In this document: piece after piece, positions 1-64,000 of the stretch | How the letters are laid out: each line of letters opens with the position of its first letter | Position numbering within the stretch: the stretch's first letter is position 1 | The notes under the pieces: model-generated | Told to the model about the DNA's origin: nothing | The model's input: the letters and a program-made list of their open reading frames with translations, nothing else | The model's database searches: none | Program-made: the position numbers and the translations under genes | Origin: Patescibacteria group bacterium | GTDB lineage: Bacteria > Patescibacteriota > Minisyncoccia > Minisyncoccales > PEYH01 | Reading direction: 5' to 3' | Assembly: GCA_018817645.1 (NCBI GenBank) | Contig: JAHITK010000003.1 | Span: 9,922 to 73,921 of the forward strand | DNA: 64,000 nucleotides

Positions 1-74
1 TCCGGAAGCCCACACACGAGGAATTACTCGTCATTGTTATTATAGCGAGAGATGTAATAAAAAGTCAATAGTTT

Positions 75-83
75 TTATCCACA
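75..83 (+). promoter_or_regulatory. Perfect DnaA-box-like 9-mer TTATCCACA within a conserved AGTCAA..TTTTTATCCACA.AAAATT-ATG leader upstream of comM fragment 1
   Basis: Read directly. A near-identical 26-nt leader recurs at 3361-3387 upstream of ksgA. Confidence 0.4.
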
Positions 84-90
84 GAAAATT

Positions 91-255
91 ATGTCTTGTA
101 AAATATTCTCCGGAGCTGTTATTGGATTAGACACTCAAATCATTGAAGTTGAATCGGATATTTCCTATGGATTGAGGAGTTTTGAGATTGTAGGCCTGCC
201 CGATAAGGCGGTAGAAGAGTCGACTGTCCTCACAAAACATTCAAAGTGTTTCTGA
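91..255 (+). pseudogene. Truncated duplicate of the comM/yifB 5' end (54 codons then stop), copy 1
   Basis: Encodes MSCKIFSGAVIGLDTQIIEVESDISYGLRSFEIVGLPDKAVEES, near-identical to the N-terminus of the full gene at 646. Confidence 0.6.
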
Positions 256-414
256 AAACAAAATTTCTTCCGACAGAAGAGGTGGTTGGGCATAGTGTGA
301 AAAATGGTGTCAACTCTATTTTCCCCTCTCCGAACAACCCCAAAAACCCATCACTGGGTTTTTGGTTTGAAGAGAATAGGACACAATGGAAAATATTAAG
401 TTCTAAAAAGTATT

Positions 415-627
415 ATGAGTTCTAAAATCTTCTCCGGCGCTGTCATCGGGCTGGATACCCAAATCACTGAAGTTAAGTCGGATATTTCTTACGGGTTGAG
501 GAGTTTTGATAAAAATAAAAATGGGGTCAACTCTATTTCCCTCTCTCTAGACGATAACCAAAAACCCACTACTGGGTTTTTGTGTTTGAGAAAAATAGGA
601 TACAATAACAAAAATAATATACAATGA
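415..627 (+). pseudogene. Truncated duplicate of the comM/yifB 5' end, copy 2, fused into spacer sequence
   Basis: MSSKIFSGAVIGLDTQITEVKSDISYGLRSF matches the comM N-terminus. The rest is a frame read-through of the repeat spacer that contains a conserved hairpin. Confidence 0.55.
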
Positions 628-645
628 TTACAATTAAAAAGTATT

Positions 646-2193
646 ATGAGTTGTAAAATATTCTCCGGCGCGGTGGTCGGCTTGGAAACTCAAATCATTG
701 AGGTGGAATCAGATATTTCCTACGGATTGAGGAGTTTTGAGATTGTCGGCCTGCCCGATAAGGCGGTAGAAGAATCAAAAGAAAGAGTAAGGTCAGCCAT
801 AAAATCCTGCGGGCTTCATCCTCCTTTTTCAAAACCGGAAAGAATTTTGATTAATTTGGCCCCCGCTGATTTAAAAAAAGAGGGCTCGCTTTATGACCTG
901 CCCATTGCCATTGCCTATCTCGTAAAAAGCAAACAAATCAACGCGGATTGCGAAGGGAAAATGTTTGCCGGAGAATTGTCGTTAGACGGAACCCTGCGCC
1001 CGGTCAAAGGAGCGCTTTCTTTTGCGCTTGAAGCCAATAAAGCAGGATTTTCCGAAATAATCCTGCCAATTGAAAATGTTAAAGAAGCGGCTCTGTGTCA
1101 AATTAATGCCAATAAAAACAATTTAAGAATAATCGGAATTGATTCCTTGCAAACCGCAATAAATTATCTGGAAGGGAAAATAAACATTGAGCCGGCAATG
1201 CTGGATATGAAAGAGGTTATTAAAAACAATGACTACCGGATTGGGTTGGACTGGGTGAGGGGACAAGAGCATGCCAAAAGGGCGCTGGTGATTGCCGCGG
1301 CCGGAGCCCACAACCTCCTGTTTATCGGGCCGCCGGGCGGAGGAAAAAGCTTACTGGCAAAGTCCCTGCCCTCAATCCTACCTGACTTGTCAGTGGAAGA
1401 AATGCTTGAGCTCACCAAAATCTACAGCATTTCCGGAATGCTCTCCAAGGAAGAACCGATTGTGACAAAGAGACCTTTCCGCGCCGCCCACCATACTGCT
1501 TCCAAGGTTTCAATAATCGGCGGAGGCACTCCGGTCCGTCCGGGTGAAATTACTCTTGCCCACCGGGGAATCTTGTTTTTAGACGAATTCCCGGAATTTA
1601 ACAAAGACGTATTGGAGGCCCTGCGGCAGCCCCTGGAAGACGGAACTATAACCGTAATGCGGGCAACCCAAAGAATCACCTTTCCCTGCCATTTCAGTTT
1701 GATTGCCGCGGCCAACCCCTGCCCTTGCGGGCATTTGAACGACCCGAACCATCCCTGTTCCTGCGTTCCCTCACAAATAGCAAAATACAAGCGCAAACTT
1801 TCCGGACCAATAATTGACAGGATTGATATGGTGGTGGAATTGCCTCAAGTGCAGTTTGAAAAACTAATCGCTCCCAACAGCAGTCAGGAAACAATTAAGG
1901 CAAGAAGGGAGATAGAAAAAGCGAGAAAAATTCAGAATGAGCGATTTCAAGAGAATAAAGCAATGACTAATAGCGAAATGGAGATACCGGAAATAAAAAA
2001 ATACTGCCAAATAAATTCAGCGACAAATAATATTCTGAGGGGCTATGTTAACTCTGGCAAGCTCTCAGCCCGCGGTTATCATCGGGTATTAAAAATAGCC
2101 CGCACTATTGCGGACTTAGCAGGGACAGAAGAGATTACGCTTGAAAATCTGCATGAGGCATTGATGTACCGCCTCGCTGAATCCTCTTGTTAA
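646..2193 (+). CDS. comM: YifB/ComM family Mg-chelatase-like AAA+ ATPase
   Basis: Walker A GPPGGGKS, Walker B ILFLDEF, Cys-rich CPCG...CSC region, overall ChlI/ComM architecture. Confidence 0.85.
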   Translation: MSCKIFSGAVVGLETQIIEVESDISYGLRSFEIVGLPDKAVEESKERVRSAIKSCGLHPPFSKPERILINLAPADLKKEGSLYDLPIAIAYLVKSKQINADCEGKMFAGELSLDGTLRPVKGALSFALEANKAGFSEIILPIENVKEAALCQINANKNNLRIIGIDSLQTAINYLEGKINIEPAMLDMKEVIKNNDYRIGLDWVRGQEHAKRALVIAAAGAHNLLFIGPPGGGKSLLAKSLPSILPDLSVEEMLELTKIYSISGMLSKEEPIVTKRPFRAAHHTASKVSIIGGGTPVRPGEITLAHRGILFLDEFPEFNKDVLEALRQPLEDGTITVMRATQRITFPCHFSLIAAANPCPCGHLNDPNHPCSCVPSQIAKYKRKLSGPIIDRIDMVVELPQVQFEKLIAPNSSQETIKARREIEKARKIQNERFQENKAMTNSEMEIPEIKKYCQINSATNNILRGYVNSGKLSARGYHRVLKIARTIADLAGTEEITLENLHEALMYRLAESSC

Positions 2194-3188
2194 TACCAAC
2201 TATTTAACGCCAATTTCGCAAACGGATTTACTGCGCCTCGCACTTCAAAATGAAGGTGGCATCCGCCCGGACCAGCAGGGATGGTGTGTCCTGAATAGCC
2301 AATATATCCGATTATCTGGCCTTGAGAAACTTTCTGCCCGGCAGAAACGGCAATCTTTGACATATGGCCGTAGAAAGTAACCACTCCGTTAGGGTGCAGG
2401 ATTCTTACATAGTTGCCTGCCTGTTTATCCCACCCGGTCCTTTGTATTTCCCCTTGGGCAGCGGCAAAAATAGGGGAACCGCATTCGCCGGTTGAAAAAT
2501 CAATGGCATTATACGAGTGAAGTCCTCGGGTGATTCTCCAAGGCGAAGGCACCGGGACGATAAAGTATGAATTAGGGATGGCTGTTGTTGGAGCCGAATA
2601 TGTTTTTATCAATGCTGGCTTAACGCCTCCGGGGATAATCAGAATATCTCCCACAACAACGGTCCCGTTTTCCGGCAAATTATTAAAAGCAATGATGCCG
2701 TCCTGCGATGCTTTGTAATCCCTTGCTATCTCGCTTATGGTGTCCCCGTTTTGCACAATATACATAGCGCCTGTCACAGGCAGGATAATCAATGTTTTGC
2801 CGACAATGAGAGTTGATTTTGCGGTTAAATTATTTGCCCAAAGGATAGTTTCTGCGCTAATATCAAATTGTTGGGCAACACTACTGATAGTATCGCCTTT
2901 CTGAATAACATACTCCTCCACTCCGGTTTCATTATGGCTTGTCCCACTGCCGGCCCCTAATGATGCTAAGGCCTTATAATCCAGGACTGTCGAGGCGGAA
3001 ACCGCCAATAAACTGTTATCTTGAATGGAGAACAAATCGGGATAGTGTTTTTTCTCCTCCCCTTGGCAAAGAGTGGAACAGGAAGATTGCGAGGAATTCT
3101 CTTCGCTTAAAATATTCGAAATGGCTGGTGTAATAACCGAAGAATCCTTACTGCTTGCATTGACGATAAGGATTGCTACGAGGAACAA
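2190..3188 (-). CDS. Secreted LysM-LysM-M23 family metallopeptidase (TTG start)
   Basis: Two LysM motifs (YVIQKGDTISSVAQQF..., YIVQNGDTISEIARDY...). M23 motifs HSYNAIDF and SGHTIPAGPGGCHLHFEV. Hydrophobic N-terminus. Confidence 0.8.
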   Translation of the reverse strand: MFLVAILIVNASSKDSSVITPAISNILSEENSSQSSCSTLCQGEEKKHYPDLFSIQDNSLLAVSASTVLDYKALASLGAGSGTSHNETGVEEYVIQKGDTISSVAQQFDISAETILWANNLTAKSTLIVGKTLIILPVTGAMYIVQNGDTISEIARDYKASQDGIIAFNNLPENGTVVVGDILIIPGGVKPALIKTYSAPTTAIPNSYFIVPVPSPWRITRGLHSYNAIDFSTGECGSPIFAAAQGEIQRTGWDKQAGNYVRILHPNGVVTFYGHMSKIAVSAGQKVSQGQIIGYIGYSGHTIPAGPGGCHLHFEVRGAVNPFAKLALNSWY

Positions 3189-3372
3189 GAATAAGAAAAA
3201 ACAGGGCTTAATGCATTTCTTAAGCCAAAGGGGTAAATTTAAGTTTTTTCCAATCGTAGGAATAGCTTTGGGCGGGCAGAAGAATCCTTAATTCCGCTGT
3301 CGCCTGTTATCTAAACTATCAAATCCGCCTGATTACCATTGTAATCCCAAAAAGCCAACTTAGTCAAGTTTT

Positions 3373-3381
3373 TTATCCACA
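3373..3381 (+). promoter_or_regulatory. Second copy of the TTATCCACA leader motif, 4 nt upstream of the ksgA ATG
   Basis: AGTCAAGTTTTTTATCCACAAAAATG versus AGTCAATAGTTTTTATCCACAGAAAATTATG at 66-93. Confidence 0.4.
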
Positions 3382-3384
3382 AAA

Positions 3385-4239
3385 ATGGATTTGTGCTCAA
3401 AACAAACAATCAAATCTCTTTTGAAAAACAGCAATATTTCTCCGTCCAAAAAATTGGGCCAGAATTTCTTGATTGACGGGGGGATAATCGACAAAATAAT
3501 CGGGTTTGCTGATTTGAATAATCAGGATACGGTTTTAGAAATAGGGCCTGGGCTCGGTTGCCTAACCCAGGCATTGGCGCAAAAAGCAAAACAAGTGGTC
3601 GCTATTGAAAAAGACCCTAAGCTGTTAGAAGTGTTGAAAAATAACTTAAGGGAGCTCGACAATGTAAAAATTATTTTTGGGGATATTCTTGGGATTGAAA
3701 TCCAAAATCCAAATGTCAAATGTCAAATCAAATCCAAAATCCCAATATCAAATAAATACAAGGTAGTGGCGAATTTGCCTTACAATATCGCCCTGCCGGT
3801 AATCAGAAGGTTTATAGAAGCGACAACTCCTCCGCAATTAATGATTTTGATGATTCAGAAAGAAGTGGCGCAGAAAATATGCGGAGAAAAATCATGTCTC
3901 CCGAAAATCGCGGTTGAAATGTTCGCCAAACCGGAGATATTGTTCTTTGTCCCCAAAAAATCATTTTTCCCGGAGCCAAAGGTTGACGGCGCAGTCATAA
4001 AAATATCTGAAATCCGAGATAAGAATCCTAAAATGGACAAAGAACTATTTTTTAAAATCGTGAAAGCCGGATTTGCTCATCCCAGAAAAACAATTTTAAA
4101 TAATTTGTCAAAAGAGTTGAATATACCCAAAAACGACACGGCTCAATGGCTAGAAAAGGCGAATATCCCCGGCCCCAAAAGACCTGAAGACCTTAATTTG
4201 CAGGAGTGGATAAAACTTGTTGATGGTTTTGATTTTTAA
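3385..4239 (+). CDS. rsmA: 16S rRNA (adenine1518/1519-N6)-dimethyltransferase
   Basis: LGQNFLID motif, SAM-binding EIGPGLGCLT, NLPYNIA motif. Confidence 0.85.
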   Translation: MDLCSKQTIKSLLKNSNISPSKKLGQNFLIDGGIIDKIIGFADLNNQDTVLEIGPGLGCLTQALAQKAKQVVAIEKDPKLLEVLKNNLRELDNVKIIFGDILGIEIQNPNVKCQIKSKIPISNKYKVVANLPYNIALPVIRRFIEATTPPQLMILMIQKEVAQKICGEKSCLPKIAVEMFAKPEILFFVPKKSFFPEPKVDGAVIKISEIRDKNPKMDKELFFKIVKAGFAHPRKTILNNLSKELNIPKNDTAQWLEKANIPGPKRPEDLNLQEWIKLVDGFDF

Positions 4240-4274
4240 TTTGTGTTAAAATTACCAAATAACCGAGACCTAAA

Positions 4275-6686
4275 ATGAAATTAAAAAACTTCCTTATCAC
4301 ATCAAAGCAGAAAATTTTCCTTTGGCTGGTTTTTGCCATTACTATGATTTTTGCGCCTACGCATCCTGTTAGGGCGCAATTCGGCATAGAAATCTTGACC
4401 GCGCCCTTTGTTTTTCTGGCAAAACTGGGAATGGCCCTTCTTATCGCCCTGCCTCTCTCTTTCTTCTGCCTTGAAATAGCCCAGATATTTCTAACCTGGG
4501 CCGCTAACCCAAATTTAGTGGGAGGAGTTGCCAGTAATACCTTCGTCCAGGCGGGCTGGACAGTGGTCAGGGATTTTGCCAATCTCTTTTTCATTTTAAT
4601 CGTGGTGGCCATTGGAATAGCCACCGCTTTGAGAGTCAAGCAATACGAAGTAAGAAAGACCCTGCCCCGCTTGATTATTGTCGCCATATTGATAAATTTC
4701 TCGCCCGTAATCTGCGGAGCAGTGATAGACGCAGCCAATATCATTACTAACTTCTTTTTTACCGCCGGCGCCGGGGGATTCGACAACGTCATCACTTTTT
4801 CAAAGGGCTCTTGGGGTTGGTTAAAAGAGAATTTTGGCACCATTAGCGGTGTTTGGGCGGAAATTAGGACAGGCAGAATTTTCTTCAAAATGATAGCCGT
4901 GACTGTATTCAACCTTTTCGGAGCATTTGTCTTATTCTTAATGGGAATACTTTTCATTGTAAGAAATCTCGCTCTGTGGATTTTGGTGATCTTGTCACCT
5001 TTGGCGTTCTTAGGAGCCATATTGCCAAAAGGCGCAGTGATTCCGGGGGTCCCAAAGAAAAAAAATATTTTTGGCATGTGGCGCGACCAATTCGTAAAAT
5101 GGGTTTTTATCGGAGTCACCGGTTCCTTCTTCCTTTATTTGAGCCAGCTGATGATGCAACTACAAGTAAAATCCCTTTTTAACAATCAAGGGCCTACCAC
5201 AGAAGCATCGGAAGTCGGAGGAAATATAATGACCGGCTTAATGATAATGGCCGTACCTTTGATTTTCCTTGGCATAGGGTATTTTGTCACTGTTTCCAGC
5301 TCCGCGCAGGGCGCCGGCGCTATCACAGGATTAGCTAAAAAGGGGTTCGCCTATGGGAAAAAGACAGCCCAAGGTGCGGCGATAAACAGACTAAGAAAAG
5401 ACATAGGGCAACCGATAAAAAATAGTTATGGAAGCGCTAAAAGAACTGTCCAAAAAGCGGCTGGAAGAATAATATCAGCCCGGCCAACCGATGCCGAACG
5501 AAAGGCGAGTTGGGATCAATCCTCTGGCTTAGGAAGGGCTGGCAAGATTGTGGCCAGAGCCGTGATTCCTTATAAAACCAGAGAAAGATGGAAAGCTCAA
5601 GCAACGGCAAAAATAAAAGAAGGGGACGTAGGTAAGGTGGAAAAAGCAAAGGCAGAAGCAAATAAATTAAATACTGCGGAAGCGCGCAAGGCGGGATATT
5701 TAGAAGCCAAGAAACAACGCGACAAGGAAAAACAACTCGGCTATATTCAGTCAGCCATAGAAAAAGGAGAATTAGACGGTTATTCAAATCAAGAAATTCA
5801 GCGCGCTATACGAGATGCCGGACAAATCAATAAAAAATTGGCAGAGGAAATAATGCAATCCGCACCCAATTTGGCCAAACAGGTTTATGACGAATATCAT
5901 CAAGCGCATCCGAATATAATGAATGAATATAACAATCTAAACACACAGCGAAATGATTTAGACGCTCAACGGATAGCTGCCCAGAATGCGGGCAACAATG
6001 GTTTAGCAAATCAGTTACAAGGACAAATGGACGCATTACAAAGGCAGATGGATAGAGCCAAGCGACCAGCAGACGAGAGAGGTCTATGGATATCGCCTGA
6101 AGACACGCAGCGTTACGGCGGATTGGAGGAAAAAATTGTACTTACTACTAAAACAAAGGATGTCGGTAAATTTAGAAAAAATTACGTAAAGACAAACAGA
6201 TTTATGGAAATTATTCAGGATGAAGCTCATCAAGGGAAAAATGCTTGGTCTGGAAACAACTTATCAAAAATAGCGGAAGAATATGGAACGCCCGTAGCTG
6301 ACCTGTATAATGCCACATCTGACAGAATAAATCGAGCCGGAAACTGGATGCATAATATCGCTGGAAAACGTCACCACATAAAAAGATATATTACAAACAA
6401 CCCCGGAGCTATTGCGGCAGGATATAGACTTCCCGAAGGTGTTTCTGAAGATGATGATGGAGACGATGAAGGAAAGAAAATAATAATCCCGTCTTCAACC
6501 AATGCAAGGACAACTAGCAAGGAAAATATGGATGAAAAACAAAGAGCAGAAATGGAAGAAGAGTCTAGAAGGAAAAGTGAGGAAAGTTCCAGAAGGCGGG
6601 AACCTAATCCTGATGAAAGGGGCGACCGCGGTGAAGAGGAAAGAGAGGGAAGGGGCGGACGCGAGCCCAGAGATGACGAAAGGTAA
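4275..6686 (+). CDS. VirB6/TrbL-like polytopic membrane protein with a long charged coiled-coil C-terminal tail
   Basis: Signal-like N-terminus, at least 6 hydrophobic helices in the first 400 aa, then a roughly 400-aa K/E/R-rich tail ending RRKSEESSRRREPNPDERGDRGEEE. Located next to the VirB4-like genes. Confidence 0.45.
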   Translation: MKLKNFLITSKQKIFLWLVFAITMIFAPTHPVRAQFGIEILTAPFVFLAKLGMALLIALPLSFFCLEIAQIFLTWAANPNLVGGVASNTFVQAGWTVVRDFANLFFILIVVAIGIATALRVKQYEVRKTLPRLIIVAILINFSPVICGAVIDAANIITNFFFTAGAGGFDNVITFSKGSWGWLKENFGTISGVWAEIRTGRIFFKMIAVTVFNLFGAFVLFLMGILFIVRNLALWILVILSPLAFLGAILPKGAVIPGVPKKKNIFGMWRDQFVKWVFIGVTGSFFLYLSQLMMQLQVKSLFNNQGPTTEASEVGGNIMTGLMIMAVPLIFLGIGYFVTVSSSAQGAGAITGLAKKGFAYGKKTAQGAAINRLRKDIGQPIKNSYGSAKRTVQKAAGRIISARPTDAERKASWDQSSGLGRAGKIVARAVIPYKTRERWKAQATAKIKEGDVGKVEKAKAEANKLNTAEARKAGYLEAKKQRDKEKQLGYIQSAIEKGELDGYSNQEIQRAIRDAGQINKKLAEEIMQSAPNLAKQVYDEYHQAHPNIMNEYNNLNTQRNDLDAQRIAAQNAGNNGLANQLQGQMDALQRQMDRAKRPADERGLWISPEDTQRYGGLEEKIVLTTKTKDVGKFRKNYVKTNRFMEIIQDEAHQGKNAWSGNNLSKIAEEYGTPVADLYNATSDRINRAGNWMHNIAGKRHHIKRYITNNPGAIAAGYRLPEGVSEDDDGDDEGKKIIIPSSTNARTTSKENMDEKQRAEMEEESRRKSEESSRRREPNPDERGDRGEEEREGRGGREPRDDER

Positions 6687-6697
6687 ATAAAAATTTA

Positions 6698-6730
6698 AAA
6701 CAGGGCTGTCCCTCCGGACAGCCCTGTTTG
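6698..6730. terminator. Bidirectional stem-loop terminator between convergent genes
   Basis: AAACAGGGCTGTCC-CTCC-GGACAGCCCTGTTT, a perfect 14-bp stem. Confidence 0.7.
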
Positions 6731-6741
6731 GCTTCCACCTC

Positions 6742-8013
6742 CTATGCCGACTCTTCTTCTGATTTTGGGGTCGGCTTTTTCTTGTCTGCCGGCTCATTGG
6801 TTGCAGCAGATTGTAGCCATTTCAGCAGGAGCGCCGGGACTGCCCCAAGGGATCCCTTCTCTCCGCCTCCCTGATTCAGGGCAACTGCCCATGCTCCTCC
6901 ATGCTTAGCAAGAGTATCTGTCAGCTCAAAGGCCAAGGCCGTCCTTAGTGCCTCGGACTCCTCTCCCATCCCCGCTCCTTGGAGTTTTTCCTTCATATCC
7001 AGCACGGGTCCAATTCGCTCCGCGCTCTCTTGAAGGGCCTTATACAGGGCTGCTTCTGTCTTAAGCTTCTCTACCCGCACGCGCTCGCGGGCTTCCTCAA
7101 TCTCCTTGGAGAGCTTAACAGCTCCGCAAAAGGCCCCTGTAATCTGTAGTATGCCTCTTTGGTGGGCATCTATGGTAATGAGGTTGTCCAAGCTCGCAGC
7201 GATACCCCTATAGAGCTTTGGAAGAGGGATTAGGCGGGTGATTTCTTCATCAAGATCCTCTATCGCCGGGTTAGACATATCCGGCACCGCGTCAATAGCT
7301 GTCATCGTCGCAAGGAGCGTTTTTTTCAGCGCCCTCACTCTCTTCAGTTTTTCCTTGGCAACGCCCTCGGCTTCGCGGATTCGGTCCAAGATGTTATCAC
7401 GGATCATTCCCTCGTCAGTCGCTTCTGCGACTGTAAGGGTTTGTATATACCCCACGATAAGCGAATTGGCCTTATTCCGAATCCAGTCCGGCCAATCTTG
7501 GACGCCGTACACCGCTGCCACGATATCGCCAAACCCAACACCCATTTTCAAGACGAGGGTGTAATCTCGAAGATAGATGACCCCATCATGTATTTGGATC
7601 TTGGGCAGTTCCCCTGGCGGTAGGGGGATGAGGTCAAGCACCCTTTCGTGCGGCCTCATCAACTTTCCCTTCGTATCTATGAAGGGTATCGTCAGGTGAA
7701 TGCCCGGACAGAGAGCGTCTTTCCTCCTTCCGAACCTCAAGCGGAGCCATGTTTCCGGCTCTGGAACAATCCATACGCCCCAGCAAACTAAGCCCCCGAG
7801 CGCAAGGATCTCCCCAAGAAACGACCAGCCCTTGGGAATCGCGAAGAGGCCCAAAACGAATATCAAGAGTCCAGCCCAAAAACCGACATTGGCAAAAATC
7901 CTGAAAATTCGTCTCTGCACCTCTACCCCTCTTTCTTGTCCTTGGCGCCCTACTCCTTGCCCTGCTCTCGCGGCAACCTGTCCAGTTGCAACCTCTGTTG
8001 GCATTTTGCCCAT
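6742..8013 (-). CDS. SPFH/band-7 (stomatin/HflC-like) membrane protein, anomalously GC-rich
   Basis: TM segment then VPEPETWLRLRFGRR...LTIPFID...IQIHDGVIYLRDYTLV fits the SPFH fold, followed by a coiled-coil tail. Local GC is visibly far above the surrounding genome. Confidence 0.6.
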   Translation of the reverse strand: MGKMPTEVATGQVAARAGQGVGRQGQERGVEVQRRIFRIFANVGFWAGLLIFVLGLFAIPKGWSFLGEILALGGLVCWGVWIVPEPETWLRLRFGRRKDALCPGIHLTIPFIDTKGKLMRPHERVLDLIPLPPGELPKIQIHDGVIYLRDYTLVLKMGVGFGDIVAAVYGVQDWPDWIRNKANSLIVGYIQTLTVAEATDEGMIRDNILDRIREAEGVAKEKLKRVRALKKTLLATMTAIDAVPDMSNPAIEDLDEEITRLIPLPKLYRGIAASLDNLITIDAHQRGILQITGAFCGAVKLSKEIEEARERVRVEKLKTEAALYKALQESAERIGPVLDMKEKLQGAGMGEESEALRTALAFELTDTLAKHGGAWAVALNQGGGEKGSLGAVPALLLKWLQSAATNEPADKKKPTPKSEEESA

Positions 8014-8209
8014 CTCCTTGCGCTTATACGCTTCTTTTTTGTTCGTTGTGAAGGTGCTGCTTGTGCCGCTATGTCTAAACGGAGAATTCCGATGAATCTC
8101 CTTTGTTTCTTTATGCCTATATTATACCAATAATCACCGCCTGTGTCAATGGCACGATGGGCGGGGTAGCGATGGTTCCCGCTCTGTTGATTTCTTTCTG
8201 TTAATTGCT

Positions 8210-8680
8210 GTGTTAAAATGGATTACAGGAAATTATTATGATAAAATTAAAGAATTGAAGATTAATATTATGGAAGAATTATCTAGAGACGAACTTTGGG
8301 CAATTTATAATACCCTGCCCGCCACTTTAAAAGACGCCATATTTTCAGAAGACACTGCTGATGCTATTTTTAATATCTGCAAACTCTACGAAATAGATAA
8401 AAACTCGGAAGTGGCGAAGATAATCGGCAGAATTTTGATGGGTCTCCTGCCTCCGGAGTTCCTGAGAGATACGCTTCAGGAAGAAATCGGACTTAAAGAA
8501 GATATTGCCAAAAAAACAACTATGGAACTGGAGCATTTCATCCTGAATCCGGTCAAAAAAGAATTGGACGCCCTGTACGAAGAAATAGAAGGAAAAGAGG
8601 AAAAGCCAGTAGGCGATACAAAAGAACAACCCACTGAAGAACCGAAGAAAGAAGACAGCTATAGAGAACCCATACAATAA
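8210..8680 (+). CDS. Hypothetical acidic protein (likely start ATG 8271)
   Basis: ORF only. Highly acidic C-terminus. No recognisable motif. Confidence 0.35.
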   Translation: MLKWITGNYYDKIKELKINIMEELSRDELWAIYNTLPATLKDAIFSEDTADAIFNICKLYEIDKNSEVAKIIGRILMGLLPPEFLRDTLQEEIGLKEDIAKKTTMELEHFILNPVKKELDALYEEIEGKEEKPVGDTKEQPTEEPKKEDSYREPIQ

Positions 8681-8681
8681 T

Positions 8682-8810
8682 CAAATCAAGTAAAATCCCA
8701 ATGTCAAAATCCAAATGACAAATCAAGCCCAAAATCCAAAATTATTATTATTTGACATTTGGATTTGGGATTTGATTTGATATCTGACATTTGGGCTTTG
8801 GATTTTTAAC
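8682..8810. repeat. AT-rich imperfect palindrome built from CAAAATCCAAA / TTTGGATTTTG units (MITE-like)
   Basis: Left arm ...caaaatccaaatgacaaatcaagcccaaaatccaaaat, right arm atttgacatttggatttgggatttgatttg...gctttggattttt. Same family as 19956-20131. Confidence 0.6.
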
Positions 8811-8811
8811 T

Positions 8812-9228
8812 ATGGAGTATCCTCTGCCACAATTTTTATCAATAAAACCAAAGGTTGCCGGACCCCTTAATTTAATGCAACTGTTGTATATCGTGGGCGG
8901 GGCAATCGTGGCCGTTATTTTCTACTTCACCGCTTCCCTCACCACCTTTATCATAATGGGCATCCCGATTATGGTGGTTGCTTTGATTTTGGCTTTTGGC
9001 AAAAGAAAAGGATTCCCGATTCCCACCATCATCGGCCGTTCTTTTATGTTTATCTTTGCCAGTAAAAGATATCTCTGGAAAAAAGTGGACACGCCGGCAA
9101 TCGTGCTTCCAAAAGCGACCAAGGCAAAGGCCGCAGAATTAGAAGACGATAAAGCGGTGAGCTTAAAAATTTCCGGCCAGAGCAGATTGAAAGAAATTGG
9201 GCGGCTGATTGAAATTCATCCCAAGTAA
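8812..9228 (+). CDS. Small two-TM membrane protein (VirB3-like position); the ORF track starts at TTG 8791
   Basis: Two long hydrophobic helices. Immediately precedes the VirB4-like genes. Confidence 0.4.
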   Translation: MEYPLPQFLSIKPKVAGPLNLMQLLYIVGGAIVAVIFYFTASLTTFIIMGIPIMVVALILAFGKRKGFPIPTIIGRSFMFIFASKRYLWKKVDTPAIVLPKATKAKAAELEDDKAVSLKISGQSRLKEIGRLIEIHPK

Positions 9229-9242
9229 ACTAATTTTGTATT

Positions 9243-9881
9243 ATGAATCTTTCATCCCAACAATTCCTGCCATTAGAACAAATAAAAGAGGGCATTATGA
9301 TATTGAAGGACCATAGTTTGAGGGGCATAATGATGGCCTCCTCCCTTAATTTCGCCCTCAAAGCCACTGACGAGCAGGAAGCGATTATTTATCAATTCCA
9401 GACATTTTTAAATGCTTTAGATTTTTCCTGCCAAATCTTTATCGCTTCAAGAAAAGTGAATATTACCGGCTATCTGGAAAAACTAAAAGAAGTGGAGAAA
9501 AAACACGAGAATGAATTGATGGCTGCCCAGACCAGGGAATACCGGAAGTTTATTGAAAAAATAGTGGCTGGCGGTTCCATCATGAATAAAAATTTCTACA
9601 TAATCGTGCCTTTTTACCTCTCGGAAATGTACGGAGGCGCTACCAAAGGAGGAATACTCACTCTAAAAGCAGCGCCGACCTTAACCGAAGAAATGTTCCA
9701 AAGGGCAAAATCTCAACTTTATCAAAGAATGGAATTTCTGTCTTTGGGCTTGAGAAGGTGCGGGGTTTGGAGCGTTGCCTTACAGAGCGAAGAATTAATA
9801 GAGCTTTTATGGAGTATGTCCCACCCCAAAGAATCCTCTGTCGGCTATTACCCGGAGATTCCGCCTGAATTAATACAATAA
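9243..9881 (+). CDS. VirB4/TraC-family N-terminal domain encoded as a separate ORF
   Basis: ILKDHSLRGIMMASSLNFALKATDEQEAI... resembles the N-terminal segment of conjugative VirB4 ATPases. The stop is 8 nt before the next ORF. Confidence 0.4.
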   Translation: MNLSSQQFLPLEQIKEGIMILKDHSLRGIMMASSLNFALKATDEQEAIIYQFQTFLNALDFSCQIFIASRKVNITGYLEKLKEVEKKHENELMAAQTREYRKFIEKIVAGGSIMNKNFYIIVPFYLSEMYGGATKGGILTLKAAPTLTEEMFQRAKSQLYQRMEFLSLGLRRCGVWSVALQSEELIELLWSMSHPKESSVGYYPEIPPELIQ

Positions 9882-9889
9882 CGAATAAA

Positions 9890-12800
9890 ATGAAACTGCC
9901 TTCTTTAAGTGAATTATTGGGAAGAAAGACGGCCTATGAAGCCGGCGCGGAACCGCAAGCAATGAATTTGCTTGATTTTATCGCTCCGCCGGCCATTACC
10001 ATCGGGTCTGATTATTTCCAAATCGGGGAAAAATTCGCCAAATCATATTTTATCTTTTCCTATCCAAGATATTTGAGCACCGGGTGGCTGGCGCCGATTA
10101 TAAACCTGGATATTCCTTTGGATATCTCCATTTTCTTTCATCCGATTGACACTGGGCTTGTTTTGAAAAAATTAAGCAAAAAGGTTACCGAGGTTCAGTC
10201 CGAGATTATGGAAAAAGAGGAAAAGGGACTGATTCGAGACCCGGTGCTGGAAACCGCGTACAAAGATATTGAGATATTAAGAGACCGGCTCCAAACAGCG
10301 CAGGAAAGAATGTTTAGGATAGGGCTTTACCTGACCATATACGCTGACGATAAAAAGGAATTGGAAAAAATAGAGGGCACGATTCGCTCGATTCTGGAAT
10401 CAAAATTGGTCTATATAAAACCAGCTCTCTACCAGCAGGACCGGGCGATGGTTTCCGCCTATCCCGCAGGCATAGACCGGCTTCAGGTGCATACCTCCAT
10501 CAATACCAGCCCGCTTTCCACAATTTTCCCTTTCGTGTCTTTTGATTTGAGTTCCAATGAAGGAATCCTTTACGGAATCAATCAGCATAACAGTTCGCTG
10601 GTCTTGTTTGACCGATTCAGCTTGGAGAACGCTAACTCGGTCGTGTTCGGAAAAAGCGGCGGCGGCAAAAGCGTTTTATCATTTGAGCCGGTGCTGATAA
10701 GCGAAAACGGCCAAACCAAAGTTGAAAATATCGGCAAAGTGGTGGAAAGAGCGATAGAAAAATACGGGTGTCAAAAAATTGACGAGGAGCTGGAAGGAGC
10801 GCTAAATCCATCCATTAAGGTTTGGAGTTTTGATAAAAATCTTAAAGGCAGTTGGTCAACAGTGACAGTCGCGGCCAGGAAAAAAGCCCCTGAAACATTT
10901 TATAAATTCAGAACCCGGAGCGGGAGAGAAGTGAGCACAACCGGAGACCATAATATGCTAATCATCAGAAACGGACAAATCGTGGCTGAGAAAAGCGCTG
11001 AAATCAAGGCAGGGGAATTCATCCCGTTGTCCAGAAAAATTTCCGAAAACTCCTCTCCGGATAAATTCATAAACCTGCTTGAATTGTTGAAAAACTCCCG
11101 CTTGATTTATATTTCCAAGGCGGAAAAAATCATTAAAAAATATTATCATCAGATAAAAAATCTTGAAGGGAATTCCTCGTTAGGGAAATATCTCTATAAA
11201 TACAAGGCTGGCCGGAGAATTCCTATTAAATATTTCTTGGAAATCATCAATTCTTTAAAAATTCCGGAAGCCGAGTTTAATGATTTGAAGATTGTTTCCA
11301 AAAACGGAGACCTCGGCAATGGTTTGAAGATAAACCTACCTATTTCAGCCGACTTATTGAAAATAATCGGTTTTATAACATCAGAAGGGACAGTGGGCGA
11401 ACACTTTATAAATATCAGCAACCAGGACGAGGGATTCATCAAGGAGTGTATGGATTCTTTCAGAAATATTGGAATCCCCTGTTATCGGACAGATAAAGCG
11501 GTTATTTGCGCCAGCCGCGTTTTCACGGAAATCATCAAATCATTGGGCGGAAAACAAAAATCCGGAAACAAAAAGGTATTGCCATTCATATTCAATGCGG
11601 AAAAAGAAAAAATCGCGCCATTTCTTTCCGCTTATTTTGAAGGAGACGGGGAGGTGGAACATAATAAAATATGTGTCACGACCAAATCAAAACAATTATC
11701 ATCTGAAATCTCTTATCTGCTTTATTATTTTGGAATCATTGCCCGGATTCAAAAGAAAATCAAATACGCAGCCAATACGAAAAAGAAACTTAAACAAACA
11801 TACTGGCAGATTTCTATATCAGGCAAAAGCGATTTGGAAAAATTTGCCCAAGAAATCGGGTTCATTTCCGGCAGAAAAACAAATAAACTGAACAGTATCA
11901 TAAAAGAAAACGGAAATACCAATGTTGATATAATTCCGGGTCTGACCTCGTTATTTGGAGAAATGTACAATGCCTGCCCTCCGCTTCTTATGGGGATGCC
12001 GGAAATTTCCGCCCTGAAGTGCGGGGTTTATAATCCTTCGCCGGATAATTTAAAAAGAATAATAGAAAAAATAGAAAAAAGGGTTGTTTATTTTAAAGAG
12101 CGGGGAGAACAAATAAAAATCCTGTCGGAATTGCCTAGAATTCAGGAATTAATTGAGCGCGGAGAAAGCGATAAATCGCTAAACAAGGAATTATGGAATT
12201 ATCTTGGCCCCAGCTGGCAACTTGTAAAAACCAACCAAGTTGACCCGGGCTTTGAAAATGTATCAAAAATCATCAATGTAATTTATGGCAATGATTATAA
12301 TCTGTCGGAAATCAAAAAAGAGATTCATCAGGGATTCAAAGAAATGGATATCTCTATTAAGGACTATAATCGCACCGTCCAGTCGGCATTAATAGACAGA
12401 CCGGATTCGAATACCAGATACCGCACCATTCAACAAGCCGGTCAGCTCATTTGGCAGAGATACCAGACAGTTTTAAGAAATGGCCTTCCAAAAATTGAGA
12501 ACACGCTTACGCGCCTAAAAACTCTGGCCAATTCTGATTTATTCTTTGATGAAATTGTCAGCATTGAAAAAATTGCCAACCAGAACGAGCAATATGTTTA
12601 TGACTTAACGGTGGACAATGAAGTGTTTCTCTGCGGGAACGGCGGAATGTTCGTGCATAATTCTTACGCTGTCAAGTTGGAGGTTTTACGGTCGTTAATG
12701 CTTGGAATTGAATCAATTATCATTGACCCGGAAAACGAGTATAAATTCCTCTCCGACGCAGTGGGCGGCAAGTTTTACAATATCTCTTTGGCCTCGGAAA

Positions 12801-13681
12801 GTCATATTAATCCTTTTGACCTGCCCGAACCGTTGGAAGGTGAAGGCCCAAAAGATGTCCTGCGCTCCAATATTATCAATTTGGTCGGGCTGATGAGAAT
12901 AATGCTTAGCGGGCTTACGCCGGAAGAGGACTCCATTATTGACCAGGCGATTAACGAAACATACGCGGCCCGCGACATTACCGCAGACACAGATCCTGTT
13001 TTATGGAAAGAAAGAGTGCCTTTGCTGGCTGATTTGGAGTCAGTGCTGGAAACAATGGAAGGCGCTGAATCGCTGGTTAAGCGATTAAGAAAATTCACCA
13101 AAGGCGTCTACGCGGGATTCTTTAATTATCCGACAAATATAATAATGGACAATCCCTTGGTCGTTTTCGGCATTAAAAACCTGGAAACGGAATTAAGGCC
13201 GTTGGCGATGTTCATTGTTATGCGCTACATCTGGAATGCCATCAAAGAGGATTTGAAAAAAAGAATCTTGGTGATTGATGAGGCCTGGTGGCTGATGCAG
13301 ACAGAGGACAGCGCCTCTTTCCTCTACGGAATTGTAAAAAGAGGCAGAAAATACTGGCTCGGCACAACCACCATCACCCAAGATGTCAATGATTTTATGA
13401 AATCAGAATACGGCCAGCCGATTATTACCAACTCTTCTCTGCAGTTATTGATGAAACAATCGCCCGCCACTATTGAAGTGGTAAAGGAAACATTCAACCT
13501 CACTGACCAGGAGAAATATCTTCTTTTGGAAGCGCCGATCGGCGAAGGAATATTTTTTGCCGGGGAAAAACATGTTTCCATCAGAGTGGTTGCTTCTTAC
13601 GCCGAAGACCAGATTATCACCACCTCGCCCGAAGAAATGATTAAAATCAAAAAACTTAAAAAAATAAGAGAAAATGCCTGA
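9890..13681 (+). CDS. VirB4/TrbE-like T4SS ATPase interrupted by an in-frame intein
   Basis: Walker A VVFGKSGGGKS then, after the insert, the VirB4 IIIDPENEY motif. Walker B ILVIDEAWWL. Extein about 600 aa. Confidence 0.8.
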   Translation: MKLPSLSELLGRKTAYEAGAEPQAMNLLDFIAPPAITIGSDYFQIGEKFAKSYFIFSYPRYLSTGWLAPIINLDIPLDISIFFHPIDTGLVLKKLSKKVTEVQSEIMEKEEKGLIRDPVLETAYKDIEILRDRLQTAQERMFRIGLYLTIYADDKKELEKIEGTIRSILESKLVYIKPALYQQDRAMVSAYPAGIDRLQVHTSINTSPLSTIFPFVSFDLSSNEGILYGINQHNSSLVLFDRFSLENANSVVFGKSGGGKSVLSFEPVLISENGQTKVENIGKVVERAIEKYGCQKIDEELEGALNPSIKVWSFDKNLKGSWSTVTVAARKKAPETFYKFRTRSGREVSTTGDHNMLIIRNGQIVAEKSAEIKAGEFIPLSRKISENSSPDKFINLLELLKNSRLIYISKAEKIIKKYYHQIKNLEGNSSLGKYLYKYKAGRRIPIKYFLEIINSLKIPEAEFNDLKIVSKNGDLGNGLKINLPISADLLKIIGFITSEGTVGEHFINISNQDEGFIKECMDSFRNIGIPCYRTDKAVICASRVFTEIIKSLGGKQKSGNKKVLPFIFNAEKEKIAPFLSAYFEGDGEVEHNKICVTTKSKQLSSEISYLLYYFGIIARIQKKIKYAANTKKKLKQTYWQISISGKSDLEKFAQEIGFISGRKTNKLNSIIKENGNTNVDIIPGLTSLFGEMYNACPPLLMGMPEISALKCGVYNPSPDNLKRIIEKIEKRVVYFKERGEQIKILSELPRIQELIERGESDKSLNKELWNYLGPSWQLVKTNQVDPGFENVSKIINVIYGNDYNLSEIKKEIHQGFKEMDISIKDYNRTVQSALIDRPDSNTRYRTIQQAGQLIWQRYQTVLRNGLPKIENTLTRLKTLANSDLFFDEIVSIEKIANQNEQYVYDLTVDNEVFLCGNGGMFVHNSYAVKLEVLRSLMLGIESIIIDPENEYKFLSDAVGGKFYNISLASESHINPFDLPEPLEGEGPKDVLRSNIINLVGLMRIMLSGLTPEEDSIIDQAINETYAARDITADTDPVLWKERVPLLADLESVLETMEGAESLVKRLRKFTKGVYAGFFNYPTNIIMDNPLVVFGIKNLETELRPLAMFIVMRYIWNAIKEDLKKRILVIDEAWWLMQTEDSASFLYGIVKRGRKYWLGTTTITQDVNDFMKSEYGQPIITNSSLQLLMKQSPATIEVVKETFNLTDQEKYLLLEAPIGEGIFFAGEKHVSIRVVASYAEDQIITTSPEEMIKIKKLKKIRENA
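10679..12661 (+). mobile_element. Intein (about 661 aa) with LAGLIDADG homing-endonuclease domain, inserted 3 residues after the P-loop
   Basis: N-splice SFEPVLISENGQ...IG (Hint block A, Ser1). Two LAGLIDADG-type motifs, LLKIIGFITSEGTV and APFLSAYFEGDGEV. C-terminal blocks VYDLTVDNEVFLCGNGGMFVHN followed by +1 Ser. Confidence 0.8.
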
Positions 13682-13973
13682 AACAATGTCGGCAATGGGG
13701 ATTATGAAACTGCTAATCGCTATCATATTGGACGGCGCTACTCTCATTTGTTTATGGTTTTACACTCTTGGTGGTCCGGGGATATTTATCGGCGAAACTC
13801 TTTCCTATGTCCCCAAAATATTAAGCTTGGTCTTTCTCGGGGGTTGGAGTTTATCAGGCAAAGATAAAAAAATAAATATGGGGAATAAGAAGGTCTTATG
13901 GAAACTTATTCCTGGAATCGGAAATCTTCCTTTTAATACTCTAAACCAGATAACCGCGCTTAACGCTGCTTAA
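13674..13973 (+). CDS. Small hydrophobic membrane protein (pilin/VirB2-like candidate)
   Basis: 99 aa, two hydrophobic helices. Overlaps the VirB4 stop by 8 nt (translational coupling). Confidence 0.35.
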   Translation: MPETMSAMGIMKLLIAIILDGATLICLWFYTLGGPGIFIGETLSYVPKILSLVFLGGWSLSGKDKKINMGNKKVLWKLIPGIGNLPFNTLNQITALNAA

Positions 13974-13994
13974 AACGATTCTTAATTTTCAACA

Positions 13995-16568
13995 ATGTCC
14001 GGTAAAAAAAACATTCTTTTTATCGCCTTGGTTTTGCTGGCTGTTTTTTTATTAACAATAATCCATTGTTCAACCGTAAGCGCAGCTAAATTAGAGAATA
14101 TCTATCCAAATATCCCAGGAGCAGTAACACCAACCACTACTGAAACGCCCCTGCCTGTATTATTCAAATATCTCTACAATCTTTCCATTATTTTAGCCGG
14201 AGTTATCGCCTTTGTGGTCACGGTCTGGGGAGGGATTAGATACATTTTAGCCGGTCCCCAGCCCGGAAAATTGACGGATGCCAGAGAGCAAATCGCTCTC
14301 GGATTTGTAGGAATGATAATTATTTTTGGCTCATATGTCATTGTAAACACCATAAATCCCGATTTCACGAAACTAACCGTAATCCTGCCGGTTAATAAAT
14401 TCACCGGCACCCTTCCGCCGCCAAGCGATACTTCTAATATTGATATCGGCCTTTTTGAGATCCCGGTCGGTTCAATCATTACCTCTGAATTCGGGGCTTC
14501 TTCTTTTCTGGCAACCACCAGCCCTGATATTGATTACGCCAATACCGAATGGCCGTCAGCCACTACCAGCACCAGCACTTATGACACCGACTTTCAGGGC
14601 GCTCTTTTCGGGGCGCGTTTAAGGCGGGTTTATGAGGTGGCAAGCACTACTGTGCCGGCGGCCCAAAAACTTCACGATTTGAGCACGGAACTCAAAGACC
14701 TTACAGATGACTGCACTTGCATGTATGAATGCCAAGGAAATTTCGCAATAGTATGTGAAACAGATGAGAATTGCGGTTGCGACGAAGGATATCTGTGCAG
14801 TGACGACACAAAAGATAAAATGAAAGAAAAAATAACGGAAATCGGGTCTTTAAAAGACGCTTTCAAGGCATTTTTAAATCCTAACTCTCTGGTGAAGGAT
14901 TATTATAATAATAACCAGTCCGATATTGACGGTCTGGATGATAATGAAATAAAAGACATCATCCAAACGATGATTGAAGTGGAAAATAAAGGAGGATACA
15001 GTCCGAAAACAGATCTTTTAGAAAGAGATGTAGGAAGAAATCTTTTTGAAATGACTTTTCTTATAAACGATATGAAGAAGATAAAAAGAATGCTTAATCC
15101 TTACGACCAGGATGTGGGATTTTTAAGTTTGCTGACCTTTGCCGAAGCCACCACCTTAGAATCCACTATGGATGTCAGCTCTACGATTTATAATTATTAT
15201 GTCACTTTTGCCTCCGGCTTGGAAAAAATTGACGAAAAAAACGACCCAGCCACTTTTTATTCCGCCGCCACCCTGCCTTACCCTTATGGACCGCCCGGCA
15301 CCCAGCCCTATAATCAGAATATCCCCGAGCCCGACCTCTTGCAATACTTAGATAAACAAAAAATATCTTATCCTGAAAATATCGCTTTCGCAGACGAGCC
15401 CTATACTCCGCCGGATGTAAAATTTAATTTTGACACCCCACCAACCACCGGCGGGGTCTGCAATTATATCGTGGAAATACCCATTGGCCGGGCTCTTGAT
15501 GAAGCCATTAAACTTGCCCAAGCCATCAATAAAGAATTATTCAATATTTTTATTAAAGGGCAGGCGGAAATAATCGGCGCTAATATGTTAATAAAGGCAG
15601 CGGAAAAATTCGCAGACCTGAAATGTGCTGACGGCTGCATTCAGCCAAAATGTTTGGAGGAACTTGGAGTACCTGGTTGTGTCCCTCCTAGTATAGTTCT
15701 TCTTGGTTGGAAATGCTATCCCAATGGGGAAACGGTGTTGTTAAACGCATATACTGGTATCGCTATGGATCTTATTAAGTTGACCACTATCCCGGGCATA
15801 AATCTCGCGCTGGACGATATTGAAACCTCATTTAAAAAATTGGACTCCCAGGAGCCGATTTTAACCGACTATGTCTGCCCAGACATAGAAGGAAATTGCC
15901 TGAGCAAAGACGGCACAGTCCAAGATGACAAAATAGAAAAAAGGGAGTATACTTTAAAAGATAAACTAATCGAGGTCCAACTTTTATTGGACCGCTCCCG
16001 AGAACTGGTGGGCCAAGCCAAAGAAAAAAGCGTTTATGAAATATTGCTGGAGGACTATATCGCTCTTGATCTTGGGGAATATTATAAAAATTTATTGGAT
16101 TACATAAGGGGGATTGACTCTATCAATAAAACCGACCTTCAGGACTGCCACATAATGTCCGGCACCATCAAAAAAATAGAGGGCAAAAACTACAGCACCT
16201 CATTGATGAATTGCCGGGATGCCAAACTCTTGGACCTGATAGATTTTCACGATAAAGAAGTGTGCAGTCCCAACCCTTACCTCGACGCCAATTTTTATTT
16301 AAACCCTGATGCACGCGCCTTACGGCCAATCAGTTGTTATTGCTATGACGAGGATGCTGACAAAAATTACTATAACAAAAGCGATTTCCCGGAACTTTAT
16401 CAGAGTGTAAGCCTTGTCATTCCCAGTTTTGCGGCTGATATAGAAGATTTAGACGCTGACGCTTTGCAGGATATGGCAAACCAATGGCAGGATGCCCGCA
16501 TAGATTTGAATAATTTCGCCGGGTTTGGTAATGATTATTTTTGCTGCATAAAGAACTATGAAGAATAA
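13995..16568 (+). CDS. Large secreted Cys-rich protein with pilin-like two-helix N-terminal module
   Basis: Signal/TM, then KYLYNLSIILAGVIAFVVTVWGGIRYILAG...LTDAREQIALGFVGMIIIFGSYVIVNTINPDF, then about 700 aa rich in Cys clusters (CTCMYECQG..CETDENCGCDEGYLC). Confidence 0.5.
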   Translation: MSGKKNILFIALVLLAVFLLTIIHCSTVSAAKLENIYPNIPGAVTPTTTETPLPVLFKYLYNLSIILAGVIAFVVTVWGGIRYILAGPQPGKLTDAREQIALGFVGMIIIFGSYVIVNTINPDFTKLTVILPVNKFTGTLPPPSDTSNIDIGLFEIPVGSIITSEFGASSFLATTSPDIDYANTEWPSATTSTSTYDTDFQGALFGARLRRVYEVASTTVPAAQKLHDLSTELKDLTDDCTCMYECQGNFAIVCETDENCGCDEGYLCSDDTKDKMKEKITEIGSLKDAFKAFLNPNSLVKDYYNNNQSDIDGLDDNEIKDIIQTMIEVENKGGYSPKTDLLERDVGRNLFEMTFLINDMKKIKRMLNPYDQDVGFLSLLTFAEATTLESTMDVSSTIYNYYVTFASGLEKIDEKNDPATFYSAATLPYPYGPPGTQPYNQNIPEPDLLQYLDKQKISYPENIAFADEPYTPPDVKFNFDTPPTTGGVCNYIVEIPIGRALDEAIKLAQAINKELFNIFIKGQAEIIGANMLIKAAEKFADLKCADGCIQPKCLEELGVPGCVPPSIVLLGWKCYPNGETVLLNAYTGIAMDLIKLTTIPGINLALDDIETSFKKLDSQEPILTDYVCPDIEGNCLSKDGTVQDDKIEKREYTLKDKLIEVQLLLDRSRELVGQAKEKSVYEILLEDYIALDLGEYYKNLLDYIRGIDSINKTDLQDCHIMSGTIKKIEGKNYSTSLMNCRDAKLLDLIDFHDKEVCSPNPYLDANFYLNPDARALRPISCYCYDEDADKNYYNKSDFPELYQSVSLVIPSFAADIEDLDADALQDMANQWQDARIDLNNFAGFGNDYFCCIKNYEE

Positions 16569-18195
16569 AAAGATAAAAAAAATCGTATTGATAATGAGCA
16601 TTTTAGCGGTTCTTTCCTGCGCCGGCTTAATATACGCCCAAGACAGCGATAGTTCGCTTGAATTAGAATATCCCACTTTAGGCGGGATGCAAGGTCCCCA
16701 AAGCACCAGCGTCAAATTAACAACCTATATCCGCTATCTTTATAACTTCGCCATTATCAGCGGCGGGCTGATCGCTTTATTGTCCCTAATTTACGGCGGA
16801 TTTCGGTTTTTGACCTCTACTGGCAATCCAGCTGCCATCACTGACGCCCGGGGACAAATTTTAGCCGGCTTCCTTGGCCTAGTGGTTATTTTGGGCTCAT
16901 ATATAATACTCAATGAACTGAATCCTGATTTAATATCTTTACGAACTCCGGGTATTACGAAACACGGAAAAGGAATAATCTTATACAACCAAGCCAACTG
17001 CGGAGGATTAGGGGATTATGCCGACACCCCTGAAACTACCGATAATATTCCAGACGGACTTCTTTATAAAGCAATAAATAGCAGCGGTTCAGCAACGCTG
17101 GGGAAAAACCAAGATGGAAAAGATATCCTGCCTGTTTCTTTATACTCTTTCCAAGATTCAGAACAATTAATAATACAATTCTATGCTAATGAAGATTGTA
17201 AAAACAATGTCCTTCCCTCGCCCAAACTACAAGCAAACCAATGCTTGGAGATTGATGCCTCCAATGTTAAATGCATAAAATTTATCTGGTACAAACCCGG
17301 GGTCTGGGTGTTCAATAGATTAGATGACGGAGGCAGTGTGCCTGACCCGGGCGACTTGCCTCTTAATTGGGAGGAAGGCAAGGACTACATAGTGGTTCAG
17401 GGCAATCAGGATTCTCTACCCGACAAGTTTAGCGACAAGGTTTTGGGCATAGCAATTGTGCCCAGTAAAGAGTCGCGGGGAGGATTAGGGCAAAACTATG
17501 GCGTAATTGCCCATAATATGTCCGGCGGTATATCGGAAGAAAAGGGCTGGGCGCATATTTATCTTCCCGGATGCGGCTCTACCAAAAAATGCAAAATGAT
17601 GAGAGGAGAGATAACCGTATTCGGTCCATTTTATGACCCCAATAAAGATTATGACTCTGACACCAATAACTACGAATTTTCCCACATCTCTTCTTTAACG
17701 ATATTTAATGTTCCAAAAACAGAGGAAACAAGCAGTAAAGAGATAAAGGTTTGCCGGCAGGATCGCTGTGAGCCGCAATGGGTGGGCGATAAGTCATATG
17801 ATGTTTCTAAAACATACTCTCCCGCAAGCGGGCTTAGAGAAATAACCGGCACTTTTGGCAAGGCGGTTTCTCCTTACAACCCCGGTAAGAGTATAATATA
17901 TGGAATAAGTTTTGAAGGCGTAGAATGGGATGGTACCAATAAAGCCATCGCAATTAGAGAGCATGACCCTAAGTTTGACGATGTACAAGAGGGAGTATCA
18001 GCTATTGAAATAGACGAAGGAGCCCATTATTTACTGCTCCTTTACGAACATTTTATTGATGATTTTTCAAAAATCAATGAAAATGTTTCCACTGACGCAG
18101 CCATTATCAATATATCCCAAACATCTTTGAGAACCATCCAGATGAATGACCGGGTGGGCACCATTATCGTTATCAGGACAGAGGCGAAGGATTAA
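16558..18195 (+). CDS. Paralogous secreted protein with the same pilin-like N-terminal module
   Basis: RYLYNFAIISGGLIALLSLIYGGFRFLTS...ITDARGQILAGFLGLVVILGSYIILNELNPDL aligns residue-for-residue with the 13995 protein. The C-terminal domain differs. Confidence 0.5.
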   Translation: MKNKKIKKIVLIMSILAVLSCAGLIYAQDSDSSLELEYPTLGGMQGPQSTSVKLTTYIRYLYNFAIISGGLIALLSLIYGGFRFLTSTGNPAAITDARGQILAGFLGLVVILGSYIILNELNPDLISLRTPGITKHGKGIILYNQANCGGLGDYADTPETTDNIPDGLLYKAINSSGSATLGKNQDGKDILPVSLYSFQDSEQLIIQFYANEDCKNNVLPSPKLQANQCLEIDASNVKCIKFIWYKPGVWVFNRLDDGGSVPDPGDLPLNWEEGKDYIVVQGNQDSLPDKFSDKVLGIAIVPSKESRGGLGQNYGVIAHNMSGGISEEKGWAHIYLPGCGSTKKCKMMRGEITVFGPFYDPNKDYDSDTNNYEFSHISSLTIFNVPKTEETSSKEIKVCRQDRCEPQWVGDKSYDVSKTYSPASGLREITGTFGKAVSPYNPGKSIIYGISFEGVEWDGTNKAIAIREHDPKFDDVQEGVSAIEIDEGAHYLLLLYEHFIDDFSKINENVSTDAAIINISQTSLRTIQMNDRVGTIIVIRTEAKD

Positions 18196-18650
18196 GCCGG
18201 CTTGATAATGATTTTGCGGTAAGGGTCTGTGCCGATGCTCTCGGTTTTAACATCGCTTCTCTCTTGAAGTTCCATATGAATAATCCTCCTTTCGTAAGCT
18301 GACATCGGTTTCAGCTCTTTTTCTTGTTTGGAAAAAGCCACATCATCAGCATAACTTCTGGCAATGTCTTTTAAATAATCGAGCTTCTTTTTCTTATAAT
18401 CATTGATATCTAAATCAATGTAAAACTCCTCTTTGAATTTTTTCCTTAAAAACTTGTTCAATAAGCTCTGAATCTCAAAAAGAGTCCGGCCATTGTCGCC
18501 AATCAGGGTTTGAGGCTCTTCGGTCTGAATTGAAACCGGCATAGAAGAATCAGACATTTCTTCAACAGATACTTTGACTTCAAAAGTGGTTTTTTTAAAA
18601 AATTCCTCAACCGCTTTTTTGACTTTTTGGCTTAATTTTCTTTCAAACAT
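18192..18650 (-). CDS. jag: Jag/KhpB-like R3H RNA-binding protein
   Basis: C-terminal R3H-like YERRIIHMELQERSDVKTESIG. Conserved position next to yidC. Confidence 0.7.
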   Translation of the reverse strand: MFERKLSQKVKKAVEEFFKKTTFEVKVSVEEMSDSSMPVSIQTEEPQTLIGDNGRTLFEIQSLLNKFLRKKFKEEFYIDLDINDYKKKKLDYLKDIARSYADDVAFSKQEKELKPMSAYERRIIHMELQERSDVKTESIGTDPYRKIIIKPA

Positions 18651-18651
18651 A

Positions 18652-19380
18652 TTATTTTTTCGTTAAATAATATTTCTTTCTGATAAAAAACTGCTGGGCC
18701 GCCATAAATATCCCGGCCACCAGTAAATAAAGGCCTAAGGCCGCGGGCAGGCGCAAAAGGACAACGGTAATCAAAATAGGGAACAGAAATATCATCTGTT
18801 TTTGAAACATATCCGCGAAGCCCGATTTTTTAGGGGACTGATTCTGGTTTTTTTCCTTTTTCGGCATCGCGAATTTGCTTTGAAGGAAAAAAGTTATGCC
18901 AACGATTACAGCCAAAAAAGGCGATGGCTCGTTCAGATTAATGCCGAGAAACATCGGATTAATCACTTCCGGCCGCTGAACAAAACTGTAAAGATAAACA
19001 AAATTCTCCTCCTGTATGCCCTGCCAGAACATCCGGTAAAGAATAAACAGGATTGGCAGCTGGATAAGGGTCACCAGAAACGCTGAAAAAGGATTAATTT
19101 TTTCGGTTTTATAAAGCTCCATCATTGCTTTTGCCTGCTCCTCCCGGTTATTCTTGTATTTTGCCTGGATCTCTTTCAGTTTGGGCTGCAAGGCCTGCAT
19201 AGCCAGCTGGGACCGGCTCGCCCGGTCTTGCAGAGGATAAAGAATAACCCTGATGAGTAGGGTCAGAACGATAATCGCCACTCCAAGATTATGGCCCGGC
19301 AGATAATAACAGAGCAAAATCAACAGATTAAACAGGGGTTGCCACAATATTACATGAAAAAAATTAGTGAAAGCATTCAT
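18652..19380 (-). CDS. yidC: Membrane protein insertase YidC (short form)
   Basis: LYPLQ...KLKEIQAKYKNNREEQAKAMMELYKTEKINPFS motif. 5 TM helices. Confidence 0.85.
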   Translation of the reverse strand: MNAFTNFFHVILWQPLFNLLILLCYYLPGHNLGVAIIVLTLLIRVILYPLQDRASRSQLAMQALQPKLKEIQAKYKNNREEQAKAMMELYKTEKINPFSAFLVTLIQLPILFILYRMFWQGIQEENFVYLYSFVQRPEVINPMFLGINLNEPSPFLAVIVGITFFLQSKFAMPKKEKNQNQSPKKSGFADMFQKQMIFLFPILITVVLLRLPAALGLYLLVAGIFMAAQQFFIRKKYYLTKK

Positions 19381-19385
19381 TGGTT

Positions 19386-19736
19386 TTATCGCTTATTAAT
19401 AATCCCTGACCTTAATAATAGGTTATTAACGGTTTCTTTTATTCTTTGAAAATCGGTTGTCTTGTTAATTCCGCTTAAAGCGCTGATCACAATGTCTTGC
19501 CCGGTATTTATGGCTGAAAGCGTTTCTTTAACCGCGGCCCTGATTCTTCTTTTAATTAAATTCCTCTCTGCGGCCTTTGAAGCAACCTTCCTGCTGACCA
19601 CAATCCCTATCCGCGAAATATCGGAATTATTGGTGGCGAACTTCAAAAATAAAAAATCCTGCTTAAAGCCCTTGCCTTCCTTATAAACCCTTTCGAAATC
19701 ATTTTTCTTTTTAAGACGATGAATTCTGGGCAACAT
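19386..19736 (-). CDS. rnpA: RNase P protein component
   Basis: RLKKKNDFERVYKEGK... basic 116-aa protein. Position between rpmH and yidC. Confidence 0.8.
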   Translation of the reverse strand: MLPRIHRLKKKNDFERVYKEGKGFKQDFLFLKFATNNSDISRIGIVVSRKVASKAAERNLIKRRIRAAVKETLSAINTGQDIVISALSGINKTTDFQRIKETVNNLLLRSGIINKR

Positions 19737-19737
19737 C

Positions 19738-19872
19738 TTAAACAGTGATTATTTTTCTTCCCTTTTTTCTCCTCCTCTGCAGAACTTTCCGGCCATCGCT
19801 GGTCTGGGAACGCTTTAAAAAGCCATGTTTTTTCTTTCTTTTCTTTTTGTTCTGTTTATAGGTAATAACCAT
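19738..19872 (-). CDS. rpmH: 50S ribosomal protein L34 (44 aa; absent from the ORF track because under 60 aa)
   Basis: Hand-translated: [44 protein letters not shown]. Its stop lies 1 nt before the rnpA start. Confidence 0.8.
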
Positions 19873-19955
19873 AAATTAGTTTGATTAAAATTAATTTGGG
19901 TTTTGTTTAACCAGTATAATCGGGAATAAGCCAGAAGTCAAATTGACGGCTAATT

Positions 19956-20131
19956 AAATCCCAAAATAAAAATCCAAAATCCAAAGCTCAAATGCCAAAT
20001 CAAGCTCAAAATCCAAATTGAAGAAATGTATTCTTTTGACATTTGTCATTTGGACTTGCCTGTCCTGAACCTGTTGAAGGGATTTGACATTTGGATTTTG
20101 ACATTGGGATTTTTAACTTGGGATTTTTAAC
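19956..20131. repeat. CAAAATCCAAA/TTTGGATTTTG inverted-repeat element in the rpmH-dnaA intergenic region
   Basis: aaaatccaaaatccaaagctcaaatgccaaatcaagctcaaaatccaaattg ... gatttgacatttggattttgacattgggatttttaacttgggatttttaac. Confidence 0.6.
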
Positions 20132-20257
20132 TTTATTTCCCCATTTTATCCCCCTTTTTTCAACAGCCCTCTTTGATTTACGCGGAAAACCATTGATTTG
20201 CCTTTTCCAAAAATATAGCATAGTATAAAAGATTGAGATTAACCTTCTTCCAACGCT

Positions 20258-21613
20258 ATGAATAAAGAAGAGCTTTGGCAAGCAATTTTGTCCCAAATCC
20301 AGTTTAATATATCGCAGGCGAATTTCAGCACCTGGTTTAAGAATACTTATATTCTCTCAAAGGATAATGGGATAATAATAATCGCTGTGCCGAATAATTT
20401 TTCAAAAGAATGGCTGGAAAAAAAATATAACAAACTGGTTTTGAATGGTTTGGAGGAATTAAACGAAAGAGTTAAATCAATAGAATATAAGGTGGTGAAT
20501 GTTCCGGCCCCCCAGAGGCCGAAAGTATCTGCCAAGGCCGAAATAACGGCCATAAACCAGTTAGAATTGGAAGAATTGGCGCTTGATAAATACACTAACC
20601 TTAATCCTAAATACACTTTTGACAATTTCGTGGTTGGCCCGTTTAATGAATTGGCGCATGCGGCCGGATGGGCGGTAAGCCAAAAACCGGGTTTAGTATA
20701 TAATCCCTTTTTTGTCTACGGAGGAGTCGGGCTGGGCAAGACCCATCTCCTGCAGGCAATCGGAAACAAAGTGGGCGAGCATTTTTCCAAAAAGAAAATT
20801 AAATATCTTTCTTCTGAAAGATTCATATCCGGCATTATCAATGCGATAAAAAATCAGACTATCGAAGATTTTAAAAACGCTTATCGCGACTTTGATGTGC
20901 TGATAATCGACGATATTCAGTTTCTGGCAGGCAAAGAAAAGACCCAGGAAGAATTTTTCCATCTTTTCAATGTTTTATACGAAACCAACAAACAAATTGT
21001 CATTTCATCCGACCGCCCTCCGAAAGCGATTTCCGCCCTGGAAGAACGATTGCGCTCAAGATTTGAAGGCGGGATGATAACGGACATTGGAACGCCTGAC
21101 TTTGAAAGCAGAATCGCCATCTTGAAACAAAAAATACAAGAGAAAAAAGCAGGAATCAGTGAGGAAGTTTTAGGGTATATTGCTTCAAATATCCAAAAAA
21201 ATGTCAGGGAACTGGAAGGGGCTTTAAAATCCTTGGCTGCCTGGAAACAGCTTCATAATCAGGATATTAATCTCGAGCTGGCGAAAAAGATTTTAAGAAA
21301 AACAGTCAATCCGCAGCCCAAAGGGCTTAATTTCCAAAAAATAGTCACAACGGTGGCAGAATTCTATAGTATGAAGGATAAAGATTTGTTTGTAATCTCA
21401 AGAAAAAAAGAAATCGTAAAACCCCGCCAGATAGCAATGTATTTTTTAAGGGAAGAGTTAAAGAGTTCTTTTCCGTTCATCGGCAAAAAATTCGGAGGCA
21501 AGGACCATACTACCGCCATTTATGCCTGTGAAAAAATTTCAAAGGAAATAATAGAAAACGAACAGCTGGCGGAAGAAATAAATCTTATCAAGGAAAAAAT
21601 TTACGCTTATTAG
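20258..21613 (+). CDS. dnaA: Chromosomal replication initiator DnaA
   Basis: N-terminal ELWQAILSQIQFNISQANFSTWF. AAA+ Walker A GGVGLGKTHLLQAIG. C-terminal DNA-binding KDHTTAIYACEKI. Confidence 0.9.
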   Translation: MNKEELWQAILSQIQFNISQANFSTWFKNTYILSKDNGIIIIAVPNNFSKEWLEKKYNKLVLNGLEELNERVKSIEYKVVNVPAPQRPKVSAKAEITAINQLELEELALDKYTNLNPKYTFDNFVVGPFNELAHAAGWAVSQKPGLVYNPFFVYGGVGLGKTHLLQAIGNKVGEHFSKKKIKYLSSERFISGIINAIKNQTIEDFKNAYRDFDVLIIDDIQFLAGKEKTQEEFFHLFNVLYETNKQIVISSDRPPKAISALEERLRSRFEGGMITDIGTPDFESRIAILKQKIQEKKAGISEEVLGYIASNIQKNVRELEGALKSLAAWKQLHNQDINLELAKKILRKTVNPQPKGLNFQKIVTTVAEFYSMKDKDLFVISRKKEIVKPRQIAMYFLREELKSSFPFIGKKFGGKDHTTAIYACEKISKEIIENEQLAEEINLIKEKIYAY

Positions 21614-21878
21614 AGAGGTTTGAGGAGGGGGAAAACCTGTTAAGAAGTGCTGGATATTGATAGGGATAACAACGGGATAACCAGAGAATAAGACAGGGCC
21701 CTCAAAAACCGAAAAATTTATCCAGACCTAATCAAGGAATTATCAACTGATTTATCAACTAAGTTATTAACTATTTCTCCCCAAAACCAGCCCTTGTCAA
21801 ACCTAAATAAATGATTAAAATGAACTCACCAAATCAATGCCTAATAACAACAATTAATATATTAATTAAATAAATAAT
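21614..21878. promoter_or_regulatory. Candidate oriC / DNA-unwinding region in the dnaA-dnaN spacer
   Basis: Degenerate DnaA boxes (TTATCCAGA, GGATAACAA/GATAACCAG, TTATCAACT x2 in tandem) followed by a roughly 60-nt stretch that is over 85% AT before dnaN. Confidence 0.4.
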
Positions 21879-23012
21879 ATGAAAATAATAATACTTAAAG
21901 AAAAGTTGGCTAAAGGGTTGAGCATTGTCGAAAGAATAACTGGAAAAAATCTCACCCTCCCGATTTTAAATAATGTTTTAATTTCCGCAGAAGATAATTC
22001 ATTGAAACTCTCGACCACTGATCTTGAATTAGGGATTAGTTATTGGGGCCTTGCCAAAGTGGAGGAAAAGGGCGAAATCACTATCCCGGTAAGAACTCTT
22101 TCCGGTTTTGTTTCTTTGGTCGGAGAAGAAAAAGTGACAATAGAAAGCAAAGAAAAAACCCTTTATCTTAAAGGGGAAAATTATAAGACCCAGATAAAGG
22201 GGCTTGATACAAAGGATTTCCCGATTATTCCGGAAGTTGTTTCAGATAAATGGCTTGAGTTTGAGGCCATTGCTTTTTGCAAAGGAATAATGCAGGTAAT
22301 GGATTTTTGCGCCTTGACTCAAGTAAGGCCCGAACTTTCAGGATTATATTTTTCTTTCCAAAAAGATTTGGCTAAAATCGCCGCTACTGACAGCTTCCGC
22401 TTGTCAGAAAAAACCATTGCTTTAGACGGGATAACTCAAGGCCTAGAAGGCCCCCAGTCATTTATCTTGCCCAAAAACGCGGCCCGGGAAATAGTCAATA
22501 TTTTTTCCGAACACAACGGAAAGGTTAAGTTCTCTTTATCTCCCAGCCAAGTGATGATTGAGAGTTATATTGACGATACCAAAAATCCCCAGGCGCGTCT
22601 GGTTTCCCGCTTAATTGAAGGCGAATACCCGGATTACGAGGCCGTCATACCCAAGGAATTCAAAACGCGGGTCATTATTCCCCGGGAGGAGTTTCTAAAT
22701 CAGATTAAAATTGCCAGTTTATTCAGCGGAAGGACCAATGAAGTGAAATTGGCGATAAGCCCTAAAAAAGGAAATGTCTTAATATCTTCGCAAAGCGTTG
22801 ATTTAGGAGAGACGGAATCTAGAATCGCGATAGCAGCTCAGGGCGAGGAGGTGGAAATAAGCTTCAATTATAAATTTCTGGCGGAAGGATTGAATCAAAT
22901 AAAATCAGACAAAATCATTTTTGAGCTTAATGGCCAAGATGGCCCTGGTGTTCTAAAACCGAGCGATGATGCGAGCTATATCTATGTGATAATGCCCATT
23001 AAGGCATCTTAA
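21879..23012 (+). CDS. dnaN: DNA polymerase III beta sliding clamp
   Basis: MKIIILKEKLAKGLSIVERITGKNLTLPILNNVLI. Three-domain length. Follows dnaA. Confidence 0.85.
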   Translation: MKIIILKEKLAKGLSIVERITGKNLTLPILNNVLISAEDNSLKLSTTDLELGISYWGLAKVEEKGEITIPVRTLSGFVSLVGEEKVTIESKEKTLYLKGENYKTQIKGLDTKDFPIIPEVVSDKWLEFEAIAFCKGIMQVMDFCALTQVRPELSGLYFSFQKDLAKIAATDSFRLSEKTIALDGITQGLEGPQSFILPKNAAREIVNIFSEHNGKVKFSLSPSQVMIESYIDDTKNPQARLVSRLIEGEYPDYEAVIPKEFKTRVIIPREEFLNQIKIASLFSGRTNEVKLAISPKKGNVLISSQSVDLGETESRIAIAAQGEEVEISFNYKFLAEGLNQIKSDKIIFELNGQDGPGVLKPSDDASYIYVIMPIKAS

Positions 23013-23305
23013 TGTTTGAGTCAATATCAAGAATCATAAACAAGAGAGCCGACCGATTCTCTTTTAAAAGGGAAATTTTGGCAGTAGAAATTTGCCGGAT
23101 ATGGCCAAAAGTCCTGAAGCAATTATTTGATGAAGAAATAGCTGGTTCTACTCAAGCCCTGTCTTTCCGAGACGGGGTTTTGGTGGTAAGAGTCCAGCAC
23201 CCGACATTAATGCAGGAGCTCCAGATAGAGAATGAAAATATAATTGCTTCCCTGAACAGAGAAGCGAAAAAAAGAGTCGTGGGGAAAATTGTCTATCGAA
23301 CCTAA
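23012..23305 (+). CDS. DUF721/DciA-like small protein
   Basis: W..V....IAG.T..L.FRDGVLVV.V....LMQELQ pattern typical of DUF721. Position after dnaN. Confidence 0.5.
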   Translation: MFESISRIINKRADRFSFKREILAVEICRIWPKVLKQLFDEEIAGSTQALSFRDGVLVVRVQHPTLMQELQIENENIIASLNREAKKRVVGKIVYRT

Positions 23306-23307
23306 TC

Positions 23308-25227
23308 TTATTTAACAAGGGCTTTTAGGAAAAAATTGCGCCAAATCGGTCCGGCTATCACGATACCGGGCCTTTTCGCTATAGCGCTGTTATCATTATT
23401 CCCGGTCCAAACACCGACCGCCAAATCAGCCGTATAACCGATAGTCCAGGCATCCCGGTATTGGTCAGTTGTTCCGGTTTTTGCGGCCACCTCATAACCG
23501 GGGAAATAAAGGAGCGAATGGGCTCCGAACATCGGAGTGCGAGCCACATTGTCAGAAAGAATATTGGTTATCATCTGGCAGATTTCCTCGCTGATTACTC
23601 TTCGGGAGGCGTTTTTATTTTCTTCAATAATATTTCCTTCGTTGTCTTCTATTTTTAATATCGCGGTAGCTTGCAGGCGCAATCCGTTATTGGAAAAGAC
23701 CCCGTAAGCGGAGACCATATCGATCAGTTTTACTTCTCCGGCTCCCAAAACCAATGAAGGGCCGTAAAAACCCGGTCCTTCATTAAGAGTGGTGATCCCC
23801 ATATCATGGGCCGTGGCAATAGCATCATTGATACCGGCTGCCAACAGCACCTTTATCGAAGGAATATTCAGCGATTGAGCTAATGCCTGCCTGAGAGTAA
23901 CCGGACCCCGGTACCATCCGTCATAGTTTTCCGGGATATAGTCCTCGTCTCCCCATCGGCCAAAATTCGTTTTTTCATCAATCACGACATCATCAGGGGT
24001 ATAACCCTTTTTAAAAGCCGTGGCATAGACAAACGGCTTGAAAGCGGAACCGGGCTGTTGACCCTCTCCATAGGTGGCCACATTGACTTTGGGTTCAAAT
24101 TTGCAGTTAAGCCCCGGAGTGCATCCTTCAGGATACGGCTCTCCAAAATAATCTTTTGACCCGACCATTGCCATTATCTCCCCGTTTTTCGGGTTTATCG
24201 CCACCAAAGCGGCATTATATGATTGATAGGACTCGTTTATTTTCACTCCTTCTTTAACCGCTTTTTCCGCTGCCTCCTGCAGTTTCAAATCAAGAGTGGT
24301 GTACACTTTCAAGCCATGTTCTTTGAGAAAGTCGCCGCCGTACTTTTGGTATAGATAATTTTCCACATAGAGAATAAAATGAGGAGCATTTTTAAAAGCA
24401 GAATCAAGGCCGACAAATTCAATAGGGGTCTGGACTCTTTCGTTGTATGTTTCTTCTGAAATGTATTTTTCCTCTAACATCCTCTCCAGGATGAAATCCT
24501 TTCTTTTCAAAAGCGCGTCTTGATGTTCTCCATAAGGGTAGTAATAGCTTGGCGCTTGAATGAGAGAGGCAATGACAGCCGCTTCCGGCAAGGTAATGTC
24601 CTGGATTGATTTTCCAAAAAAGGTGCGGCTCGCTTCACCGACGCCGTAAATATTCGGGCCAAATGGAATTTGGTTCAGATACCATTCCAAGATTTGGTCT
24701 TTAGAGTAACGCCTTTCAAGTTCTAAGGTAAGGACTAACTCTCGTATTTTTCTTTTAGCGCTTTTTTCCAGCGATAAAAAGGTGGAGCGGATGAGCTGCT
24801 GGCTTATAGTGGAAGCGCCTTGGGCCGGTTTTTTGAGCTTTAAATCAACCAAGATGGCTCTCGCGACTCCGGCCAGATCCACTCCGTGATGGTTATAGAA
24901 ATTATCATCTTCTGCCGCCAATACCGCCTTAATCAAATGATCCGGCACATCACTTAAAGCCACGAGTTCTCTTTTTTCTTCCCCATAAATTGTTCTTAAT
25001 AAAGTTTCTCCGGTTCGGTCGTAAATCCGGGTAGGCATTATTTGTTCTCTTTCAGTGAAAACCTCGGGTCTTGGCAGGTCTTTGGCAAAATAAATAAAGA
25101 CGGATAATCCTATCAAGACAAGGATGAGGATGGAAAATAAAAAAATCCGGCTTATTTTTTTTAAGACGCGCTTTAAGCGGGAATTATCCCGATAGGTCTG
25201 GCGATGGTAAATTCTCAAAAACATCAT
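23308..25227 (-). CDS. Class A penicillin-binding protein (glycosyltransferase + transpeptidase)
   Basis: GT51 motifs EDDNFYNHHGVD, GASTISQQL. Transpeptidase SAFKPF and KTGTT motifs. N-terminal TM. Confidence 0.85.
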   Translation of the reverse strand: MMFLRIYHRQTYRDNSRLKRVLKKISRIFLFSILILVLIGLSVFIYFAKDLPRPEVFTEREQIMPTRIYDRTGETLLRTIYGEEKRELVALSDVPDHLIKAVLAAEDDNFYNHHGVDLAGVARAILVDLKLKKPAQGASTISQQLIRSTFLSLEKSAKRKIRELVLTLELERRYSKDQILEWYLNQIPFGPNIYGVGEASRTFFGKSIQDITLPEAAVIASLIQAPSYYYPYGEHQDALLKRKDFILERMLEEKYISEETYNERVQTPIEFVGLDSAFKNAPHFILYVENYLYQKYGGDFLKEHGLKVYTTLDLKLQEAAEKAVKEGVKINESYQSYNAALVAINPKNGEIMAMVGSKDYFGEPYPEGCTPGLNCKFEPKVNVATYGEGQQPGSAFKPFVYATAFKKGYTPDDVVIDEKTNFGRWGDEDYIPENYDGWYRGPVTLRQALAQSLNIPSIKVLLAAGINDAIATAHDMGITTLNEGPGFYGPSLVLGAGEVKLIDMVSAYGVFSNNGLRLQATAILKIEDNEGNIIEENKNASRRVISEEICQMITNILSDNVARTPMFGAHSLLYFPGYEVAAKTGTTDQYRDAWTIGYTADLAVGVWTGNNDNSAIAKRPGIVIAGPIWRNFFLKALVK

Positions 25228-25233
25228 AAAACA

Positions 25234-25260
25234 AAACCCCTGCCGGAAGGCAGGGGTTTT
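25234..25260 (-). terminator. Stem-loop terminator downstream of the acidic ORF
   Basis: AAAACCCCTGCC-GGAA-GGCAGGGGTTTT. Confidence 0.6.
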
Positions 25261-25266
25261 GGGGGA

Positions 25267-25461
25267 TTAAAATTCTTCTTCAAGGCCTTCTTCTGTTCCG
25301 CCTTCCTCTGGGGTGGTCTCTTCTTCGGCTGGGGTTTCCTCTTCTCCCAGACCTTCTTCGACTGGCAGACCTTCTTCCACGCCGGCATCGTCCACGCCCC
25401 CTGATTCTTCCTCGTCTTCCTGGTTGAGCAGGATTCTAACGGCTTGATCTTCGTATTCCAT
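25267..25461 (-). CDS. Small highly acidic protein (E/G/T-rich); possibly spurious
   Basis: ORF in a GC-rich patch with its own terminator hairpin. Low-complexity poly-Glu composition. Confidence 0.3.
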   Translation of the reverse strand: MEYEDQAVRILLNQEDEEESGGVDDAGVEEGLPVEEGLGEEETPAEEETTPEEGGTEEGLEEEF

Positions 25462-25542
25462 AATTGATTAAACTTAATTTATATTGGAAAATGAACGACC
25501 TTTTTAATTTATATGCTCATTATAATTTTATCAAGACCTTTG

Positions 25543-26037
25543 TCAAGCTTTTTTCGGCAATCTTTTGGATTGGAGGAGATAGACGTAACAAATAGCCAAA
25601 CCCAAGGCGTCGGCCGCGTCATCCGACTTGGGCGCCTTGTCTAAATTCAAAAGTTTTTTAATCATTTTTTGCATTTGGGTTTTCTGCGCCCGGCCATAAC
25701 CGACAATATTCATCTTAACCTCCAAAGGGGTGAATTCAGAGACCGGTATTTTTTTTCTGGCCGCGGCCAGCAATATAACGCCCCGCGCTTGGCTCACCGG
25801 AATAGCGGTCTTGGCGTTTTTAAAGAAAAACAATCGTTCTATCACCAAGGCATCCGGGGAAAAATCTTTTATTAATTTATTGATTTGATTAAAGATTTGA
25901 TTGAGTCGATCTTGGGGAGAATCATCTGGAGAGGTTTTAATGCATCCGCAGGCGACAAAATCTATTCCTTTTTGGGATTTCCTGATAACCCCATAGCCGG
26001 TCGTCGCTGTCCCGGGATCGATGCCTAAAATAATCAT
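25543..26037 (-). CDS. ruvC: Holliday junction resolvase RuvC
   Basis: MIILGIDPGTATTGYGVI...ALVIERLFF motifs. Confidence 0.85.
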   Translation of the reverse strand: MIILGIDPGTATTGYGVIRKSQKGIDFVACGCIKTSPDDSPQDRLNQIFNQINKLIKDFSPDALVIERLFFFKNAKTAIPVSQARGVILLAAARKKIPVSEFTPLEVKMNIVGYGRAQKTQMQKMIKKLLNLDKAPKSDDAADALGLAICYVYLLQSKRLPKKA

Positions 26038-26046
26038 AAGCAGAAG

Positions 26047-26766
26047 TTATAATTTTATGTTTGAGTAAACCTCTTGGACATCGTCATCGTCATCAAGGGC
26101 CTCGAAGAGTTTTTCGATAGAGGTTTTTTCTTTTTCCTCAATTTCTATCTCTTCTTTTGCCATCCATCCCAAATTGGCTGATTCTATATTAAGCCCGCGG
26201 TTTTCAAGCGCTTTCTTTACGTTTTCCAGATTCTCGGGTATGGTGTAGACCTCCATAAAACCCTCTCTTCTTTTGAAATCGTCAGCGCCAGCTTCGATGA
26301 TTATCATTTCCAAATCGTTTTGTCCTGTGCCTTCGGGAATTTCTAAAATAATGACTCCCATATTCTCAAACTGCCATTTCACCGAACCCTCGTTTGCCAG
26401 TTTAGCATTATTGCGGGATAAAAGTTGTTTTATTTCCGCAAAAGTCCGGTTCTTGTTGCTGGTGATGCCGGTTATTATAAGGGCGCTTTTGGCCGGTCCG
26501 TAGGCCTCGAAACAAAATTCCTCCAAGATCTCTTCCGGTAATTCGCCGGTGCCTCTTTTAATGGCTCTTTCAACATTGTCGCTCGGCATATTGGCTTTTT
26601 TTGCCTGCTCAACGGCGATTCTTAGGGTGGGATTCATCTCCGGATCTCCGCCTTTTTTCGCAGCCACTGAAATAACCCGGGATAATTTTGAAAAAATTTG
26701 CGCCCGTTTTTTGTCTTCTGTTTCTTTGCCTCGTTTAATTGTTGCCCAATGGCTGTGCCCGCTCAT
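26047..26766 (-). CDS. yebC: YebC/PmpR family DNA-binding regulator
   Basis: MSGHSHWATIKRGKETEDKKRAQIFSKL... Confidence 0.85.
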   Translation of the reverse strand: MSGHSHWATIKRGKETEDKKRAQIFSKLSRVISVAAKKGGDPEMNPTLRIAVEQAKKANMPSDNVERAIKRGTGELPEEILEEFCFEAYGPAKSALIITGITSNKNRTFAEIKQLLSRNNAKLANEGSVKWQFENMGVIILEIPEGTGQNDLEMIIIEAGADDFKRREGFMEVYTIPENLENVKKALENRGLNIESANLGWMAKEEIEIEEKEKTSIEKLFEALDDDDDVQEVYSNIKL

Positions 26767-26802
26767 AGATACTAATAATTAATCAATAATCATTTATTAC
26801 TC

Positions 26803-26818
26803 GCCCGCCTCGGGCGGG
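26803..26818. terminator. GCCCGCCTCGGGCGGG hairpin (one copy of a recurring GC hairpin family)
   Basis: Perfect palindrome downstream of the LTD gene stop. The same hairpin recurs at 43246-43280, 59075-59090 and 56607-56626. Confidence 0.55.
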
Positions 26819-26822
26819 TTAA

Positions 26823-27464
26823 TCATTGATATTTTATATTACTTGATTTCTTTTTTGTTTTCAACCATATTGCTGAAAAAATAGCTGAAATACAAGCTGA
26901 AGCGCTTAGACCGATTGCCAACACCGAAGCAAATTTTGAATTCTCATAATTTCTGTCAGCAATACTAAGCTCTTTTTGGGGAATAATGCTTTCATCAGGG
27001 CTATTTTCTGATTTTGGCGTCCCTCCCGGATTTTGGCTGGTTTTCCAATTATTAGGGTCTGACCCTGATAATTGGCCGGGGCCGGCGGAAAAAGAACCAA
27101 TTCTCTCCATTGTCTTTTTGTTTTCATTATTGCCGGCAAACCAGCCCAAAGAACAGTCCACTTCGTCAACAACTCGGCCAGAATCGTCTAAAAGCAAAAT
27201 CCGCTTTCCCTGGTTATTCAGCCCGCCTTTATAGATGAGGTCGGCGGTGATTCCCGGCACGGTGGAATCGTCTGTCCTCTCAAGCAGGAAATACGACTTT
27301 GTTCCGACCACTCCTGATAACTTTATTTTCAGCGACCCATCATTTGTCTGGATAGTCCAGTTATCCAGGTTAAGAGGAGATTCGTTGGGGTTATAAAGTT
27401 CAATCCATTCGTTATGGTAAGAGTTTTCAGTGCCCATCCAAGCCAGTTCGTTTATGACAACCAT
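26823..27464 (-). CDS. Lamin-tail-domain (LTD) protein with C-terminal TM anchor
   Basis: INELAWMGT...EWIELYNP...LDNWTI motif typical of LTD. Hydrophobic C-terminus. Confidence 0.6.
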   Translation of the reverse strand: MVVINELAWMGTENSYHNEWIELYNPNESPLNLDNWTIQTNDGSLKIKLSGVVGTKSYFLLERTDDSTVPGITADLIYKGGLNNQGKRILLLDDSGRVVDEVDCSLGWFAGNNENKKTMERIGSFSAGPGQLSGSDPNNWKTSQNPGGTPKSENSPDESIIPQKELSIADRNYENSKFASVLAIGLSASACISAIFSAIWLKTKKKSSNIKYQ

Positions 27465-27532
27465 CGGGTTTTCTTTGGCTAAAACAAAATTAGCCGGGCT
27501 GAAGCAAGTAATTAGAAAAAGAAATTCAAAAA

Positions 27533-28588
27533 TTATAATAATTTTGTGTTTTGTGTTTTTGATTTTGGATTTATTCTAAGGTGCTCATAGGCCTTTTGAG
27601 TCGCCATCCTTCCTTTGGGGCTTCTTACAATCAAGCCCAGCTGCAGCAGATACGGCTCATAGACCTCCAAAATATTATCCTGCTCCTCATTAGCGGAGGC
27701 CGCTAATGCCTGCAAGCCAACCGGGCCGCCATTAAACTTCCGGATTAGCATTTCCAGAATTTTTCTATCCGGCGGCTCCAGCCCCATTTCATCTATCTCT
27801 AAAGCCGATAATCCCAATTCGGTTATTTCTTTATTAATTTTTTCCATTCCTTCTACTTGCGCGAAATCGCGGATTCTTTTCAGAAGCCGATTGGCTATGC
27901 GCGGAGTGAATCTTGAACATTGACTTATCATGGTTATGGCTTCCTCATCTATTGCTATAGATAAGATGCCGGCCGATCTTTTGATAATTTTTTGGATATC
28001 ATCGCCCGAATAAAAATCAACCTGAAAAGTAGCTCCAAATCGGCTTCTCAACGGAGAGGTAAGCAGCCCGATTCTGGTCGTTGCCCCTATCAAGGTGAAG
28101 GGAGGAAGGTCTATTTCCAGCGTTCTGGCCATCGGGCCGGTGCCGGTTATTATCTGCAGTTTGAAATCCTCCATAGCCGGATAGATAATCTCCTCACAGG
28201 TTTTATTCAAGCGATGAATTTCGTCAATAAAAAGAACATCTCTTTCGGAGAGCGAGGTCAAAATAGCAGCCAGATCTCCCGGTCTTTGGATGGCCGGGCC
28301 AGTGATAATTCTTATATTAGAGTCGATGCTTTGGGCGACTAAACGCGACAGGGTTGACTTTCCAAGCCCCGGGCCGCCGCAAAAAAGAAGATGGTCAACC
28401 GCCTCCTTTCTTTCTTTGGCTGCTTGCAGGATAATCCGGATATTTCTTTTTATCCTCTCTTGCCCAATAAAATCCTCCCATTGTTTGGGTCTAAGGGTTT
28501 GGTCTAAGACCTCTTCTTCTTTTAGATTAACATTGTCCCGTAATGGTTTCTTTTTTGGAGAGAGGGGGTAGGGGGGGTTGACAATCAT
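27533..28588 (-). CDS. ruvB: Holliday junction branch-migration helicase RuvB
   Basis: Walker A GGPGLGKSTL. Sensor and arginine-finger regions present. Confidence 0.9.
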   Translation of the reverse strand: MIVNPPYPLSPKKKPLRDNVNLKEEEVLDQTLRPKQWEDFIGQERIKRNIRIILQAAKERKEAVDHLLFCGGPGLGKSTLSRLVAQSIDSNIRIITGPAIQRPGDLAAILTSLSERDVLFIDEIHRLNKTCEEIIYPAMEDFKLQIITGTGPMARTLEIDLPPFTLIGATTRIGLLTSPLRSRFGATFQVDFYSGDDIQKIIKRSAGILSIAIDEEAITMISQCSRFTPRIANRLLKRIRDFAQVEGMEKINKEITELGLSALEIDEMGLEPPDRKILEMLIRKFNGGPVGLQALAASANEEQDNILEVYEPYLLQLGLIVRSPKGRMATQKAYEHLRINPKSKTQNTKLL

Positions 28589-28725
28589 TTTGTTATTTGT
28601 TATAATAAAGGCGATCCCTGGCTGATTAGGGGTTTTTCTTAGCTCGGGTAAACTGGCTCCGGCTGGGTTATTCCTCGGAAAAATTCTGGTCTTTATTTGG
28701 TTATGAAGATATTGCAGCCAGGGAT

Positions 28726-30033
28726 TTAGTTTTCGCTGGTGACTCTTTCCACTTCCTCTATGGTGGTTATTTGTTTAAGAACCTTGATTATTCCGTCCTG
28801 AAACATTGTAATCATTCCATTTTCGGCAATGATTTTTTTAATTTCGGGAACAGCTGGTTTTTTGACAATAAGGGATTCCAGTTCGTCGTTGATTAAAAAT
28901 GCCTCAAATATTCCCTGCCGTCCTTTATAGCCGGTAAAGCTGCATTCTTTGCATCCTTTGGGAACCGCTATTTTTATCGGCGCCGGGAGAGTGAAATTAT
29001 CATTTGGAACATCTTTCATCACTCTTTTTATCTTTTCTGATTCTTCCGGCGTCGCTTCTCTTATCCCGGCGCATTTCTTACAAACCCTCCTGACCAAGCG
29101 CTGGGCAATCACCATATTTATAGCCGGACCGATATTCATAGCGTCGGCTCCCAAAGATATTAAGCGGGGAATAGCTCCGGCCGCGTCGTTTGTGTGCAGA
29201 GTGGAAAAAACCAGATGGCCAGTCAGGGCTGCTTGTAGGGAGATTTGGGTTGTTTCCAGGTCTCTTATTTCTCCGACCAATATTACATCAGGATCCTGCC
29301 TTACAATGGAGCGCAGGCCGTTGGCAAAATCATACCCCTGGCTGGGATTTACTTCTGTTTGGGAGGTGCCATCGAGGCGGTATTCGATAGGGTCTTCAAT
29401 GGTGATGATTTTGATTTCCGGATTCTGGATATGTTTTAAAAAAGCGTAAAGAGTAGTGGTTTTTCCGGATCCGGTCGGTCCGGTAACAATTATCATCCCA
29501 TTAGGTTTTTTGATTTCTCCTTTGAACACTTCCAGTAATTCCTCTCTTAATCCAAGCTCTTCCATATTTTTCAAGCTTTCCGGATTAAGGATTCTCATCA
29601 CCACCGATTCCCCAAAGTCCGCTGGCAGAGCCGAGGTCCTGATTTCTATCTCCTGTTCCGGGTTTGTTTTTATTTGCATAACAACAGAGAAACTCCCGTC
29701 CTGCGGTTTATCGTGGACATTTAATTTAAGACCGGCCAAAAGTTTGATTCTGGATAAAAGCAGGCGGTATGTCTCCGGGGAAAGAAACATTACATCATGG
29801 AGCATGCCGTCCAACCGTATCCGCAGACGGACATCTTCTTCTCTCGGCTCAAGGTGGATATCAGAGGCAGACAGAGAAATCGCACCCACTAAAACCACCT
29901 CGATAATCTTTGTAATCTCCTTTTTTATATTCTTCTCTATTTCTGTTTTAAAATCAGGCACGGATTTTATGGCCTTTTGTACTGGCCCGATTATTTGAGA
30001 AGGGATGATAATTTTGTCAGTAATTTTTACCAT
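28726..30033 (-). CDS. Type II/IV secretion-family ATPase (PilB/GspE-like)
   Basis: Walker A GPTGSGKTTT. Asp box. Tetracysteine CKKC...CKEC. Confidence 0.8.
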   Translation of the reverse strand: MVKITDKIIIPSQIIGPVQKAIKSVPDFKTEIEKNIKKEITKIIEVVLVGAISLSASDIHLEPREEDVRLRIRLDGMLHDVMFLSPETYRLLLSRIKLLAGLKLNVHDKPQDGSFSVVMQIKTNPEQEIEIRTSALPADFGESVVMRILNPESLKNMEELGLREELLEVFKGEIKKPNGMIIVTGPTGSGKTTTLYAFLKHIQNPEIKIITIEDPIEYRLDGTSQTEVNPSQGYDFANGLRSIVRQDPDVILVGEIRDLETTQISLQAALTGHLVFSTLHTNDAAGAIPRLISLGADAMNIGPAINMVIAQRLVRRVCKKCAGIREATPEESEKIKRVMKDVPNDNFTLPAPIKIAVPKGCKECSFTGYKGRQGIFEAFLINDELESLIVKKPAVPEIKKIIAENGMITMFQDGIIKVLKQITTIEEVERVTSEN

Positions 30034-30145
30034 AAACGATTCAATAATTTACAATTTTCAATTTTCCCGCCGCCACCCGCCCGGGGCGAGCTAAGGCAGG
30101 CAGGTAATTTTCAATTAACAATTAATAACATTTACCCGAAGGTTA

Positions 30146-31237
30146 TTAAAAGATGATTTCCATTATTTTTTCTTTTATCTCATTTATATTACCATTTTCT
30201 GCCTTGAATATAATAGCCCTCCCCTTGGCCGTCCCCTCAAAGGCCTCAAGTATCTTGCTGCTGGAGTAGGGTTTGGAAGAATAAAAAACGCCTCTCACCG
30301 GGGTTTTATTGTTTTCGCTTTCCCAGAGAAGAAGCAGCGAGGGAAGCCGCAGGATATTGTTGCTAAGTTCTTCCAAGACAAAACCTAAATCCTTCGGATT
30401 AGTCCCGGATTCCTGAAAATCTTTTTTAGTCAAAGAAATTACGGGAAGTTGTTTTTCCCGGCGGAATTCAATTTTTTTCAAGGCGATTTCCAGAATATTA
30501 AGCTCTCGGACGCTTTCATTTTTTGCGAAAAATTTTAATAATTCTTTATAGCGGATATTAGCGGTTATCAAGTCAAAAACGCTGTTCATTATTTCCTGAT
30601 TAGCCCCTCTATCTTTGGAAAAAGCGATTATCCCGGCCAAAATCCAGGTTTTAATATTTTGGTCGGTCGGGCCCGGAAGCAAGTCAAGCAGCTGATTGGA
30701 AATTAAAGTCATCGGCAGGTTTTCCGAGACCAGATTAATGTTGCCGAATCTGTTGTTTATCGGCCGATTGTCTATATTCAATATCGGGGTTTGATAAAAA
30801 AGCTTAAAATTTTCTTCATAAAAATCCTCTAATATCTCCAAATTTTCTATCCCCACCGTTATTAAAAGATCCGAGTCCGTCTTCGGCAATTCTTGGAAAT
30901 CGTCAAAATTTATGTCGTCTTTGGTGATTTTACTGCCTTTTGGGCTCAAAGATATTTTCAGTATCTGGTTTTCTTTTTCATAGTATAACTCGGAGATTTC
31001 TTTACCCTTAATAGAGATGACAAACCTGCTCGGATTAAGGGTTTGAGGGAATAGCAGGGCATAGTTTTGGGGAATAGTCCGAGGATATAAATTTACAATC
31101 TTGCCTTTATTGTTTAAAGTATAAGAAAGGGAAACAGCTGATGCCAGGGAATCAAGGCCCGGATTTTGAGGGGTCAGCACCAGGATATTCTTAGCGCTGT
31201 CAAGAAGTTTTTTTGCTTGATATAATCCTTCAGTCAT
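30146..31237 (-). CDS. NrnA-like DHH/DHHA1-family protein with degenerate catalytic motifs
   Basis: Layout collinear with NrnA. DHH is replaced by DNR (NIDNRPINNRFG). Asp motifs replaced (NPGLDS). GGGH is replaced by EGTAKG. Confidence 0.4.
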   Translation of the reverse strand: MTEGLYQAKKLLDSAKNILVLTPQNPGLDSLASAVSLSYTLNNKGKIVNLYPRTIPQNYALLFPQTLNPSRFVISIKGKEISELYYEKENQILKISLSPKGSKITKDDINFDDFQELPKTDSDLLITVGIENLEILEDFYEENFKLFYQTPILNIDNRPINNRFGNINLVSENLPMTLISNQLLDLLPGPTDQNIKTWILAGIIAFSKDRGANQEIMNSVFDLITANIRYKELLKFFAKNESVRELNILEIALKKIEFRREKQLPVISLTKKDFQESGTNPKDLGFVLEELSNNILRLPSLLLLWESENNKTPVRGVFYSSKPYSSSKILEAFEGTAKGRAIIFKAENGNINEIKEKIMEIIF

Positions 31238-31271
31238 TAATTCAATCTATATTTTATTGGTTTAAAAGTCA

Positions 31272-31820
31272 ATGGAAAAAAAGATAATAACAGGCAGCGA
31301 TCAAAAGACCAGGTCTTTGGCAAAAAGCATGGCTGAAAATTGTTTGAAAACGGGGCTCGGTTTTGTTTTTAACGGCCAAGCAATGATTTTCGCTCTGGAT
31401 GGCAGCTTGGGCAGCGGTAAGACGACTTTTATCCAGGGGTTTGCCAAGGGACTGGGGATAAGAGAGAAAATTTTGAGTCCCACCTTCGTAATTTTGAAAA
31501 GATTCAAAATTACTAAACCCAAAGGCCCGAACCCAACCCGCTCGCAACGCTTCGCGCCGCGATGCGGGCCAGAATCTAAAGCCCTAAGCCCAAAATTTAA
31601 AAATTTTTATCATATTGATTGTTATAGAATAAAGGATTCGCAGGAAATTTTGGACCTGGGCTTTGAAGAAATAATTTCTGACCCGGAAAATATAGTGGTT
31701 ATTGAATGGGCGGACAAAATCAAGGAAGTTCTTCCCAAAAACATCGCGGTTATTAATTTTAAGTTGAAGGATAAAAATATTCGGGAAATTATTATTAAAA
31801 GCGAATATAATTTTGGATAA
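31272..31820 (+). CDS. tsaE: tRNA t6A biosynthesis protein TsaE, carrying an in-frame GC-rich repeat insertion
   Basis: P-loop GSLGSGKTTF, SPTFV, YHIDCYRI motifs. An extra PKGPNPTRSQRFAPRCGPES segment is encoded by the GC-rich element at about 31533-31572. Confidence 0.75.
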   Translation: MEKKIITGSDQKTRSLAKSMAENCLKTGLGFVFNGQAMIFALDGSLGSGKTTFIQGFAKGLGIREKILSPTFVILKRFKITKPKGPNPTRSQRFAPRCGPESKALSPKFKNFYHIDCYRIKDSQEILDLGFEEIISDPENIVVIEWADKIKEVLPKNIAVINFKLKDKNIREIIIKSEYNFG

Positions 31821-32736
31821 AAAACGATTAGTGATAATTGACAGCAATGCCTTGGTCCACCGGGCCTTTCATGCCTTACCGCCCCTTACCTCTCCGAAGG
31901 GAGATTTGGTCAATGCCGTTTATGGGTTTCTTTTGGTTTTTTTGAAAGCGCTCAAAGACCTGCGGCCTGATTGCGTAGCCGCTACCTTTGATTTGCCGGG
32001 CCCCACTTTTAGGGACAAGATATACCAGGAGTATAAGGCAAAAAGGGTGAAGGCGCCGGATGAGCTTTATCTCCAGATTCCGATAACGAAAAGAATGCTT
32101 GAAGTGTTTGGCGTTCCGGTTTTTGAGAAACAAGGATTTGAGGCAGATGATGTGATAGGCACTATCGCCAAAAATGCCAAAAGAAAACAGATAACTCCGG
32201 AAATAGAGATAATCATTGTCACTGGAGACCTGGATGCTTTGCGTTTGGTCGATAAAAATACCAAGGTCTATACTTTGAAAAGGGGCCTTTCCGAAACAGT
32301 GGTCTATGACGAACAGTTAGTGAAAAAGAGGTACGACGGTCTGATACCCGAACAATTAACAGATTACCGCGCCTTAAGAGGGGATCCTTCCGACAATATT
32401 CCGGGCGTGACTGGAATCGGGCCCAAAACAGCCATAGGATTATTAAAAAGATTCGGATCTTTGGACAACATTTACCGGGTAATTGAGAGCGGAGAGAGTA
32501 AGGATTTAATCCCGCTCCGCCTTGAAGAAAAACTTATTGCCTACAAAGAACAAGCGCTCTTCTCAAGGGCGCTGGCGGAAATTAACACTGCTGTTCCGAT
32601 TGATTTTACCCTTGCGCAGTGCCAATGCCGCCCGCTGGACCGGGAGAAAATAATAAAAATTTTCCAGGAATTCGGATTTTACAGCTTGATTAAAAGATTG
32701 CCGGACACGGCGCAGGCAAAATTAGGGGATTTCTGA
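31813..32736 (+). CDS. Standalone 5'-3' exonuclease (Pol I N-terminal/FEN-like)
   Basis: LVIIDSNALVHRAFHA...Y(K)A(K)R motifs. Helix-hairpin-helix region. Confidence 0.8.
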   Translation: MDKKRLVIIDSNALVHRAFHALPPLTSPKGDLVNAVYGFLLVFLKALKDLRPDCVAATFDLPGPTFRDKIYQEYKAKRVKAPDELYLQIPITKRMLEVFGVPVFEKQGFEADDVIGTIAKNAKRKQITPEIEIIIVTGDLDALRLVDKNTKVYTLKRGLSETVVYDEQLVKKRYDGLIPEQLTDYRALRGDPSDNIPGVTGIGPKTAIGLLKRFGSLDNIYRVIESGESKDLIPLRLEEKLIAYKEQALFSRALAEINTAVPIDFTLAQCQCRPLDREKIIKIFQEFGFYSLIKRLPDTAQAKLGDF

Positions 32737-32822
32737 ATTTAATATCAAAAATCCCCCGCGCTTGGCGTAAAATTCCTTTCAAGGCAATAAATTGTTATAA
32801 TAAATGAATTAAACAGATATTA

Positions 32823-33776
32823 ATGACAGAAGTTTTTAAAAGAGAAAGCCAGGTCAAATCGGCTATATTGGAAAATTTGGGAAAAGAAAGAAGGCGGAGA
32901 AAATATATTATTTTGGGAACAATTGCCTTTTTCTTGGCAATAAGATTGGCCATTAAGCCCTTCCCTTACTTTTATTATATTACAGCGGGTTGTTTACTGT
33001 CCCTCTTTTTGATAATTCCGGCTACTCATTATCTCAAAAAGGACTCTAAGATGAAAATAGGAGTCATTCGGCTTATCGTAGGGGCAATAATCTTTATAGA
33101 ACTTTTAACCCTCGGCGCGGTATTATACTTCTTTATGCCGGTGGCTTTATTTTATCAGATGCGCATTTCTATCATCGCCATTCCGTTTTTCCTGCTTTAC
33201 GCCGTCCTGATTTACCCCTTGCTGGTTTCCAGGAAAAGCAACGACCTTTTTTATTTCTTTTCTTTGGTTATGGTGTCGGCTTTGTCGCTGTTGGAATATG
33301 CGGGCCGGTATCCGGACTACTCCCATTATCCCATTTCCGAAGAACCGGCTTTGGCCCTCTATGCGGCAATCATTCCGATTGTCATCGCCCTGTTTATTTT
33401 CTTAACAATGAGGAGTTCAATGAGTCAGTTTTGGGGGCAGTTTAGCAAAATGAATCTGGAACTTAAAGGATTAAATATTGAACTTGAAGAGAAAGTCAAA
33501 GAAAGGACAACGGAACTGCAGAAAAAGTCAGAAGAGCTGGAAGAAGCGAAAAATATTTTAGAAATCAAGGTGGCGGCGCGGACCAGAGAATTGGAAGAAT
33601 CCGCCGAGCAATTGGAGGAAAATATCAAATTGAGAACCAAGGAACTACAAGAGAGAATCGATGAATTAGAGACATTCCATAAGCTTACCGTCGGCCGGGA
33701 ATTAAAGATGATTGAACTCAAAAAGGAAATAGAAGACTTGAAAGAACAATTAATCAGCAGGCAGAAAAATGAGTAA
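32823..33776 (+). CDS. Polytopic membrane protein with C-terminal coiled coil (hypothetical)
   Basis: About 6 TM helices, then heptad-rich E/K/L segment. Confidence 0.35.
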   Translation: MTEVFKRESQVKSAILENLGKERRRRKYIILGTIAFFLAIRLAIKPFPYFYYITAGCLLSLFLIIPATHYLKKDSKMKIGVIRLIVGAIIFIELLTLGAVLYFFMPVALFYQMRISIIAIPFFLLYAVLIYPLLVSRKSNDLFYFFSLVMVSALSLLEYAGRYPDYSHYPISEEPALALYAAIIPIVIALFIFLTMRSSMSQFWGQFSKMNLELKGLNIELEEKVKERTTELQKKSEELEEAKNILEIKVAARTRELEESAEQLEENIKLRTKELQERIDELETFHKLTVGRELKMIELKKEIEDLKEQLISRQKNE

Positions 33777-33788
33777 ATTAGCAAGAGA

Positions 33789-35387
33789 ATGAAAAATAAG
33801 TTTTTTCTGAAAAACAGAAAATTAAATATGGCGCCGGAATACCAAAAAGAGATAGCAAAATTACAGAAAGACCTCAATGAAGCCGCCGCTTATTTGAATG
33901 ATTTTCTGGCTTTTTTGCCTTTGCCGATTTGCGATGTCAGCCCGACCGGAATGGTAAGTAATGTGAACAAGGCCTTTGAAAAATTAACCGGGTTTCGTTT
34001 CAGCGAGGCAATAGGTGAATACTTATCGGGCTTTTTCACGGAACGGGGCGAGATTGATGCCTGTCTTAAGTCGTTAGAAAGAGATAACGCGGCAAAAAGC
34101 GAAGAATTGTATTTAGTCACCAAGGATAAGAAAAAAATACCGGTAAGCGTATCCTTTGCGGCCAAAAGAGACCAGAGAGGGGAATTAACAGGCTATTTTA
34201 TCGGAATCATAGACATTACCCTTTTGAAGGACTTGCAGAGCAAGACCGAGGAAAAAATCAAGGCCAGAACAAAGGACTTGGAGAATTCAAGAACGGCCCT
34301 GCTCAATATGCTCGAGGATACCGAAATGGCCAAGCAGCAGATAGAAAGAGAAAAAAACAGAAGCCAGATAATTTTTAACAATTTTATTGACGGGCTCCTG
34401 ATATTTAATTCCAAAGGAGAACTGGAACTGTTGAATCCGCGGGCAGAGGAATTTTTGAAAGTAAGACAGTCCGCCCTTATTGGAAAAACAATCACTGAAC
34501 TGGCAGAATGGTCGCAGACAATGGATTTGGCAAAAATGCTTGAAAGCAGAAAGAAGGATATCTTCCGAGAAGAGCTTCCTTTTAAAGAAGGAGAATTAGT
34601 GGTAGAGGTTACCACCCAGACATTGAATCCTGGCAAAAAAGACGCTTCAACCCTGGTAATTCTCCACGACATCTCCAGGGAGAAAGTCATAGAGCGTTTA
34701 AAGAGCCAGTTTGTTTCAGTCGCCGCTCATCAATTAAGGACCCCGCTTTCCATTATAAAATGGTCATTATCTATGATTTTGGAAGAAGAAATAGGGCCTC
34801 TTAACACGGAACAGAAAGAAATGTTATCCTGGGCTAATCAGACAAATGAAAGAATGATAAGATTGATTAATGATTTGTTGAATGTTGCCAGAATAGAGGA
34901 AGGAAGGTTTATGTACCGCCCGACCATTATAGATTTCGGCGAACTGGTGGAGTCAATGGTGGCTTCGCTGAAACCGTTGGCCCAAAAGAAAAAAGTAAAG
35001 TTCATTTTTAAAACTTCTAAAACCAAGGCCCCGAAAGTAATCAGGGCGGACATTGAAAAATTGACTTTGGCAATCAAGAATATCATTGAGAACGCCATAT
35101 TTTATACTGATCCAGGGGGCAGCGTTGAGGTTTCTTTAACCAGAAAGAAAGATAAGGTGGAGTTATCTGTCAAGGACAGCGGAATCGGCATTCCTAAAGA
35201 CCAGCAGGACAGAGTTTTTACCAAATTCTTCAGAGCCGACAATGCGGTGCGAAAAGAGACCGAGGGCACCGGCTTGGGCCTATTTATCGCCAAGAATGTT
35301 ATGGAATCCCATAAGGGCAAGATTTCATTCGTTTCCGCAGAGAAAAAGGGCACCACTTTCACCATTTCTCTGCCAGCCATAGGATGA
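33789..35387 (+). CDS. PAS-domain sensor histidine kinase
   Basis: H-box VAAHQLRTPL. N box. G boxes GTGLGLFIAKN. Confidence 0.8.
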   Translation: MKNKFFLKNRKLNMAPEYQKEIAKLQKDLNEAAAYLNDFLAFLPLPICDVSPTGMVSNVNKAFEKLTGFRFSEAIGEYLSGFFTERGEIDACLKSLERDNAAKSEELYLVTKDKKKIPVSVSFAAKRDQRGELTGYFIGIIDITLLKDLQSKTEEKIKARTKDLENSRTALLNMLEDTEMAKQQIEREKNRSQIIFNNFIDGLLIFNSKGELELLNPRAEEFLKVRQSALIGKTITELAEWSQTMDLAKMLESRKKDIFREELPFKEGELVVEVTTQTLNPGKKDASTLVILHDISREKVIERLKSQFVSVAAHQLRTPLSIIKWSLSMILEEEIGPLNTEQKEMLSWANQTNERMIRLINDLLNVARIEEGRFMYRPTIIDFGELVESMVASLKPLAQKKKVKFIFKTSKTKAPKVIRADIEKLTLAIKNIIENAIFYTDPGGSVEVSLTRKKDKVELSVKDSGIGIPKDQQDRVFTKFFRADNAVRKETEGTGLGLFIAKNVMESHKGKISFVSAEKKGTTFTISLPAIG

Positions 35388-35488
35388 TGGTAAAAATAAG
35401 GCATCTGTTATAAAATGAGGATGGGGATTAATGTTTGACAGGGGCTACTAAAAGGTTAAAATAGTAATAGAATTAAATATCAAGAATT

Positions 35489-35872
35489 ATGGCTAAAAAG
35501 ATTTTAATTATAGAGGACGAAGAGCTGCTTTTAAATCTGTTGAAAAAGAAGTTGAGCGAATTGGGCTATGAGGTCTTGGCCGCTGTCGACGGCCTGGAGG
35601 GATTGGAGGCGATTAAGGAGACCGCGCCTGATTTAGTGTTGCTGGATATAGTGATGCCCAAAATGGGAGGATTTGAGGTCTTGGAGAAAAAACAGGAGGA
35701 CGATTCCATTAAAAGTATTCCGGTGATTATTATTTCCAACTCCGGTCAGCCGGTGGAATTAGAAAAAGCGAAACAATTGGGGGCTAAAGATTGGTTGATA
35801 AAAACAGAATTTGACCCCGTGGAAGTGGTGGAAAAAGTTATAAAACAAATTGGAGACAGCAACAATAATTAA
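35489..35872 (+). CDS. Single-domain response regulator (receiver only)
   Basis: IEDEE...DLVLLDIVMP motifs. Confidence 0.8.
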   Translation: MAKKILIIEDEELLLNLLKKKLSELGYEVLAAVDGLEGLEAIKETAPDLVLLDIVMPKMGGFEVLEKKQEDDSIKSIPVIIISNSGQPVELEKAKQLGAKDWLIKTEFDPVEVVEKVIKQIGDSNNN

Positions 35873-35889
35873 GTTGGTTAAGCAAAATT

Positions 35890-36285
35890 ATGCAAGAACA
35901 TATTCTCATAGTAGAAGATGATAAGTTTCTGCGGGAGCTTATCTCCAGAAAGCTTTTAAGCGAGGGATTTAAAATAGATGAAGCGATAGATGGAGAAGAG
36001 GGTCTAAGGAAAATAGAAGAAAGCAAACCGGATTTGGTTTTGCTTGATCTTATTCTGCCTGGTTTGGATGGGTTTGAGGTGTTGGAGAGAATAAAGGACA
36101 ATCCGAGCACTAGTGCCGTGCCCGTGCTTATCCTTTCAAACTTGGGGCAGAGAGACGAGATTGAGAGAGGATTAAAACTGGGGGCGGTTGATTTCTTGGT
36201 AAAGGCGCATTTTACGCCTGAAGAAATAGTGGAAAAGATTAAAACTATTTTTGAAAAGAAACCCGCTGCCAGCCAGAGCGAATAA
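35890..36285 (+). CDS. Second single-domain response regulator
   Basis: VEDDKF...DLVLLDLILPGLDGFEVL. Confidence 0.8.
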   Translation: MQEHILIVEDDKFLRELISRKLLSEGFKIDEAIDGEEGLRKIEESKPDLVLLDLILPGLDGFEVLERIKDNPSTSAVPVLILSNLGQRDEIERGLKLGAVDFLVKAHFTPEEIVEKIKTIFEKKPAASQSE

Positions 36286-36333
36286 TTTTTAGCAAGAATA
36301 ATCTCGAGGAAAGTCCTGAGCAAGGACTTTTCT

Positions 36334-37281
36334 TTGCGCAATATGCTTGTTTTAATATGCGGAAAAGACACTTATAGGGGATGGCAAAAGCTCAAAGAGA
36401 TAGTGAGGGCTTTTGAGAAAGAAAATAAAATTTCTCTGTCTTTGGATTCTCTGGGAAATGAGGCCGTGACATCAGAGGATTTAAAAAATGAATTGAGGCA
36501 CGGCTCGATGTTTGAGAAAGAAAAGATAGTAGTTTTAAGAAATGCTTTTGGCAATGCGAATTTTAAGGAAGAATTTATAAAAGAAATAGAGAGCTTTTCA
36601 GGAGATAAAGACATTTTAATGGTTTTTTATGAAGAAGGAGACGCCTCTCTAAGCGCGGATTTCCTGAAACTTTTCCAGAAACAAGGCGATGTTTATAAAT
36701 TCGACTTTTTAAAGGGAAATGACCTGAAGGAATGGGCTAAAAAAGAATTGTCTTCATTGGGGGCAAGCGCGAAGCCAGAGGCCCTGGCGTTGTTAATCAG
36801 TTCAACCGGCAGCGACCTGTGGCGGTTATCGGCCGAAATTAAAAAAGTCGCTGCCTATAAGGCGGGCAAGAAGAATATTGAGAAGAAAGAGGTGGAACTC
36901 TTGGTAAGCCCGAATAGCGAGGCCGTGATTTTTAAAACTATTGATGCCATTGCTTCGGGAAACAAAAAAACCGCCCTTGATTTGATCTATAAGCATTTGG
37001 CAAAAGGCGATCCCCCGCTTTACCTTTTATCAATGATAATTTTTCAATTCAGAAACCTGTTGGTTGTTAAAGAGCTGGAGGGGCGTTCTTTTGAAGCGAA
37101 AGCCAAACTTTTAAGACCAATGCACCCGTTTGTCGTCCAAAAAAGTTCTTGGTTAGCCAAGAGATTTTCCTTGGAGCAATTAAAAGATATTTATCTCAAA
37201 ATTTTTAAGATGGATTTGGCTATTAAGGGGGGAAAAATAAAACCAGAGATGGCTCTGGAATTATTGGTTGCGGACATTTAG
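36334..37281 (+). CDS. holA: DNA polymerase III delta subunit-like
   Basis: Length and C-terminal helical pattern (...ALDLIYKHLAKGDPPLYLLSMIIFQFRNLL...). Moderate confidence. Confidence 0.5.
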   Translation: MRNMLVLICGKDTYRGWQKLKEIVRAFEKENKISLSLDSLGNEAVTSEDLKNELRHGSMFEKEKIVVLRNAFGNANFKEEFIKEIESFSGDKDILMVFYEEGDASLSADFLKLFQKQGDVYKFDFLKGNDLKEWAKKELSSLGASAKPEALALLISSTGSDLWRLSAEIKKVAAYKAGKKNIEKKEVELLVSPNSEAVIFKTIDAIASGNKKTALDLIYKHLAKGDPPLYLLSMIIFQFRNLLVVKELEGRSFEAKAKLLRPMHPFVVQKSSWLAKRFSLEQLKDIYLKIFKMDLAIKGGKIKPEMALELLVADI

Positions 37282-37542
37282 TTATTTCTGCCTTAAAATT
37301 CGGGCAATACTGGATTTTTTTCTGGCCGCCGTGTTTTTTTTGATAACATTTTCTTTTGCCGCCTTGTCCACTATTTTATAGAATCGAGGGAGCAATTCAT
37401 TTGCCTCCTTTGTTTTATTTTCTTTTTTCAGAGAAAGGATTTGTTTTTGCAAGTTCTTAATGGTTTTTTTATAGCGCAAATTAGACGCTCTGTTTCGGCG
37501 TTCTTGTCTTAGAGATTTGATGGCTGATTTTGTGATAGGCAT
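37282..37542 (-). CDS. rpsT: 30S ribosomal protein S20
   Basis: MPITKSAIKSLRQERRNRASN... Confidence 0.85.
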   Translation of the reverse strand: MPITKSAIKSLRQERRNRASNLRYKKTIKNLQKQILSLKKENKTKEANELLPRFYKIVDKAAKENVIKKNTAARKKSSIARILRQK

Positions 37543-37545
37543 GTT

Positions 37546-37672
37546 CGCTCCCCGCCCGAGGCGGGTTCGCTCAAGTTAAAAATTAACCCGCCTGCAACGC
37601 TTCGCAAGCGAGCTTGCTCGCGCCCGCCGGCAGCGATGCAACAGTTTCGGGCAGGCAGCGAGGCGGGCAGGA
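37546..37672. repeat. GC-rich composite palindromic element (family A) immediately upstream of rpsT
   Basis: Contains GCGAGCAAGCTCGCTTGCGAAGCGTTGC flanked by CCCGCC/GGCGGG arms. Near-identical copy at 39826-39910. Related copies at 58128-58185 and 31533-31572. Confidence 0.65.
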
Positions 37673-37804
37673 AAGGTAAAACTAAAAATGAAAAACAAAA
37701 CACTTCTTGTGATTGATACAATATCACACCCTTTGTTTTTTTTCAAGTTTTTCAAGCCCGAATGGTTGAAAATAAGCGGGGAATAGGGTAATATTAAAGC
37801 GGAT

Positions 37805-38107
37805 ATGAAAAAAATACCTCAATTTTTGCAGAAATATTTTTGGGATGTGGATTTTTCAACCGTGGACAAGAAACAGCATTCTCAGTTTGTTATTGAGAGG
37901 ATTTTAGAGTACGGAGACAAAAAATCAATTAAATGGATGAAAGACAATTTTTCTTCAGAAGAAATTAAAAAGACCCTTTCTGTTTCTAAAAATCTTTCGC
38001 GAAAATCAGCCAATTTTTGGCAGCTTATTTTCGGTTTAGATAAGGATAAAATTCTATGCCTGAAGAAATCATTTCAAAAAAAACACAGAGCAATTTGGAG
38101 ATATTAA
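37805..38107 (+). CDS. Hypothetical small protein upstream of and overlapping an AbiEii-like gene (possible cognate partner)
   Basis: ORF only. Overlaps the next gene by 52 nt in another frame. Confidence 0.3.
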   Translation: MKKIPQFLQKYFWDVDFSTVDKKQHSQFVIERILEYGDKKSIKWMKDNFSSEEIKKTLSVSKNLSRKSANFWQLIFGLDKDKILCLKKSFQKKHRAIWRY

Positions 38108-38673
38108 AAAAATCCTGTTTGATTGCCGGTTTTTATCTTGCTGGTGGCACCGGGTTGGCTTTATATTTAAATCACCGCCTCTCTGTTGATTTAGACTTTT
38201 TCAGCGAAAAAGAATTTAATAGTAAGCCTCTGCTTCAAAAGATTAAAAAATTAGGCAAATTTTCAGTCGCCAAGGAATCAGAAAATACTTTGGCGGGCGT
38301 TTTTAATGGCACAAAAATCGCTTTTTTGGCATACGATTATCCCCTTCTTTTTCCGTTGAAAAAACTTGGCAACATTAATGTCGCTGATATAAGAGAGATC
38401 GCTTGTATGAAAATTTCCGCGATTTCTTCGCGCGGCAGCAAGAAGGACTTTATTGATTTATACTTTATTTGCCAGCAGGGCATTTCACTAAAACAGGCAT
38501 TAGCGCTGTTTGAAAGGAAATACAGGGGTATTCATTATAATATGGTGCATATTTTGAAAAGTTTGGTCTTTTTTGACGATGCTGACAACGAACCCCTGCC
38601 AAAAATGTTGGTTCCTGTTACCTGGAAACAGGTTAAGAAATTTTTTCAAGAAAAAGTAAAAATGAATCAATGA
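38056..38673 (+). CDS. AbiEii/AbiGii-family nucleotidyltransferase (type IV TA toxin-like)
   Basis: LAGGTGLALYLNHRLSVDLDFF motif (GGTAL...R.S.DLDF). Confidence 0.6.
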   Translation: MPEEIISKKTQSNLEILKKSCLIAGFYLAGGTGLALYLNHRLSVDLDFFSEKEFNSKPLLQKIKKLGKFSVAKESENTLAGVFNGTKIAFLAYDYPLLFPLKKLGNINVADIREIACMKISAISSRGSKKDFIDLYFICQQGISLKQALALFERKYRGIHYNMVHILKSLVFFDDADNEPLPKMLVPVTWKQVKKFFQEKVKMNQ

Positions 38674-39239
38674 TTTCTTTTATTAGGGGCAAAATAAAAG
38701 CAAAAAACGGAGAATTTGTTATTGTTGAAAACAATGATATTGGTTTTAAGGTTTTTGTTTCTCCGAAGACCCTGGAAAAATTAAATCCGAGCGAGATTAC
38801 AGAGTTTTTTATTTTTTTTGCCGTTCGCAACGAAAAGCCGGAATTATACGGGTTCCTGACGCCGGAAGAATTAAAAGTTTTTGAAATTATAGAAAAGGTC
38901 TCTGGCATCGGCCCCAAAGGAGCAATGCTTATTGCTTCATTGGGAACATTTGAAGAACTTAAAAAAGCGATAGAAATTCAGGACTTTGGATTTTTCTCCA
39001 AAATTAAAGGAATCGGGAAGAAGAAAATCCAGAAGGTTATCCTGGAATTGGGCGGGACCATAAAAAGAATTGAAGAAATGGAGAACAAAAGTTCTCAAGA
39101 AGACGAGGCCTTTAAGGGTTTGCTGGCTTTGGGTTTTTCCCCAAAAGAGGCGAAAGAAGCGCTGGCGAATGTGCCGAAGGAAGTAAAAGACATCAGCCAG
39201 AGAGTCCAGCAGGCATTGAGACAGTTCACAAAAAAATGA
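38670..39239 (+). CDS. ruvA: Holliday junction DNA helicase RuvA
   Basis: MISFIRGKI...OB fold, HhH region GIGPKGAM. Confidence 0.85.
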   Translation: MISFIRGKIKAKNGEFVIVENNDIGFKVFVSPKTLEKLNPSEITEFFIFFAVRNEKPELYGFLTPEELKVFEIIEKVSGIGPKGAMLIASLGTFEELKKAIEIQDFGFFSKIKGIGKKKIQKVILELGGTIKRIEEMENKSSQEDEAFKGLLALGFSPKEAKEALANVPKEVKDISQRVQQALRQFTKK

Positions 39240-40603
39240 TGAAGAGAATTATAAAAAAGATTATCCCGCCATTCTTTCTAAACTGGTATTACCAGTTTTT
39301 TCCTCTATTAGGCGCTGTCTGGTATCGCTTTCCCTCAAAAAAATTAGTGGTAGTCGGGGTGACCGGCACTAATGGCAAGTCCACGACAATTCAGCTGGTC
39401 TCGGACATTTTAAGGCAGGCCGGGCTCAAAGTCGCTTCTCTTTCTTCAATCCGTTTCCAAACAGGAGATAAGCTATGGCAGAACAAGCTCAAAATGACGA
39501 TGCCCGGCCGGCTTAAACTTCACCATTTTTTAAGAAAAGCGGTCAACAGCGGATGCCAATACGCTGTGCTGGAAGTGACCTCTGAAGGAATCAAGCAGTG
39601 CCGCCATAAATTTATCGATTTTGACGCAGCCATTTTCACCAATTTAGAGAAAGAGCATATTGAGTCGCATGGCTCGTTTGAAAAATACCGGCAAGCCAAA
39701 GGAAAATTGTTTCAGATGCCGGGCCTCAAATGCGCGATAGTGAATTTAGACGATGCGCAGGCTGATTATTTTTTAAGTTTTCCAGTGAAAGAGAAGTGGG
39801 GATACACAGTAAATCCAAAATCCAACCCGCCCGCCTCGCTCCCTGCCCGAAACTGTTGCATCGCTGCAGGCGGGCGCGAGCAAGCGAGCTTGCGAAGCCT
39901 TGCGGGCGGGAATGCCAAAATGGAAAATCAGGATTTGAAAATTGTGGAGGGGGAGGAAGTGAATCTTTTTGAGGACCATTCGGAATTTTCTGTCAGCGGG
40001 CAGGAATTCTCCATTCCGTTAGTGGGAGAGTTTAATGTTTACAACGCTTTGGCCGCTGTTTCTTTTGGGCTGTCGCAGGGCCTAAATTTAGACATTATAG
40101 CAGAGGCCTTAAAGAAGACAGCAGGGGTTCCGGGCAGAATGGAATTCGTGATAAAAGAGCCGTTCCGGGCGGTGGTTGATTACGCCCATACCCCCAAAGC
40201 GCTTGAAAATGTCTACCAAACACTTTCCCTTGGAAAGCAACAGGACGCTAAAAAGAAATTAATATGTGTTTTGGGTTCTTGCGGCGGGGGCCGGGATAAA
40301 TGGAAGCGGCCGGTATTTGGAGCCCTGGCCGGCCAATATTGCGACAAAATTGTTTTAACCAATGAGGACCCTTATGACGAGGACCCAATTCAAATTATTG
40401 AGGCGATTGAAGCAGGGGTTCCTCAAAATGCCGATTATGAGAAAATTTTTGACCGGCGCGCGGCGATTAAGAAAGCATTATCTTTGGCTAACCCCGGAGA
40501 CACAATCGCCATTACCGGTAAAGGAGGCGAGCCCTGGATTTGTGCGGCAGGCGGGAAAAAGATTCCCTGGGACGACCGGCAAATAGTCAGGGAGGAGATG
40601 TGA
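39236..40603 (+). CDS. murE: Mur ligase, MurE-like, with in-frame GC-rich repeat insertion
   Basis: VVGVTGTNGKSTT, DYAHTPKAL. Extra segment NPPASLPARNCCIAAGGREQASLRSLAGGN encoded by the family-A repeat at 39826-39910. Confidence 0.7.
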   Translation: MMKRIIKKIIPPFFLNWYYQFFPLLGAVWYRFPSKKLVVVGVTGTNGKSTTIQLVSDILRQAGLKVASLSSIRFQTGDKLWQNKLKMTMPGRLKLHHFLRKAVNSGCQYAVLEVTSEGIKQCRHKFIDFDAAIFTNLEKEHIESHGSFEKYRQAKGKLFQMPGLKCAIVNLDDAQADYFLSFPVKEKWGYTVNPKSNPPASLPARNCCIAAGGREQASLRSLAGGNAKMENQDLKIVEGEEVNLFEDHSEFSVSGQEFSIPLVGEFNVYNALAAVSFGLSQGLNLDIIAEALKKTAGVPGRMEFVIKEPFRAVVDYAHTPKALENVYQTLSLGKQQDAKKKLICVLGSCGGGRDKWKRPVFGALAGQYCDKIVLTNEDPYDEDPIQIIEAIEAGVPQNADYEKIFDRRAAIKKALSLANPGDTIAITGKGGEPWICAAGGKKIPWDDRQIVREEM

Positions 40604-40616
40604 TTTTAAGATATTT

Positions 40617-42059
40617 TTGAATATGCTCAAAGACGCATTCCAAAAAATAAGTCAATATTTGTGGGAACTGCCCGCTTCCTTTAGGCAGGGGATGAGAACC
40701 GGCGTCAGGGTTTATTCTTCTGACAAATTATGGGGACAAATAGAAGAGGAATCTTTAGAGCAACTAATGAACTGCGCTTTTTTGCCGGGAATTGTCGGTT
40801 ATGCCTTTGGTATGCCCGATATTCATTCCGGCTATGGTCCCCCGATTGGAGGAGTGGGAGCAATGGAGACGCATCAAGGGATTATTTCTCCCGGATTTGT
40901 TGGATTCGACGAGAATTGCGGAGTGCGTTTGCTTAAATCATCGTTTAATCAGAAGGATATAGAACCCTACTTAGGAGAGTTGGCAAATGGCATAGAAAAT
41001 GAAATTCCCTCCGGGCTGGGAAGGGGCAGGAAAACAAAATTAAGTATTAACCAAATTAACGAAATTCTTGACAAGGGCGTGCCAGGGTTAGTCGAGCAAG
41101 GGTATGGCTTAAAGGAAGATGTCGAAAACTGCGAAGAAGGAGGATATATGCGCGATGCTGATTCTGTTTATGTTTCAGACCGGGCAAAAAATCGCGGGAG
41201 AGACCAACTGGGGACATTGGGAAGCGGGAATCATTTTTTAGAAATTCAGGCAGTGGAAGAAATTTATGACAAGCCAGTGGCCGAAATATTCGGATTATCG
41301 GCCGGACAAATAGTGGTAATGATTCACACCGGCTCACGGGGCTTGGGTCACCAGAATTGTTCCGATTACTTGAAGTCCGTTCTGCTGGCAATGCCGAAGT
41401 ATAAAATTAGTGTGCCGGACAAAGAATTGGCTTGCGCGCCTTTGAATTCTCCAGAAGGTCAAAATTTTCTAAAAGCAATGTCTGCGGCTTGTAATTTTGC
41501 CTGGGCCAACAGACAGATTATTACTTATTATGTTCGCAAGGTGTTTAAGGAAATAACGGGCGGCTCCGGGAATCTCGTTCTCCTGTACGATGTGGCTCAT
41601 AATATCGCCAAAATTGAGGAGCATGAAGTTAACCAGGATATGGTAAAATTAATTGTCCATCGCAAAGGCGCAACCAGGGCTCTTCCAGCCGGGCATTCGG
41701 GAATACCGGAGAGATATAAAACGGCGGGACAGCCGGTTCTTATTCCCGGCTCAATGGGAACGCCTTCCTATGTCTGCGTAGGCACGGAAAAATCAAAAGA
41801 GGCCTGGTATACGGTAAATCACGGAGCCGGGAGGATAATGTCCCGACATTCGGCGGTTAATAAAATCAGGGGCGAAGATGTAATTAAGGGCTTGCAAAAA
41901 CAGGGAATTTTGGTAAAGTGTCATTCAGCAAGGAATATTGCCGAAGAGGCTCCCCTGGCTTACAAAAATATTAATGATGTGGTAGAAGTAGTTCAGGGCG
42001 CCGGGCTTGCCAGAAAGGTTGCTCGGCTGAAACCATTGGCAGTGGTAAAAGGAGAATAA
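40617..42059 (+). CDS. rtcB: RNA-splicing ligase RtcB
   Basis: GNHFLEIQ, HTGSRGLGHQ, NHGAGR motifs. Confidence 0.85.
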   Translation: MNMLKDAFQKISQYLWELPASFRQGMRTGVRVYSSDKLWGQIEEESLEQLMNCAFLPGIVGYAFGMPDIHSGYGPPIGGVGAMETHQGIISPGFVGFDENCGVRLLKSSFNQKDIEPYLGELANGIENEIPSGLGRGRKTKLSINQINEILDKGVPGLVEQGYGLKEDVENCEEGGYMRDADSVYVSDRAKNRGRDQLGTLGSGNHFLEIQAVEEIYDKPVAEIFGLSAGQIVVMIHTGSRGLGHQNCSDYLKSVLLAMPKYKISVPDKELACAPLNSPEGQNFLKAMSAACNFAWANRQIITYYVRKVFKEITGGSGNLVLLYDVAHNIAKIEEHEVNQDMVKLIVHRKGATRALPAGHSGIPERYKTAGQPVLIPGSMGTPSYVCVGTEKSKEAWYTVNHGAGRIMSRHSAVNKIRGEDVIKGLQKQGILVKCHSARNIAEEAPLAYKNINDVVEVVQGAGLARKVARLKPLAVVKGE

Positions 42060-42063
42060 AGAA

Positions 42064-42288
42064 TTGAGAAATTTTATGAATAAAAAAATGCCTAAAAGCG
42101 TTAGAAAACATATTCGTCAAGAAAAAGCTCGTCTTCGCCGGGAAGTTTCAGATATTAATAAAAGAGAAGATATGATTAAACAGCTGTATGCCCGGTTTAG
42201 TCCGGGGGCGCCGGAAAAGGCGGCTAAAGTGATGGAATTAAAACCAAAAATTTCAAAAATTCCTAAAGCCGTAAAAACTTCTCAATAA
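42064..42288 (+). CDS. Small basic hypothetical protein
   Basis: ORF, K/R-rich, tightly packed between rtcB and the next gene. Confidence 0.3.
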   Translation: MRNFMNKKMPKSVRKHIRQEKARLRREVSDINKREDMIKQLYARFSPGAPEKAAKVMELKPKISKIPKAVKTSQ

Positions 42289-43238
42289 TGAAAATACCAG
42301 ACATCTATAATTTAGCTCTTCAGATGGGGACAGCCGCCGACCTTAGAGGCAAAGAGGCGGTAGAGAAATTTTTAAGCAAAAAGCAGCGCGATTACGAAAA
42401 GCTTTCTGAAAAGGAAAAGCAGAATTTCGATCTGGAAACGCTTAAAAATCCTTATTCTGATTCTCGGATTTTAAATGTATCCGAAGATAAAGAGATAAAA
42501 AGGATTTTAGTCGGGATAGATATAGAACCGGCCGAGCTTTTGCTGGCGAGAGAAATCGGGAATATTGATTTAATTATTTCTCATCATCCATTGGGCAAAG
42601 CGTTAGCCACTCTCCACGAAGTAATGGAGCTTCAATGCGAAGTTCTTTCCCAGTACGGCGTTCCGATAAACATAGCCGAGGGGTTGATGAGAGAGAAAAT
42701 ATCAGAGGTGGCTCGGGGTTTGAATAAGTCCAATTCCGAAAGAACGGTTGACGCAGCCAAGCTTTTGAAATCCAATTTAATTTGTCTCCATACGATTTGC
42801 GATAATCTGGCCGCGGATTTCCTGAAAAGAACTATTGAAAATCAAAAGCCGGAAACAGTGGGAGAGTTGTTGGATATTATCGAAAAGATTCCCGAATATA
42901 GATTATCAAGTAAAAACGGAATCGGGCCCAAGATTTTTGTGGGCAAGAAAGACAATCATTGCGGGAAAATTGCTTTTACCGAGATTACCGGAGGCGCAGA
43001 GGGTTCTTCAAAACTTTATGAAAAAATGGCGCAGGCAGGAATCGGGACCATTGTCGGAATGCATGTTTCAGAAGAGCATAAAAAAGAAGCGGAATCAGCC
43101 CTTATTAATATGGTGATAGCCGGGCATATGCCTTCTGATTCTTTGGGCGTGAATCTCTTTTTGGATGAGTTGGAGAAAAAAGGAATTGAAATTATTCCGT
43201 GTTCCGGCCTGATCAGAGTTTCCCGCATTAGTCATTAA
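42288..43238 (+). CDS. Nif3-family (YqfO/YbgI-like) dinuclear-metal protein
   Basis: RILVGIDIE...DLIISHHP motif. Confidence 0.5.
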   Translation: MKIPDIYNLALQMGTAADLRGKEAVEKFLSKKQRDYEKLSEKEKQNFDLETLKNPYSDSRILNVSEDKEIKRILVGIDIEPAELLLAREIGNIDLIISHHPLGKALATLHEVMELQCEVLSQYGVPINIAEGLMREKISEVARGLNKSNSERTVDAAKLLKSNLICLHTICDNLAADFLKRTIENQKPETVGELLDIIEKIPEYRLSSKNGIGPKIFVGKKDNHCGKIAFTEITGGAEGSSKLYEKMAQAGIGTIVGMHVSEEHKKEAESALINMVIAGHMPSDSLGVNLFLDELEKKGIEIIPCSGLIRVSRISH

Positions 43239-43245
43239 TCCCTTG

Positions 43246-43280
43246 CCCGCCTCGGATGGGTCTGCCCGCCTCGGGCGGGA
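43246..43280. terminator. Tandem GCCCGCCTCGG(A/G)(T)GGG hairpins after the Nif3-family gene
   Basis: gcccgcctcggatgggtctgcccgcctcgggcggg. Confidence 0.5.
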
Positions 43281-43498
43281 TTGATTGCTGACACATTGGC
43301 CATTAGGCCATTTTTTGTTATGATGAATTAACATGAAAAAATATTTTTCCAAACAAGCCAAAAAAGGAAAGGCAGGCAATACTGCTTTTAGGACCCCCTC
43401 TCCTTTTATCAGCAGAAAATGTCAGACAAAACGGAAGATAATTCAAGGAAAGTAAATTTCCCGGCATCATTGATTTAAAATGCCGTTGGTTTTAAATT

Positions 43499-44278
43499 AT
43501 GCTGGACAAAAAGAGAAAATATTTACAAATTGCTTTAAATAGCACCCTTCAAGATGCGCAGGATATAATTTTGAAGCTTCCGATAGACGAGAGAATTATT
43601 ATTGAGGCCGGCACACCGCTGATTAAGAATTATGGCGGCGAAGGCATTCAGGATATCAGAAGGTTATGGGAGCAAAGGATTGCCGGAAAGAATCTGTCTG
43701 CTCCGCCGCCGGCGGATTTGATGGCGGTTTTCAGATTAATAAAAGAAATAAGACGAACCAAACAAGCGCCAGTTAACAATCAAAAGAACGATTCTTTGCC
43801 TGTTCTCTATATCATCGCTGACCTTAAATGTATGGATCGGGGCTTTACCGAAGTAGATATCGCTAAGTCCGGAGGGGCCAGCGCCGCCACGGTTTTAGGC
43901 CAGGCGCCGATAGAGACCATCAATGTTTTTATTGAGAAATGCGAGGAAAGCGGGCTGGACTCGATGGTTGATATGATGAATGTGGGATACCCACTGGGAA
44001 TTTTAGGAAATTTAAACAAACAGCCCGATGCGGTAATTTTGCATCGGGGAGTTGACGAGGAAGATTATAATAGAGAAAAAGAAATTCCTTACCACGAAAT
44101 CCAGCGCATCAAAAGCGATTACGACATAATGGTTGCCGTGGCCGGAGGGGACACCATTCAGGAAGTTCAAACAGCCATCCTGAACGATGTTGATATTATT
44201 GTTCTTTGGAGGGCTTTCTATAAAAGCACCGAGGACACCATTAAATTAGTTGAGGAATTCCTCAAAGAAATTCGTTAA
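43499..44278 (+). CDS. OMP-decarboxylase-fold protein, 3-hexulose-6-phosphate synthase-like
   Basis: YLQIALNSTLQDAQDIILKL...IIIEAGTPLIKNYG matches the HPS/KGPDC N-terminal signature. Confidence 0.5.
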   Translation: MLDKKRKYLQIALNSTLQDAQDIILKLPIDERIIIEAGTPLIKNYGGEGIQDIRRLWEQRIAGKNLSAPPPADLMAVFRLIKEIRRTKQAPVNNQKNDSLPVLYIIADLKCMDRGFTEVDIAKSGGASAATVLGQAPIETINVFIEKCEESGLDSMVDMMNVGYPLGILGNLNKQPDAVILHRGVDEEDYNREKEIPYHEIQRIKSDYDIMVAVAGGDTIQEVQTAILNDVDIIVLWRAFYKSTEDTIKLVEEFLKEIR

Positions 44279-45039
44279 GAGATATCTCTCTTTTTAGCCG
44301 CAAGATTTTTAAATCCCTCTAAAATCTCTATTGGAAGAGCGAATATCACGGTTTTTGACGGGTCGGGCTGAAGATTGTCAATTGTTTCAAGGGTTCTCAA
44401 AGACAAGCCGCCGGGCGCTGAGGTAAGCAATTCCGCAGCGTTTTTTAAACTTTGGGCCGCCGCCACTTCTCCTTCTGATTTGATGATAATAGCTCTTTTT
44501 TCTCTTTCTGCTTCTGCTTGCGCGGCCATCGCTCTCTTCATTCCGGCTGGCAGTTCTATATCTTGCATTTTAATGGCCGTGACGTCTATCCCCCAGGGGT
44601 CAGTTTCGGCATCAACCATTTGTTTGATGGCAGTGGCAACATCTTCTCTTTCAGTGAGCAGGGCGTCTAATTCCACTCCGCCGATAATATCCCGTAAAGC
44701 GGCCAAAGCGTATTGCGAAACCGCGTAGCGGTAATTTTCTACCTTTAAAACAGCAAATTCCGGCTTTTCCACTTTGAAATAGACCACTGCGTTAACGCCG
44801 ACCGGCACATTGTCTTTGGTGATAGCTTCCTGCCGCGGGACATCCACGGTAGTGATTCTTAAGTCCACAGTTATCAATCTTTGGATTCCGGGGAATATCC
44901 ATCTGAAGCCCGGGATTTTTATCCCCGTGTACTTGCCGAATGTCAAGATTACGCCCCTTTCATATTCGTTTATAATCCTTATGCCTGATAAAAAGAGAAC
45001 TAAGAGAAATGCTAATATAATAATTAAGGCGATTACCAT
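44275..45039 (-). CDS. SPFH/stomatin-like protein (native-composition copy)
   Basis: INEYERGVILTFGKY...ITKDNVPVGVNAVVYFKV, a typical band-7 pattern. Confidence 0.8.
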   Translation of the reverse strand: MVIALIIILAFLLVLFLSGIRIINEYERGVILTFGKYTGIKIPGFRWIFPGIQRLITVDLRITTVDVPRQEAITKDNVPVGVNAVVYFKVEKPEFAVLKVENYRYAVSQYALAALRDIIGGVELDALLTEREDVATAIKQMVDAETDPWGIDVTAIKMQDIELPAGMKRAMAAQAEAEREKRAIIIKSEGEVAAAQSLKNAAELLTSAPGGLSLRTLETIDNLQPDPSKTVIFALPIEILEGFKNLAAKKRDIS

Positions 45040-45063
45040 ATTTTTAAGTTAATTATAATTGAA

Positions 45064-46668
45064 TTACATTTTTAATCTTTTTATCATATATGTGTTTTTT
45101 AGGGAATAGCCGAGCGTCTTATAATAATCCCTTACTCCCACTCCGGATATCACAATGATATTTTTCAAGCCGAATTCTTTCTGAACAATCTTTTCCGCCT
45201 CCTGCATCAATTTTTTCCCAAGCCCCCGGTGTTGGGGAGCGTTTGTTTTTTGAGAGACGGGCACTAATTTCCCGTAAGTGTGAAGTTCCCTTACAATACC
45301 GGAATCCTTCAAGACCGGCAGGACAACTTGGCCGGGGATTCTTAGGCGCAATAAGCTGTGGAGTCGGGTTCGGTCTTTGTTCTCGAAGCTTAAAAATATT
45401 TCCTTTCCTTTGGAGGCCTCATAATCACTTCGGAAAAGATATATTTTTTCTTTTGGATTATATTGCCCCTTGACTTCCCGGCACCTGATGCATTTACAGC
45501 GCCATCTCTGCTGTTTTGCGATTACCATTATCATCTGCCTTAGATTAGATGTCTTGGTTCCGCCCTGCACCACATATTGAGAGGGAATATCCCGGACAAT
45601 TCTTTGTATCCGGCAGTAATATGGAACCGTTTTTTTGATGGCGATTATGATTTCCAAAAGCTGCTTTTCGGTGTACGGCTGGTAGCCCTGCTTTTCCCAG
45701 ATATTATACAAAGGAGCTTCTTTTAACAGGGCGCAGGGATATATTTTTAAATAATCAGGCCGGAAATCCGGATTAGAGAAAAGCTCTTTAAACATCTTAA
45801 CATCTTTATTAGGGTCAGACCCTAACAGATTGGGCATCATCTGGAAACAAATTTTGAATCCAGCGTCTTTTAAGAGCCGGGTTGCTTTTATGGCTGCGTC
45901 AATATTATGCCCTCTTTTGTTTATTTTCAAAATGTTATTATAGATACTCTGAATTCCGAGCTCAACCCTTGTTATCCCCAGTTCCCTTAATCGTTTTATT
46001 TCTTTTTCATCAATAAAATCCGGCCTGGTCTCAATGGTAATCCCGATAATCCTATGTTTTGCCTGCTCGTTTTGCTTTTGAACATTCTCTAATTTTTTAA
46101 TTTTTAATTGTCGTTTTTCATTTTTCGTTTTACATTTTTCATTATATTCGTTCGCCCCCCTAAGGCATTCTTTAATAAACCAATTCTGGTAGTTTTTCGG
46201 GTAAAACGACCAAGTTCCGCCGATAATCCTTAAATCAATTTTATCGGTCGGATGGCCGATTGCTTCCAGCGCCTTGATTCTTGCCTGAACCTGTTGAAAA
46301 GGACGGTATCCCATCATTATCGCCCGGGCCACCGCTGGCTCCTCTTTTAAATAACTTTTTGGAACTTTGCTTTGGCTTGGGCAGAAAATACACTTTCCCG
46401 GGCAAGGGAACGGTTTTGTTAGCGCGGAAACAATAATTATGCCTGAAAGCGAGCGGATTTTTCTGATTCGCAGAACTTCCTCAATTTCCGGGTTGGGCTT
46501 TATTCTTTTATCTTTGATTAAGGTGTGATAAGCTTCTAATAACTGGGAGTTTGGAATCATTTTGGCGCTTTTTCTCTTGGAATAACGGCGCTTCAGAGAA
46601 CTTAAAACATCCGGGCTTACGGCCTTTTCCTTGGTAAGAGCAATAATAATTTCTTTTGCCAATTCCAT
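45064..46668 (-). CDS. Elp3-like radical-SAM/GNAT tRNA-modification enzyme
   Basis: Radical-SAM Cys cluster CPGKCIFCP, large TIM-barrel region, C-terminal GNAT acetyltransferase domain. Confidence 0.65.
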   Translation of the reverse strand: MELAKEIIIALTKEKAVSPDVLSSLKRRYSKRKSAKMIPNSQLLEAYHTLIKDKRIKPNPEIEEVLRIRKIRSLSGIIIVSALTKPFPCPGKCIFCPSQSKVPKSYLKEEPAVARAIMMGYRPFQQVQARIKALEAIGHPTDKIDLRIIGGTWSFYPKNYQNWFIKECLRGANEYNEKCKTKNEKRQLKIKKLENVQKQNEQAKHRIIGITIETRPDFIDEKEIKRLRELGITRVELGIQSIYNNILKINKRGHNIDAAIKATRLLKDAGFKICFQMMPNLLGSDPNKDVKMFKELFSNPDFRPDYLKIYPCALLKEAPLYNIWEKQGYQPYTEKQLLEIIIAIKKTVPYYCRIQRIVRDIPSQYVVQGGTKTSNLRQMIMVIAKQQRWRCKCIRCREVKGQYNPKEKIYLFRSDYEASKGKEIFLSFENKDRTRLHSLLRLRIPGQVVLPVLKDSGIVRELHTYGKLVPVSQKTNAPQHRGLGKKLMQEAEKIVQKEFGLKNIIVISGVGVRDYYKTLGYSLKNTYMIKRLKM

Positions 46669-47378
46669 TTATGAAAAAAGATTACGCTGAATATTTGTTG
46701 GAAAAAACCAGACAGGACTATGATGCGATTGCGGACGACTTTGACAAAAAACGGGATTATCTTCCTCCTGATTTTGCAATTTTACAGGACTATGTTGATA
46801 AAGGGGACAGGATTTTGGATTTAGGATGCGGGAACGGAAGATTCCAGGAAGTTATCAAAGACCGGGCTGATTATTACGGAACAGATGTTTCCGGTCCTCT
46901 TATCAGAATTGCCAAAGCGAAATATTCGGATGCCAAGTTTTTTGTCAGCAAGCCCTTGTCCCTGCCTTTTGAGGACAATTTTTTTGACAAGGTCTTTTGC
47001 CTGGCTGTTTTTCATCATATCCCGTCAGCAAGGATAAGAAAAGAGTTTTTAAAAGAAATTAGGCGAGTTTTAAAGCCGGATGGCCGGATTGTCTTAACTG
47101 TTTGGGATTTAAGTGATAATAAGAAAGCCAGACAGCTTTTGTTAAAATATGCCCTGCTTAAATTAATCGGCCGAACAAAACTTGATTTTAAAGATGTTTT
47201 TTATCCTTGGAAAAACAGCGCCGGCAAGGTGGTTATAAACAGATATATCCATATTTTTTCGGAAAATGAACTGGAGAAAATTATTGAAAGCGCGGGATTG
47301 GTGATCAAAGAAAAAGGGATTTTAGAAAGAAGCCCAAAAGGGAAAAATATTTTTATCATCGCCCAAAAATCAAAATAG
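46656..47378 (+). CDS. Class I SAM-dependent methyltransferase
   Basis: ILDLGCGNGRF motif I. Confidence 0.7.
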   Translation: MPIPFMKKDYAEYLLEKTRQDYDAIADDFDKKRDYLPPDFAILQDYVDKGDRILDLGCGNGRFQEVIKDRADYYGTDVSGPLIRIAKAKYSDAKFFVSKPLSLPFEDNFFDKVFCLAVFHHIPSARIRKEFLKEIRRVLKPDGRIVLTVWDLSDNKKARQLLLKYALLKLIGRTKLDFKDVFYPWKNSAGKVVINRYIHIFSENELEKIIESAGLVIKEKGILERSPKGKNIFIIAQKSK

Positions 47379-47401
47379 TTATAATTTTTCGTTTTAAGTT
47401 A

Positions 47402-47584
47402 GTCCCTGTGGTTCAACGGCCCGCCAAAATTTGCCCTCATAGTTTAACGGACAAAACACAGGCCTCCGGAGCTTGAAATACAGGTTCGATTCCTGTTGAG
47501 GGCATAAGCAAAATTTAGGCGGGTAAAATAAAATGCCTCCCTCCGGAGGAGGAAATGGCTGTTCGAATCAGCCCAGGGACACAT
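47402..47584 (+). ncRNA. tRNA-Arg(CCG)-like gene split into a 5' part (acceptor + D-loop) and a 3' part (anticodon arm + T arm + acceptor) by a 121-nt insert that contains a complete tRNA
   Basis: 5' GTCCCTG-TG-GTTCAACGG and 3' CCTCC-CTCCGGA-GGAGG-AAAT-GGCTG-TTCGAAT-CAGCC-CAGGGAC-A. Ends are perfectly complementary. The insert is closed by a CCCGCC/GGCGGG helix and flanked by AAAATTT direct repeats. Confidence 0.45.
47433..47504 (+). tRNA. tRNA-Arg (anticodon CCG), CCA not encoded
   Basis: Hand-folded cloverleaf. Acceptor GCCCTCA/TGAGGGC, D stem GTTT/AAAC, anticodon stem CAGGC/GCTTG with loop CTCCGGA, T stem ACAGG/CCTGT with loop TTCGATT, discriminator A. Confidence 0.8.
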
Positions 47585-47650
47585 TAGAACAAGTTAATGA
47601 GTAAAACGAATTTATTTGTTCTTATGCCCTAAAGAGCGGAGTGACGAAGA

Positions 47651-47696
47651 TTAAAATTAAAATAGTGCCAAATTAAAATAGTGCCAGGCACTATTT
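47651..47696. promoter_or_regulatory. Putative AbiEi operator: direct repeat ATTAAAATAGTGCCA x2, the second copy forming the palindrome AATAGTGCC-A-GGCACTATT
   Basis: Read directly, about 50 nt upstream of the AbiEi start. Confidence 0.5.
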
Positions 47697-47747
47697 ATTT
47701 TATCTATTTATCTATTTACTTATCGATTGATAGATTAGTACGATATA

Positions 47748-48413
47748 TTGACCCAGCGAATATTATGGGATATAATTGAACTGGAAAATACCTTAAAGTC
47801 TATTTCCAGTCTATATATGGATAAAAAACCCACTAAAGGTGAATATTTAGAGGTTTTATTAAGATTCCCCAAGACCGTCTTTTCTACCAAAGATGTTGCT
47901 TTATTATGGGGAGAAGAAAAGGAACAAACAATTACTGGACGGTTAAACAAATATGTTAAAGCCGGAAAGTTGGTCAGGGTTCGGCGCGGCATATATGCAA
48001 AGGATAAAAATTATGATCGCTTTGAGTTGGCGACCAGAATATATACGCCTTCGTATATCAGTTTCGAGACGGTATTAACCCGTGCTGGGGTAAATTTTCA
48101 GTACTACGGAACTATCTTTGCCGCATCCTACATAACCCGGGAAATTAGCGTCGGCAGTCAGAAAATTTCTTTTATTCGGATGAAAGATTATGTGTTGAGC
48201 AATACTGTCGGTATCAAGCACGCAGACGGTATTGCAACTGCAACCAAAGAGCGCGCTTTTTTAGATCGAATCTATGTCAGTAAGGATTATCATTTTGATA
48301 ACTTGGATGCGTTGGATTGGGATAAGGTATTTGAAATTTTGCCTATATACAACAACAAGAGAATGATCAGGAAAGTCAACGAGTATTTCAAACATTATAA
48401 AGCCACAAAATAA
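47748..48413 (+). CDS. AbiEi-family antitoxin/transcriptional regulator
   Basis: wHTH GRLNKYVKAGKLVRVRRGIYA plus C-terminal AbiEi domain. Confidence 0.65.
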   Translation: MTQRILWDIIELENTLKSISSLYMDKKPTKGEYLEVLLRFPKTVFSTKDVALLWGEEKEQTITGRLNKYVKAGKLVRVRRGIYAKDKNYDRFELATRIYTPSYISFETVLTRAGVNFQYYGTIFAASYITREISVGSQKISFIRMKDYVLSNTVGIKHADGIATATKERAFLDRIYVSKDYHFDNLDALDWDKVFEILPIYNNKRMIRKVNEYFKHYKATK

Positions 48414-48439
48414 AATACTTGTGGTGAGCTTATCGAATC

Positions 48440-49135
48440 ATGACATTGGATTATGCCAAACATAAAAATATACTACTTCAGATTTTGAAGGACATTTACT
48501 CTGACATATCAATTGCGCCTAATTTGGGCTTTAAGGGCGGCACGGCTGCTTTTCTATTCTATGAATTGAACCGCGGTTCAGTTGATTTGGATTTTGATCT
48601 GCTTGATGAAAGCAAAAAACAGGTCGTGTTTGATAAAATTCAAAAGATCGCTACTGGCTACGGAAAAATTATTGACTCCAGGGTTAAGCGTTTCAATCTG
48701 GTGAATGTAATCTCCTATGATACGAAATCACAGAATATTAAAATTGAGGTAAATAGGCGGGATTTTGGTTCACGATACGAATTAAAAACTCTGCTTGGTA
48801 TTTCGATGATAGTCATGGTTCGGGAAGATATGTTCGCTCACAAGCTTATGGCTATGTATGAACGGGTCGGCAAAACAAGCCGCGATATTTATGACATCTG
48901 GTTCTTCTTGAAGAATAACTGGCCGGTGAATAAAGAAATCATTAAACAAAGATCGGGTATGTCTTTTGAGGAGTTTCTGCAAAAGTGCGCAGAACAGCTT
49001 GGGAAAATGGATAATCGTAATATTCTGGTCGGTTTAGGCGAATCTCTTACCGAACCACAGAAAGATTGGGCTCGGGCAAAACTTCGGACGGAAACAATTT
49101 TTTTATTGAGAGCTCGATTAGAAAGCGAAAAGTGA
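48440..49135 (+). CDS. AbiEii-family nucleotidyltransferase toxin
   Basis: FKGGTAAFLFYELNRGSVDLDFD motif. Confidence 0.65.
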   Translation: MTLDYAKHKNILLQILKDIYSDISIAPNLGFKGGTAAFLFYELNRGSVDLDFDLLDESKKQVVFDKIQKIATGYGKIIDSRVKRFNLVNVISYDTKSQNIKIEVNRRDFGSRYELKTLLGISMIVMVREDMFAHKLMAMYERVGKTSRDIYDIWFFLKNNWPVNKEIIKQRSGMSFEEFLQKCAEQLGKMDNRNILVGLGESLTEPQKDWARAKLRTETIFLLRARLESEK

Positions 49136-49348
49136 ATTTATATCAAAAGAAATCGATATGAATTCAGGTTTAACATTCATCACAAAGGATAAGTAGATTT
49201 ATAAAAACAGAAGTTTGCAAAAACCAAAATTCAAAAAGATTTTTGATTCCTTATATCAGGGTCTTTTGAAAATTAATATGCTTGGTTCGCAGTGAAGCAT
49301 TTCAAAGGTCGAGTTTGTCGTTTATTAGACATTTAAGAATGAAAAATT

Positions 49349-49555
49349 ATGAATAAATTAAATGTTTTAGATTGGGTTGCCTTAATTTTAGTTATAATCG
49401 GCGGCTTAAATTGGGCTTTAGTTGGCTTGTTTAGTTTTGATTTGGTGGCGGCAATATTTGGAGCTATGTCTATTTTATCGCGTATCATTTATGTATTAGT
49501 TGGCTTGTCTGCGGTTTATCTCTTGGCTACTCTTGGTAAATTAGCTAAAGAATAA
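49349..49555 (+). CDS. DUF378-family small membrane protein
   Basis: LDWVALILVIIGGLNWALVGLFSFDLVAAIFG...RIIYVLVGLSAVYLL. Confidence 0.6.
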   Translation: MNKLNVLDWVALILVIIGGLNWALVGLFSFDLVAAIFGAMSILSRIIYVLVGLSAVYLLATLGKLAKE

Positions 49556-49705
49556 AGGATTTCCGAATTCAGATTCGGGTAACAGAAAGGAATCAAATAA
49601 AATGTATAAAAAGATTATCTCCCAATATCTTTTTAAAAAACAAAGGAACTCTAAGAGCTCCTTTCCTGTTGGCCGAATGTCATTCTCGGATACTGCCTGA
49701 TTGTG

Positions 49706-49933
49706 TTAAGGTTTAAGATGTACGCTCACCGAGGTAATGATTAGGCCTAAAACCGTGAGGACTGTCCCGAGTAAAGGAAAAGAGCTGTTCTGTCCAAGAC
49801 GAATTACTATTAACGCCAATCCGAACCCTACCATTACTATTCCAAGACCGATTCCTAAGATAGCGAGCCTCTCTTTCATCCACCTCACCCCCTCTTGAAT
49901 ATGTGCTATCTCACAATAACACACCGCATTCAC
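49706..49933 (-). CDS. Small hydrophobic hypothetical protein
   Basis: ORF with two TM helices only. Confidence 0.25.
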   Translation of the reverse strand: MNAVCYCEIAHIQEGVRWMKERLAILGIGLGIVMVGFGLALIVIRLGQNSSFPLLGTVLTVLGLIITSVSVHLKP

Positions 49934-50067
49934 TTGTAAAGATTAGAAAGGATTTTTTAAGATTGGATCGAGGGAGATATAAAGTCGCCAAAAGGGTATT
50001 TTTTTGATATAATAAACCAAGGAAAGGTCGTTTGAAGTAGTCGATTAATTATTAATATTTTTTAAAT

Positions 50068-50331
50068 ATGCCTGAAGAGGAAATTGAAGGTAAATTAATC
50101 GGTAAAATCATTCATTTTTTCGACAAAATTCAGGTTGCGGTGATTGAGCTCCTTGGTCCTCTAAAAGTAGGAGACGAAATCAGGATTGTCGGCGGTGAGA
50201 CGGATTTCGAGCAAGCCGTAGAATCAATGCAGATTGACCACCAAGAAATAGACAAAGCCAAAAAAGGAGACGAGGTTGGCTTAAAGGTCTCGGAGAAAGT
50301 CAGGGACGGCTATCGCGTTTATAAAATTTAG
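50068..50331 (+). CDS. Small EF-Tu-domain-2-like beta-barrel protein
   Basis: GKIIHFFDKIQVAVIELLGPLKVGDEIRIVGGETDFEQ...KKGDEVGLKV resembles translation-factor domain II. Confidence 0.4.
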   Translation: MPEEEIEGKLIGKIIHFFDKIQVAVIELLGPLKVGDEIRIVGGETDFEQAVESMQIDHQEIDKAKKGDEVGLKVSEKVRDGYRVYKI

Positions 50332-50354
50332 ACAATTTAAGCAGTTTCCCCAAA

Positions 50355-51476
50355 ATGACAGCTTTCTGGAAAGCGTTAACTGTTTTTGTTAGCACAATCA
50401 TAGGCGTGGGCATCTTCGGCTTGCCCTGGGTCGCTTTTAAAAGCGGATTTTTTGTTTTATTCGGGTATTTTTTGATATTGGGGGCAGTGGCGATTTTTGT
50501 TCATTTGATTTTGGGGGAAATTGTGGTTGGAACAAAAGCCGAGCGCCGATTCCCGGGTTATGTCAAACAATATTTAGGCAAAAGGTGGGGGACTGTTTCT
50601 TTCATTGCGATGTGCGCCGGGCTTTTTGGCGCCCAGCTGGCTTATTTGGTGGTGGGCGGCAGTTTTTTAGCCAATATTTTGACCCCCTATCTTGGCGGAA
50701 GCGTCTTAATCTATGTTCTGGTTTTTTTCATTCTGGGGAGCTTATTGATTTACAGAGACATCAAAAGCATTTGCCTGACAGATTTTCTGATTTTGATTCT
50801 TTTTTTAGGCATTCTCGCTTTTTTTGTTGTCAAATCATTGCCCCATATTAATCCGGTTAATTTTTTACAAACTAACTTTAAATATATTTTCCTGCCTTAC
50901 GGAGTAATAGTATTTTCCTTGTGGGGTTCGGCTATTTTGCCGGAAGTTAAGGAGATCCTGGGAAAAAGGAAAAAGGACTTAAGAAAAGTCATTATATCAG
51001 GCATACTTATTTCCGCGTTTGTTTATCTTATTTTCGTTATGGCGATACTGGGAGCCAGCGGGACAGCCACTTCCGAAAACGCAATTTCCGGTTTTGGTTT
51101 GGTAATTGGAGGCAACATCGCAAAAATAGGATTTATCTTTGGACTCCTCACTTGTTTCAGCTCCTATCTGTCTCTCGGGCTTACTTTAAAAAAGATTTTT
51201 TGGTATGACATCAAAATGCCGGAGAAAACTTCCTGGGCCGTCGCTTCTTTCGTGCCAATAGCGATGTTTCTTCTTGGCGCAAGGGAATTTATTAATATAA
51301 TCGGCTTTACCGGCGCGCTTGCGGGCGGCGTAGAGGGCTTCACTTTAATTTTTCTCTATCGCAGTTTTTTAAAGAAGAAAAAAGCCAGCCAAAAAATGAA
51401 TCCCCTTTATTTCTTGCTGGCCATATTTTTCATTTTAGGAATGATTGCAGAGATTTCTCACTTTTTCCGAGGGTAA
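50355..51476 (+). CDS. Amino-acid permease family transporter (Trp/Tyr-permease-like)
   Basis: TIIGVGIFGLPWV motif. About 11 TM helices. Confidence 0.5.
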   Translation: MTAFWKALTVFVSTIIGVGIFGLPWVAFKSGFFVLFGYFLILGAVAIFVHLILGEIVVGTKAERRFPGYVKQYLGKRWGTVSFIAMCAGLFGAQLAYLVVGGSFLANILTPYLGGSVLIYVLVFFILGSLLIYRDIKSICLTDFLILILFLGILAFFVVKSLPHINPVNFLQTNFKYIFLPYGVIVFSLWGSAILPEVKEILGKRKKDLRKVIISGILISAFVYLIFVMAILGASGTATSENAISGFGLVIGGNIAKIGFIFGLLTCFSSYLSLGLTLKKIFWYDIKMPEKTSWAVASFVPIAMFLLGAREFINIIGFTGALAGGVEGFTLIFLYRSFLKKKKASQKMNPLYFLLAIFFILGMIAEISHFFRG

Positions 51477-51608
51477 TCTAAATATTTTTTAAGCGGTCAT
51501 TGTTTTTTGTTTCGACCTTTTTTTATTTTCCCGGCTTGACAAGGCATTTTTAATGATTAAAATTAAAAAGTGATATAAAATCCGCTAAAGCTTGAAAAAA
51601 GCAAAATT

Positions 51609-52082
51609 ATGGACTTAGAGAGGGAAATCTATCTTACTAAAGAGGGATTGAGGAAGCTTGAGCAGGAGTATGAGGAGCTTAAGGCCCTGAAAAGTCAAAG
51701 GACAAAAGAAAACGCTCCTACCACTGCCGCTTCTTTGGAAATTGATTCTGAATATCTGGCCTTTCAGGACGATTTGAATTTGTTAGAGTCCAGAATCGCC
51801 GAACTGGAAACAATTTTAAAGAATTACCAATTAATAGCAGCGCCCAGCAAGGGCGCTCATAAAGAGGTTTCATTAGGCGCAACGGTAGTCGTGGAAATAG
51901 AGGGACAAGAAGATGAATTCACCATAGTCGGCTCTTTGGAAGCGAATCCGATGCTTGGCAGAATCAGCAACGAGTCGCCGGTGGGCAAGGCCCTTTTGGG
52001 GCGCAAAACCGGAGAGGAAGTAAAAGTTCAGTCAGCGGTAGCGACTGTTTATAAAATTAAGAAAATTACCTATCAGCTTTAG
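51609..52082 (+). CDS. greA: Transcription elongation factor GreA
   Basis: N-terminal coiled coil, then C-terminal FKBP-like domain VSLGATVVVE...SPVGKALLG. Confidence 0.8.
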   Translation: MDLEREIYLTKEGLRKLEQEYEELKALKSQRTKENAPTTAASLEIDSEYLAFQDDLNLLESRIAELETILKNYQLIAAPSKGAHKEVSLGATVVVEIEGQEDEFTIVGSLEANPMLGRISNESPVGKALLGRKTGEEVKVQSAVATVYKIKKITYQL

Positions 52083-52093
52083 CATTAAACGCA

Positions 52094-52117
52094 AAAGAGG
52101 GCGCTGCCCTCTTTTTG
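52094..52117 (+). terminator. Rho-independent terminator after greA
   Basis: AAGAGGGC-GCTG-CCCTCTT followed by TTTT. Confidence 0.6.
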
Positions 52118-52124
52118 AAATCCA

Positions 52125-53495
52125 ATGAGTTCCCTACTTGATTTTTTTATAAAACTCGGGAAATTAAAAACCAACAAGAGGAAAGGGTGGGTTCTTTACG
52201 GGATAAAAGACCCGGCCGCCACTGCTGACCATATTTTTAGAGGCGCTATTTTAGGCTGGGTTTTGAACAGCATCAATAAGAACAACAAGAAAAAAGGGTT
52301 TAATGACGCAAGGATTATTAAAAGCATCTTAATCCATCATTTGCCGGATATATATATCGGCGAAGAAACCCCTTACGATTCTTTGCTGCCGAAAGATATT
52401 GCTTCCGAGATTTCTAAGAAAGACCAAGATATTATCAGAGAAATCCTTAAAAAGCTGCCGCAGGTTTCCGCCGGGTTAGAGAGAAAGAGAGCAATCCAAA
52501 GACAGCAGCTTGAAGAAAAGACATTTCATAGGATTGTGGCAAAACTACCCAACGAAATTAAAAAAGATTTGGAAGATTTATGGTCAGAGCTGAATAAAAG
52601 AAGGACTAATTTGAGCAAATTTGCCTGGGAGTCGGCCAAATTGGAAAGTTATCTCCAGTCGCTGGAATATTGGAGAAAAGAGGGAAAGGTTCAGCATAAA
52701 CTATGGAATAGATGGGTGAAAAAGAATCTGAAAGAGTCCTTCATAATAAAGTTCCGGAAGGAGATAGACAAGTATTTGATAAATAATCATAAAAAGTGCG
52801 AAAAAGACGCTTTATGCGAACTGCTTCGTTTCTTGAACGAAGTCGGCAGGTTGAAATCGCTCAAAAGGACTGGTTGGGTTTTGAGGCGGGTCAAGAAGCC
52901 GGAAAGCGTTGCCCAGCACACTTTTCAAATGACAATAATGAGCTGGGTGCTTGGAAAAATAAAAGGATTGGATACTGACAGAATTGTCAAAATCGCCTTA
53001 GTTCATGATTTATGCGAGGTTTATGCCGGAGACCAGACGCCCTACGACCCCATATTGGTGGCAGACAAGGAAGTAGTGCGCAAGCTCGTTGAAAAAGCGC
53101 CCAGAGTTCCTAAGGCCCAGCGAATAGAATGGCTTTTCAAGAAGCGGGAAAAGGAATGGAAGGCAATCGTTGAACTGACTTCAAATCTCCCGAAGATTTT
53201 ACAGAAAGAGATGATCAGCTTATGGCTGGACTGCGAAGAGGGATTGACCAAAGAAGGAAGATTTGTGTCGCAAGTGGATAAGCTGGTAAATCTTTTTCAA
53301 GCCATTGAATACTGGAAAAAAGATAATAATTTTCCGATTGAGTCCTGGTGGGTTTTTATAAAGGAGAGGGTGGACGATCCCTTGCTATTAAAATTTACCG
53401 ATGAGCTGGACAAAGAATTTGCCATAGCCAACAGAATATCCAGTAAAAATAAAAACAAGAGAGCCGGCAAGGCGAAGAGTCCAAAGGAAAAATAA
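52125..53495 (+). CDS. Tandem-duplicated HD-domain hydrolase (YfbR-like 5'-deoxynucleotidase fold x2)
   Basis: Two repeats of KR.GW.L...ESVA.H.F......W...ALVHDL.E.YAGD.TPYD. Confidence 0.6.
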   Translation: MSSLLDFFIKLGKLKTNKRKGWVLYGIKDPAATADHIFRGAILGWVLNSINKNNKKKGFNDARIIKSILIHHLPDIYIGEETPYDSLLPKDIASEISKKDQDIIREILKKLPQVSAGLERKRAIQRQQLEEKTFHRIVAKLPNEIKKDLEDLWSELNKRRTNLSKFAWESAKLESYLQSLEYWRKEGKVQHKLWNRWVKKNLKESFIIKFRKEIDKYLINNHKKCEKDALCELLRFLNEVGRLKSLKRTGWVLRRVKKPESVAQHTFQMTIMSWVLGKIKGLDTDRIVKIALVHDLCEVYAGDQTPYDPILVADKEVVRKLVEKAPRVPKAQRIEWLFKKREKEWKAIVELTSNLPKILQKEMISLWLDCEEGLTKEGRFVSQVDKLVNLFQAIEYWKKDNNFPIESWWVFIKERVDDPLLLKFTDELDKEFAIANRISSKNKNKRAGKAKSPKEK

Positions 53496-53513
53496 ATTGT
53501 TGATAGATATTTC

Positions 53514-53537
53514 TAAAGCCCAAGCAAGGGCTTTTTG
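53514..53537 (+). terminator. Stem-loop plus T-run after the HD-domain gene
   Basis: AAGCCC-AAGCAA-GGGCTT then TTTGCTTTTT. Confidence 0.5.
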
Positions 53538-53577
53538 CTTTTTACCAAACAAAGAGATGTGATAAAATGAATTCAAT

Positions 53578-54549
53578 ATGATTAACCAGGAATTGGCAAA
53601 TATCTTATACGAAATCGGTTATTTTCTGGAAATGGAAGAGGCCGCTTTCAGGCCTCAGGCCTATGAGAAGGCGGCGATTGTTCTGGAAAATTCAGAAGAG
53701 AGCGTGCGCGATATTTATAATAGAGGCGGGATTAAAGCGTTGGTTGCAATGCCCGGGATAGGAGAAAGCATTGCCAAAAAAATCGAGGAGTATCTTAAAA
53801 CCGGGAAAATTGAATATTATGAGAAATGGAAAAAGAAAGTGCCGGTTGACATTGAAGGACTAATGGCCGTGGAAGGAGTGGGGCCAAAGACAATCCGGAT
53901 TTTATATGAGGAGCTCGGGGTTACTGACAGAAAGGAGCTGGAAGAGGCGGCGATGAACCATAAAATCTCTCCTCTTTTTGGATTTGGCAAAAAAAAGGAA
54001 GAAAATATTCTGCAAAGCATCGCCCTTTTGAAAGCCAAAAAAGAAAGATTCCCTTTTGAGAAAATTTTTCCCACCGCCAGAGACATTAAAACCAGATTAA
54101 ACTCTTTAAAAGAGGTGAAGAAGATTGATTTGGCCGGCTCTTTGCGCCGGAGGGAAGAGACAATCGGCGATATCGATATTTTAGCGATGACTTCGCGTCC
54201 GGAAAAAGTGGTGTCCTTTTTTATTAATCTTCCGGAGGTAGTGAGAATCTGGGGCAAGGGCAAAACCAAGGCCTCTGTCCGTTTAAGACAGGGCATAGAC
54301 GCGGACTTAAGAGTTATCCCGGAAATCAGTTACGGCGCGGCTCTCCAGTATTTCACCGGCTCCAAAGAACACAATGTGGCTTTGAGAAAAATAGCCATTG
54401 AAAAAGGAATGAAACTCAATGAATACGGGCTTTTCAAGGGAAAAAGAAGGGTGGCCGGCCGGCGAGAAAAAGACGTTTACGCCGCCCTCGGTCTTCAGTG
54501 GGTTTCGCCTGAATTGAGGAAAGGAAGGGGCGAAATAGCGGTTATTTAA
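53578..54549 (+). CDS. Family X DNA polymerase (Pol beta-like core, no PHP domain)
   Basis: HhH motifs, GSLRRREETIGDIDIL nucleotidyltransferase motif, YGLFKG. Confidence 0.75.
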   Translation: MINQELANILYEIGYFLEMEEAAFRPQAYEKAAIVLENSEESVRDIYNRGGIKALVAMPGIGESIAKKIEEYLKTGKIEYYEKWKKKVPVDIEGLMAVEGVGPKTIRILYEELGVTDRKELEEAAMNHKISPLFGFGKKKEENILQSIALLKAKKERFPFEKIFPTARDIKTRLNSLKEVKKIDLAGSLRRREETIGDIDILAMTSRPEKVVSFFINLPEVVRIWGKGKTKASVRLRQGIDADLRVIPEISYGAALQYFTGSKEHNVALRKIAIEKGMKLNEYGLFKGKRRVAGRREKDVYAALGLQWVSPELRKGRGEIAVI

Positions 54550-54620
54550 AATAATTAGATTTAAGTCCTTTTATTTGTTATGATAAAGATATTAACCATT
54601 AATAATTAACTAATACGCAT

Positions 54621-56582
54621 ATGAGATATAAGAATACAAAAATAGCAATAGTTTCCTTACTGTTCTTTTTCGCTCTTGGGGGCATAGCGTCTGCCCAGGA
54701 ATCCTGCGCTTCTTTATATGAACAACACGGAACTATTATTAACAGATATGACAGCGACCAAAACGGAAAAATATCCCTTCAAGAATCAGATGCCGCTGTT
54801 TCGGCTTGGTTTGAATACGCCTGGACAGACAATGATTTGCTGGGATTATTAAAATTTGCCAGGCAGGGGTGTGTTATCCCGTCTCTTGAGAATGATCCGG
54901 TATCCGGAACGCTTTCCGCTTCTGCCATCCAGGTAAATATCGGAGAGACAATTGTGCTGACCGTGACCGGCAAAGATAATGACGGCTTACAGAATCTTTG
55001 GGCCTATTATCAAGGAAGTTGGCACAATAAGCCGGTGCAAGGGGAGGCAGCAGACACCACTTTTACTTTTTCAGAATCAAAAGCCGGGACCTATGTTTAT
55101 AAAGGATATATCTATGGGAGCCAGCCCACTGGGGTCAAAGAAACTGCCTGGACCACTCCCCAAGAGGTGAGAGTGGAGGTTTTGCCGGCAACGGTTGTTG
55201 ATTGCCATTATTATTATTGGTTTGACGATGATACGCCCGCTTGCGGTTATAAACAATTTTGCGGTGCGTATGTCTATTATGGACTAAGAACCTTTGCCAC
55301 TCAACAAGAGTGTGAAGAGGCATTGCCGGAAACTCCCTCGGAGAATAATCTTGTTTCCGGAACCTTATCTGTTTCTGCTGCGCAAGTAAGCCCCGGGGAT
55401 GATATTACTTTAACTGTTACTGGACAAGATAATGATGGATTATATGCTTTATTGGTTTATTATCAGGGACAATGGTACAAAAAATTAGTCCAGGGCACGA
55501 CGGCCAGCGCCACCTTTACTTTTTCGGAATCCCAGCCAGGGGTTTATACCTATTTTGGATATGTTTACGGCAAAACGCCAGGCGGCAATTTAGAGTTTAA
55601 TTGGACCGAGCCGAAAATAGTGACAGTTAAAGTTCAAAGCAGTCAGGTTGCTGGAGGTCCGGATTTGATTATTTCTTCAGTAAGCACGAGCCCGAGCTCG
55701 CTCACCATTGCAGACGATGTTGATTTCAAAGTGACTATCAAGAATATTGGCACGCAGCAGTTGCCGGTTGTCTCAAGCGGAATTATCACAAAAGTTTCTT
55801 CAAGCTCTATGGAAGGATCTGGCTGGAGAATATGCGACGCAATGACCACCCAACTCAAGGTAGGCGAAAGCGCAACCATCGATTGTCCGATTGTGCAGAG
55901 ATTATCAAAAGGAAGCCATAATTTCACATTTTTAGTGGATTCGTCCTATCGCTTAGCAGAAGGTAATGAGAATAACAATGAATTTTCAAAAACAGTCAGC
56001 GTCGGGGGCGGGACAATAGTTAATAATGATGTGGTGTCAGGAACATTTGCAGCCAGCGCGGCGAATGTTAATGTCGGTCAATCATTTACTCTTACAATAA
56101 TAGCCCAAGATGACCAGGGAGTGGAGAAAATAAAAATGTATTATAAAGGGGCGTGGCGTACTTTTGACTGCGGAGGACAGACATCCTGCACTAAGAGTTC
56201 TGATTTATACGAGTCAACGGCCGGAACCTATACATATTATGCCATAGTTTATGGGTACGATTTAAACGGCAATTCAGAGAATAACAACACCAGCCCCCCT
56301 TCAATGAGGGTCGTGGTCAAGCAGGCCGGCAATTGCGCGGAAACAGACGGGGGGAAGGATTATTATACGAAAGGCACAACAACAAATATTATCACTGATG
56401 GAGGACTTTCTTTGAGCAGTTGGACTGATATTTGTCTCAAAGACAACCAAACCGCTTTAGCCGGCCAGGAGAATTATTTGTTTGAAGCGTATTGCGACGA
56501 TAATGGAATAGGCCGGCTGATGTCGGGGCCAACCGCTTATATCTGTCCGAAAGGATGTCAAAATGGGGTATGTATTAAATAG
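54621..56582 (+). CDS. Secreted multi-repeat protein with CARDB-like domain and Cys-rich C-terminus
   Basis: Signal peptide. Three about 115-aa repeats (VSGTLSASA.QV..G..I.LTVTG.DNDGL...YYQG.W). DLIISSVSTSPSSL...KNIGTQ fits CARDB. Confidence 0.5.
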   Translation: MRYKNTKIAIVSLLFFFALGGIASAQESCASLYEQHGTIINRYDSDQNGKISLQESDAAVSAWFEYAWTDNDLLGLLKFARQGCVIPSLENDPVSGTLSASAIQVNIGETIVLTVTGKDNDGLQNLWAYYQGSWHNKPVQGEAADTTFTFSESKAGTYVYKGYIYGSQPTGVKETAWTTPQEVRVEVLPATVVDCHYYYWFDDDTPACGYKQFCGAYVYYGLRTFATQQECEEALPETPSENNLVSGTLSVSAAQVSPGDDITLTVTGQDNDGLYALLVYYQGQWYKKLVQGTTASATFTFSESQPGVYTYFGYVYGKTPGGNLEFNWTEPKIVTVKVQSSQVAGGPDLIISSVSTSPSSLTIADDVDFKVTIKNIGTQQLPVVSSGIITKVSSSSMEGSGWRICDAMTTQLKVGESATIDCPIVQRLSKGSHNFTFLVDSSYRLAEGNENNNEFSKTVSVGGGTIVNNDVVSGTFAASAANVNVGQSFTLTIIAQDDQGVEKIKMYYKGAWRTFDCGGQTSCTKSSDLYESTAGTYTYYAIVYGYDLNGNSENNNTSPPSMRVVVKQAGNCAETDGGKDYYTKGTTTNIITDGGLSLSSWTDICLKDNQTALAGQENYLFEAYCDDNGIGRLMSGPTAYICPKGCQNGVCIK

Positions 56583-56595
56583 AAAGGAGCGATTT

Positions 56596-56637
56596 TAAAA
56601 ACCTAAAAACCCGCTTCGGGCGGGTTTTTAGGTTTTT
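56596..56637. terminator. Long bidirectional hairpin between convergent genes
   Basis: AAAAACCTAAAAACCCGC-TTCG-GGCGGGTTTTTAGGTTTTT. Confidence 0.7.
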
Positions 56638-56656
56638 AATAATCAATGATTACTAA

Positions 56657-57004
56657 TCATTTAATCGCTTCTTCGATGATTTTTTCAAATATTTTTGGCT
56701 GTTTCTGGGCCAGTTGAGCCAAGATTTTTCTGTCTATGGCGATGTTTTTTTTCTTGAGAGCGCCCATTAATTTGCTGTAGGAGATATTTTGTTTTCTGGA
56801 ACCGGCATTAATCTGGGTCTGCCACAGCTGTCTTTTTTCGCGCTTTCTCACTTTCCGATCCCTATAATTATAAGACAGGGCATGGAATAATGCTTCTTTG
56901 GCCAAAGCATATCTGTTTTTTCTGCCCCAGCGGAATCCCTTGGTTTGTTTTAACAGGTTTTTCCGGCGCTGGTGGGCTGATGTTCCGCGTTTTACTCTTA
57001 CCAT
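56657..57004 (-). CDS. rplT: 50S ribosomal protein L20
   Basis: MVRVKRGTSAHQRRKNLLKQTKGFRWGRKN... Confidence 0.9.
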   Translation of the reverse strand: MVRVKRGTSAHQRRKNLLKQTKGFRWGRKNRYALAKEALFHALSYNYRDRKVRKREKRQLWQTQINAGSRKQNISYSKLMGALKKKNIAIDRKILAQLAQKQPKIFEKIIEEAIK

Positions 57005-57005
57005 A

Positions 57006-57212
57006 TTATATAGACATCAATTTTTTAATTTTTTTGGATTCGGATTTTGGTAATTCCACCCATCTCCTTTTCTCTTGTATCTGTTTTCCTGATTTTTTTG
57101 ACCGGAAATGGTTTTGCCCGGTCGCTTGGCGCAAAATCTTCCCGCTTTTGGTTAGTTTAAATCTTTTAGCTAACGACTTCTTTGTCTTCGCCTTTTTTCT
57201 TTTCTGCGGCAT
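57006..57212 (-). CDS. rpmI: 50S ribosomal protein L35
   Basis: MPQKRKKAKTKKSLAKRFKLTKSGK... Confidence 0.85.
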   Translation of the reverse strand: MPQKRKKAKTKKSLAKRFKLTKSGKILRQATGQNHFRSKKSGKQIQEKRRWVELPKSESKKIKKLMSI

Positions 57213-57726
57213 TTTTTTGTCCTCGTTTAATAATAAGAATTAATATGTTTGGCAATTTCTTCGGAGGCAATTCGGTTTCTATCGGGATTTGGCTCCCTAA
57301 TATTTCCACGAATTTCTTTATTTGCTCATCAGCGTGCGGGCGCAACGCTTTTTCGCGCCCCCTTAATCGCAACTCCACCTTGATTTTATTCCCCTGTTTC
57401 AAAAATTTGTATGCTTGATTTGCCTTGATTTCTATATCGTGCGGAGAAGTATTGAATTTTATCCTCACTCCCTTGATTCCTCCGCCCTTTTGATGGGATT
57501 GTTTTTTCTCTTTCTTTTTCAATTGATAAAGATATTTTCCATAATCGCCTATCTTGCATATTGGGGGAGAGACCTTGTCTGTAATCTGTATTAAATCTAA
57601 ACCGCGCTCGGAAGACATTTTGAGCGCTTGTTCCAGGGATACTATCCCCACCTGCTTATCGTCTTCGTCAATTAATCTTACCTCTCTTACTTTTATTTGA
57701 TGGTTTAATAACGGTTTGCTCTGAAT
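57166..57726 (-). CDS. infC: Translation initiation factor IF-3; probable AUU start at 57726 (the ORF track shows only the GTG-internal part from 57651)
   Basis: Upstream in-frame extension encodes IQSKPLLNHQIKVREVRLIDEDDKQ, the canonical IF3 N-domain. The first in-frame codon is ATT with no ATG. C-terminal domain IKFNTSPHDIEIK...LRLRGRE. Confidence 0.7.
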   Translation of the reverse strand: MQSKPLLNHQIKVREVRLIDEDDKQVGIVSLEQALKMSSERGLDLIQITDKVSPPICKIGDYGKYLYQLKKKEKKQSHQKGGGIKGVRIKFNTSPHDIEIKANQAYKFLKQGNKIKVELRLRGREKALRPHADEQIKKFVEILGSQIPIETELPPKKLPNILILIIKRGQKNAAEKKKGEDKEVVS

Positions 57727-57755
57727 ACTTTTATAATTACTGATTTTAATTTTAG

Positions 57756-58131
57756 TGGAGATGGCGGGATTCGAACCCGCGTATAGGAAGGCGTTTGAAC
57801 TGTTTCTACAAGCTTGCCTTGATTAGTGTTGTCGGATAGGGGCCTCGAATCAAGGAAAACGGCTCCTATCTTAGGCCTGTTTTAGCAATCCTTCCCGGCC
57901 AATGAAGAACCGCTTATCTCGATAAATTACACCGGTCTTGCTTATCGAGAATCCGCAAAACAGATGGGCGTTGATTATTGCTAATCAAGCGCCGACCATG
58001 GCGTTATGCGTAAGCATAAGCCGGTCTTTGAAATAAGTTGGCACTTATTTGATTCTTGGAAGTTTAACCAGGTTCCAAGAACTGGGCTTGCGCAATTCAT
58101 CAGCTGTTTCCTATCGATGCCTTTCACCCCC
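57756..58131 (-). ncRNA. ssrA: tmRNA (ssrA), CCA not encoded
   Basis: 5' GGGGGUGAAAGGCAUCGAUAGG (tRNA-like 5' half) pairs with 3' CAUCUCC-A including a G3:U70 wobble. T arm GCGGG-UUCGAAU-CCCGC. Length about 376 nt. Adjacent to smpB. Confidence 0.75.
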
Positions 58132-58185
58132 GCCCGCATCGCTACGCGAGCAAGCTCGCTTGCGAAGCGTTGCGGGCGGGCCCGT
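58128..58185. repeat. GC-rich family-A repeat abutting the tmRNA 5' end
   Basis: cccgcccgcatcgctacgcgagcaagctcgcttgcgaagcgttgcgggcgggcccg. Confidence 0.6.
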
Positions 58186-58234
58186 TAATACTTCGTAGCG
58201 ATATGGGCGAGGTTTCTTCTTTATGAAGAACTAT

Positions 58235-58480
58235 TTAAATATTTTGTAATCTCCTTTTAAGATATGCCCTCCCAAATCCTGTTTTCAGAGAAGCTTCGCG
58301 TCTTATAGCATCCTCAAGAATATTACTAGCTTCATAGTACACAATTTTAAGCGGGCGTCTTTTTTGGGTAGCTTCCACCAATCCTTGATTATGTTGTTTT
58401 ATTCTATTTGTAAGATTCTTTGTATGCCCGATATACAACTTACTATCTTTTATACTTTTTAAAATATAAACATAATACAT
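58235..58480 (-). CDS. Standalone GIY-YIG nuclease-domain protein
   Basis: YYVYILKSIKDSKLYIGHTKNLTNRIKQHN fits the GIY-YIG motif. Confidence 0.7.
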   Translation of the reverse strand: MYYVYILKSIKDSKLYIGHTKNLTNRIKQHNQGLVEATQKRRPLKIVYYEASNILEDAIRREASLKTGFGRAYLKRRLQNI

Positions 58481-58929
58481 CAGTTTTCTTTTAGCGCTCT
58501 TCTAATATCTTTGTCTGCGTCTCTTTTTTTAAGGACTTCTCTTTTGTCAATTTTGCTTTTATGTCTGGCAATGGCTATCTCAATCTTTATTTTTCCCTGC
58601 TTAGTATACATTCTCAAAGGCACTAATGTCAAGCCCTGCTGGGCTGATTTTCCGATTAAGTGCTTGATTTCCGATTTGTTTAACAGTAACTTTCTCGTTC
58701 TTCTTTCGTTGTAACTATCAGGAGTGTTGTTTGGCTGATAAGGGGGGACGCTGGCATTAAGGAGATACGGGTCTTCGTCTTTAAAAACCACAAAAGACCC
58801 TTGCAGGTTGGCTCTGCCGAGCTTGATTGATTTTACTTCATAACCATTCAACACAATACCCGCCTCAAATGTTTCTATGGGCAAATAGTCGAAAAAGGCC
58901 TTTTTGTTTTCCGCTAAATTCTTTGCCAT
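58480..58929 (-). CDS. smpB: SsrA-binding protein SmpB
   Basis: KAFFDYLPIETFEAGIVLNGYEVKSIK... Confidence 0.9.
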   Translation of the reverse strand: MAKNLAENKKAFFDYLPIETFEAGIVLNGYEVKSIKLGRANLQGSFVVFKDEDPYLLNASVPPYQPNNTPDSYNERRTRKLLLNKSEIKHLIGKSAQQGLTLVPLRMYTKQGKIKIEIAIARHKSKIDKREVLKKRDADKDIRRALKEN

Positions 58930-59072
58930 TATTTTATAGTATCATAAACCGGCAAAATATTAAGGGGATTGAGTTCCATTTCGGGTTTATTTGAGGTAAA
59001 ATGATAGAATAATGAACAATAATTAAAAGATGACTTAAAAAGGTCGGGAGATAATCGTTAATTATTGATTAC

Positions 59073-59924
59073 TTGCCCGCCTCGGGCGGGTTAATTATTA
59101 AGAGATTTAATATGGAAGACACAAAAAGTTTTTTTCATCACAATCATCCCAAAGGCGCCTTAAAAGCAGTTTTGAGTTTGCTTTTGGTTACCCTGATTGT
59201 CTACATCTCCGTGGGGATTTCCAATCAGATAAAAACAGGCCGATATATTGGTCAGGGTGTGGTTTCCAGGAATACTATCACCGTCAGCGGGACAGGAGAG
59301 ATTTACGCTAAGCCGGATTTGGCGATTACCAGTTTTACCGTGAAAACAGAAGCCAAAGCCGTAGAAGAGGCGATAGCGGATAATACCGAGAAAATGAATG
59401 CTATTGTTGAAGCGATGAAGGGTGCTGGGATTGAAGACAAAGACCTGAAGACAACAGATTTTAATATTTATCCGAGGTATGAATACAGGGCTGATTATTC
59501 CGTTGAATACTGGCCTAAGCCGGAAAAGAGGGTTTTAGTCGGATATGAAGTGAGTCAGTCGCTGGAGGTTAAAATAAGGGATATGGTGAAAATAGGAGAC
59601 ATTATCCAAAAAGCGGTTGATGCCGGAGCCAATCAGGCGGGCGAGCTTCAGTTTACTTTTGATGACCCGGATGGCTTGAAGAATCAGGCGCGGGAAGAGG
59701 CGATTAAGGAAGCCAAAGAAAAAGCGGGATTATTGGCAAAACAGCTGGGCGTGAAATTAACCAAGATTACCAATTTCAGCGAAGGCGGATATTATCCAAC
59801 ACCGATGTATTACGATAGCGCAATGAGCGCTAAGGAAATAGGCGGTAGTGAGAGCATTCCGCAGATAGAGACAGGAGAGAATAAGATTACGGTAAATATC
59901 AGCATTACCTACGAAATTAATTAA
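59073..59924 (+). CDS. SIMPL/DUF541-family secreted protein (likely start ATG 59112)
   Basis: TM anchor, then TITVSGTGEIYAKPDLAITSFTV...VGYEVSQSLEV fits the SIMPL pattern. Confidence 0.6.
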   Translation: MPASGGLIIKRFNMEDTKSFFHHNHPKGALKAVLSLLLVTLIVYISVGISNQIKTGRYIGQGVVSRNTITVSGTGEIYAKPDLAITSFTVKTEAKAVEEAIADNTEKMNAIVEAMKGAGIEDKDLKTTDFNIYPRYEYRADYSVEYWPKPEKRVLVGYEVSQSLEVKIRDMVKIGDIIQKAVDAGANQAGELQFTFDDPDGLKNQAREEAIKEAKEKAGLLAKQLGVKLTKITNFSEGGYYPTPMYYDSAMSAKEIGGSESIPQIETGENKITVNISITYEIN

Positions 59925-59939
59925 AAACGCAAAACCAAG

Positions 59940-60035
59940 ATCTTCAACGAGACCCGGCCTCGTTGATGCCTCAAAACGTTGGAACCCTTGCTAGCATTGA
60001 AGATTTTCACAACGAGACCCGGCCTCGTTGATAAC
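59940..60035. repeat. Two direct copies of the hairpin CAACGAGACCCGGCCTCGTTGA, about 64 nt apart; a third inverted copy at 60607-60633
   Basis: Read directly. 7-8-bp stems. The copies bracket the Gly-rich micro-ORF locus. Confidence 0.6.
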
Positions 60036-60139
60036 ATGGATGGAGTTTTCCACAGGAAAGTGAAAAAATTGGCAAAATGATTTGACAGGGATTAGGGAGG
60101 AGGATTATACTAAAAACAGAATAATTAATCTCAAAAAAT

Positions 60140-60328
60140 ATGAAATATCAAGATGGCGACATTCAAAAAGTTGGTGATTCACAGGGAGTTCTTGGCTCGG
60201 GTGGTTATGGATTTCCTGATGGCGGGTATGGGCCGGATGATGACGGTGGTGGCGGATATTGGGGCGATTCATGTGGGATAAGAGAGGAGTCTGGCAGGGG
60301 TGACGATGGAGAGGGATCTAATCAATAA
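60140..60328 (+). CDS. Gly/Asp-rich small protein (62 aa)
   Basis: GGYGFPDGGYGPDDDGGGGYWGD...GRGDDGEG. No signal peptide. Confidence 0.3.
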   Translation: MKYQDGDIQKVGDSQGVLGSGGYGFPDGGYGPDDDGGGGYWGDSCGIREESGRGDDGEGSNQ

Positions 60329-60347
60329 TAATTAATAATTTAAAATT

Positions 60348-60491
60348 ATGTTTAATAAAGGAGTAACAGGCGGATACAGAGGTGATCAAGCTGTTGGCAG
60401 GGGCGATAATTCGGGCGGATACAGAGGAGACCAAACCGGTGGATATAAAAGGGGAGAATCAGCGCTAGGCAGAGGAGACGACGGGATGTAG
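60348..60491 (+). CDS. Gly-rich micro-protein (47 aa) with four GGY-RGD repeats; hand-called
   Basis: MFNKGVTGGYRGDQAVGRGDNSGGYRGDQTGGYKRGESALGRGDDGM. Followed by a terminator-like hairpin AAAGCGCTTG-TTTC-AAGCGTTTT. Confidence 0.3.
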   Translation: MFNKGVTGGYRGDQAVGRGDNSGGYRGDQTGGYKRGESALGRGDDGM

Positions 60492-60797
60492 ATGTAATTT
60501 CCAATTTTCAATTTTCATTTTTAATCTTTAATCTATATTGGTCGCACCTAATAAGGGGTTATATTCAACAAAGCGCTTGTTTCAAGCGTTTTGTTTTTAA
60601 TCTCCAATTTAGCAACGAGGCCGGGTCTCGTTGCTTGACAGTTGGGACTGGATAATGTCTAATTTCTTACGATTTCCTACGAGCCCCGCCCTTTTCAAGA
60701 GGCGAATCTGCCGAGATCGTTTCTCGGCAAAAGCGTTGGGATTTTGACATTGGGATTTTCAGCGCTGTTTTTGCCTTGATTCGCAATTTAAGATAAG

Positions 60798-61643
60798 ATG
60801 AATAGTATGAAAAATGCTTATGTTATTAATCTAAAAGGCGAAAGGGAGCCATTTTCTTTGGCAAAGGTTCTGAGAAGCGCCCGGCGGGCTGGGGCTTCAA
60901 AGGACTTGGCGCAAAAAGTGGCGCTGGAGATAGAAAAAGGCATTTATCCGGGCTCAAAAACCAGCGAGATTTTTAAGCAAGTCAATCAGCTTCTCAAAAA
61001 GGAGGACGAACGATCAAGTTTGCGGTTCAGTTTGAGAGAAGCCATGAGAAAATTGGGTCCCAGCGGTTTTCCTTTTGAAAAATACATAGGGGATATTTTT
61101 TCCGCTCACGGATACGCGGTCTCGCTAAACCGGAAAATTAAAGGAAAATTCGCCATCCATGAAATTGACTTTCTGGCGAGAAACGAAAAAGTCCTGTATA
61201 TCGGAGAGTGCAAGTATCGCATTTTCCCGGGAGAAAGAGTTGATTTGGCGATATTATTGGCATTCTATGCCAAATTTTTAGACCTCAAAAACGGCAATTA
61301 TTTTAATCTGCCGAAGAATGTTGTTTTAAAGCCGATTATGGTTACCAACGCAAAATTCAGCTCGCAGGCAATCAGGTATGCCAATGGCGTGGGAATCAAA
61401 CTCTTGGGATGGAAACATCCGCCAAACCAAGGGCTGGAATCAATGATTGAGGCGGAACAGCTTTATCCCATCACCATTTTGCCCTCGTTTAAAGGATATT
61501 TAATGGAATCCTGTTCGCAGGCGAAATTAATGCTCGCAAAAGACATCTTAGAGAAGAATCCGCAACAGATTGCCAAAATTATCGGCGTTGAGAAGAACAA
61601 AATTTTGTCTTTAATCAACGAAGCCAGAACACTATTGAGTTAG
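60798..61643 (+). CDS. ATP-cone domain fused to a restriction-endonuclease-like (Mrr-cat-type) domain
   Basis: N-terminal VINLKGEREPFSLAKVLRS...(ATP-cone). Central D..(E)CK-like core (IHEIDFLAR...YIGECKYR). Confidence 0.45.
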   Translation: MNSMKNAYVINLKGEREPFSLAKVLRSARRAGASKDLAQKVALEIEKGIYPGSKTSEIFKQVNQLLKKEDERSSLRFSLREAMRKLGPSGFPFEKYIGDIFSAHGYAVSLNRKIKGKFAIHEIDFLARNEKVLYIGECKYRIFPGERVDLAILLAFYAKFLDLKNGNYFNLPKNVVLKPIMVTNAKFSSQAIRYANGVGIKLLGWKHPPNQGLESMIEAEQLYPITILPSFKGYLMESCSQAKLMLAKDILEKNPQQIAKIIGVEKNKILSLINEARTLLS

Positions 61644-61680
61644 CCCGGAAAAGAATTAAAAGACCGCTTTCGCGCGGTTT

Positions 61681-63441
61681 TTGGTTTTACAAAACCATAT
61701 TTTAAGGTTAAACTGGAGGAATATGGATAAAGAGGAATTAGCAGGCCTTGTCAAAAAGGCGGTTTTAATAGCTCAAAAAGAAGGCAAACTTCCTGATTTT
61801 AGTATCCCGGAAATTCCGCTAAATTATTCTGAAAAAGAGGAGTACGGGGATTATAACACCCCGATAGCATTTTCTATTGCCAAACAAATTAACCAGACCC
61901 CGGAGTCAGTGGCAAAAATTCTGGCCGATTATTTAGCCCAAGAGGAAGGGACAAAATCCGCGGAGGCCAAAGGCGGTTTTGTGAATTTTTATCTTTCAGA
62001 CAAACAGCTGATTAATTCCTTGAGAATTATTTTAAAACAGAAAAACAAATACGGCTCCAGCCAGAAAGGCAAAGGCAAGGTAATGGTGATAGATTATTCT
62101 GCTCCCAATATCGCCAAGCCCTTCGGAGTCGGCCATCTTCGCTCTACGATTATCGGCCAGGCGATATATAATTTGTATGAATTTCTGGGCTGGAAATGTA
62201 TCGGCGACAATCATTTAGGTGATTGGGGCACGCAATTCGGAAAACTTATTACCGCCATCAAAAGATGGAATAAAAAACCCTTGGAGGAATTGTCTGTTTC
62301 AGACCTGCAGGCGTTATATGTCCAATTCCATCATGCGGCAGAGACCCAGGCGGAATTATTAGAAGAATCAAGAGAGTGGTTTAAAAAATTGGAACAAAGA
62401 AACAAAGAAGCCAGACAAATCTGGAAGATATGCGTGGACATAAGCATCAAAGAGTTTAATAAGGTTTATAATATCCTGGGGGTAAAAATAGACAAAGCAT
62501 TGGGAGAAAGTTTTTATGAAGGCAAAATGGAAGCGGTGATAGAGAACGCCAAAAAAAAAGGCATAGCCCAAGAAAGTCAGGGCGCATTAGTGATTATACT
62601 GCCCGGCCTAAATGTTCCTTTGATGCTTTTAAAATCAGACGGAGCCACTACTTATGAGACAAGGGATTTGGCGACCATTGAGTACCGGATGAAGAAATGG
62701 AAGCCGGACTTGATTATCTACGAAGTCGGAGCTGACCAACAGCTTCATTTTGAAAAAGTGTTCAAGGCCGCAGAAATGCTCGGGTATAAAAAGGAAGTTG
62801 AGTTTAAGCATATTGCTCATGGCTTGATTCGCTGGGAAGATAGAAAGTTTTCCACCCGAAAAGGAGATACGATTGCCTTGGAAGAAGTTTTGGATGAAGC
62901 AGTTAAAAGAGCCAAAGACATTATTTTGAAATCAAAAGAAAACCAGGATATCAGCGCTGAACAGAAAGAACAGATTGCCAAACAAGTCGGGATCGGGGCG
63001 GTGAAATATAATGATTTGTCTCGCCAGCCGGAAAGAGATGTCATATTTGATTTGGACAGAATGGTAACGCTTGAAGGCAACTCCTGCCCCTATCTTCAAT
63101 ATACGGCTGTCCGTTGCCAAAGCGTTTTAGACAGAGCGGGAAAGATAAAAAGAGAGATAAAAGACATTGAACTAAACTTTGAAGAAAAATCCGTTGTTCG
63201 GCTTTTGAAAAAATTTCCAGAAATCGCAGCCGAGGCAGCGGAAACTTTTTCCCCGAATTTAATTTGCAATTTCGCTTTTGAGTTAGGGCAGAAGTATAAT
63301 ATCTTTTATGAAAAATGCCAGATTTTGAACGCTGACAGCGAGCCGGAAAAAGAACTCCGCTTGGCCATCACCGCTGCGACGAGGCAGGTTTTGGGAAACA
63401 GCTTAAAATTATTGGGAATAGCTATTCCTGAAAGAATGTAA
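61681..63441 (+). CDS. argS: Arginine--tRNA ligase (probable true start ATG 61723)
   Basis: HIGH-region APNIAKPFGVGHLRSTIIG. Anticodon-binding C-terminal domain ending ERM. Confidence 0.9.
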   Translation: MVLQNHILRLNWRNMDKEELAGLVKKAVLIAQKEGKLPDFSIPEIPLNYSEKEEYGDYNTPIAFSIAKQINQTPESVAKILADYLAQEEGTKSAEAKGGFVNFYLSDKQLINSLRIILKQKNKYGSSQKGKGKVMVIDYSAPNIAKPFGVGHLRSTIIGQAIYNLYEFLGWKCIGDNHLGDWGTQFGKLITAIKRWNKKPLEELSVSDLQALYVQFHHAAETQAELLEESREWFKKLEQRNKEARQIWKICVDISIKEFNKVYNILGVKIDKALGESFYEGKMEAVIENAKKKGIAQESQGALVIILPGLNVPLMLLKSDGATTYETRDLATIEYRMKKWKPDLIIYEVGADQQLHFEKVFKAAEMLGYKKEVEFKHIAHGLIRWEDRKFSTRKGDTIALEEVLDEAVKRAKDIILKSKENQDISAEQKEQIAKQVGIGAVKYNDLSRQPERDVIFDLDRMVTLEGNSCPYLQYTAVRCQSVLDRAGKIKREIKDIELNFEEKSVVRLLKKFPEIAAEAAETFSPNLICNFAFELGQKYNIFYEKCQILNADSEPEKELRLAITAATRQVLGNSLKLLGIAIPERM

Positions 63442-63444
63442 TAT

Positions 63445-64000
63445 ATGGAGATAATTTTCCCCAAAATCGAAGAAAAAATAATAAAGTTTTGGAAAGAAAA
63501 TCGCATTTTTGAAAAATCCTTGGAGAAAAAAGGCGGGGATTTTGTTTTTTATGAAGGGCCCCCGACGGCCAACGGAAGACCGGGCGTCCATCATGTTTTA
63601 GCCAGGGCATTTAAAGACATAATCTGCCGCTACCAGACAATGAAAGGAAAAAGGGTTTTAAGAAAAGCGGGCTGGGATGTCCACGGGCTTCCGGTTGAGC
63701 TGGAAGTGGAAAAACAGCTTGGATTGCAGGACAAGAAGGGCATAGAGGAATACGGAGTGGCGCAATTTAACGAAGAATGCAAAAAATCCGTCTGGAAATA
63801 TGCCGGCGAGTGGGAGAATCTTACCGAAAGAATCGGTTATTGGCTGGACCTGGAAAATCCCTACATCACTTCCGACTCTGATTATATGGAAAGCGTTTTC
63901 CAGATAATCAAAAGGGTCTGGGAGAAAGGGCTGCTGTATCAGGGATACAAGGTTCTGCCCTATTGCCCGCGCTGCGGGACCGGGCTTTCATCCCATGAAG
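63445..64000 (+). CDS. ileS: Isoleucine--tRNA ligase, 5' partial (runs off the window)
   Basis: Hand-translated: MEIIFPKIEEKIIKFWKENRIF...FYEGPPTANGRPGVHHVLARAFKDIICRYQTMKG...GWDVHGLPVE. Confidence 0.8.
   Translation, partial: MEIIFPKIEEKIIKFWKENRIFEKSLEKKGGDFVFYEGPPTANGRPGVHHVLARAFKDIICRYQTMKGKRVLRKAGWDVHGLPVELEVEKQLGLQDKKGIEEYGVAQFNEECKKSVWKYAGEWENLTERIGYWLDLENPYITSDSDYMESVFQIIKRVWEKGLLYQGYKVLPYCPRCGTGLSSHE

Follow-up and report, generated by a model that had tools for sequence, protein, structure and literature searches.

Genes A and B at the end of a type IV secretion operon

Two adjacent genes of an ultra-small bacterium (Patescibacteria) stand out in the 64-kb window (the whole 64,000-nt stretch of DNA analyzed), and they are its only ORFs with a pilin module. 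Gene A (13995–16568, + strand) encodes a protein of 857 aa, and gene B (16558–18195, + strand) one of 545 aa; the ORFs overlap by 11 nt, and the coordinates in the earlier note are correct. Each matches exactly an NCBI entry named 'pilin' (MBU1045592.1 for A, MBU1045593.1 for B). Homologues number 13 for A besides the identical NCBI entry (29–75% identity) and about 12 at full length for B (41–66%). For B, we favor the start at 16558 over a shorter JGI call, since an MKNKK start is common to its orthologues. Inspection and hydropathy predict a Sec signal peptide in A (13995–14084, + strand; residues 1–30, with cleavage between TVSA and AK), with a basic n-region, a hydrophobic core within residues 1–33, and small residues at –3 and –1. 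A signal peptide is similarly predicted in B (16558–16638, + strand; residues 1–27, with cleavage between LIYA and QD).

A chromosomal type IV secretion (T4SS) operon close to the origin ends with A and B; dnaA is at 20258 and dnaN at 21879. The order is VirB6-like, PrgI/VirB3, TrsD-like, VirB4, small membrane protein, A and B. The candidate VirB6/PrgH-like polytopic membrane protein (4275–6686, + strand; 803 aa) is assigned by position and topology only, with about six hydrophobic segments in its first 345 residues and no family match; its gene is kept at the same position in three related loci (L001, L010, L011). Next comes a membrane protein of the VirB3-like PrgI family (8791–9228, + strand; PF12666, 30.6 bits, cut-off 27), which is neither a needle protein nor a pilin. 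The 212-aa product of 9243–9881 (+ strand) resembles TrsD or the VirB4 N-terminal domain, by NCBIfam matches far under their curated cut-offs (VirB4_plasma, 5.6e-8; TrsD, 0.0018), and its orthologues carry PF26593 (TraC-like). The VirB4-type ATPase gene (9890–13681, + strand) contains a LAGLIDADG intein (nt 10670–12661) and matches P-loop_TraG, AAA_10, CagE_TrbE_VirB, Intein_splicing and LAGLIDADG_3 in Pfam. Between VirB4 and A lies a gene for a conserved membrane protein of ~100 aa (13674–13973, + strand) that has no family match and lacks the pilin module; homologues occupy the same position in L001, L003, L010–L013, L016 and L017. The PrgI/VirB3, TrsD-like and VirB4 genes directly upstream of A and B bear out the adjacent apparatus that the earlier note had proposed.

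The order VirB4, small ORF, A, B, (jag/yidC/rnpA), dnaA, dnaN is kept in 11 related loci (L001–L003 and L010–L017), judged wherever the contig extends, and the A and B pair is orthologously conserved, one-to-one, in every related locus examined. Across these loci, identity is 28–70% for A and 30–57% for B, versus 55–91% for VirB4 and 62–89% for DnaA; this faster divergence points to surface exposure of A and B. No relaxase or coupling-protein domain was found among the ORFs scanned in the window, and the locus yielded no homologue of VirB8 or VirB10. The locus thereby has the hallmarks of the Patescibacteria origin-proximal, MPF-FATA-related T4SS: VirB4, TrsD, PrgI and VirB2-like genes near dnaA/dnaN, with no relaxase.

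Loci of this type, with tandem VirB2-like pilins, were published in 2023 and 2025. Patescibacteria have arrays of VirB2-like pilins close to virB4 and dnaA, and among 441 arrays surveyed pilin identity averaged 25%, with a maximum of 54% (PMC12102498). Epibiotic growth of Southlakia epibionticum requires the pilin genes and the T4SS, and directly downstream of its virB4 are genes for homologues of peptidases and lysozyme (PMC10633639, PMC12102498). The predicted pilin subunits of the T4SS cluster of S. epibionticum ML1 (SEML1_0006–0019) and the pilins of the 'Sec-secreted array' of Nanosynbacter lyticus TM7x belong to the same family, PF18895, as A and B. Like the genes of such arrays, A and B are tandem divergent paralogues near virB4, TrsD and PrgI, without a nearby relaxase, in a locus close to dnaA/dnaN/rnpA/ksgA. 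Yet the arrays have been described as comprising small pilins in variable number (2–11 genes), whereas here there are exactly two, each an orthologue family with an extracytoplasmic domain of 420–730 aa, and neither the locus nor the window holds a short pilin. We found no description in the literature of PF18895 pilins fused to large extracytoplasmic domains. The pilin identity of A and B is thus already annotated (NCBI) and published; what is little described is a conserved pair of large pilin-module fusions in every related locus examined. Such fusions may show what the Patescibacteria T4SS displays on the cell surface.

The shared N-terminal module

A and B share an N-terminal module of ~120 residues, composed of the signal peptide, an LE.YP motif, two hydrophobic helices, a DAR.Q loop and a terminal NPD. 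BLASTP aligned residues 10–127 of A with residues 6–128 of B (37% identity, 59% positives, E = 1e-24), confirming the close likeness seen earlier, and found no alignment anywhere else in the two proteins. The pattern YLYN, GG.R(Y/F), TDAR.QI, NPD quoted for it is present and conserved in 14 sequences of the A and B families, and the polar and aromatic motifs of the module are invariant over both. Two helices with a TDAR loop had been described; both elements stand, but the shared region extends further, to the conserved mature N terminus LE.YP..PG. With signal peptides removed, the local alignment scored 216, against 28 ± 5 for random shuffles (z = 38) and 32 ± 7 for shuffles preserving the hydrophobic/polar pattern (z = 28). 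These data place the likeness far above generic hydrophobicity.

Hydropathy identified exactly three hydrophobic segments in A and in B: the signal peptide, helix 1 (about residues 53–87) and helix 2 (about residues 98–121). The C-terminal parts contain none. The mature module of A (14085–14369, + strand; residues 31–125) runs from the LE.YP motif through helix 1, the DAR.Q loop and helix 2 to NPD, as judged from the alignment with B, the 14-sequence alignment, AF2 and hydropathy; that of B (16639–16938, + strand; residues 28–127) is based on the alignments and AF2 helices. AF2 models a helical hairpin in both proteins, with helices at 53–85 and 90–119 in A and at 54–86 and 91–121 in B, at moderate confidence (pLDDT about 55–67). 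In Foldseek the hairpin drew generic matches, for example to ATP synthase subunit c and to encapsulated ferritin. Both proteins had been called giant and secreted. Their size is large for a pilin, but 'giant' overstates it, and we predict that they are inserted in the membrane with an external domain, not freely secreted.

To what family does the module belong? A matches PF18895, 'Type IV secretion system pilin' (T4SS_pilin), with 27.2 bits over residues 61–120, above the gathering cut-off of 26.6. B falls just under it (24.3 bits, E = 3.3e-5, residues 53–112) and is tied to the family via its BLASTP match to A. The wider relatives all match PF18895 at E ≤ 0.01 (37/37 A-type and 63/63 B-type; best 1e-10); spurious matches to Pfam Htr2 also occurred among them. 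No PF04956 match was found in A, B or these relatives, and hhalign comparison of the 14-sequence module alignment with a narrow VirB2 profile of three VirB2/TrbC proteins (Agrobacterium, Sinorhizobium, Acetobacter) gave a probability of 0.3%. Weak hints came from NF045849 (pilin-like, E = 0.03) and from DUF4134 (1 of 63 B-type members).

The link to classical VirB2/TrbC would instead lie in architecture, gene context and Pfam naming, without sequence similarity here. Like VirB2 (Agrobacterium), TrbC (RP4) and TraA (F), of PF04956 and related families, A and B have a putative cleavable signal peptide (cleavage site by inspection) followed by two hydrophobic helices and a short polar loop, and they are encoded with VirB3, VirB4 and VirB6 homologues, in a cluster of VirB4 and mating-pair-formation genes kept in the 11 related loci. 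Classical T4SS pilins have roughly 70–120 residues and no extra domain. At 857 and 545 aa, A and B clearly depart from the small size of this class (about 100 aa); moreover, their host is monoderm, profile similarity is undetected, and we only infer that they polymerize. Comparison with VirB2/TrbC thus left the earlier proposal of a TrbC/VirB2-type pilin-like module with AF2 hairpins in its favor and the hhalign result against it, and PF18895, the NCBI name and the neighboring VirB4, PrgI and TrsD-like genes support it. We conclude that A and B are paralogues within the Patescibacteria T4SS_pilin family that diverged long ago.

In every orthologue pair, the module is better conserved than the C-terminal domain (46–83% versus 34–75% identity for A; 51–88% versus 40–65% for B). 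A module profile retrieved 74,395 clusters at E ≤ 0.001. As to what the module is fused to in other genomes, a question raised in the earlier note, some A-type relatives carry hydrolase or peptidase domains and some B-type relatives crystallin domains. The higher conservation, the invariant motifs and the number of clusters argue that the hairpin is not a passive anchor.

Two different C-terminal regions

The C-terminal regions are as different as the earlier note had supposed, being mutually unrelated by BLASTP. The C-terminal 731 residues of A contain 22 Cys, and 18 Cys columns are invariant in 14 A orthologues. A conserved juxtamembrane subdomain (14445–14894, + strand; residues ~151–300) consists of an EIPVG strand, a long helix and a Cys cluster, with C240, C242, C260 and C268 invariant; model pLDDT is 77–94 at residues 200–240 and 270–330. 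The remaining Cys-rich alpha/beta extracytoplasmic region (14895–16565, + strand; residues 301–857) has 14 more invariant Cys, no Pfam match and no PDB sequence match. Long confident AF2 helices span residues 206–238, 270–294 and 496–540, and Foldseek gave no match for residues 301–857 in PDB or BFVD at E ≤ 0.001.

The juxtamembrane subdomain is common to hydrolase-bearing relatives (hhalign versus P0110, residues 1–280, probability 99.8%). In relatives with the first 280 residues of A, the C terminus is a domain of the cell-wall hydrolase or papain-like peptidase kind; the C-terminal domains of such A-type relatives are NlpC/P60, Peptidase_C39_2, M23 and SLT_3. The gene of one hydrolase-bearing relative, P0156, has the same neighborhood (comM-like, LysM-M23, ksgA, large unassigned ORFs, Band_7). 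Pfam detected no such domain (SLT, NlpC/P60-CHAP, M23) in A itself. Like PrgK (pCF10), TraG (pIP501), TcpG (pCW3) and VirB1-like proteins, A-type relatives join an N-terminal membrane element to hydrolase domains in T4SS loci, but A lacks a recognizable hydrolase, and its anchor is a pilin module instead of a single transmembrane helix. The presence of hydrolases and papain-like peptidases at the A position in related lineages suggests action on a cell wall, the cell's own or the host's.

B has 8 Cys and a beta-rich region (17155–18177, + strand; residues ~200–540; AF2 pLDDT mostly 70–88) that is probably beta/gamma-crystallin-like, an indirect assignment made through relatives' profiles and the predicted fold. 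The AF2 model matched gamma-crystallins in Foldseek (E = 0.05, probability 0.92, TM(target) 0.58). B-type family profiles reached Protein S at 2.9e-4 and 4.6e-5, and microbial beta/gamma-crystallins overall at 4.6e-5 to 0.013. Two B-family alignments, A7 and A8, matched each other with 100% hhalign probability over 401 columns, and A8 is the one that reaches Protein S at 4.6e-5. Among the 63 B-type relatives, 11 match Pfam Crystall (PF00030) and 8 Inhibitor_I36. B itself has no Pfam Crystall match, and profiles from close B orthologues alone did not reach crystallins. By profile and predicted fold, the C-terminal region of B-type proteins resembles Protein S (Myxococcus), spherulin 3a, clostrillin and PDB 3hzb ('carbohydrate binding protein'); unlike these, B is fused to a T4SS pilin module and is too diverged for a direct Pfam match.

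Proposed assembly and display of the fusions

A and B are most likely T4SS-assembled, surface-displayed pilin fusions. As a whole, the explanation that hairpins form a T4SS-assembled stalk or pilus displaying both C-terminal domains has a probability of roughly 0.5. Sec insertion and signal-peptide cleavage would leave a hairpin in the membrane, its DAR.Q loop facing the cytoplasm. Outside the cell would lie the C-terminal domain (Cys-rich alpha/beta for A, beta/gamma-crystallin-like for B), as suggested by the lack of further hydrophobic segments and by the 22 Cys of A with their 18 invariant columns. The VirB4 ATPase and VirB6-like platform may then extract hairpins, by analogy with classical VirB2 pilins. 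With the hairpin as assembly module, these would stack into an extracellular stalk or short pilus, with the C-terminal domains displayed on its exterior. B could be a stable contact domain, possibly binding Ca2+ or carbohydrate, and A a distal or tip-like element. A and B may thus have an adhesin or tip role, as the earlier note proposed. Because no relaxase or coupling protein is present in the window, the purpose of the system is probably contact or exchange with a host by an epibiotic cell, and not conjugation.

A parallel would be the minor pilins VirB5/TraC (tip adhesins) or those of type IV pili, in which a filament-compatible N terminus carries a larger distal contact domain. The long confident helices of A fit this parallel, which is a purely functional analogy. 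The N-terminal element of A and B, unlike that of VirB5/TraC, is a complete pilin hairpin rather than a single helix, and Foldseek gave no VirB5 fold or sequence match for A.

A less probable alternative is that A and B are static envelope components, with the hairpin permanently docking them to VirB6/VirB4 and no pilus made. The external domains would build or stabilize a T4SS part spanning the cell wall or S-layer, in a VirB8/VirB10-like or PrgK-like role. Such a role would suit monoderm T4SSs, which generally lack pili, and a locus without detected VirB8/VirB10 (PMC12102498). It would also suit the one-to-one conservation of the pair, as for structural subunits, and large domains that would fit poorly into a filament for steric reasons. 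PrgK and TraG, Gram-positive T4SS cell-wall hydrolases that are N-terminally membrane-anchored, belong to hydrolase families also found in A-type relatives. Yet a plain anchor needs neither invariant polar motifs nor conservation above that of the displayed domain, and the core machine evolves more slowly than A and B. In addition, tens of thousands of clusters contain this module, and both short proteins of pilin size and tandem arrays are among them (PMC12102498).

It is unlikely that the module is a pilin-like export tag on cargo and that the C-terminal domains act as effectors, either delivered to the host cell or released onto it. In relatives these would be lytic enzymes, and here binding or toxin-like crystallin-fold proteins. 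The varied enzyme domains on relatives with the same N-terminal ~280 residues fit this idea. So do the Inhibitor_I36 matches among B-type members, the beta/gamma-crystallin superfamily including protease inhibitors and killer toxins. Known T4SS effectors, however, have C-terminal signals and use a coupling protein, which is absent here. Moreover, neither a cleavage site nor a mechanism of release can be seen, and a Sec signal peptide would take A and B outside without the T4SS. The absence of a coupling protein and relaxase from the window does make protein-related functions plausible (PMC10633639). Finally, a generic leader plus anchor unrelated to T4SS, which the earlier note had named as the refuting case, is extremely improbable: two-helix hairpins are common, their Foldseek matches generic and the Htr2 matches spurious, but the pattern-preserving shuffles, PF18895 in 100/100 relatives, strict synteny with VirB4 and invariant non-hydrophobic motifs effectively refute it.

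Returning to T4SS-assembled display, A and B may alternatively be minor components, and the gene for a short 'plain' pilin could lie beyond the window. We consider it doubtful that in this Paceibacteria-like lineage the T4SS lacks a plain pilin, with an extracellular structure made only of two domain-bearing pilins, and that across Patescibacteria the PF18895 hairpin is a portable 'assembly and display tag'. If so, the tag would put domains for adhesion and enzymes that cut cell walls onto a T4SS filament directed at the host bacterium. Such a pilus-borne device, lytic or adhesive and dependent on contact, would account for the need for the T4SS in epibiosis.

A domain of 420–730 residues on each subunit would crowd a VirB2-type helical filament. 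Low-confidence linkers (residues ~120–150 in A, ~116–200 in B) might let the domains splay out of it.

A shared module at the N-termini of proteins A and B

Genes A (13995–16568, + strand) and B (16558–18195, + strand) encode proteins of 857 and 545 aa. The earlier note had claimed that their N-termini align closely, and BLASTP confirmed this, with 37% identity and 59% positives over ~125 residues (E = 1e-24). Nothing past this module could be aligned by BLASTP, in line with the claim that the C-terminal domains are very different. With signal peptides removed, the local alignment of A and B scored 216, compared with 28 ± 5 for composition-preserving shuffles (z = 38) and 32 ± 7 for shuffles that retained the hydrophobic/polar pattern (z = 28). 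These scores show that the module is not a generic hydrophobic leader, and the second speaks directly against mere hydrophobicity as the source of the similarity.

Hydropathy analysis showed exactly three hydrophobic segments in each protein, with none beyond them: the leader (1–33), helix 1 (~53–87) and helix 2 (~98–121). AlphaFold2 (AF2) predicted, at a modest pLDDT of about 55–67, a helical hairpin at 53–85/90–119 in A and 54–86/91–121 in B. Motif conservation was read across 14 sequences spanning both families, and the shared pattern originally noticed in A and B held throughout. LE.YP lies directly past the predicted cleavage site, Y.Y(N) opens helix 1 and GG.R(Y/F) closes it, P...DA(R/K).QI marks the loop, and (N).(I/L)NP(D/E/Q) follows helix 2.

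In Pfam, the module corresponds to PF18895, 'Type IV secretion system pilin'. A scores 27.2 bits, above the cut-off of 26.6 bits, and B 24.3 bits, below it; all 37 + 63 wider relatives match. The NCBI entries identical to A and B (MBU1045592.1 and MBU1045593.1) are both named 'pilin [Patescibacteria group bacterium]'. [quoted passage not shown] Homology to classical VirB2 could not be shown: hhalign against three VirB2/TrbC proteins, of Agrobacterium, Sinorhizobium and Acetobacter, returned a probability of 0.3%. The label 'VirB2-like' therefore has its basis in architecture, gene context and the curation of Pfam. Searched against the PDB, the module profile matched only generic transmembrane hairpins, with sensory-rhodopsin-transducer at E about 1; this match and Pfam Htr2 matches were set aside as similarity of that generic kind. 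An NCBIfam scan gave only matches far below threshold, and a PADLOC scan none.

The closing genes of a type IV secretion operon

A and B close a type IV secretion operon. Genes of the adjacent apparatus, as proposed earlier, stand upstream: those for a PrgI/VirB3-family protein (8791–9228; PF12666, 30.6 bits), a TrsD-like or VirB4 N-terminal-domain-like protein (9243–9881) and a VirB4-type ATPase split by a LAGLIDADG intein (9890–13681). An 803-aa polytopic membrane protein (4275–6686) is a candidate VirB6/PrgH-like component, judged only by position and topology. Between VirB4 and A lies a conserved 99-aa membrane protein (13674–13973), which is 31–76% identical in relatives (tblastn) and has no family match; it was considered as a divergent pilin and ruled out, not being pilin-like. 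Overlaps of 8 nt (VirB4/small ORF) and 11 nt (A/B) occur among these genes, and only 21 nt separate the stop of the small ORF from the start of A. Scans for promoters and terminators yielded nothing informative. Directly downstream of B come jag, yidC and rnpA on the minus strand, then dnaA (20258) and dnaN (21879), so the T4SS locus abuts the replication origin.

The Patescibacteria T4SS belongs to a small set of machines with a demonstrated essential role in epibiotic life (PMC10633639, PMC12857230). In Southlakia epibionticum, Wang et al. (2023) found the T4SS and predicted pilin subunits essential for epibiotic growth (PMC10633639). Quinonero-Coronel et al. (2025) describe the Patescibacteria system as VirB4 with TrsD, PrgI/VirB3, VirB6 and VirB2-like pilins, usually without a relaxase and often adjoining dnaA, dnaN, rnpA and ksgA; they also surveyed 441 tandem VirB2 arrays of 2–11 genes, averaging 25% identity (PMC12102498). 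Our locus agrees with this system in gene set and origin-proximal site. Existing annotation and publications already cover the pilin module, tandem paralogues and a T4SS beside dnaA. In the literature that could be searched, we found no pair of large pilin fusions that is conserved one to one and makes up a locus's only pilin-module genes, no beta/gamma-crystallin-like character of relatives of B (B-type) and no pilin–hydrolase fusions among relatives of A (A-type); the text supplements of PMC12102498 contain neither pilin lengths nor domain information.

We compared loci from eight GTDB species representatives (L010–L017) and three metagenome or NCBI assemblies (L001–L003). Wherever the contig extends, VirB4, the small ORF, A, B, (jag/yidC/rnpA), dnaA and dnaN occur in one order. 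The small ORF had no tblastn match in L014 and L015, and L014 has a diverged 86-aa ORF in its place. Identity across these loci is 28–70% for A and 30–57% for B, compared with 55–91% for VirB4 and 62–89% for DnaA; A and B diverge faster than either. Within both proteins, conservation is in every case higher in the module than in the C-terminal domain (46–83% versus 34–75% in A, 51–88% versus 40–65% in B), a pattern that fits a hairpin constrained by machine contacts and an external domain freer to change.

Two module HMMs, one built on the two families together and the other on 281 diverse modules, found only A and B in the 64-kb window. The same was true of nearly all related loci, the exceptions being L014 and L007, another related locus, which has a second module-bearing ORF. 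The extra ORF of L014 (6272–6979, 235 aa), placed after the small membrane ORF and before A, reverses the domain order of A and B: an external domain of ~140 aa containing a Gly run comes first, and the pilin hairpin follows at the C-terminus.

Other features of the locus were also recorded. The VirB4 intein (664 aa, LAGLIDADG, nt 10670–12661) sits within the Walker A loop (GKSGGGK↓S...VHN↓S); the intein-less orthologue of L001 reads GKSGGGKSYAIKLE at the site. Gene length and Pfam matches indicate that L003/L017 and L014 carry the intein and that L001, L010 and L011 lack it, a patchy distribution within the lineage. GC content is 0.50 at 6001–8000 and about 0.41 elsewhere; this stretch spans the Lys/Glu/Arg-rich charged tail of the 803-aa VirB6-like candidate and a Band_7/SPFH gene (6742–8013, – strand) that keeps the same position in related loci. 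A 70-aa ORF (415–627) just upstream of a comM/Mg-chelatase-like gene (646–2193) copies the first ~31 residues of that gene (MSSKIFSGAVIGLDTQITEVKSDISYGLRSF versus MSCKIFSGAVVGLETQIIEVESDISYGLRSF) and diverges beyond, an apparent partial duplication of its 5' end.

Large C-terminal regions of different character

Protein A carries 22 cysteines in its C-terminal 731 residues, bearing out the Cys-rich domain that had been claimed for one of the two proteins, and 18 Cys columns are invariant in 14 orthologues. The AF2 model shows long, confident helices (206–238, 270–330 and 496–540; pLDDT 84–94) with Cys clusters and small sheets between them, and a disordered Pro-rich stretch (425–494). Foldseek gave no significant match in the PDB (best E 1.3) or BFVD (best E 0.33). 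Protein A profiles (A1, A4) matched no PDB sequence, and a Pfam scan past the module found nothing. Weak matches to PrgI-SipD (E 8.3) and complement C8 (E 0.18) were dismissed as chance. Two similar units, each with an 'EIP(V/I)G' strand, a long helix and a Cys cluster, occur at residues ~151–270 (14445–14800) and ~491–575 (15465–15720). With an hhalign E of 0.016 and a probability of only 2.9%, they are no more than suggestive of an internal duplication, which we do not claim.

What A has in common with relatives is residues 1–280 alone, comprising the module, EIPxG strand, long helix and Cys cluster (hhalign probability 99.8%). These relatives terminate in different enzyme domains: NlpC/P60 (database proteins P0110 and P0149), Peptidase_C39_2 (P0156, P0074), M23 (P0122) and, in one member, a lysozyme-like SLT_3. 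The search for fusion partners suggested in the earlier note returned large domains, these hydrolases among them. The P0156 gene sits between ksgA and large unassigned ORFs, in a neighbourhood like that of our locus (comM-like, LysM-M23, ksgA, Band_7). NlpC/P60, C39-like, M23 and SLT are the families of VirB1-like hydrolases in Gram-positive T4SSs. A gene upstream of the T4SS genes (2190–3188, – strand), whose place is conserved in L001 and L007, encodes a LysM-LysM-Peptidase_M23 protein that could be a VirB1-like cell-wall hydrolase of the system. In Southlakia, peptidase and lysozyme homologues directly downstream of virB4 are essential (PMC12102498).

Protein B is modeled as beta-rich from about residue 200 (pLDDT mostly 70–88), and the folds that match it best in the PDB are those of gamma-crystallins (E 0.05, probability 0.92, TM 0.58 on target). 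Among B-type proteins, Pfam reports Crystall in 11/63, Crystall_3 in 5/63 and Inhibitor_I36, which we take to have a crystallin fold, in 8/63. The family profile matches Protein S (2.9e-4), the beta/gamma-crystallin domain 3hzb (8.4e-4), beta-B2 crystallins (0.01) and spherulin 3a (0.04). A profile built without the window's orthologues (A8) still matches Protein S (4.6e-5), and its hhalign alignment to the orthologue profile spans 401 columns (probability 100%); the crystallin-matching positions fall on B residues ~200–540. For the B-type family, a beta/gamma-crystallin-like assignment is therefore well supported. For the window's own B it is indirect, because the C-terminal region has no direct Pfam match and profiles of close orthologues alone (A2, A7) do not match crystallins, so that the wider family is needed.

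Single-linkage BLAST split the long single-module proteins into A-type and B-type groups, a procedure that overstates the homogeneity of the C-terminal extensions, since direct BLAST covers only some members: 18/36 A-type proteins match the C-terminal region of A (10 over most of it) and 12/62 B-type proteins that of B (8 over most of it).

A proposed extracellular stalk and its alternatives

Starting from the observed family membership, operon context, conserved synteny, domain layout and relative divergence rates, we propose the following. A and B would be inserted by the Sec pathway and their leaders cleaved at ...VSA↓AK (A) and ...IYA↓QD (B), sites predicted by inspection. This would leave the loop inside the cell, with the C-terminal domain on the exterior; the numerous conserved cysteines fit such a topology, as does the lack of any later hydrophobic stretch. 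Solved conjugative pili have both ends of the pilin pointing outward, and in classical systems VirB2 is extracted and stacked by VirB4/VirB6 into a pilus. By analogy, VirB4 and the VirB6-like protein may extract the hairpins from the membrane and stack them into an extracellular stalk or short pilus, a reading to which we give a probability of about 0.5. The low-confidence linkers (A 120–150, B 116–200) could allow the bulky domains to splay outward. B might serve as a robust contact domain and A as a distal element, at a position that other lineages would arm with a cell-wall hydrolase.

A and B could instead be static envelope-spanning subunits with no pilus, which we consider somewhat unlikely. 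That they are pilin-tagged cargo delivered to the host seems improbable. A generic anchor with no relation to the T4SS is effectively excluded by the shuffle z-scores, the synteny with VirB4 and the PF18895 matches in all wider relatives.

Pilin modules fused to large external domains, and conserved as a pair, offer concrete candidates, open to test, for the T4SS's business end, and in relatives the same module is joined to peptidoglycan hydrolases. Doubtful, though conceivable, is a wider reading in which the hairpin serves as a general display tag, mounting adhesins and lytic enzymes on a host-directed T4SS filament. The PF18895-type family is very large: among 1.84 billion representatives (clusters at 50% identity), the module profile matched 74,395 clusters at E ≤ 0.001 and 16,428 at E ≤ 1e-10. 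Among the best 150 representatives, a list biased toward the query's relatives and so giving no long-form proportion for the whole family, 128 have a single N-terminal module, followed by a C-terminal extension whose median length is 372 residues, and 44 have 2–16 tandem modules. Caution is warranted, as 'pilin' database names in these genomes conceal large multi-domain surface proteins.

The tandem-module proteins (P0030–P0097) include P0068 (1775 aa) and P0079 (1147 aa), and their later hairpin copies lack a signal peptide. If not gene-calling artefacts, they would be 'poly-pilin' multi-pass membrane proteins.

Follow-up and report, generated by a model that had tools for sequence, protein, structure and literature searches.

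A near-invariant GC-rich hairpin repeat of CPR bacteria, located beside a small GIY-YIG nuclease gene and in frame within murE and tsaE

Results

Hairpin repeats in the window

The window, as we call the whole stretch of 64,000 nucleotides that was analysed, contains four copies of a GC-rich palindromic repeat (Table 1). Copy C lies between the gene for an 81-residue GIY-YIG protein and the tmRNA gene, copy A lies upstream of rpsT, and copies B and D are located within the genes murE and tsaE. All four had been described in an earlier note on this DNA and were recovered where it had placed them or within a few bases, and their GC content (69–78% against 41.8% for the window) is as striking as it had been called.

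Copy C folds into a near-perfect hairpin (dG −43.6 kcal/mol, z = −6.9 in comparison with shuffled sequences), ends in CCCGCC and GGCGGG, and does not differ from the consensus derived from about 30 copies in other genomes. The reverse complement of copy A is 92% identical to copy B over 85 nt (blastn, E 2e-25), and the 36-nt 3' part of copy C (58145–58180) matches A with 97% identity (E 2e-9) and B with 92% (E 1e-7). In copy A, a further stretch of about 32 nt is nested in the 5' arm of the canonical hairpin, as locus L067 makes visible. Copy D gives only a weak blastn match (19–21 nt, E about 0.02). On the opposite strand, it equals copy C minus the apical 16 nt; it has the same architecture as the 36-nt short form of L055 and L056, with which it shares 31 of 36 positions. 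A covariance model built from copies of other genomes scored C with 86.5, A with 36.1 and B with 28.6 bits, and D, which was among the 14 seed sequences, with 34.7 bits (E 3.5e-5). No significant match beyond these four was found when the model was run over all 64 kb. The A/B alignment and the model scores confirm that the copies align beyond low-complexity GC.

The region by rpsT, previously taken as one element at 37546–37672, does hold the repeat but proved to contain two things, a 15-nt mini hairpin and the 85-nt copy A. The mini hairpin, which shares its termini with the large one, is missing in a syntenic relative. It and the similar mini hairpins elsewhere in the window score 11–14 bits in the covariance model and are individually not significant. 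An ORF of 72 amino acids (37509–37727, minus strand) traverses copy A; it presumably arises because the repeat contains no stop codons, and we do not count it as a gene. Decayed copies like the half-copy next to copy C are found in the equivalent spacer of four other loci (L004, L045, L052, L070).

Table 1. Hairpin repeats, related elements and associated genes in the window.
Feature	Position	Strand	Description
Copy C	58129–58180	+	Canonical 52-nt hairpin, CCCGCCCGCATCGCTACGCGAGCAAGCTCGCTTGCGAAGCGTTGCGGGCGGG
Copy A	37587–37671	−	85-nt long form; divergent intergenic region upstream of rpsT
Copy B	39826–39910	+	85-nt long form; in frame in murE, codons 197–225
Copy D	31537–31572	−	36-nt short form, apex deleted; in frame in tsaE, codons about 89–101
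Degenerate half-copy	58191–58212	−	CCTCGCCCATATCGCTACGAAG, 5'-arm-like; spacer between GIY-YIG stop codon and copy C
Mini hairpin	37551–37565		CCCGCC-CGA-GGCGGG, 15 nt; by rpsT
Further mini hairpins	26804–26818, 43265–43279, 59076–59090		CCCGCC-NNN-GGCGGG
104-nt insert	47420–47523	+	Bounded by CCCGCC(AAAATTT) and (AAATTTA)GGCGGG
tsaE	31272–31820	+	Host gene of copy D
murE	39236–40603	+	Host gene of copy B
tmRNA gene	57753–58131	−	Rfam RF00023, 100.3 bits; 5' end abuts and overlaps copy C
GIY-YIG nuclease gene	58235–58480	−	81 aa, single domain; putative hairpin partner
smpB	58480–58929	−	149 aa; named by position and length, as PF01668 SmpB genes in related loci

In-frame copies in murE and tsaE

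Copies B and D are in frame, as had been claimed, and so, without exception, are the genic copies of other genomes (L001, L016/L032, L025, L030, L043, L065, L066). The peptides quoted for them are also correct (MurE residues 197–226 and TsaE residues about 88–104). As neither 52 nor 85 is divisible by three, keeping the frame must have involved selection of compensating changes. In comparison with its orthologs, murE has gained 85 nt and lost 7 nt of a AAATCCAAAATCC tract, a net change of +78 nt. The 52-mer is open in five of its six reading frames, and deletion of 52 nt from the genic copies gave a longer ORF in no case. Because all are in frame and deletion restores no longer ORF, the genic copies are, judged by their sequences, translated and not spliced out.

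Both inserts are located at loops, in agreement with the earlier prediction. In the AF2 model of MurE, residues 196–230 are the sole segment with a pLDDT below 50 and lie between the strands 186–192 and 234–244. In TsaE, about 29 residues stand in place of residue 70 of the Thermotoga maritima protein (6N9A_E), between two aligned blocks. In L065 the same TsaE loop contains a degenerate copy in forward orientation, and in L066 a copy in reverse orientation. The possibility of a native loop was checked with relatives: the MurE orthologs P0002 and P0004 (79–81% identity) and the TsaE orthologs P0243, P0246 and P0257 have no insert, and the DNA of the syntenic relative (L047/L048) lacks both copy B in murE and copy A upstream of rpsT, which suggests that A and B are recent insertions. 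The gene directly downstream of murE is rtcB.

The smpB, GIY-YIG and tmRNA genes

The start codon of the GIY-YIG gene overlaps the stop codon of smpB. Residues 1–69 of the encoded protein are covered by the Pfam GIY-YIG domain (2.8e-16), and its sequence matches in the PDB are the UPF0213 proteins BH0048/EF2693 and SLX1. AF2 predicts one compact domain (pLDDT 93), for which Foldseek gave UPF0213 and Slx1 as best matches, I-TevI being a weaker structural match than either. Neither Pfam nor the AF2 model revealed a DNA-binding domain, so that the protein comprises the catalytic domain only. Copy C abuts the tmRNA gene, as noted before, with an overlap of 3 nt (58129–58131), which read CCC on the plus strand and GGG, nucleotides 1–3 of the tmRNA, on the other.

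Eight homologs of the GIY-YIG protein, picked from eight lineages by protein similarity alone, all belong to loci that run smpB, GIY-YIG, hairpin, tmRNA, infC; in each, the hairpin reaches the 5' GGG of the tmRNA. The distance between hairpin and nuclease gene is 12–76 nt in these and in the window. Among loci ascertained by the hairpin, 10 strong GIY-YIG matches are found at most 225 nt from a hairpin, while two-thirds of the hairpin copies have no GIY-YIG gene nearby. The gene is flanked by the hairpin on one side only and the relative orientation is variable, both orientations occurring at the tmRNA site. No transposase gene was seen beside any hairpin copy. As no promoter-like site was found between the GIY-YIG and tmRNA genes, their co-transcription is suggested.

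Distribution and conservation of the hairpin

A scan of one genome per species revealed 30 copies with 0–4 mismatches across all 52 nt, 18 of them exact, figures biased to conserved copies by the exact 21-nt core used in the scan; copies ascertained by protein vary at the apex. According to the record titles, the genomes belong to Saccharibacteria, Nealson-, Komeili-, Falkow-, Gribaldo-, Buchanan-, Moran- and Magasanikbacteria, Parcubacteria and Paceibacterota. Besides the 52-nt reference, there are apex-deleted forms of 36–45 nt and nested or apex-expanded forms of 85 to about 110 nt. Between lineages, hairpins are 94–100% identical, compared with 59–68% over the initial 120 nt of the tmRNA next to them. 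This near-identity of the repeat despite the divergence of the tmRNA points to a sequence-specific partner. Neither covariation within the hairpin nor an Rfam family matching it was found, and no flanking or target motif shared among copies is visible. The contexts of L031 and L064 resemble mis-joins at the repeat.

At three tRNA sites (L010, L035, L036) the insert is exactly 52 nt long and there is no target-site duplication; the filled and empty sites of the window are too diverged to exclude one of 2 nt. In this the repeat departs from a classical MITE, whose terminal inverted repeats are flanked by such a duplication. The comparisons characterise the four window copies as members of a family of DNA palindromes of the CPR/Patescibacteria, hairpin repeats of a REP-like or MITE-like kind.

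tRNA genes

Other copies of the hairpin are located in tRNA D-loops. The tRNAs bearing them are truncated duplicates next to intact genes, and removing the hairpin restores no tRNA. Some modules in other genomes consist of a tRNA 5' fragment, the hairpin, the GIY-YIG gene and an intact tRNA, in that order. In the window, a tRNA-Arg(CCG) (47402–47419 and 47524–47582) is split in the D-loop, just past GG, by the 104-nt insert listed in Table 1, which itself carries an intact tRNA-Arg(CCG) at 47432–47505. Removal of the insert yields a 77-nt tRNA-Arg as predicted by ARAGORN. We tentatively assign this insert to the hairpin family.

Discussion

We consider it probable that the nuclease recognises the hairpin and is coupled to its spread. 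All the lineages examined have one well-preserved copy in the gap that separates the 81-residue GIY-YIG gene from the tmRNA 5' end. By analogy with Ssn and RAYT proteins, the form in which the nuclease would recognise the hairpin is probably single-stranded or extruded DNA; the nuclease may also cause the spread and homogeneity of the repeat, or at least be linked to both. Further copies would insert without target duplication, with a preference for tRNA-like DNA (the D-loop, the tmRNA 5' end) and for the vicinity of older copies. A copy that enters a protein gene would survive only if it is in frame, has no stop codon and lies in a surface loop; such copies would be transcribed and translated, adding 12–30 disordered loop residues to MurE and TsaE. 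The interaction of nuclease and hairpin, the copying mechanism and any host benefit are what we infer here, and mobility of the repeat is likewise proposed from comparison of sequences.

The reading of the earlier note, a MITE- or REP-like selfish element tolerated in proteins, is supported; its word ‘selfish’ stays an interpretation, because repeat and nuclease may be domesticated. New beyond that note are the spread across CPR lineages with an almost invariant 52-nt core, the small GIY-YIG partner and the tRNA-like preferred sites.

Among the closest precedents is the Ssn family with its NTS/SRM hairpin repeats, which is reported to be enriched in symbionts (Chenal et al., 2025, Nat Commun; PMC11893778). 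These nucleases have a single GIY-YIG domain; hairpin repeats flank their genes and, in the form of single-stranded DNA, are bound and cut by them. NTS are reported to lie inside genes in only 2% of cases, and that paper makes no mention of CPR, tRNA, tmRNA or in-frame insertion (PMC11893778). Our protein resembles Ssn as a single-domain GIY-YIG protein of fewer than 100 residues (81, the criterion being <150) whose gene adjoins a 20–50-nt hairpin repeat dispersed in the genome, here with four copies in 64 kb. CPR bacteria are episymbionts. However, the SRM consensus HGTCWYN(0-2)YYVSBRHN(0-5)WNVSBRGN(0-2)RNCYNB had no match on either strand of the window or the 52-nt consensus, and the nearest solved structures are UPF0213 (BH0048) and Slx1, not an Ssn. 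Further, the CPR gene has its constant place between smpB and ssrA and a hairpin on one side only, and the hairpin enters tRNA D-loops and, in frame, protein-coding genes. Ssn cleavage is strand-specific, while the CPR hairpin is variable in its orientation to the nuclease gene.

In-frame palindromic inserts are known as Rickettsia palindromic elements (RPEs; PMC10969869). Like the CPR repeat, they interrupt, within a reduced genome, housekeeping genes that are unrelated to one another, and are read through as additional peptide segments. RPEs are about 150 bp long, AT-rich and specific for one genus, while the CPR element is 36–85 nt long, GC-rich and near-invariant across lineages; the two thus differ in length and composition. 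REP/BIME sequences with their IS200/IS605-like RAYT share with our family the short imperfect palindromes, many dispersed copies, the lack of target duplication and a nuclease gene that is present once and has the repeat at its flanks. REPs can have a stabilising effect on the mRNA upstream of them. They differ in having an HUH/Y1 transposase of the IS200/IS605 type instead of a GIY-YIG nuclease and a terminal GTAG or CGTC tag, which the CPR hairpin lacks, and REPs (20–40 nt) are extragenic by definition, whereas copies B and D are intragenic. Partial likenesses are seen in free-standing GIY-YIG homing endonucleases such as T4 SegB, which also lie beside tRNA genes but have a DNA-binding domain and at least 200 residues in comparison with the 81-residue catalytic domain alone, and, grouped with them, in mitochondrial GC clusters, GC-rich palindromes which occur in a genome otherwise rich in AT and can be in frame.

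The repeat might be a MITE without a transposase of its own, moved by an unrelated, unseen one, its adjacency to the GIY-YIG gene reflecting a shared preference for tRNA and tmRNA genes, which are frequent targets of mobile elements. The many copies distant from any GIY-YIG gene and the missing DNA-binding domain would fit, but all protein-ascertained lineages show the close adjacency, neither a transposase gene nor a target-site duplication was detected, and the Ssn example shows that a protein with a lone GIY-YIG domain is able to recognise such repeats. We regard this explanation as unlikely.

The GIY-YIG gene is in a conserved operon-like position and therefore may serve tmRNA or SmpB biology. 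On this view the hairpin would primarily be an RNA or DNA signal of the operon formed by smpB, GIY-YIG and ssrA, serving to stabilise the upstream mRNA at its 3' end or, as a processing site, to release the tmRNA, with the dispersed copies as accidental by-products. The position kept at the tmRNA 5' end, the suggested co-transcription and a hairpin far better conserved than the tmRNA agree with such a role. Both orientations at one site are odd for a sequence-specific RNA signal, however, and there is neither covariation nor a matching Rfam family. Decayed older copies accumulate just upstream, and the copies in tRNA D-loops and protein loops are left unexplained; we judge this role rather improbable as the origin of the family.

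Removal from RNA like an intron, for example by cutting and RtcB re-ligation, so that proteins and tRNAs are made without the hairpin, was suggested by its presence in tRNA D-loops and essential genes and by the position of rtcB, but is very improbable, as every genic copy preserves the frame, taking out 52 nt breaks ORFs, and the tRNAs are truncated duplicates beside intact genes that removal does not restore. Native low-complexity loops or assembly artefacts, to which the hypervariability of the host loops among orthologs and the two apparent mis-joins might point, are hardly credible for one nucleotide sequence shared by unrelated genes, intergenic DNA and RNA genes in many independent assembly projects, and missing from close orthologs.

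Small CPR genomes tolerate a GC-rich palindrome within enzymes of cell-wall synthesis and tRNA modification. For annotation, the repeat matters in that it splits Pfam matches, gives rise to spurious ORFs and hides tRNA genes; it can also cause mis-assemblies.

As a more speculative extension of the nuclease–hairpin account, which we put forward as possible but doubtful, hairpin and nuclease may constitute a CPR-wide, undescribed system acting on single-stranded DNA. One form would be a hairpin transposon, the first driven by a GIY-YIG protein; its targets would be tRNA-like genes, at the D-loop or the 5' end, and it could bring replacement tRNAs with it, such as the nested tRNA-Arg at 47402–47582. 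In the other, domesticated form, the hairpin would mark loci (tmRNA, tRNAs, essential genes) and thereby control which imported DNA naturally competent CPR cells recombine. Either role, if true, would account for the near-invariant sequence across lineages. The constantly neighbouring GIY-YIG protein, a catalytic domain only, makes the pairing cheaply testable by biochemistry. If the pairing is true, it would provide a new nuclease specific for single-stranded DNA, together with its site, usable as a tool; it would tie dispersed palindromes to tRNA and tmRNA loci, and would extend the Ssn/hairpin principle to a new sequence class and to a major uncultured radiation.

Hairpin copies in the window

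Four copies of a GC-rich hairpin, termed A to D, are present in the window (see table); reading of the sites and repeat search bore out the repeat family claimed by the earlier note. GC content of the copies is 69–78%, compared with 41.8% for the window. The last 36 nt (3') of copies A and B match copy C (58145–58180) at 92–97%. Copy C folds into a 10-bp GC stem that continues past a U-U mismatch with 4 bp and past an A-A mismatch with 7 bp, up to a 6-nt loop (dG −43.6 kcal/mol, z −6.9). The adjoining tmRNA starts with the final three G residues of this hairpin. A covariance model, seeded mainly with copies from other genomes but with copy D as one of the 14 seed sequences, gave exactly four significant sites in the 64 kb (86.5, 36.1, 34.7 and 28.6 bits). 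At gathering thresholds, Rfam returned the tmRNA and one tRNA and no other family; copy C gave nothing beyond sub-threshold generic miRNA-hairpin matches.

Features of the window and contexts of the hairpin in other genomes (loci with L numbers)
Feature	Locus	Position	Strand or orientation	Remarks
Copy A	window	37587–37671	reverse	85 nt, upstream of rpsT; reading and repeat search
Copy B	window	39826–39910		85 nt, in murE; 92% identical to A (blastn E 2e-25)
Copy C	window	58129–58180		52-nt hairpin abutting tmRNA
Copy D	window	31537–31572		in tsaE; equals C without apical 16 nt when read on the other strand
Mini hairpins	window	26804, 37551, 43265, 59076		15 nt, CCCGCC-NNN-GGCGGG
tmRNA	window	57753–58131	minus
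GIY-YIG gene	window	58235–58480	minus	81 aa, between smpB and copy C
Split tRNA-Arg(CCG)	window	47402–47582		insert 47420–47523; inner tRNA 47432–47505
AT-rich repeat	window	3698–3746, 8693–8838, 19956–20138, 27543–27572, 39806–39825, 60490–60538, 60736–60770		AAATCCAAAATCC / GTCAAATGTCAAAT
48-nt unit	window	26780–26827, 59052–59099		88% identical; weaker at 43222–43269
91-nt inverted repeats	window	3665–3755 / 8748–8838		77% complementary
134-nt direct repeat	window	88–776		three copies, 66–88% identity
23-nt hairpin	window	59945–60635		CAACGAGACCCGGCCTCGTTG; three copies, two identical, one inverted
DUF6922 / AbiEii pair	window	37805–38673		adjoins copy A
tmRNA context	L004, L034, L045, L052, L055, L057, L063, L070		forward
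tmRNA context	window, L069, L005, L050, L059		reverse
Dus-like gene	L025
miaA	L043
381-aa ORF	L030
Membrane protein, N-terminal tail	L016, L032		forward
Membrane protein, N-terminal tail	L027		reverse

The copies in murE and tsaE are insertions

The 27–28 extra residues of the window MurE are missing from orthologs at 79–81% identity, and the insert is also absent from three TsaE orthologs (P0243, P0246 and P0257), as expected for insertions rather than native loops. A syntenic relative (L047/L048) has the gene block holA, rpsT, DUF6922/AbiEii, ruvA, murE, rtcB; its DNA lacks the murE copy, the copy upstream of rpsT and the 15-nt mini hairpin by the rpsT start. Compared with relatives, murE has gained 85 nt and lost 7 nt in an AAATCCAAAATCC tract; the loss offsets the gain to a net 78 nt, which indicates that selection has restored the frame. 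The tsaE position is also occupied in the sister lineage (L065), by a decayed copy in forward orientation, and in a distant lineage (L066), by a short-apex copy in reverse. The tsaE loop is a recurrent landing site.

That both inserts lie in loops was likewise confirmed. MurE as modelled by AF2 (mean pLDDT 81.9) drops below a pLDDT of 50 in a single segment, residues 196–230, which lies between strands 186–192 and 234–244. A stretch of about 29 residues in TsaE stands in for residue 70 of Thermotoga maritima TsaE, between two aligned blocks.

The DUF6922/AbiEii pair beside copy A, apparently a toxin–antitoxin pair, is kept in syntenic relatives without the hairpin. In the relative carrying ortholog P0002, the AbiEii-ruvA-murE block is preceded not by holA and rpsT but by a bAvd and reverse transcriptase pair resembling a diversity-generating retroelement (L049, 1–1392).

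Distribution and insertion sites

Searching one genome per species for the 21-nt core GAGCAAGCNNGCTTGCGAAGC gave 46 loci. The whole 52-mer was found at about 30 of these with 0–4 mismatches, exactly in 18, all in CPR MAGs of many named lineages and a few labelled Bdellovibrionales. The Bdellovibrionales (L002, L031, L039) and Spirochaetota (L057) labels may reflect mis-binning, and the remaining core-only matches, in high-GC genomes, appear to be due to chance. An exact-core scan is biased to conserved copies; the 31 unconstrained positions are nearly invariant too. In pairwise comparisons, hairpin identity is 94–100%, against 59–68% for the first 120 nt of the adjoining tmRNA. No viral contig matched the core pattern, and a phage vector is thus not indicated. 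The 30-aa peptide translated from the region of copy C was compared with 1.84 billion representative proteins; the single match was a spurious one to a repeat-rich protein without the hairpin peptide, and this census was discarded, its 17-aa signal being too short for the method. The family is CPR-wide, and neither a full-text literature search for nucleotide and peptide strings nor a CPR-focused search found a published description.

Three kinds of site are occupied. At tmRNA genes the 5' GGG immediately adjoins the hairpin, which occurs there in both orientations. In tRNA genes the hairpin lies in the D-loop, after G18-G19, of a 5' tRNA copy that is truncated, and an intact copy of that tRNA comes next; these inserts are exactly 52 nt long, with no target duplication. 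All the protein-gene copies (L025, L043, L030, L016, L032, L027 and others) preserve the reading frame and add a net 54 nt.

Four alternatives were considered: an RNA signal of the operon, excision at the RNA level, an unrelated transposase and an artefact. The strongest rival is the RNA signal, given how well the location at the 5' end of the tmRNA is conserved. Compensatory pairs were looked for in the hairpin family and none was found; the structure therefore rests on the palindrome itself alone, and conservation acts at the sequence level. As for excision, deletion of the 52 nt from the genic copies gave a longer ORF in none, and the 52-mer is open in five of its six frames; together with the in-frame position of the copies, this argues for translation of the element and against its excision. 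A D-loop ‘intron’ was likewise dropped, as deleting 52 nt (±3) restored no tRNA, save in the doubtful L031 case. We conclude that the window element is a recently inserted, translated palindromic repeat.

Nested and minimal forms

Locus L067 consists of the canonical 5' arm CCTGCCCGCATCGCTAC, a 32-nt insert resembling a mini hairpin and the canonical remainder, a layout which implies that in copies A and B one hairpin is nested within another. Long forms are rare, with only L067 and L068 added by a metagenome scan for a 22-mer specific to them. Nested and tandem copies, together with the mini hairpins, point to the CCCGCC and GGCGGG termini as the essential ends.

A 104-nt insert interrupts a tRNA-Arg(CCG) gene after the GG of its D-loop. 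The insert has CCCGCC-AAAATTT and AAATTTA-GGCGGG as its inverted ends, each about 13 nt long, and holds a different, intact tRNA-Arg(CCG). ARAGORN lists only the inner gene; removal of the insert leaves a clean 77-nt tRNA. Further inserts with CCCGCC...GGCGGG boundaries were sought systematically in tRNAs; only this nested tRNA-Arg and trivial duplicates turned up.

Other repeats are also present. Tracts of a second, AT-rich repeat family often surround or adjoin hairpin copies. This second family is in frame in proteins too (for example EIQNPNVKCQIKSKIPISN in the KsgA/RsmA-like ORF 3385–4239) and encodes the K/S/Q/N-rich linkers of MurE and TsaE orthologs. The 48-nt unit has TAATCA/TTAAT-rich flanks around the mini hairpin CCCGCCTCGGGCGGG; 59071–59091 scans as terminator-like, though no gene ends there. 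The 91-nt inverted repeats bracket a 5-kb segment that includes the most GC-rich kilobase of the window (7001–8000, 53% GC) and may be a bounded insert. The 134-nt direct repeats have smaller internal inverted repeats, and ORFs at the 23-nt hairpins encode GGYRGDQ-like repeats.

A GIY-YIG nuclease gene accompanies the repeat

A GIY-YIG gene is the constant partner of the repeat. In the window its product is a single GIY-YIG domain (Pfam 2.8e-16), with UPF0213 protein BH0048 and the nuclease domain of Slx1, a structure-specific endonuclease, as nearest solved relatives (35–37% identity, rmsd 2.2 Å) and I-TevI behind. Eight homologs picked by protein search only (62–95% identity) all show smpB, GIY-YIG, hairpin, tmRNA and infC; among the loci ascertained by the hairpin, the family HMM gave 10 strong matches within 225 nt of it. 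In a second arrangement (L002, L028, L033, L064, L068), a tRNA 5' fragment, the hairpin, a tRNA stretch from nucleotide 20 to about 33 and the GIY-YIG ORF are followed by an intact tRNA-Glu or tRNA-Gln.

The arms of the hairpin are constant and its apex varies, from a 36-nt short form (L055) to about 110 nt (L052), with 1–4-nt indels in L069 and L070. In the spacer, decayed half-copies lie immediately upstream of the intact one (window 58191–58212; L004, L045, L052, L070) and suggest repeated insertion at one place. No promoter-like site was found between the GIY-YIG and tmRNA genes in the window.

After smpB, GIY-YIG and hairpin, L031 (~4137–4470) and L064 (~900–1000) continue into a tRNA fragment or a second GIY-YIG, not tmRNA; scaffold Ns lie near the L031 locus. 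In both contigs the assembly has probably been mis-joined at the repeat, which is a hazard in practice for MAGs from CPR.

Mechanism and relation to known systems

We propose that a REP-like hairpin repeat would be recognised by the adjoining single-domain GIY-YIG nuclease. Recombination between the 10-bp inverted terminal arms would flip the interior with length and frame unchanged, and could account for both orientations at identical sites.

The Ssn proteins are the direct precedent for the proposed pairing of hairpin and nuclease. These single-domain GIY-YIG proteins (~94 aa) bind and cut hairpin repeats (NTS/SRM) as ssDNA only, are encoded by genes flanked by their repeats and modulate natural transformation in Neisseria; their authors liken the gene/repeat arrangement to RAYT/REP (PMC11893778). 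However, the published SRM consensus has no match in the window, and the paper is silent on CPR, tRNA, tmRNA and in-frame insertion (PMC11893778); we therefore do not file the window system as an Ssn member. Rickettsia palindromic elements show the same in-frame behaviour as the window repeat. The system belongs to the hairpin-repeat-plus-nuclease kind and is not categorically new.

The order smpB, 81-aa GIY-YIG, hairpin, tmRNA, infC-rpmI-rplT is kept across diverse CPR (window 57753–58929; L050–L063, L069, L070). Fixed in the trans-translation locus, the nuclease may have a role there.
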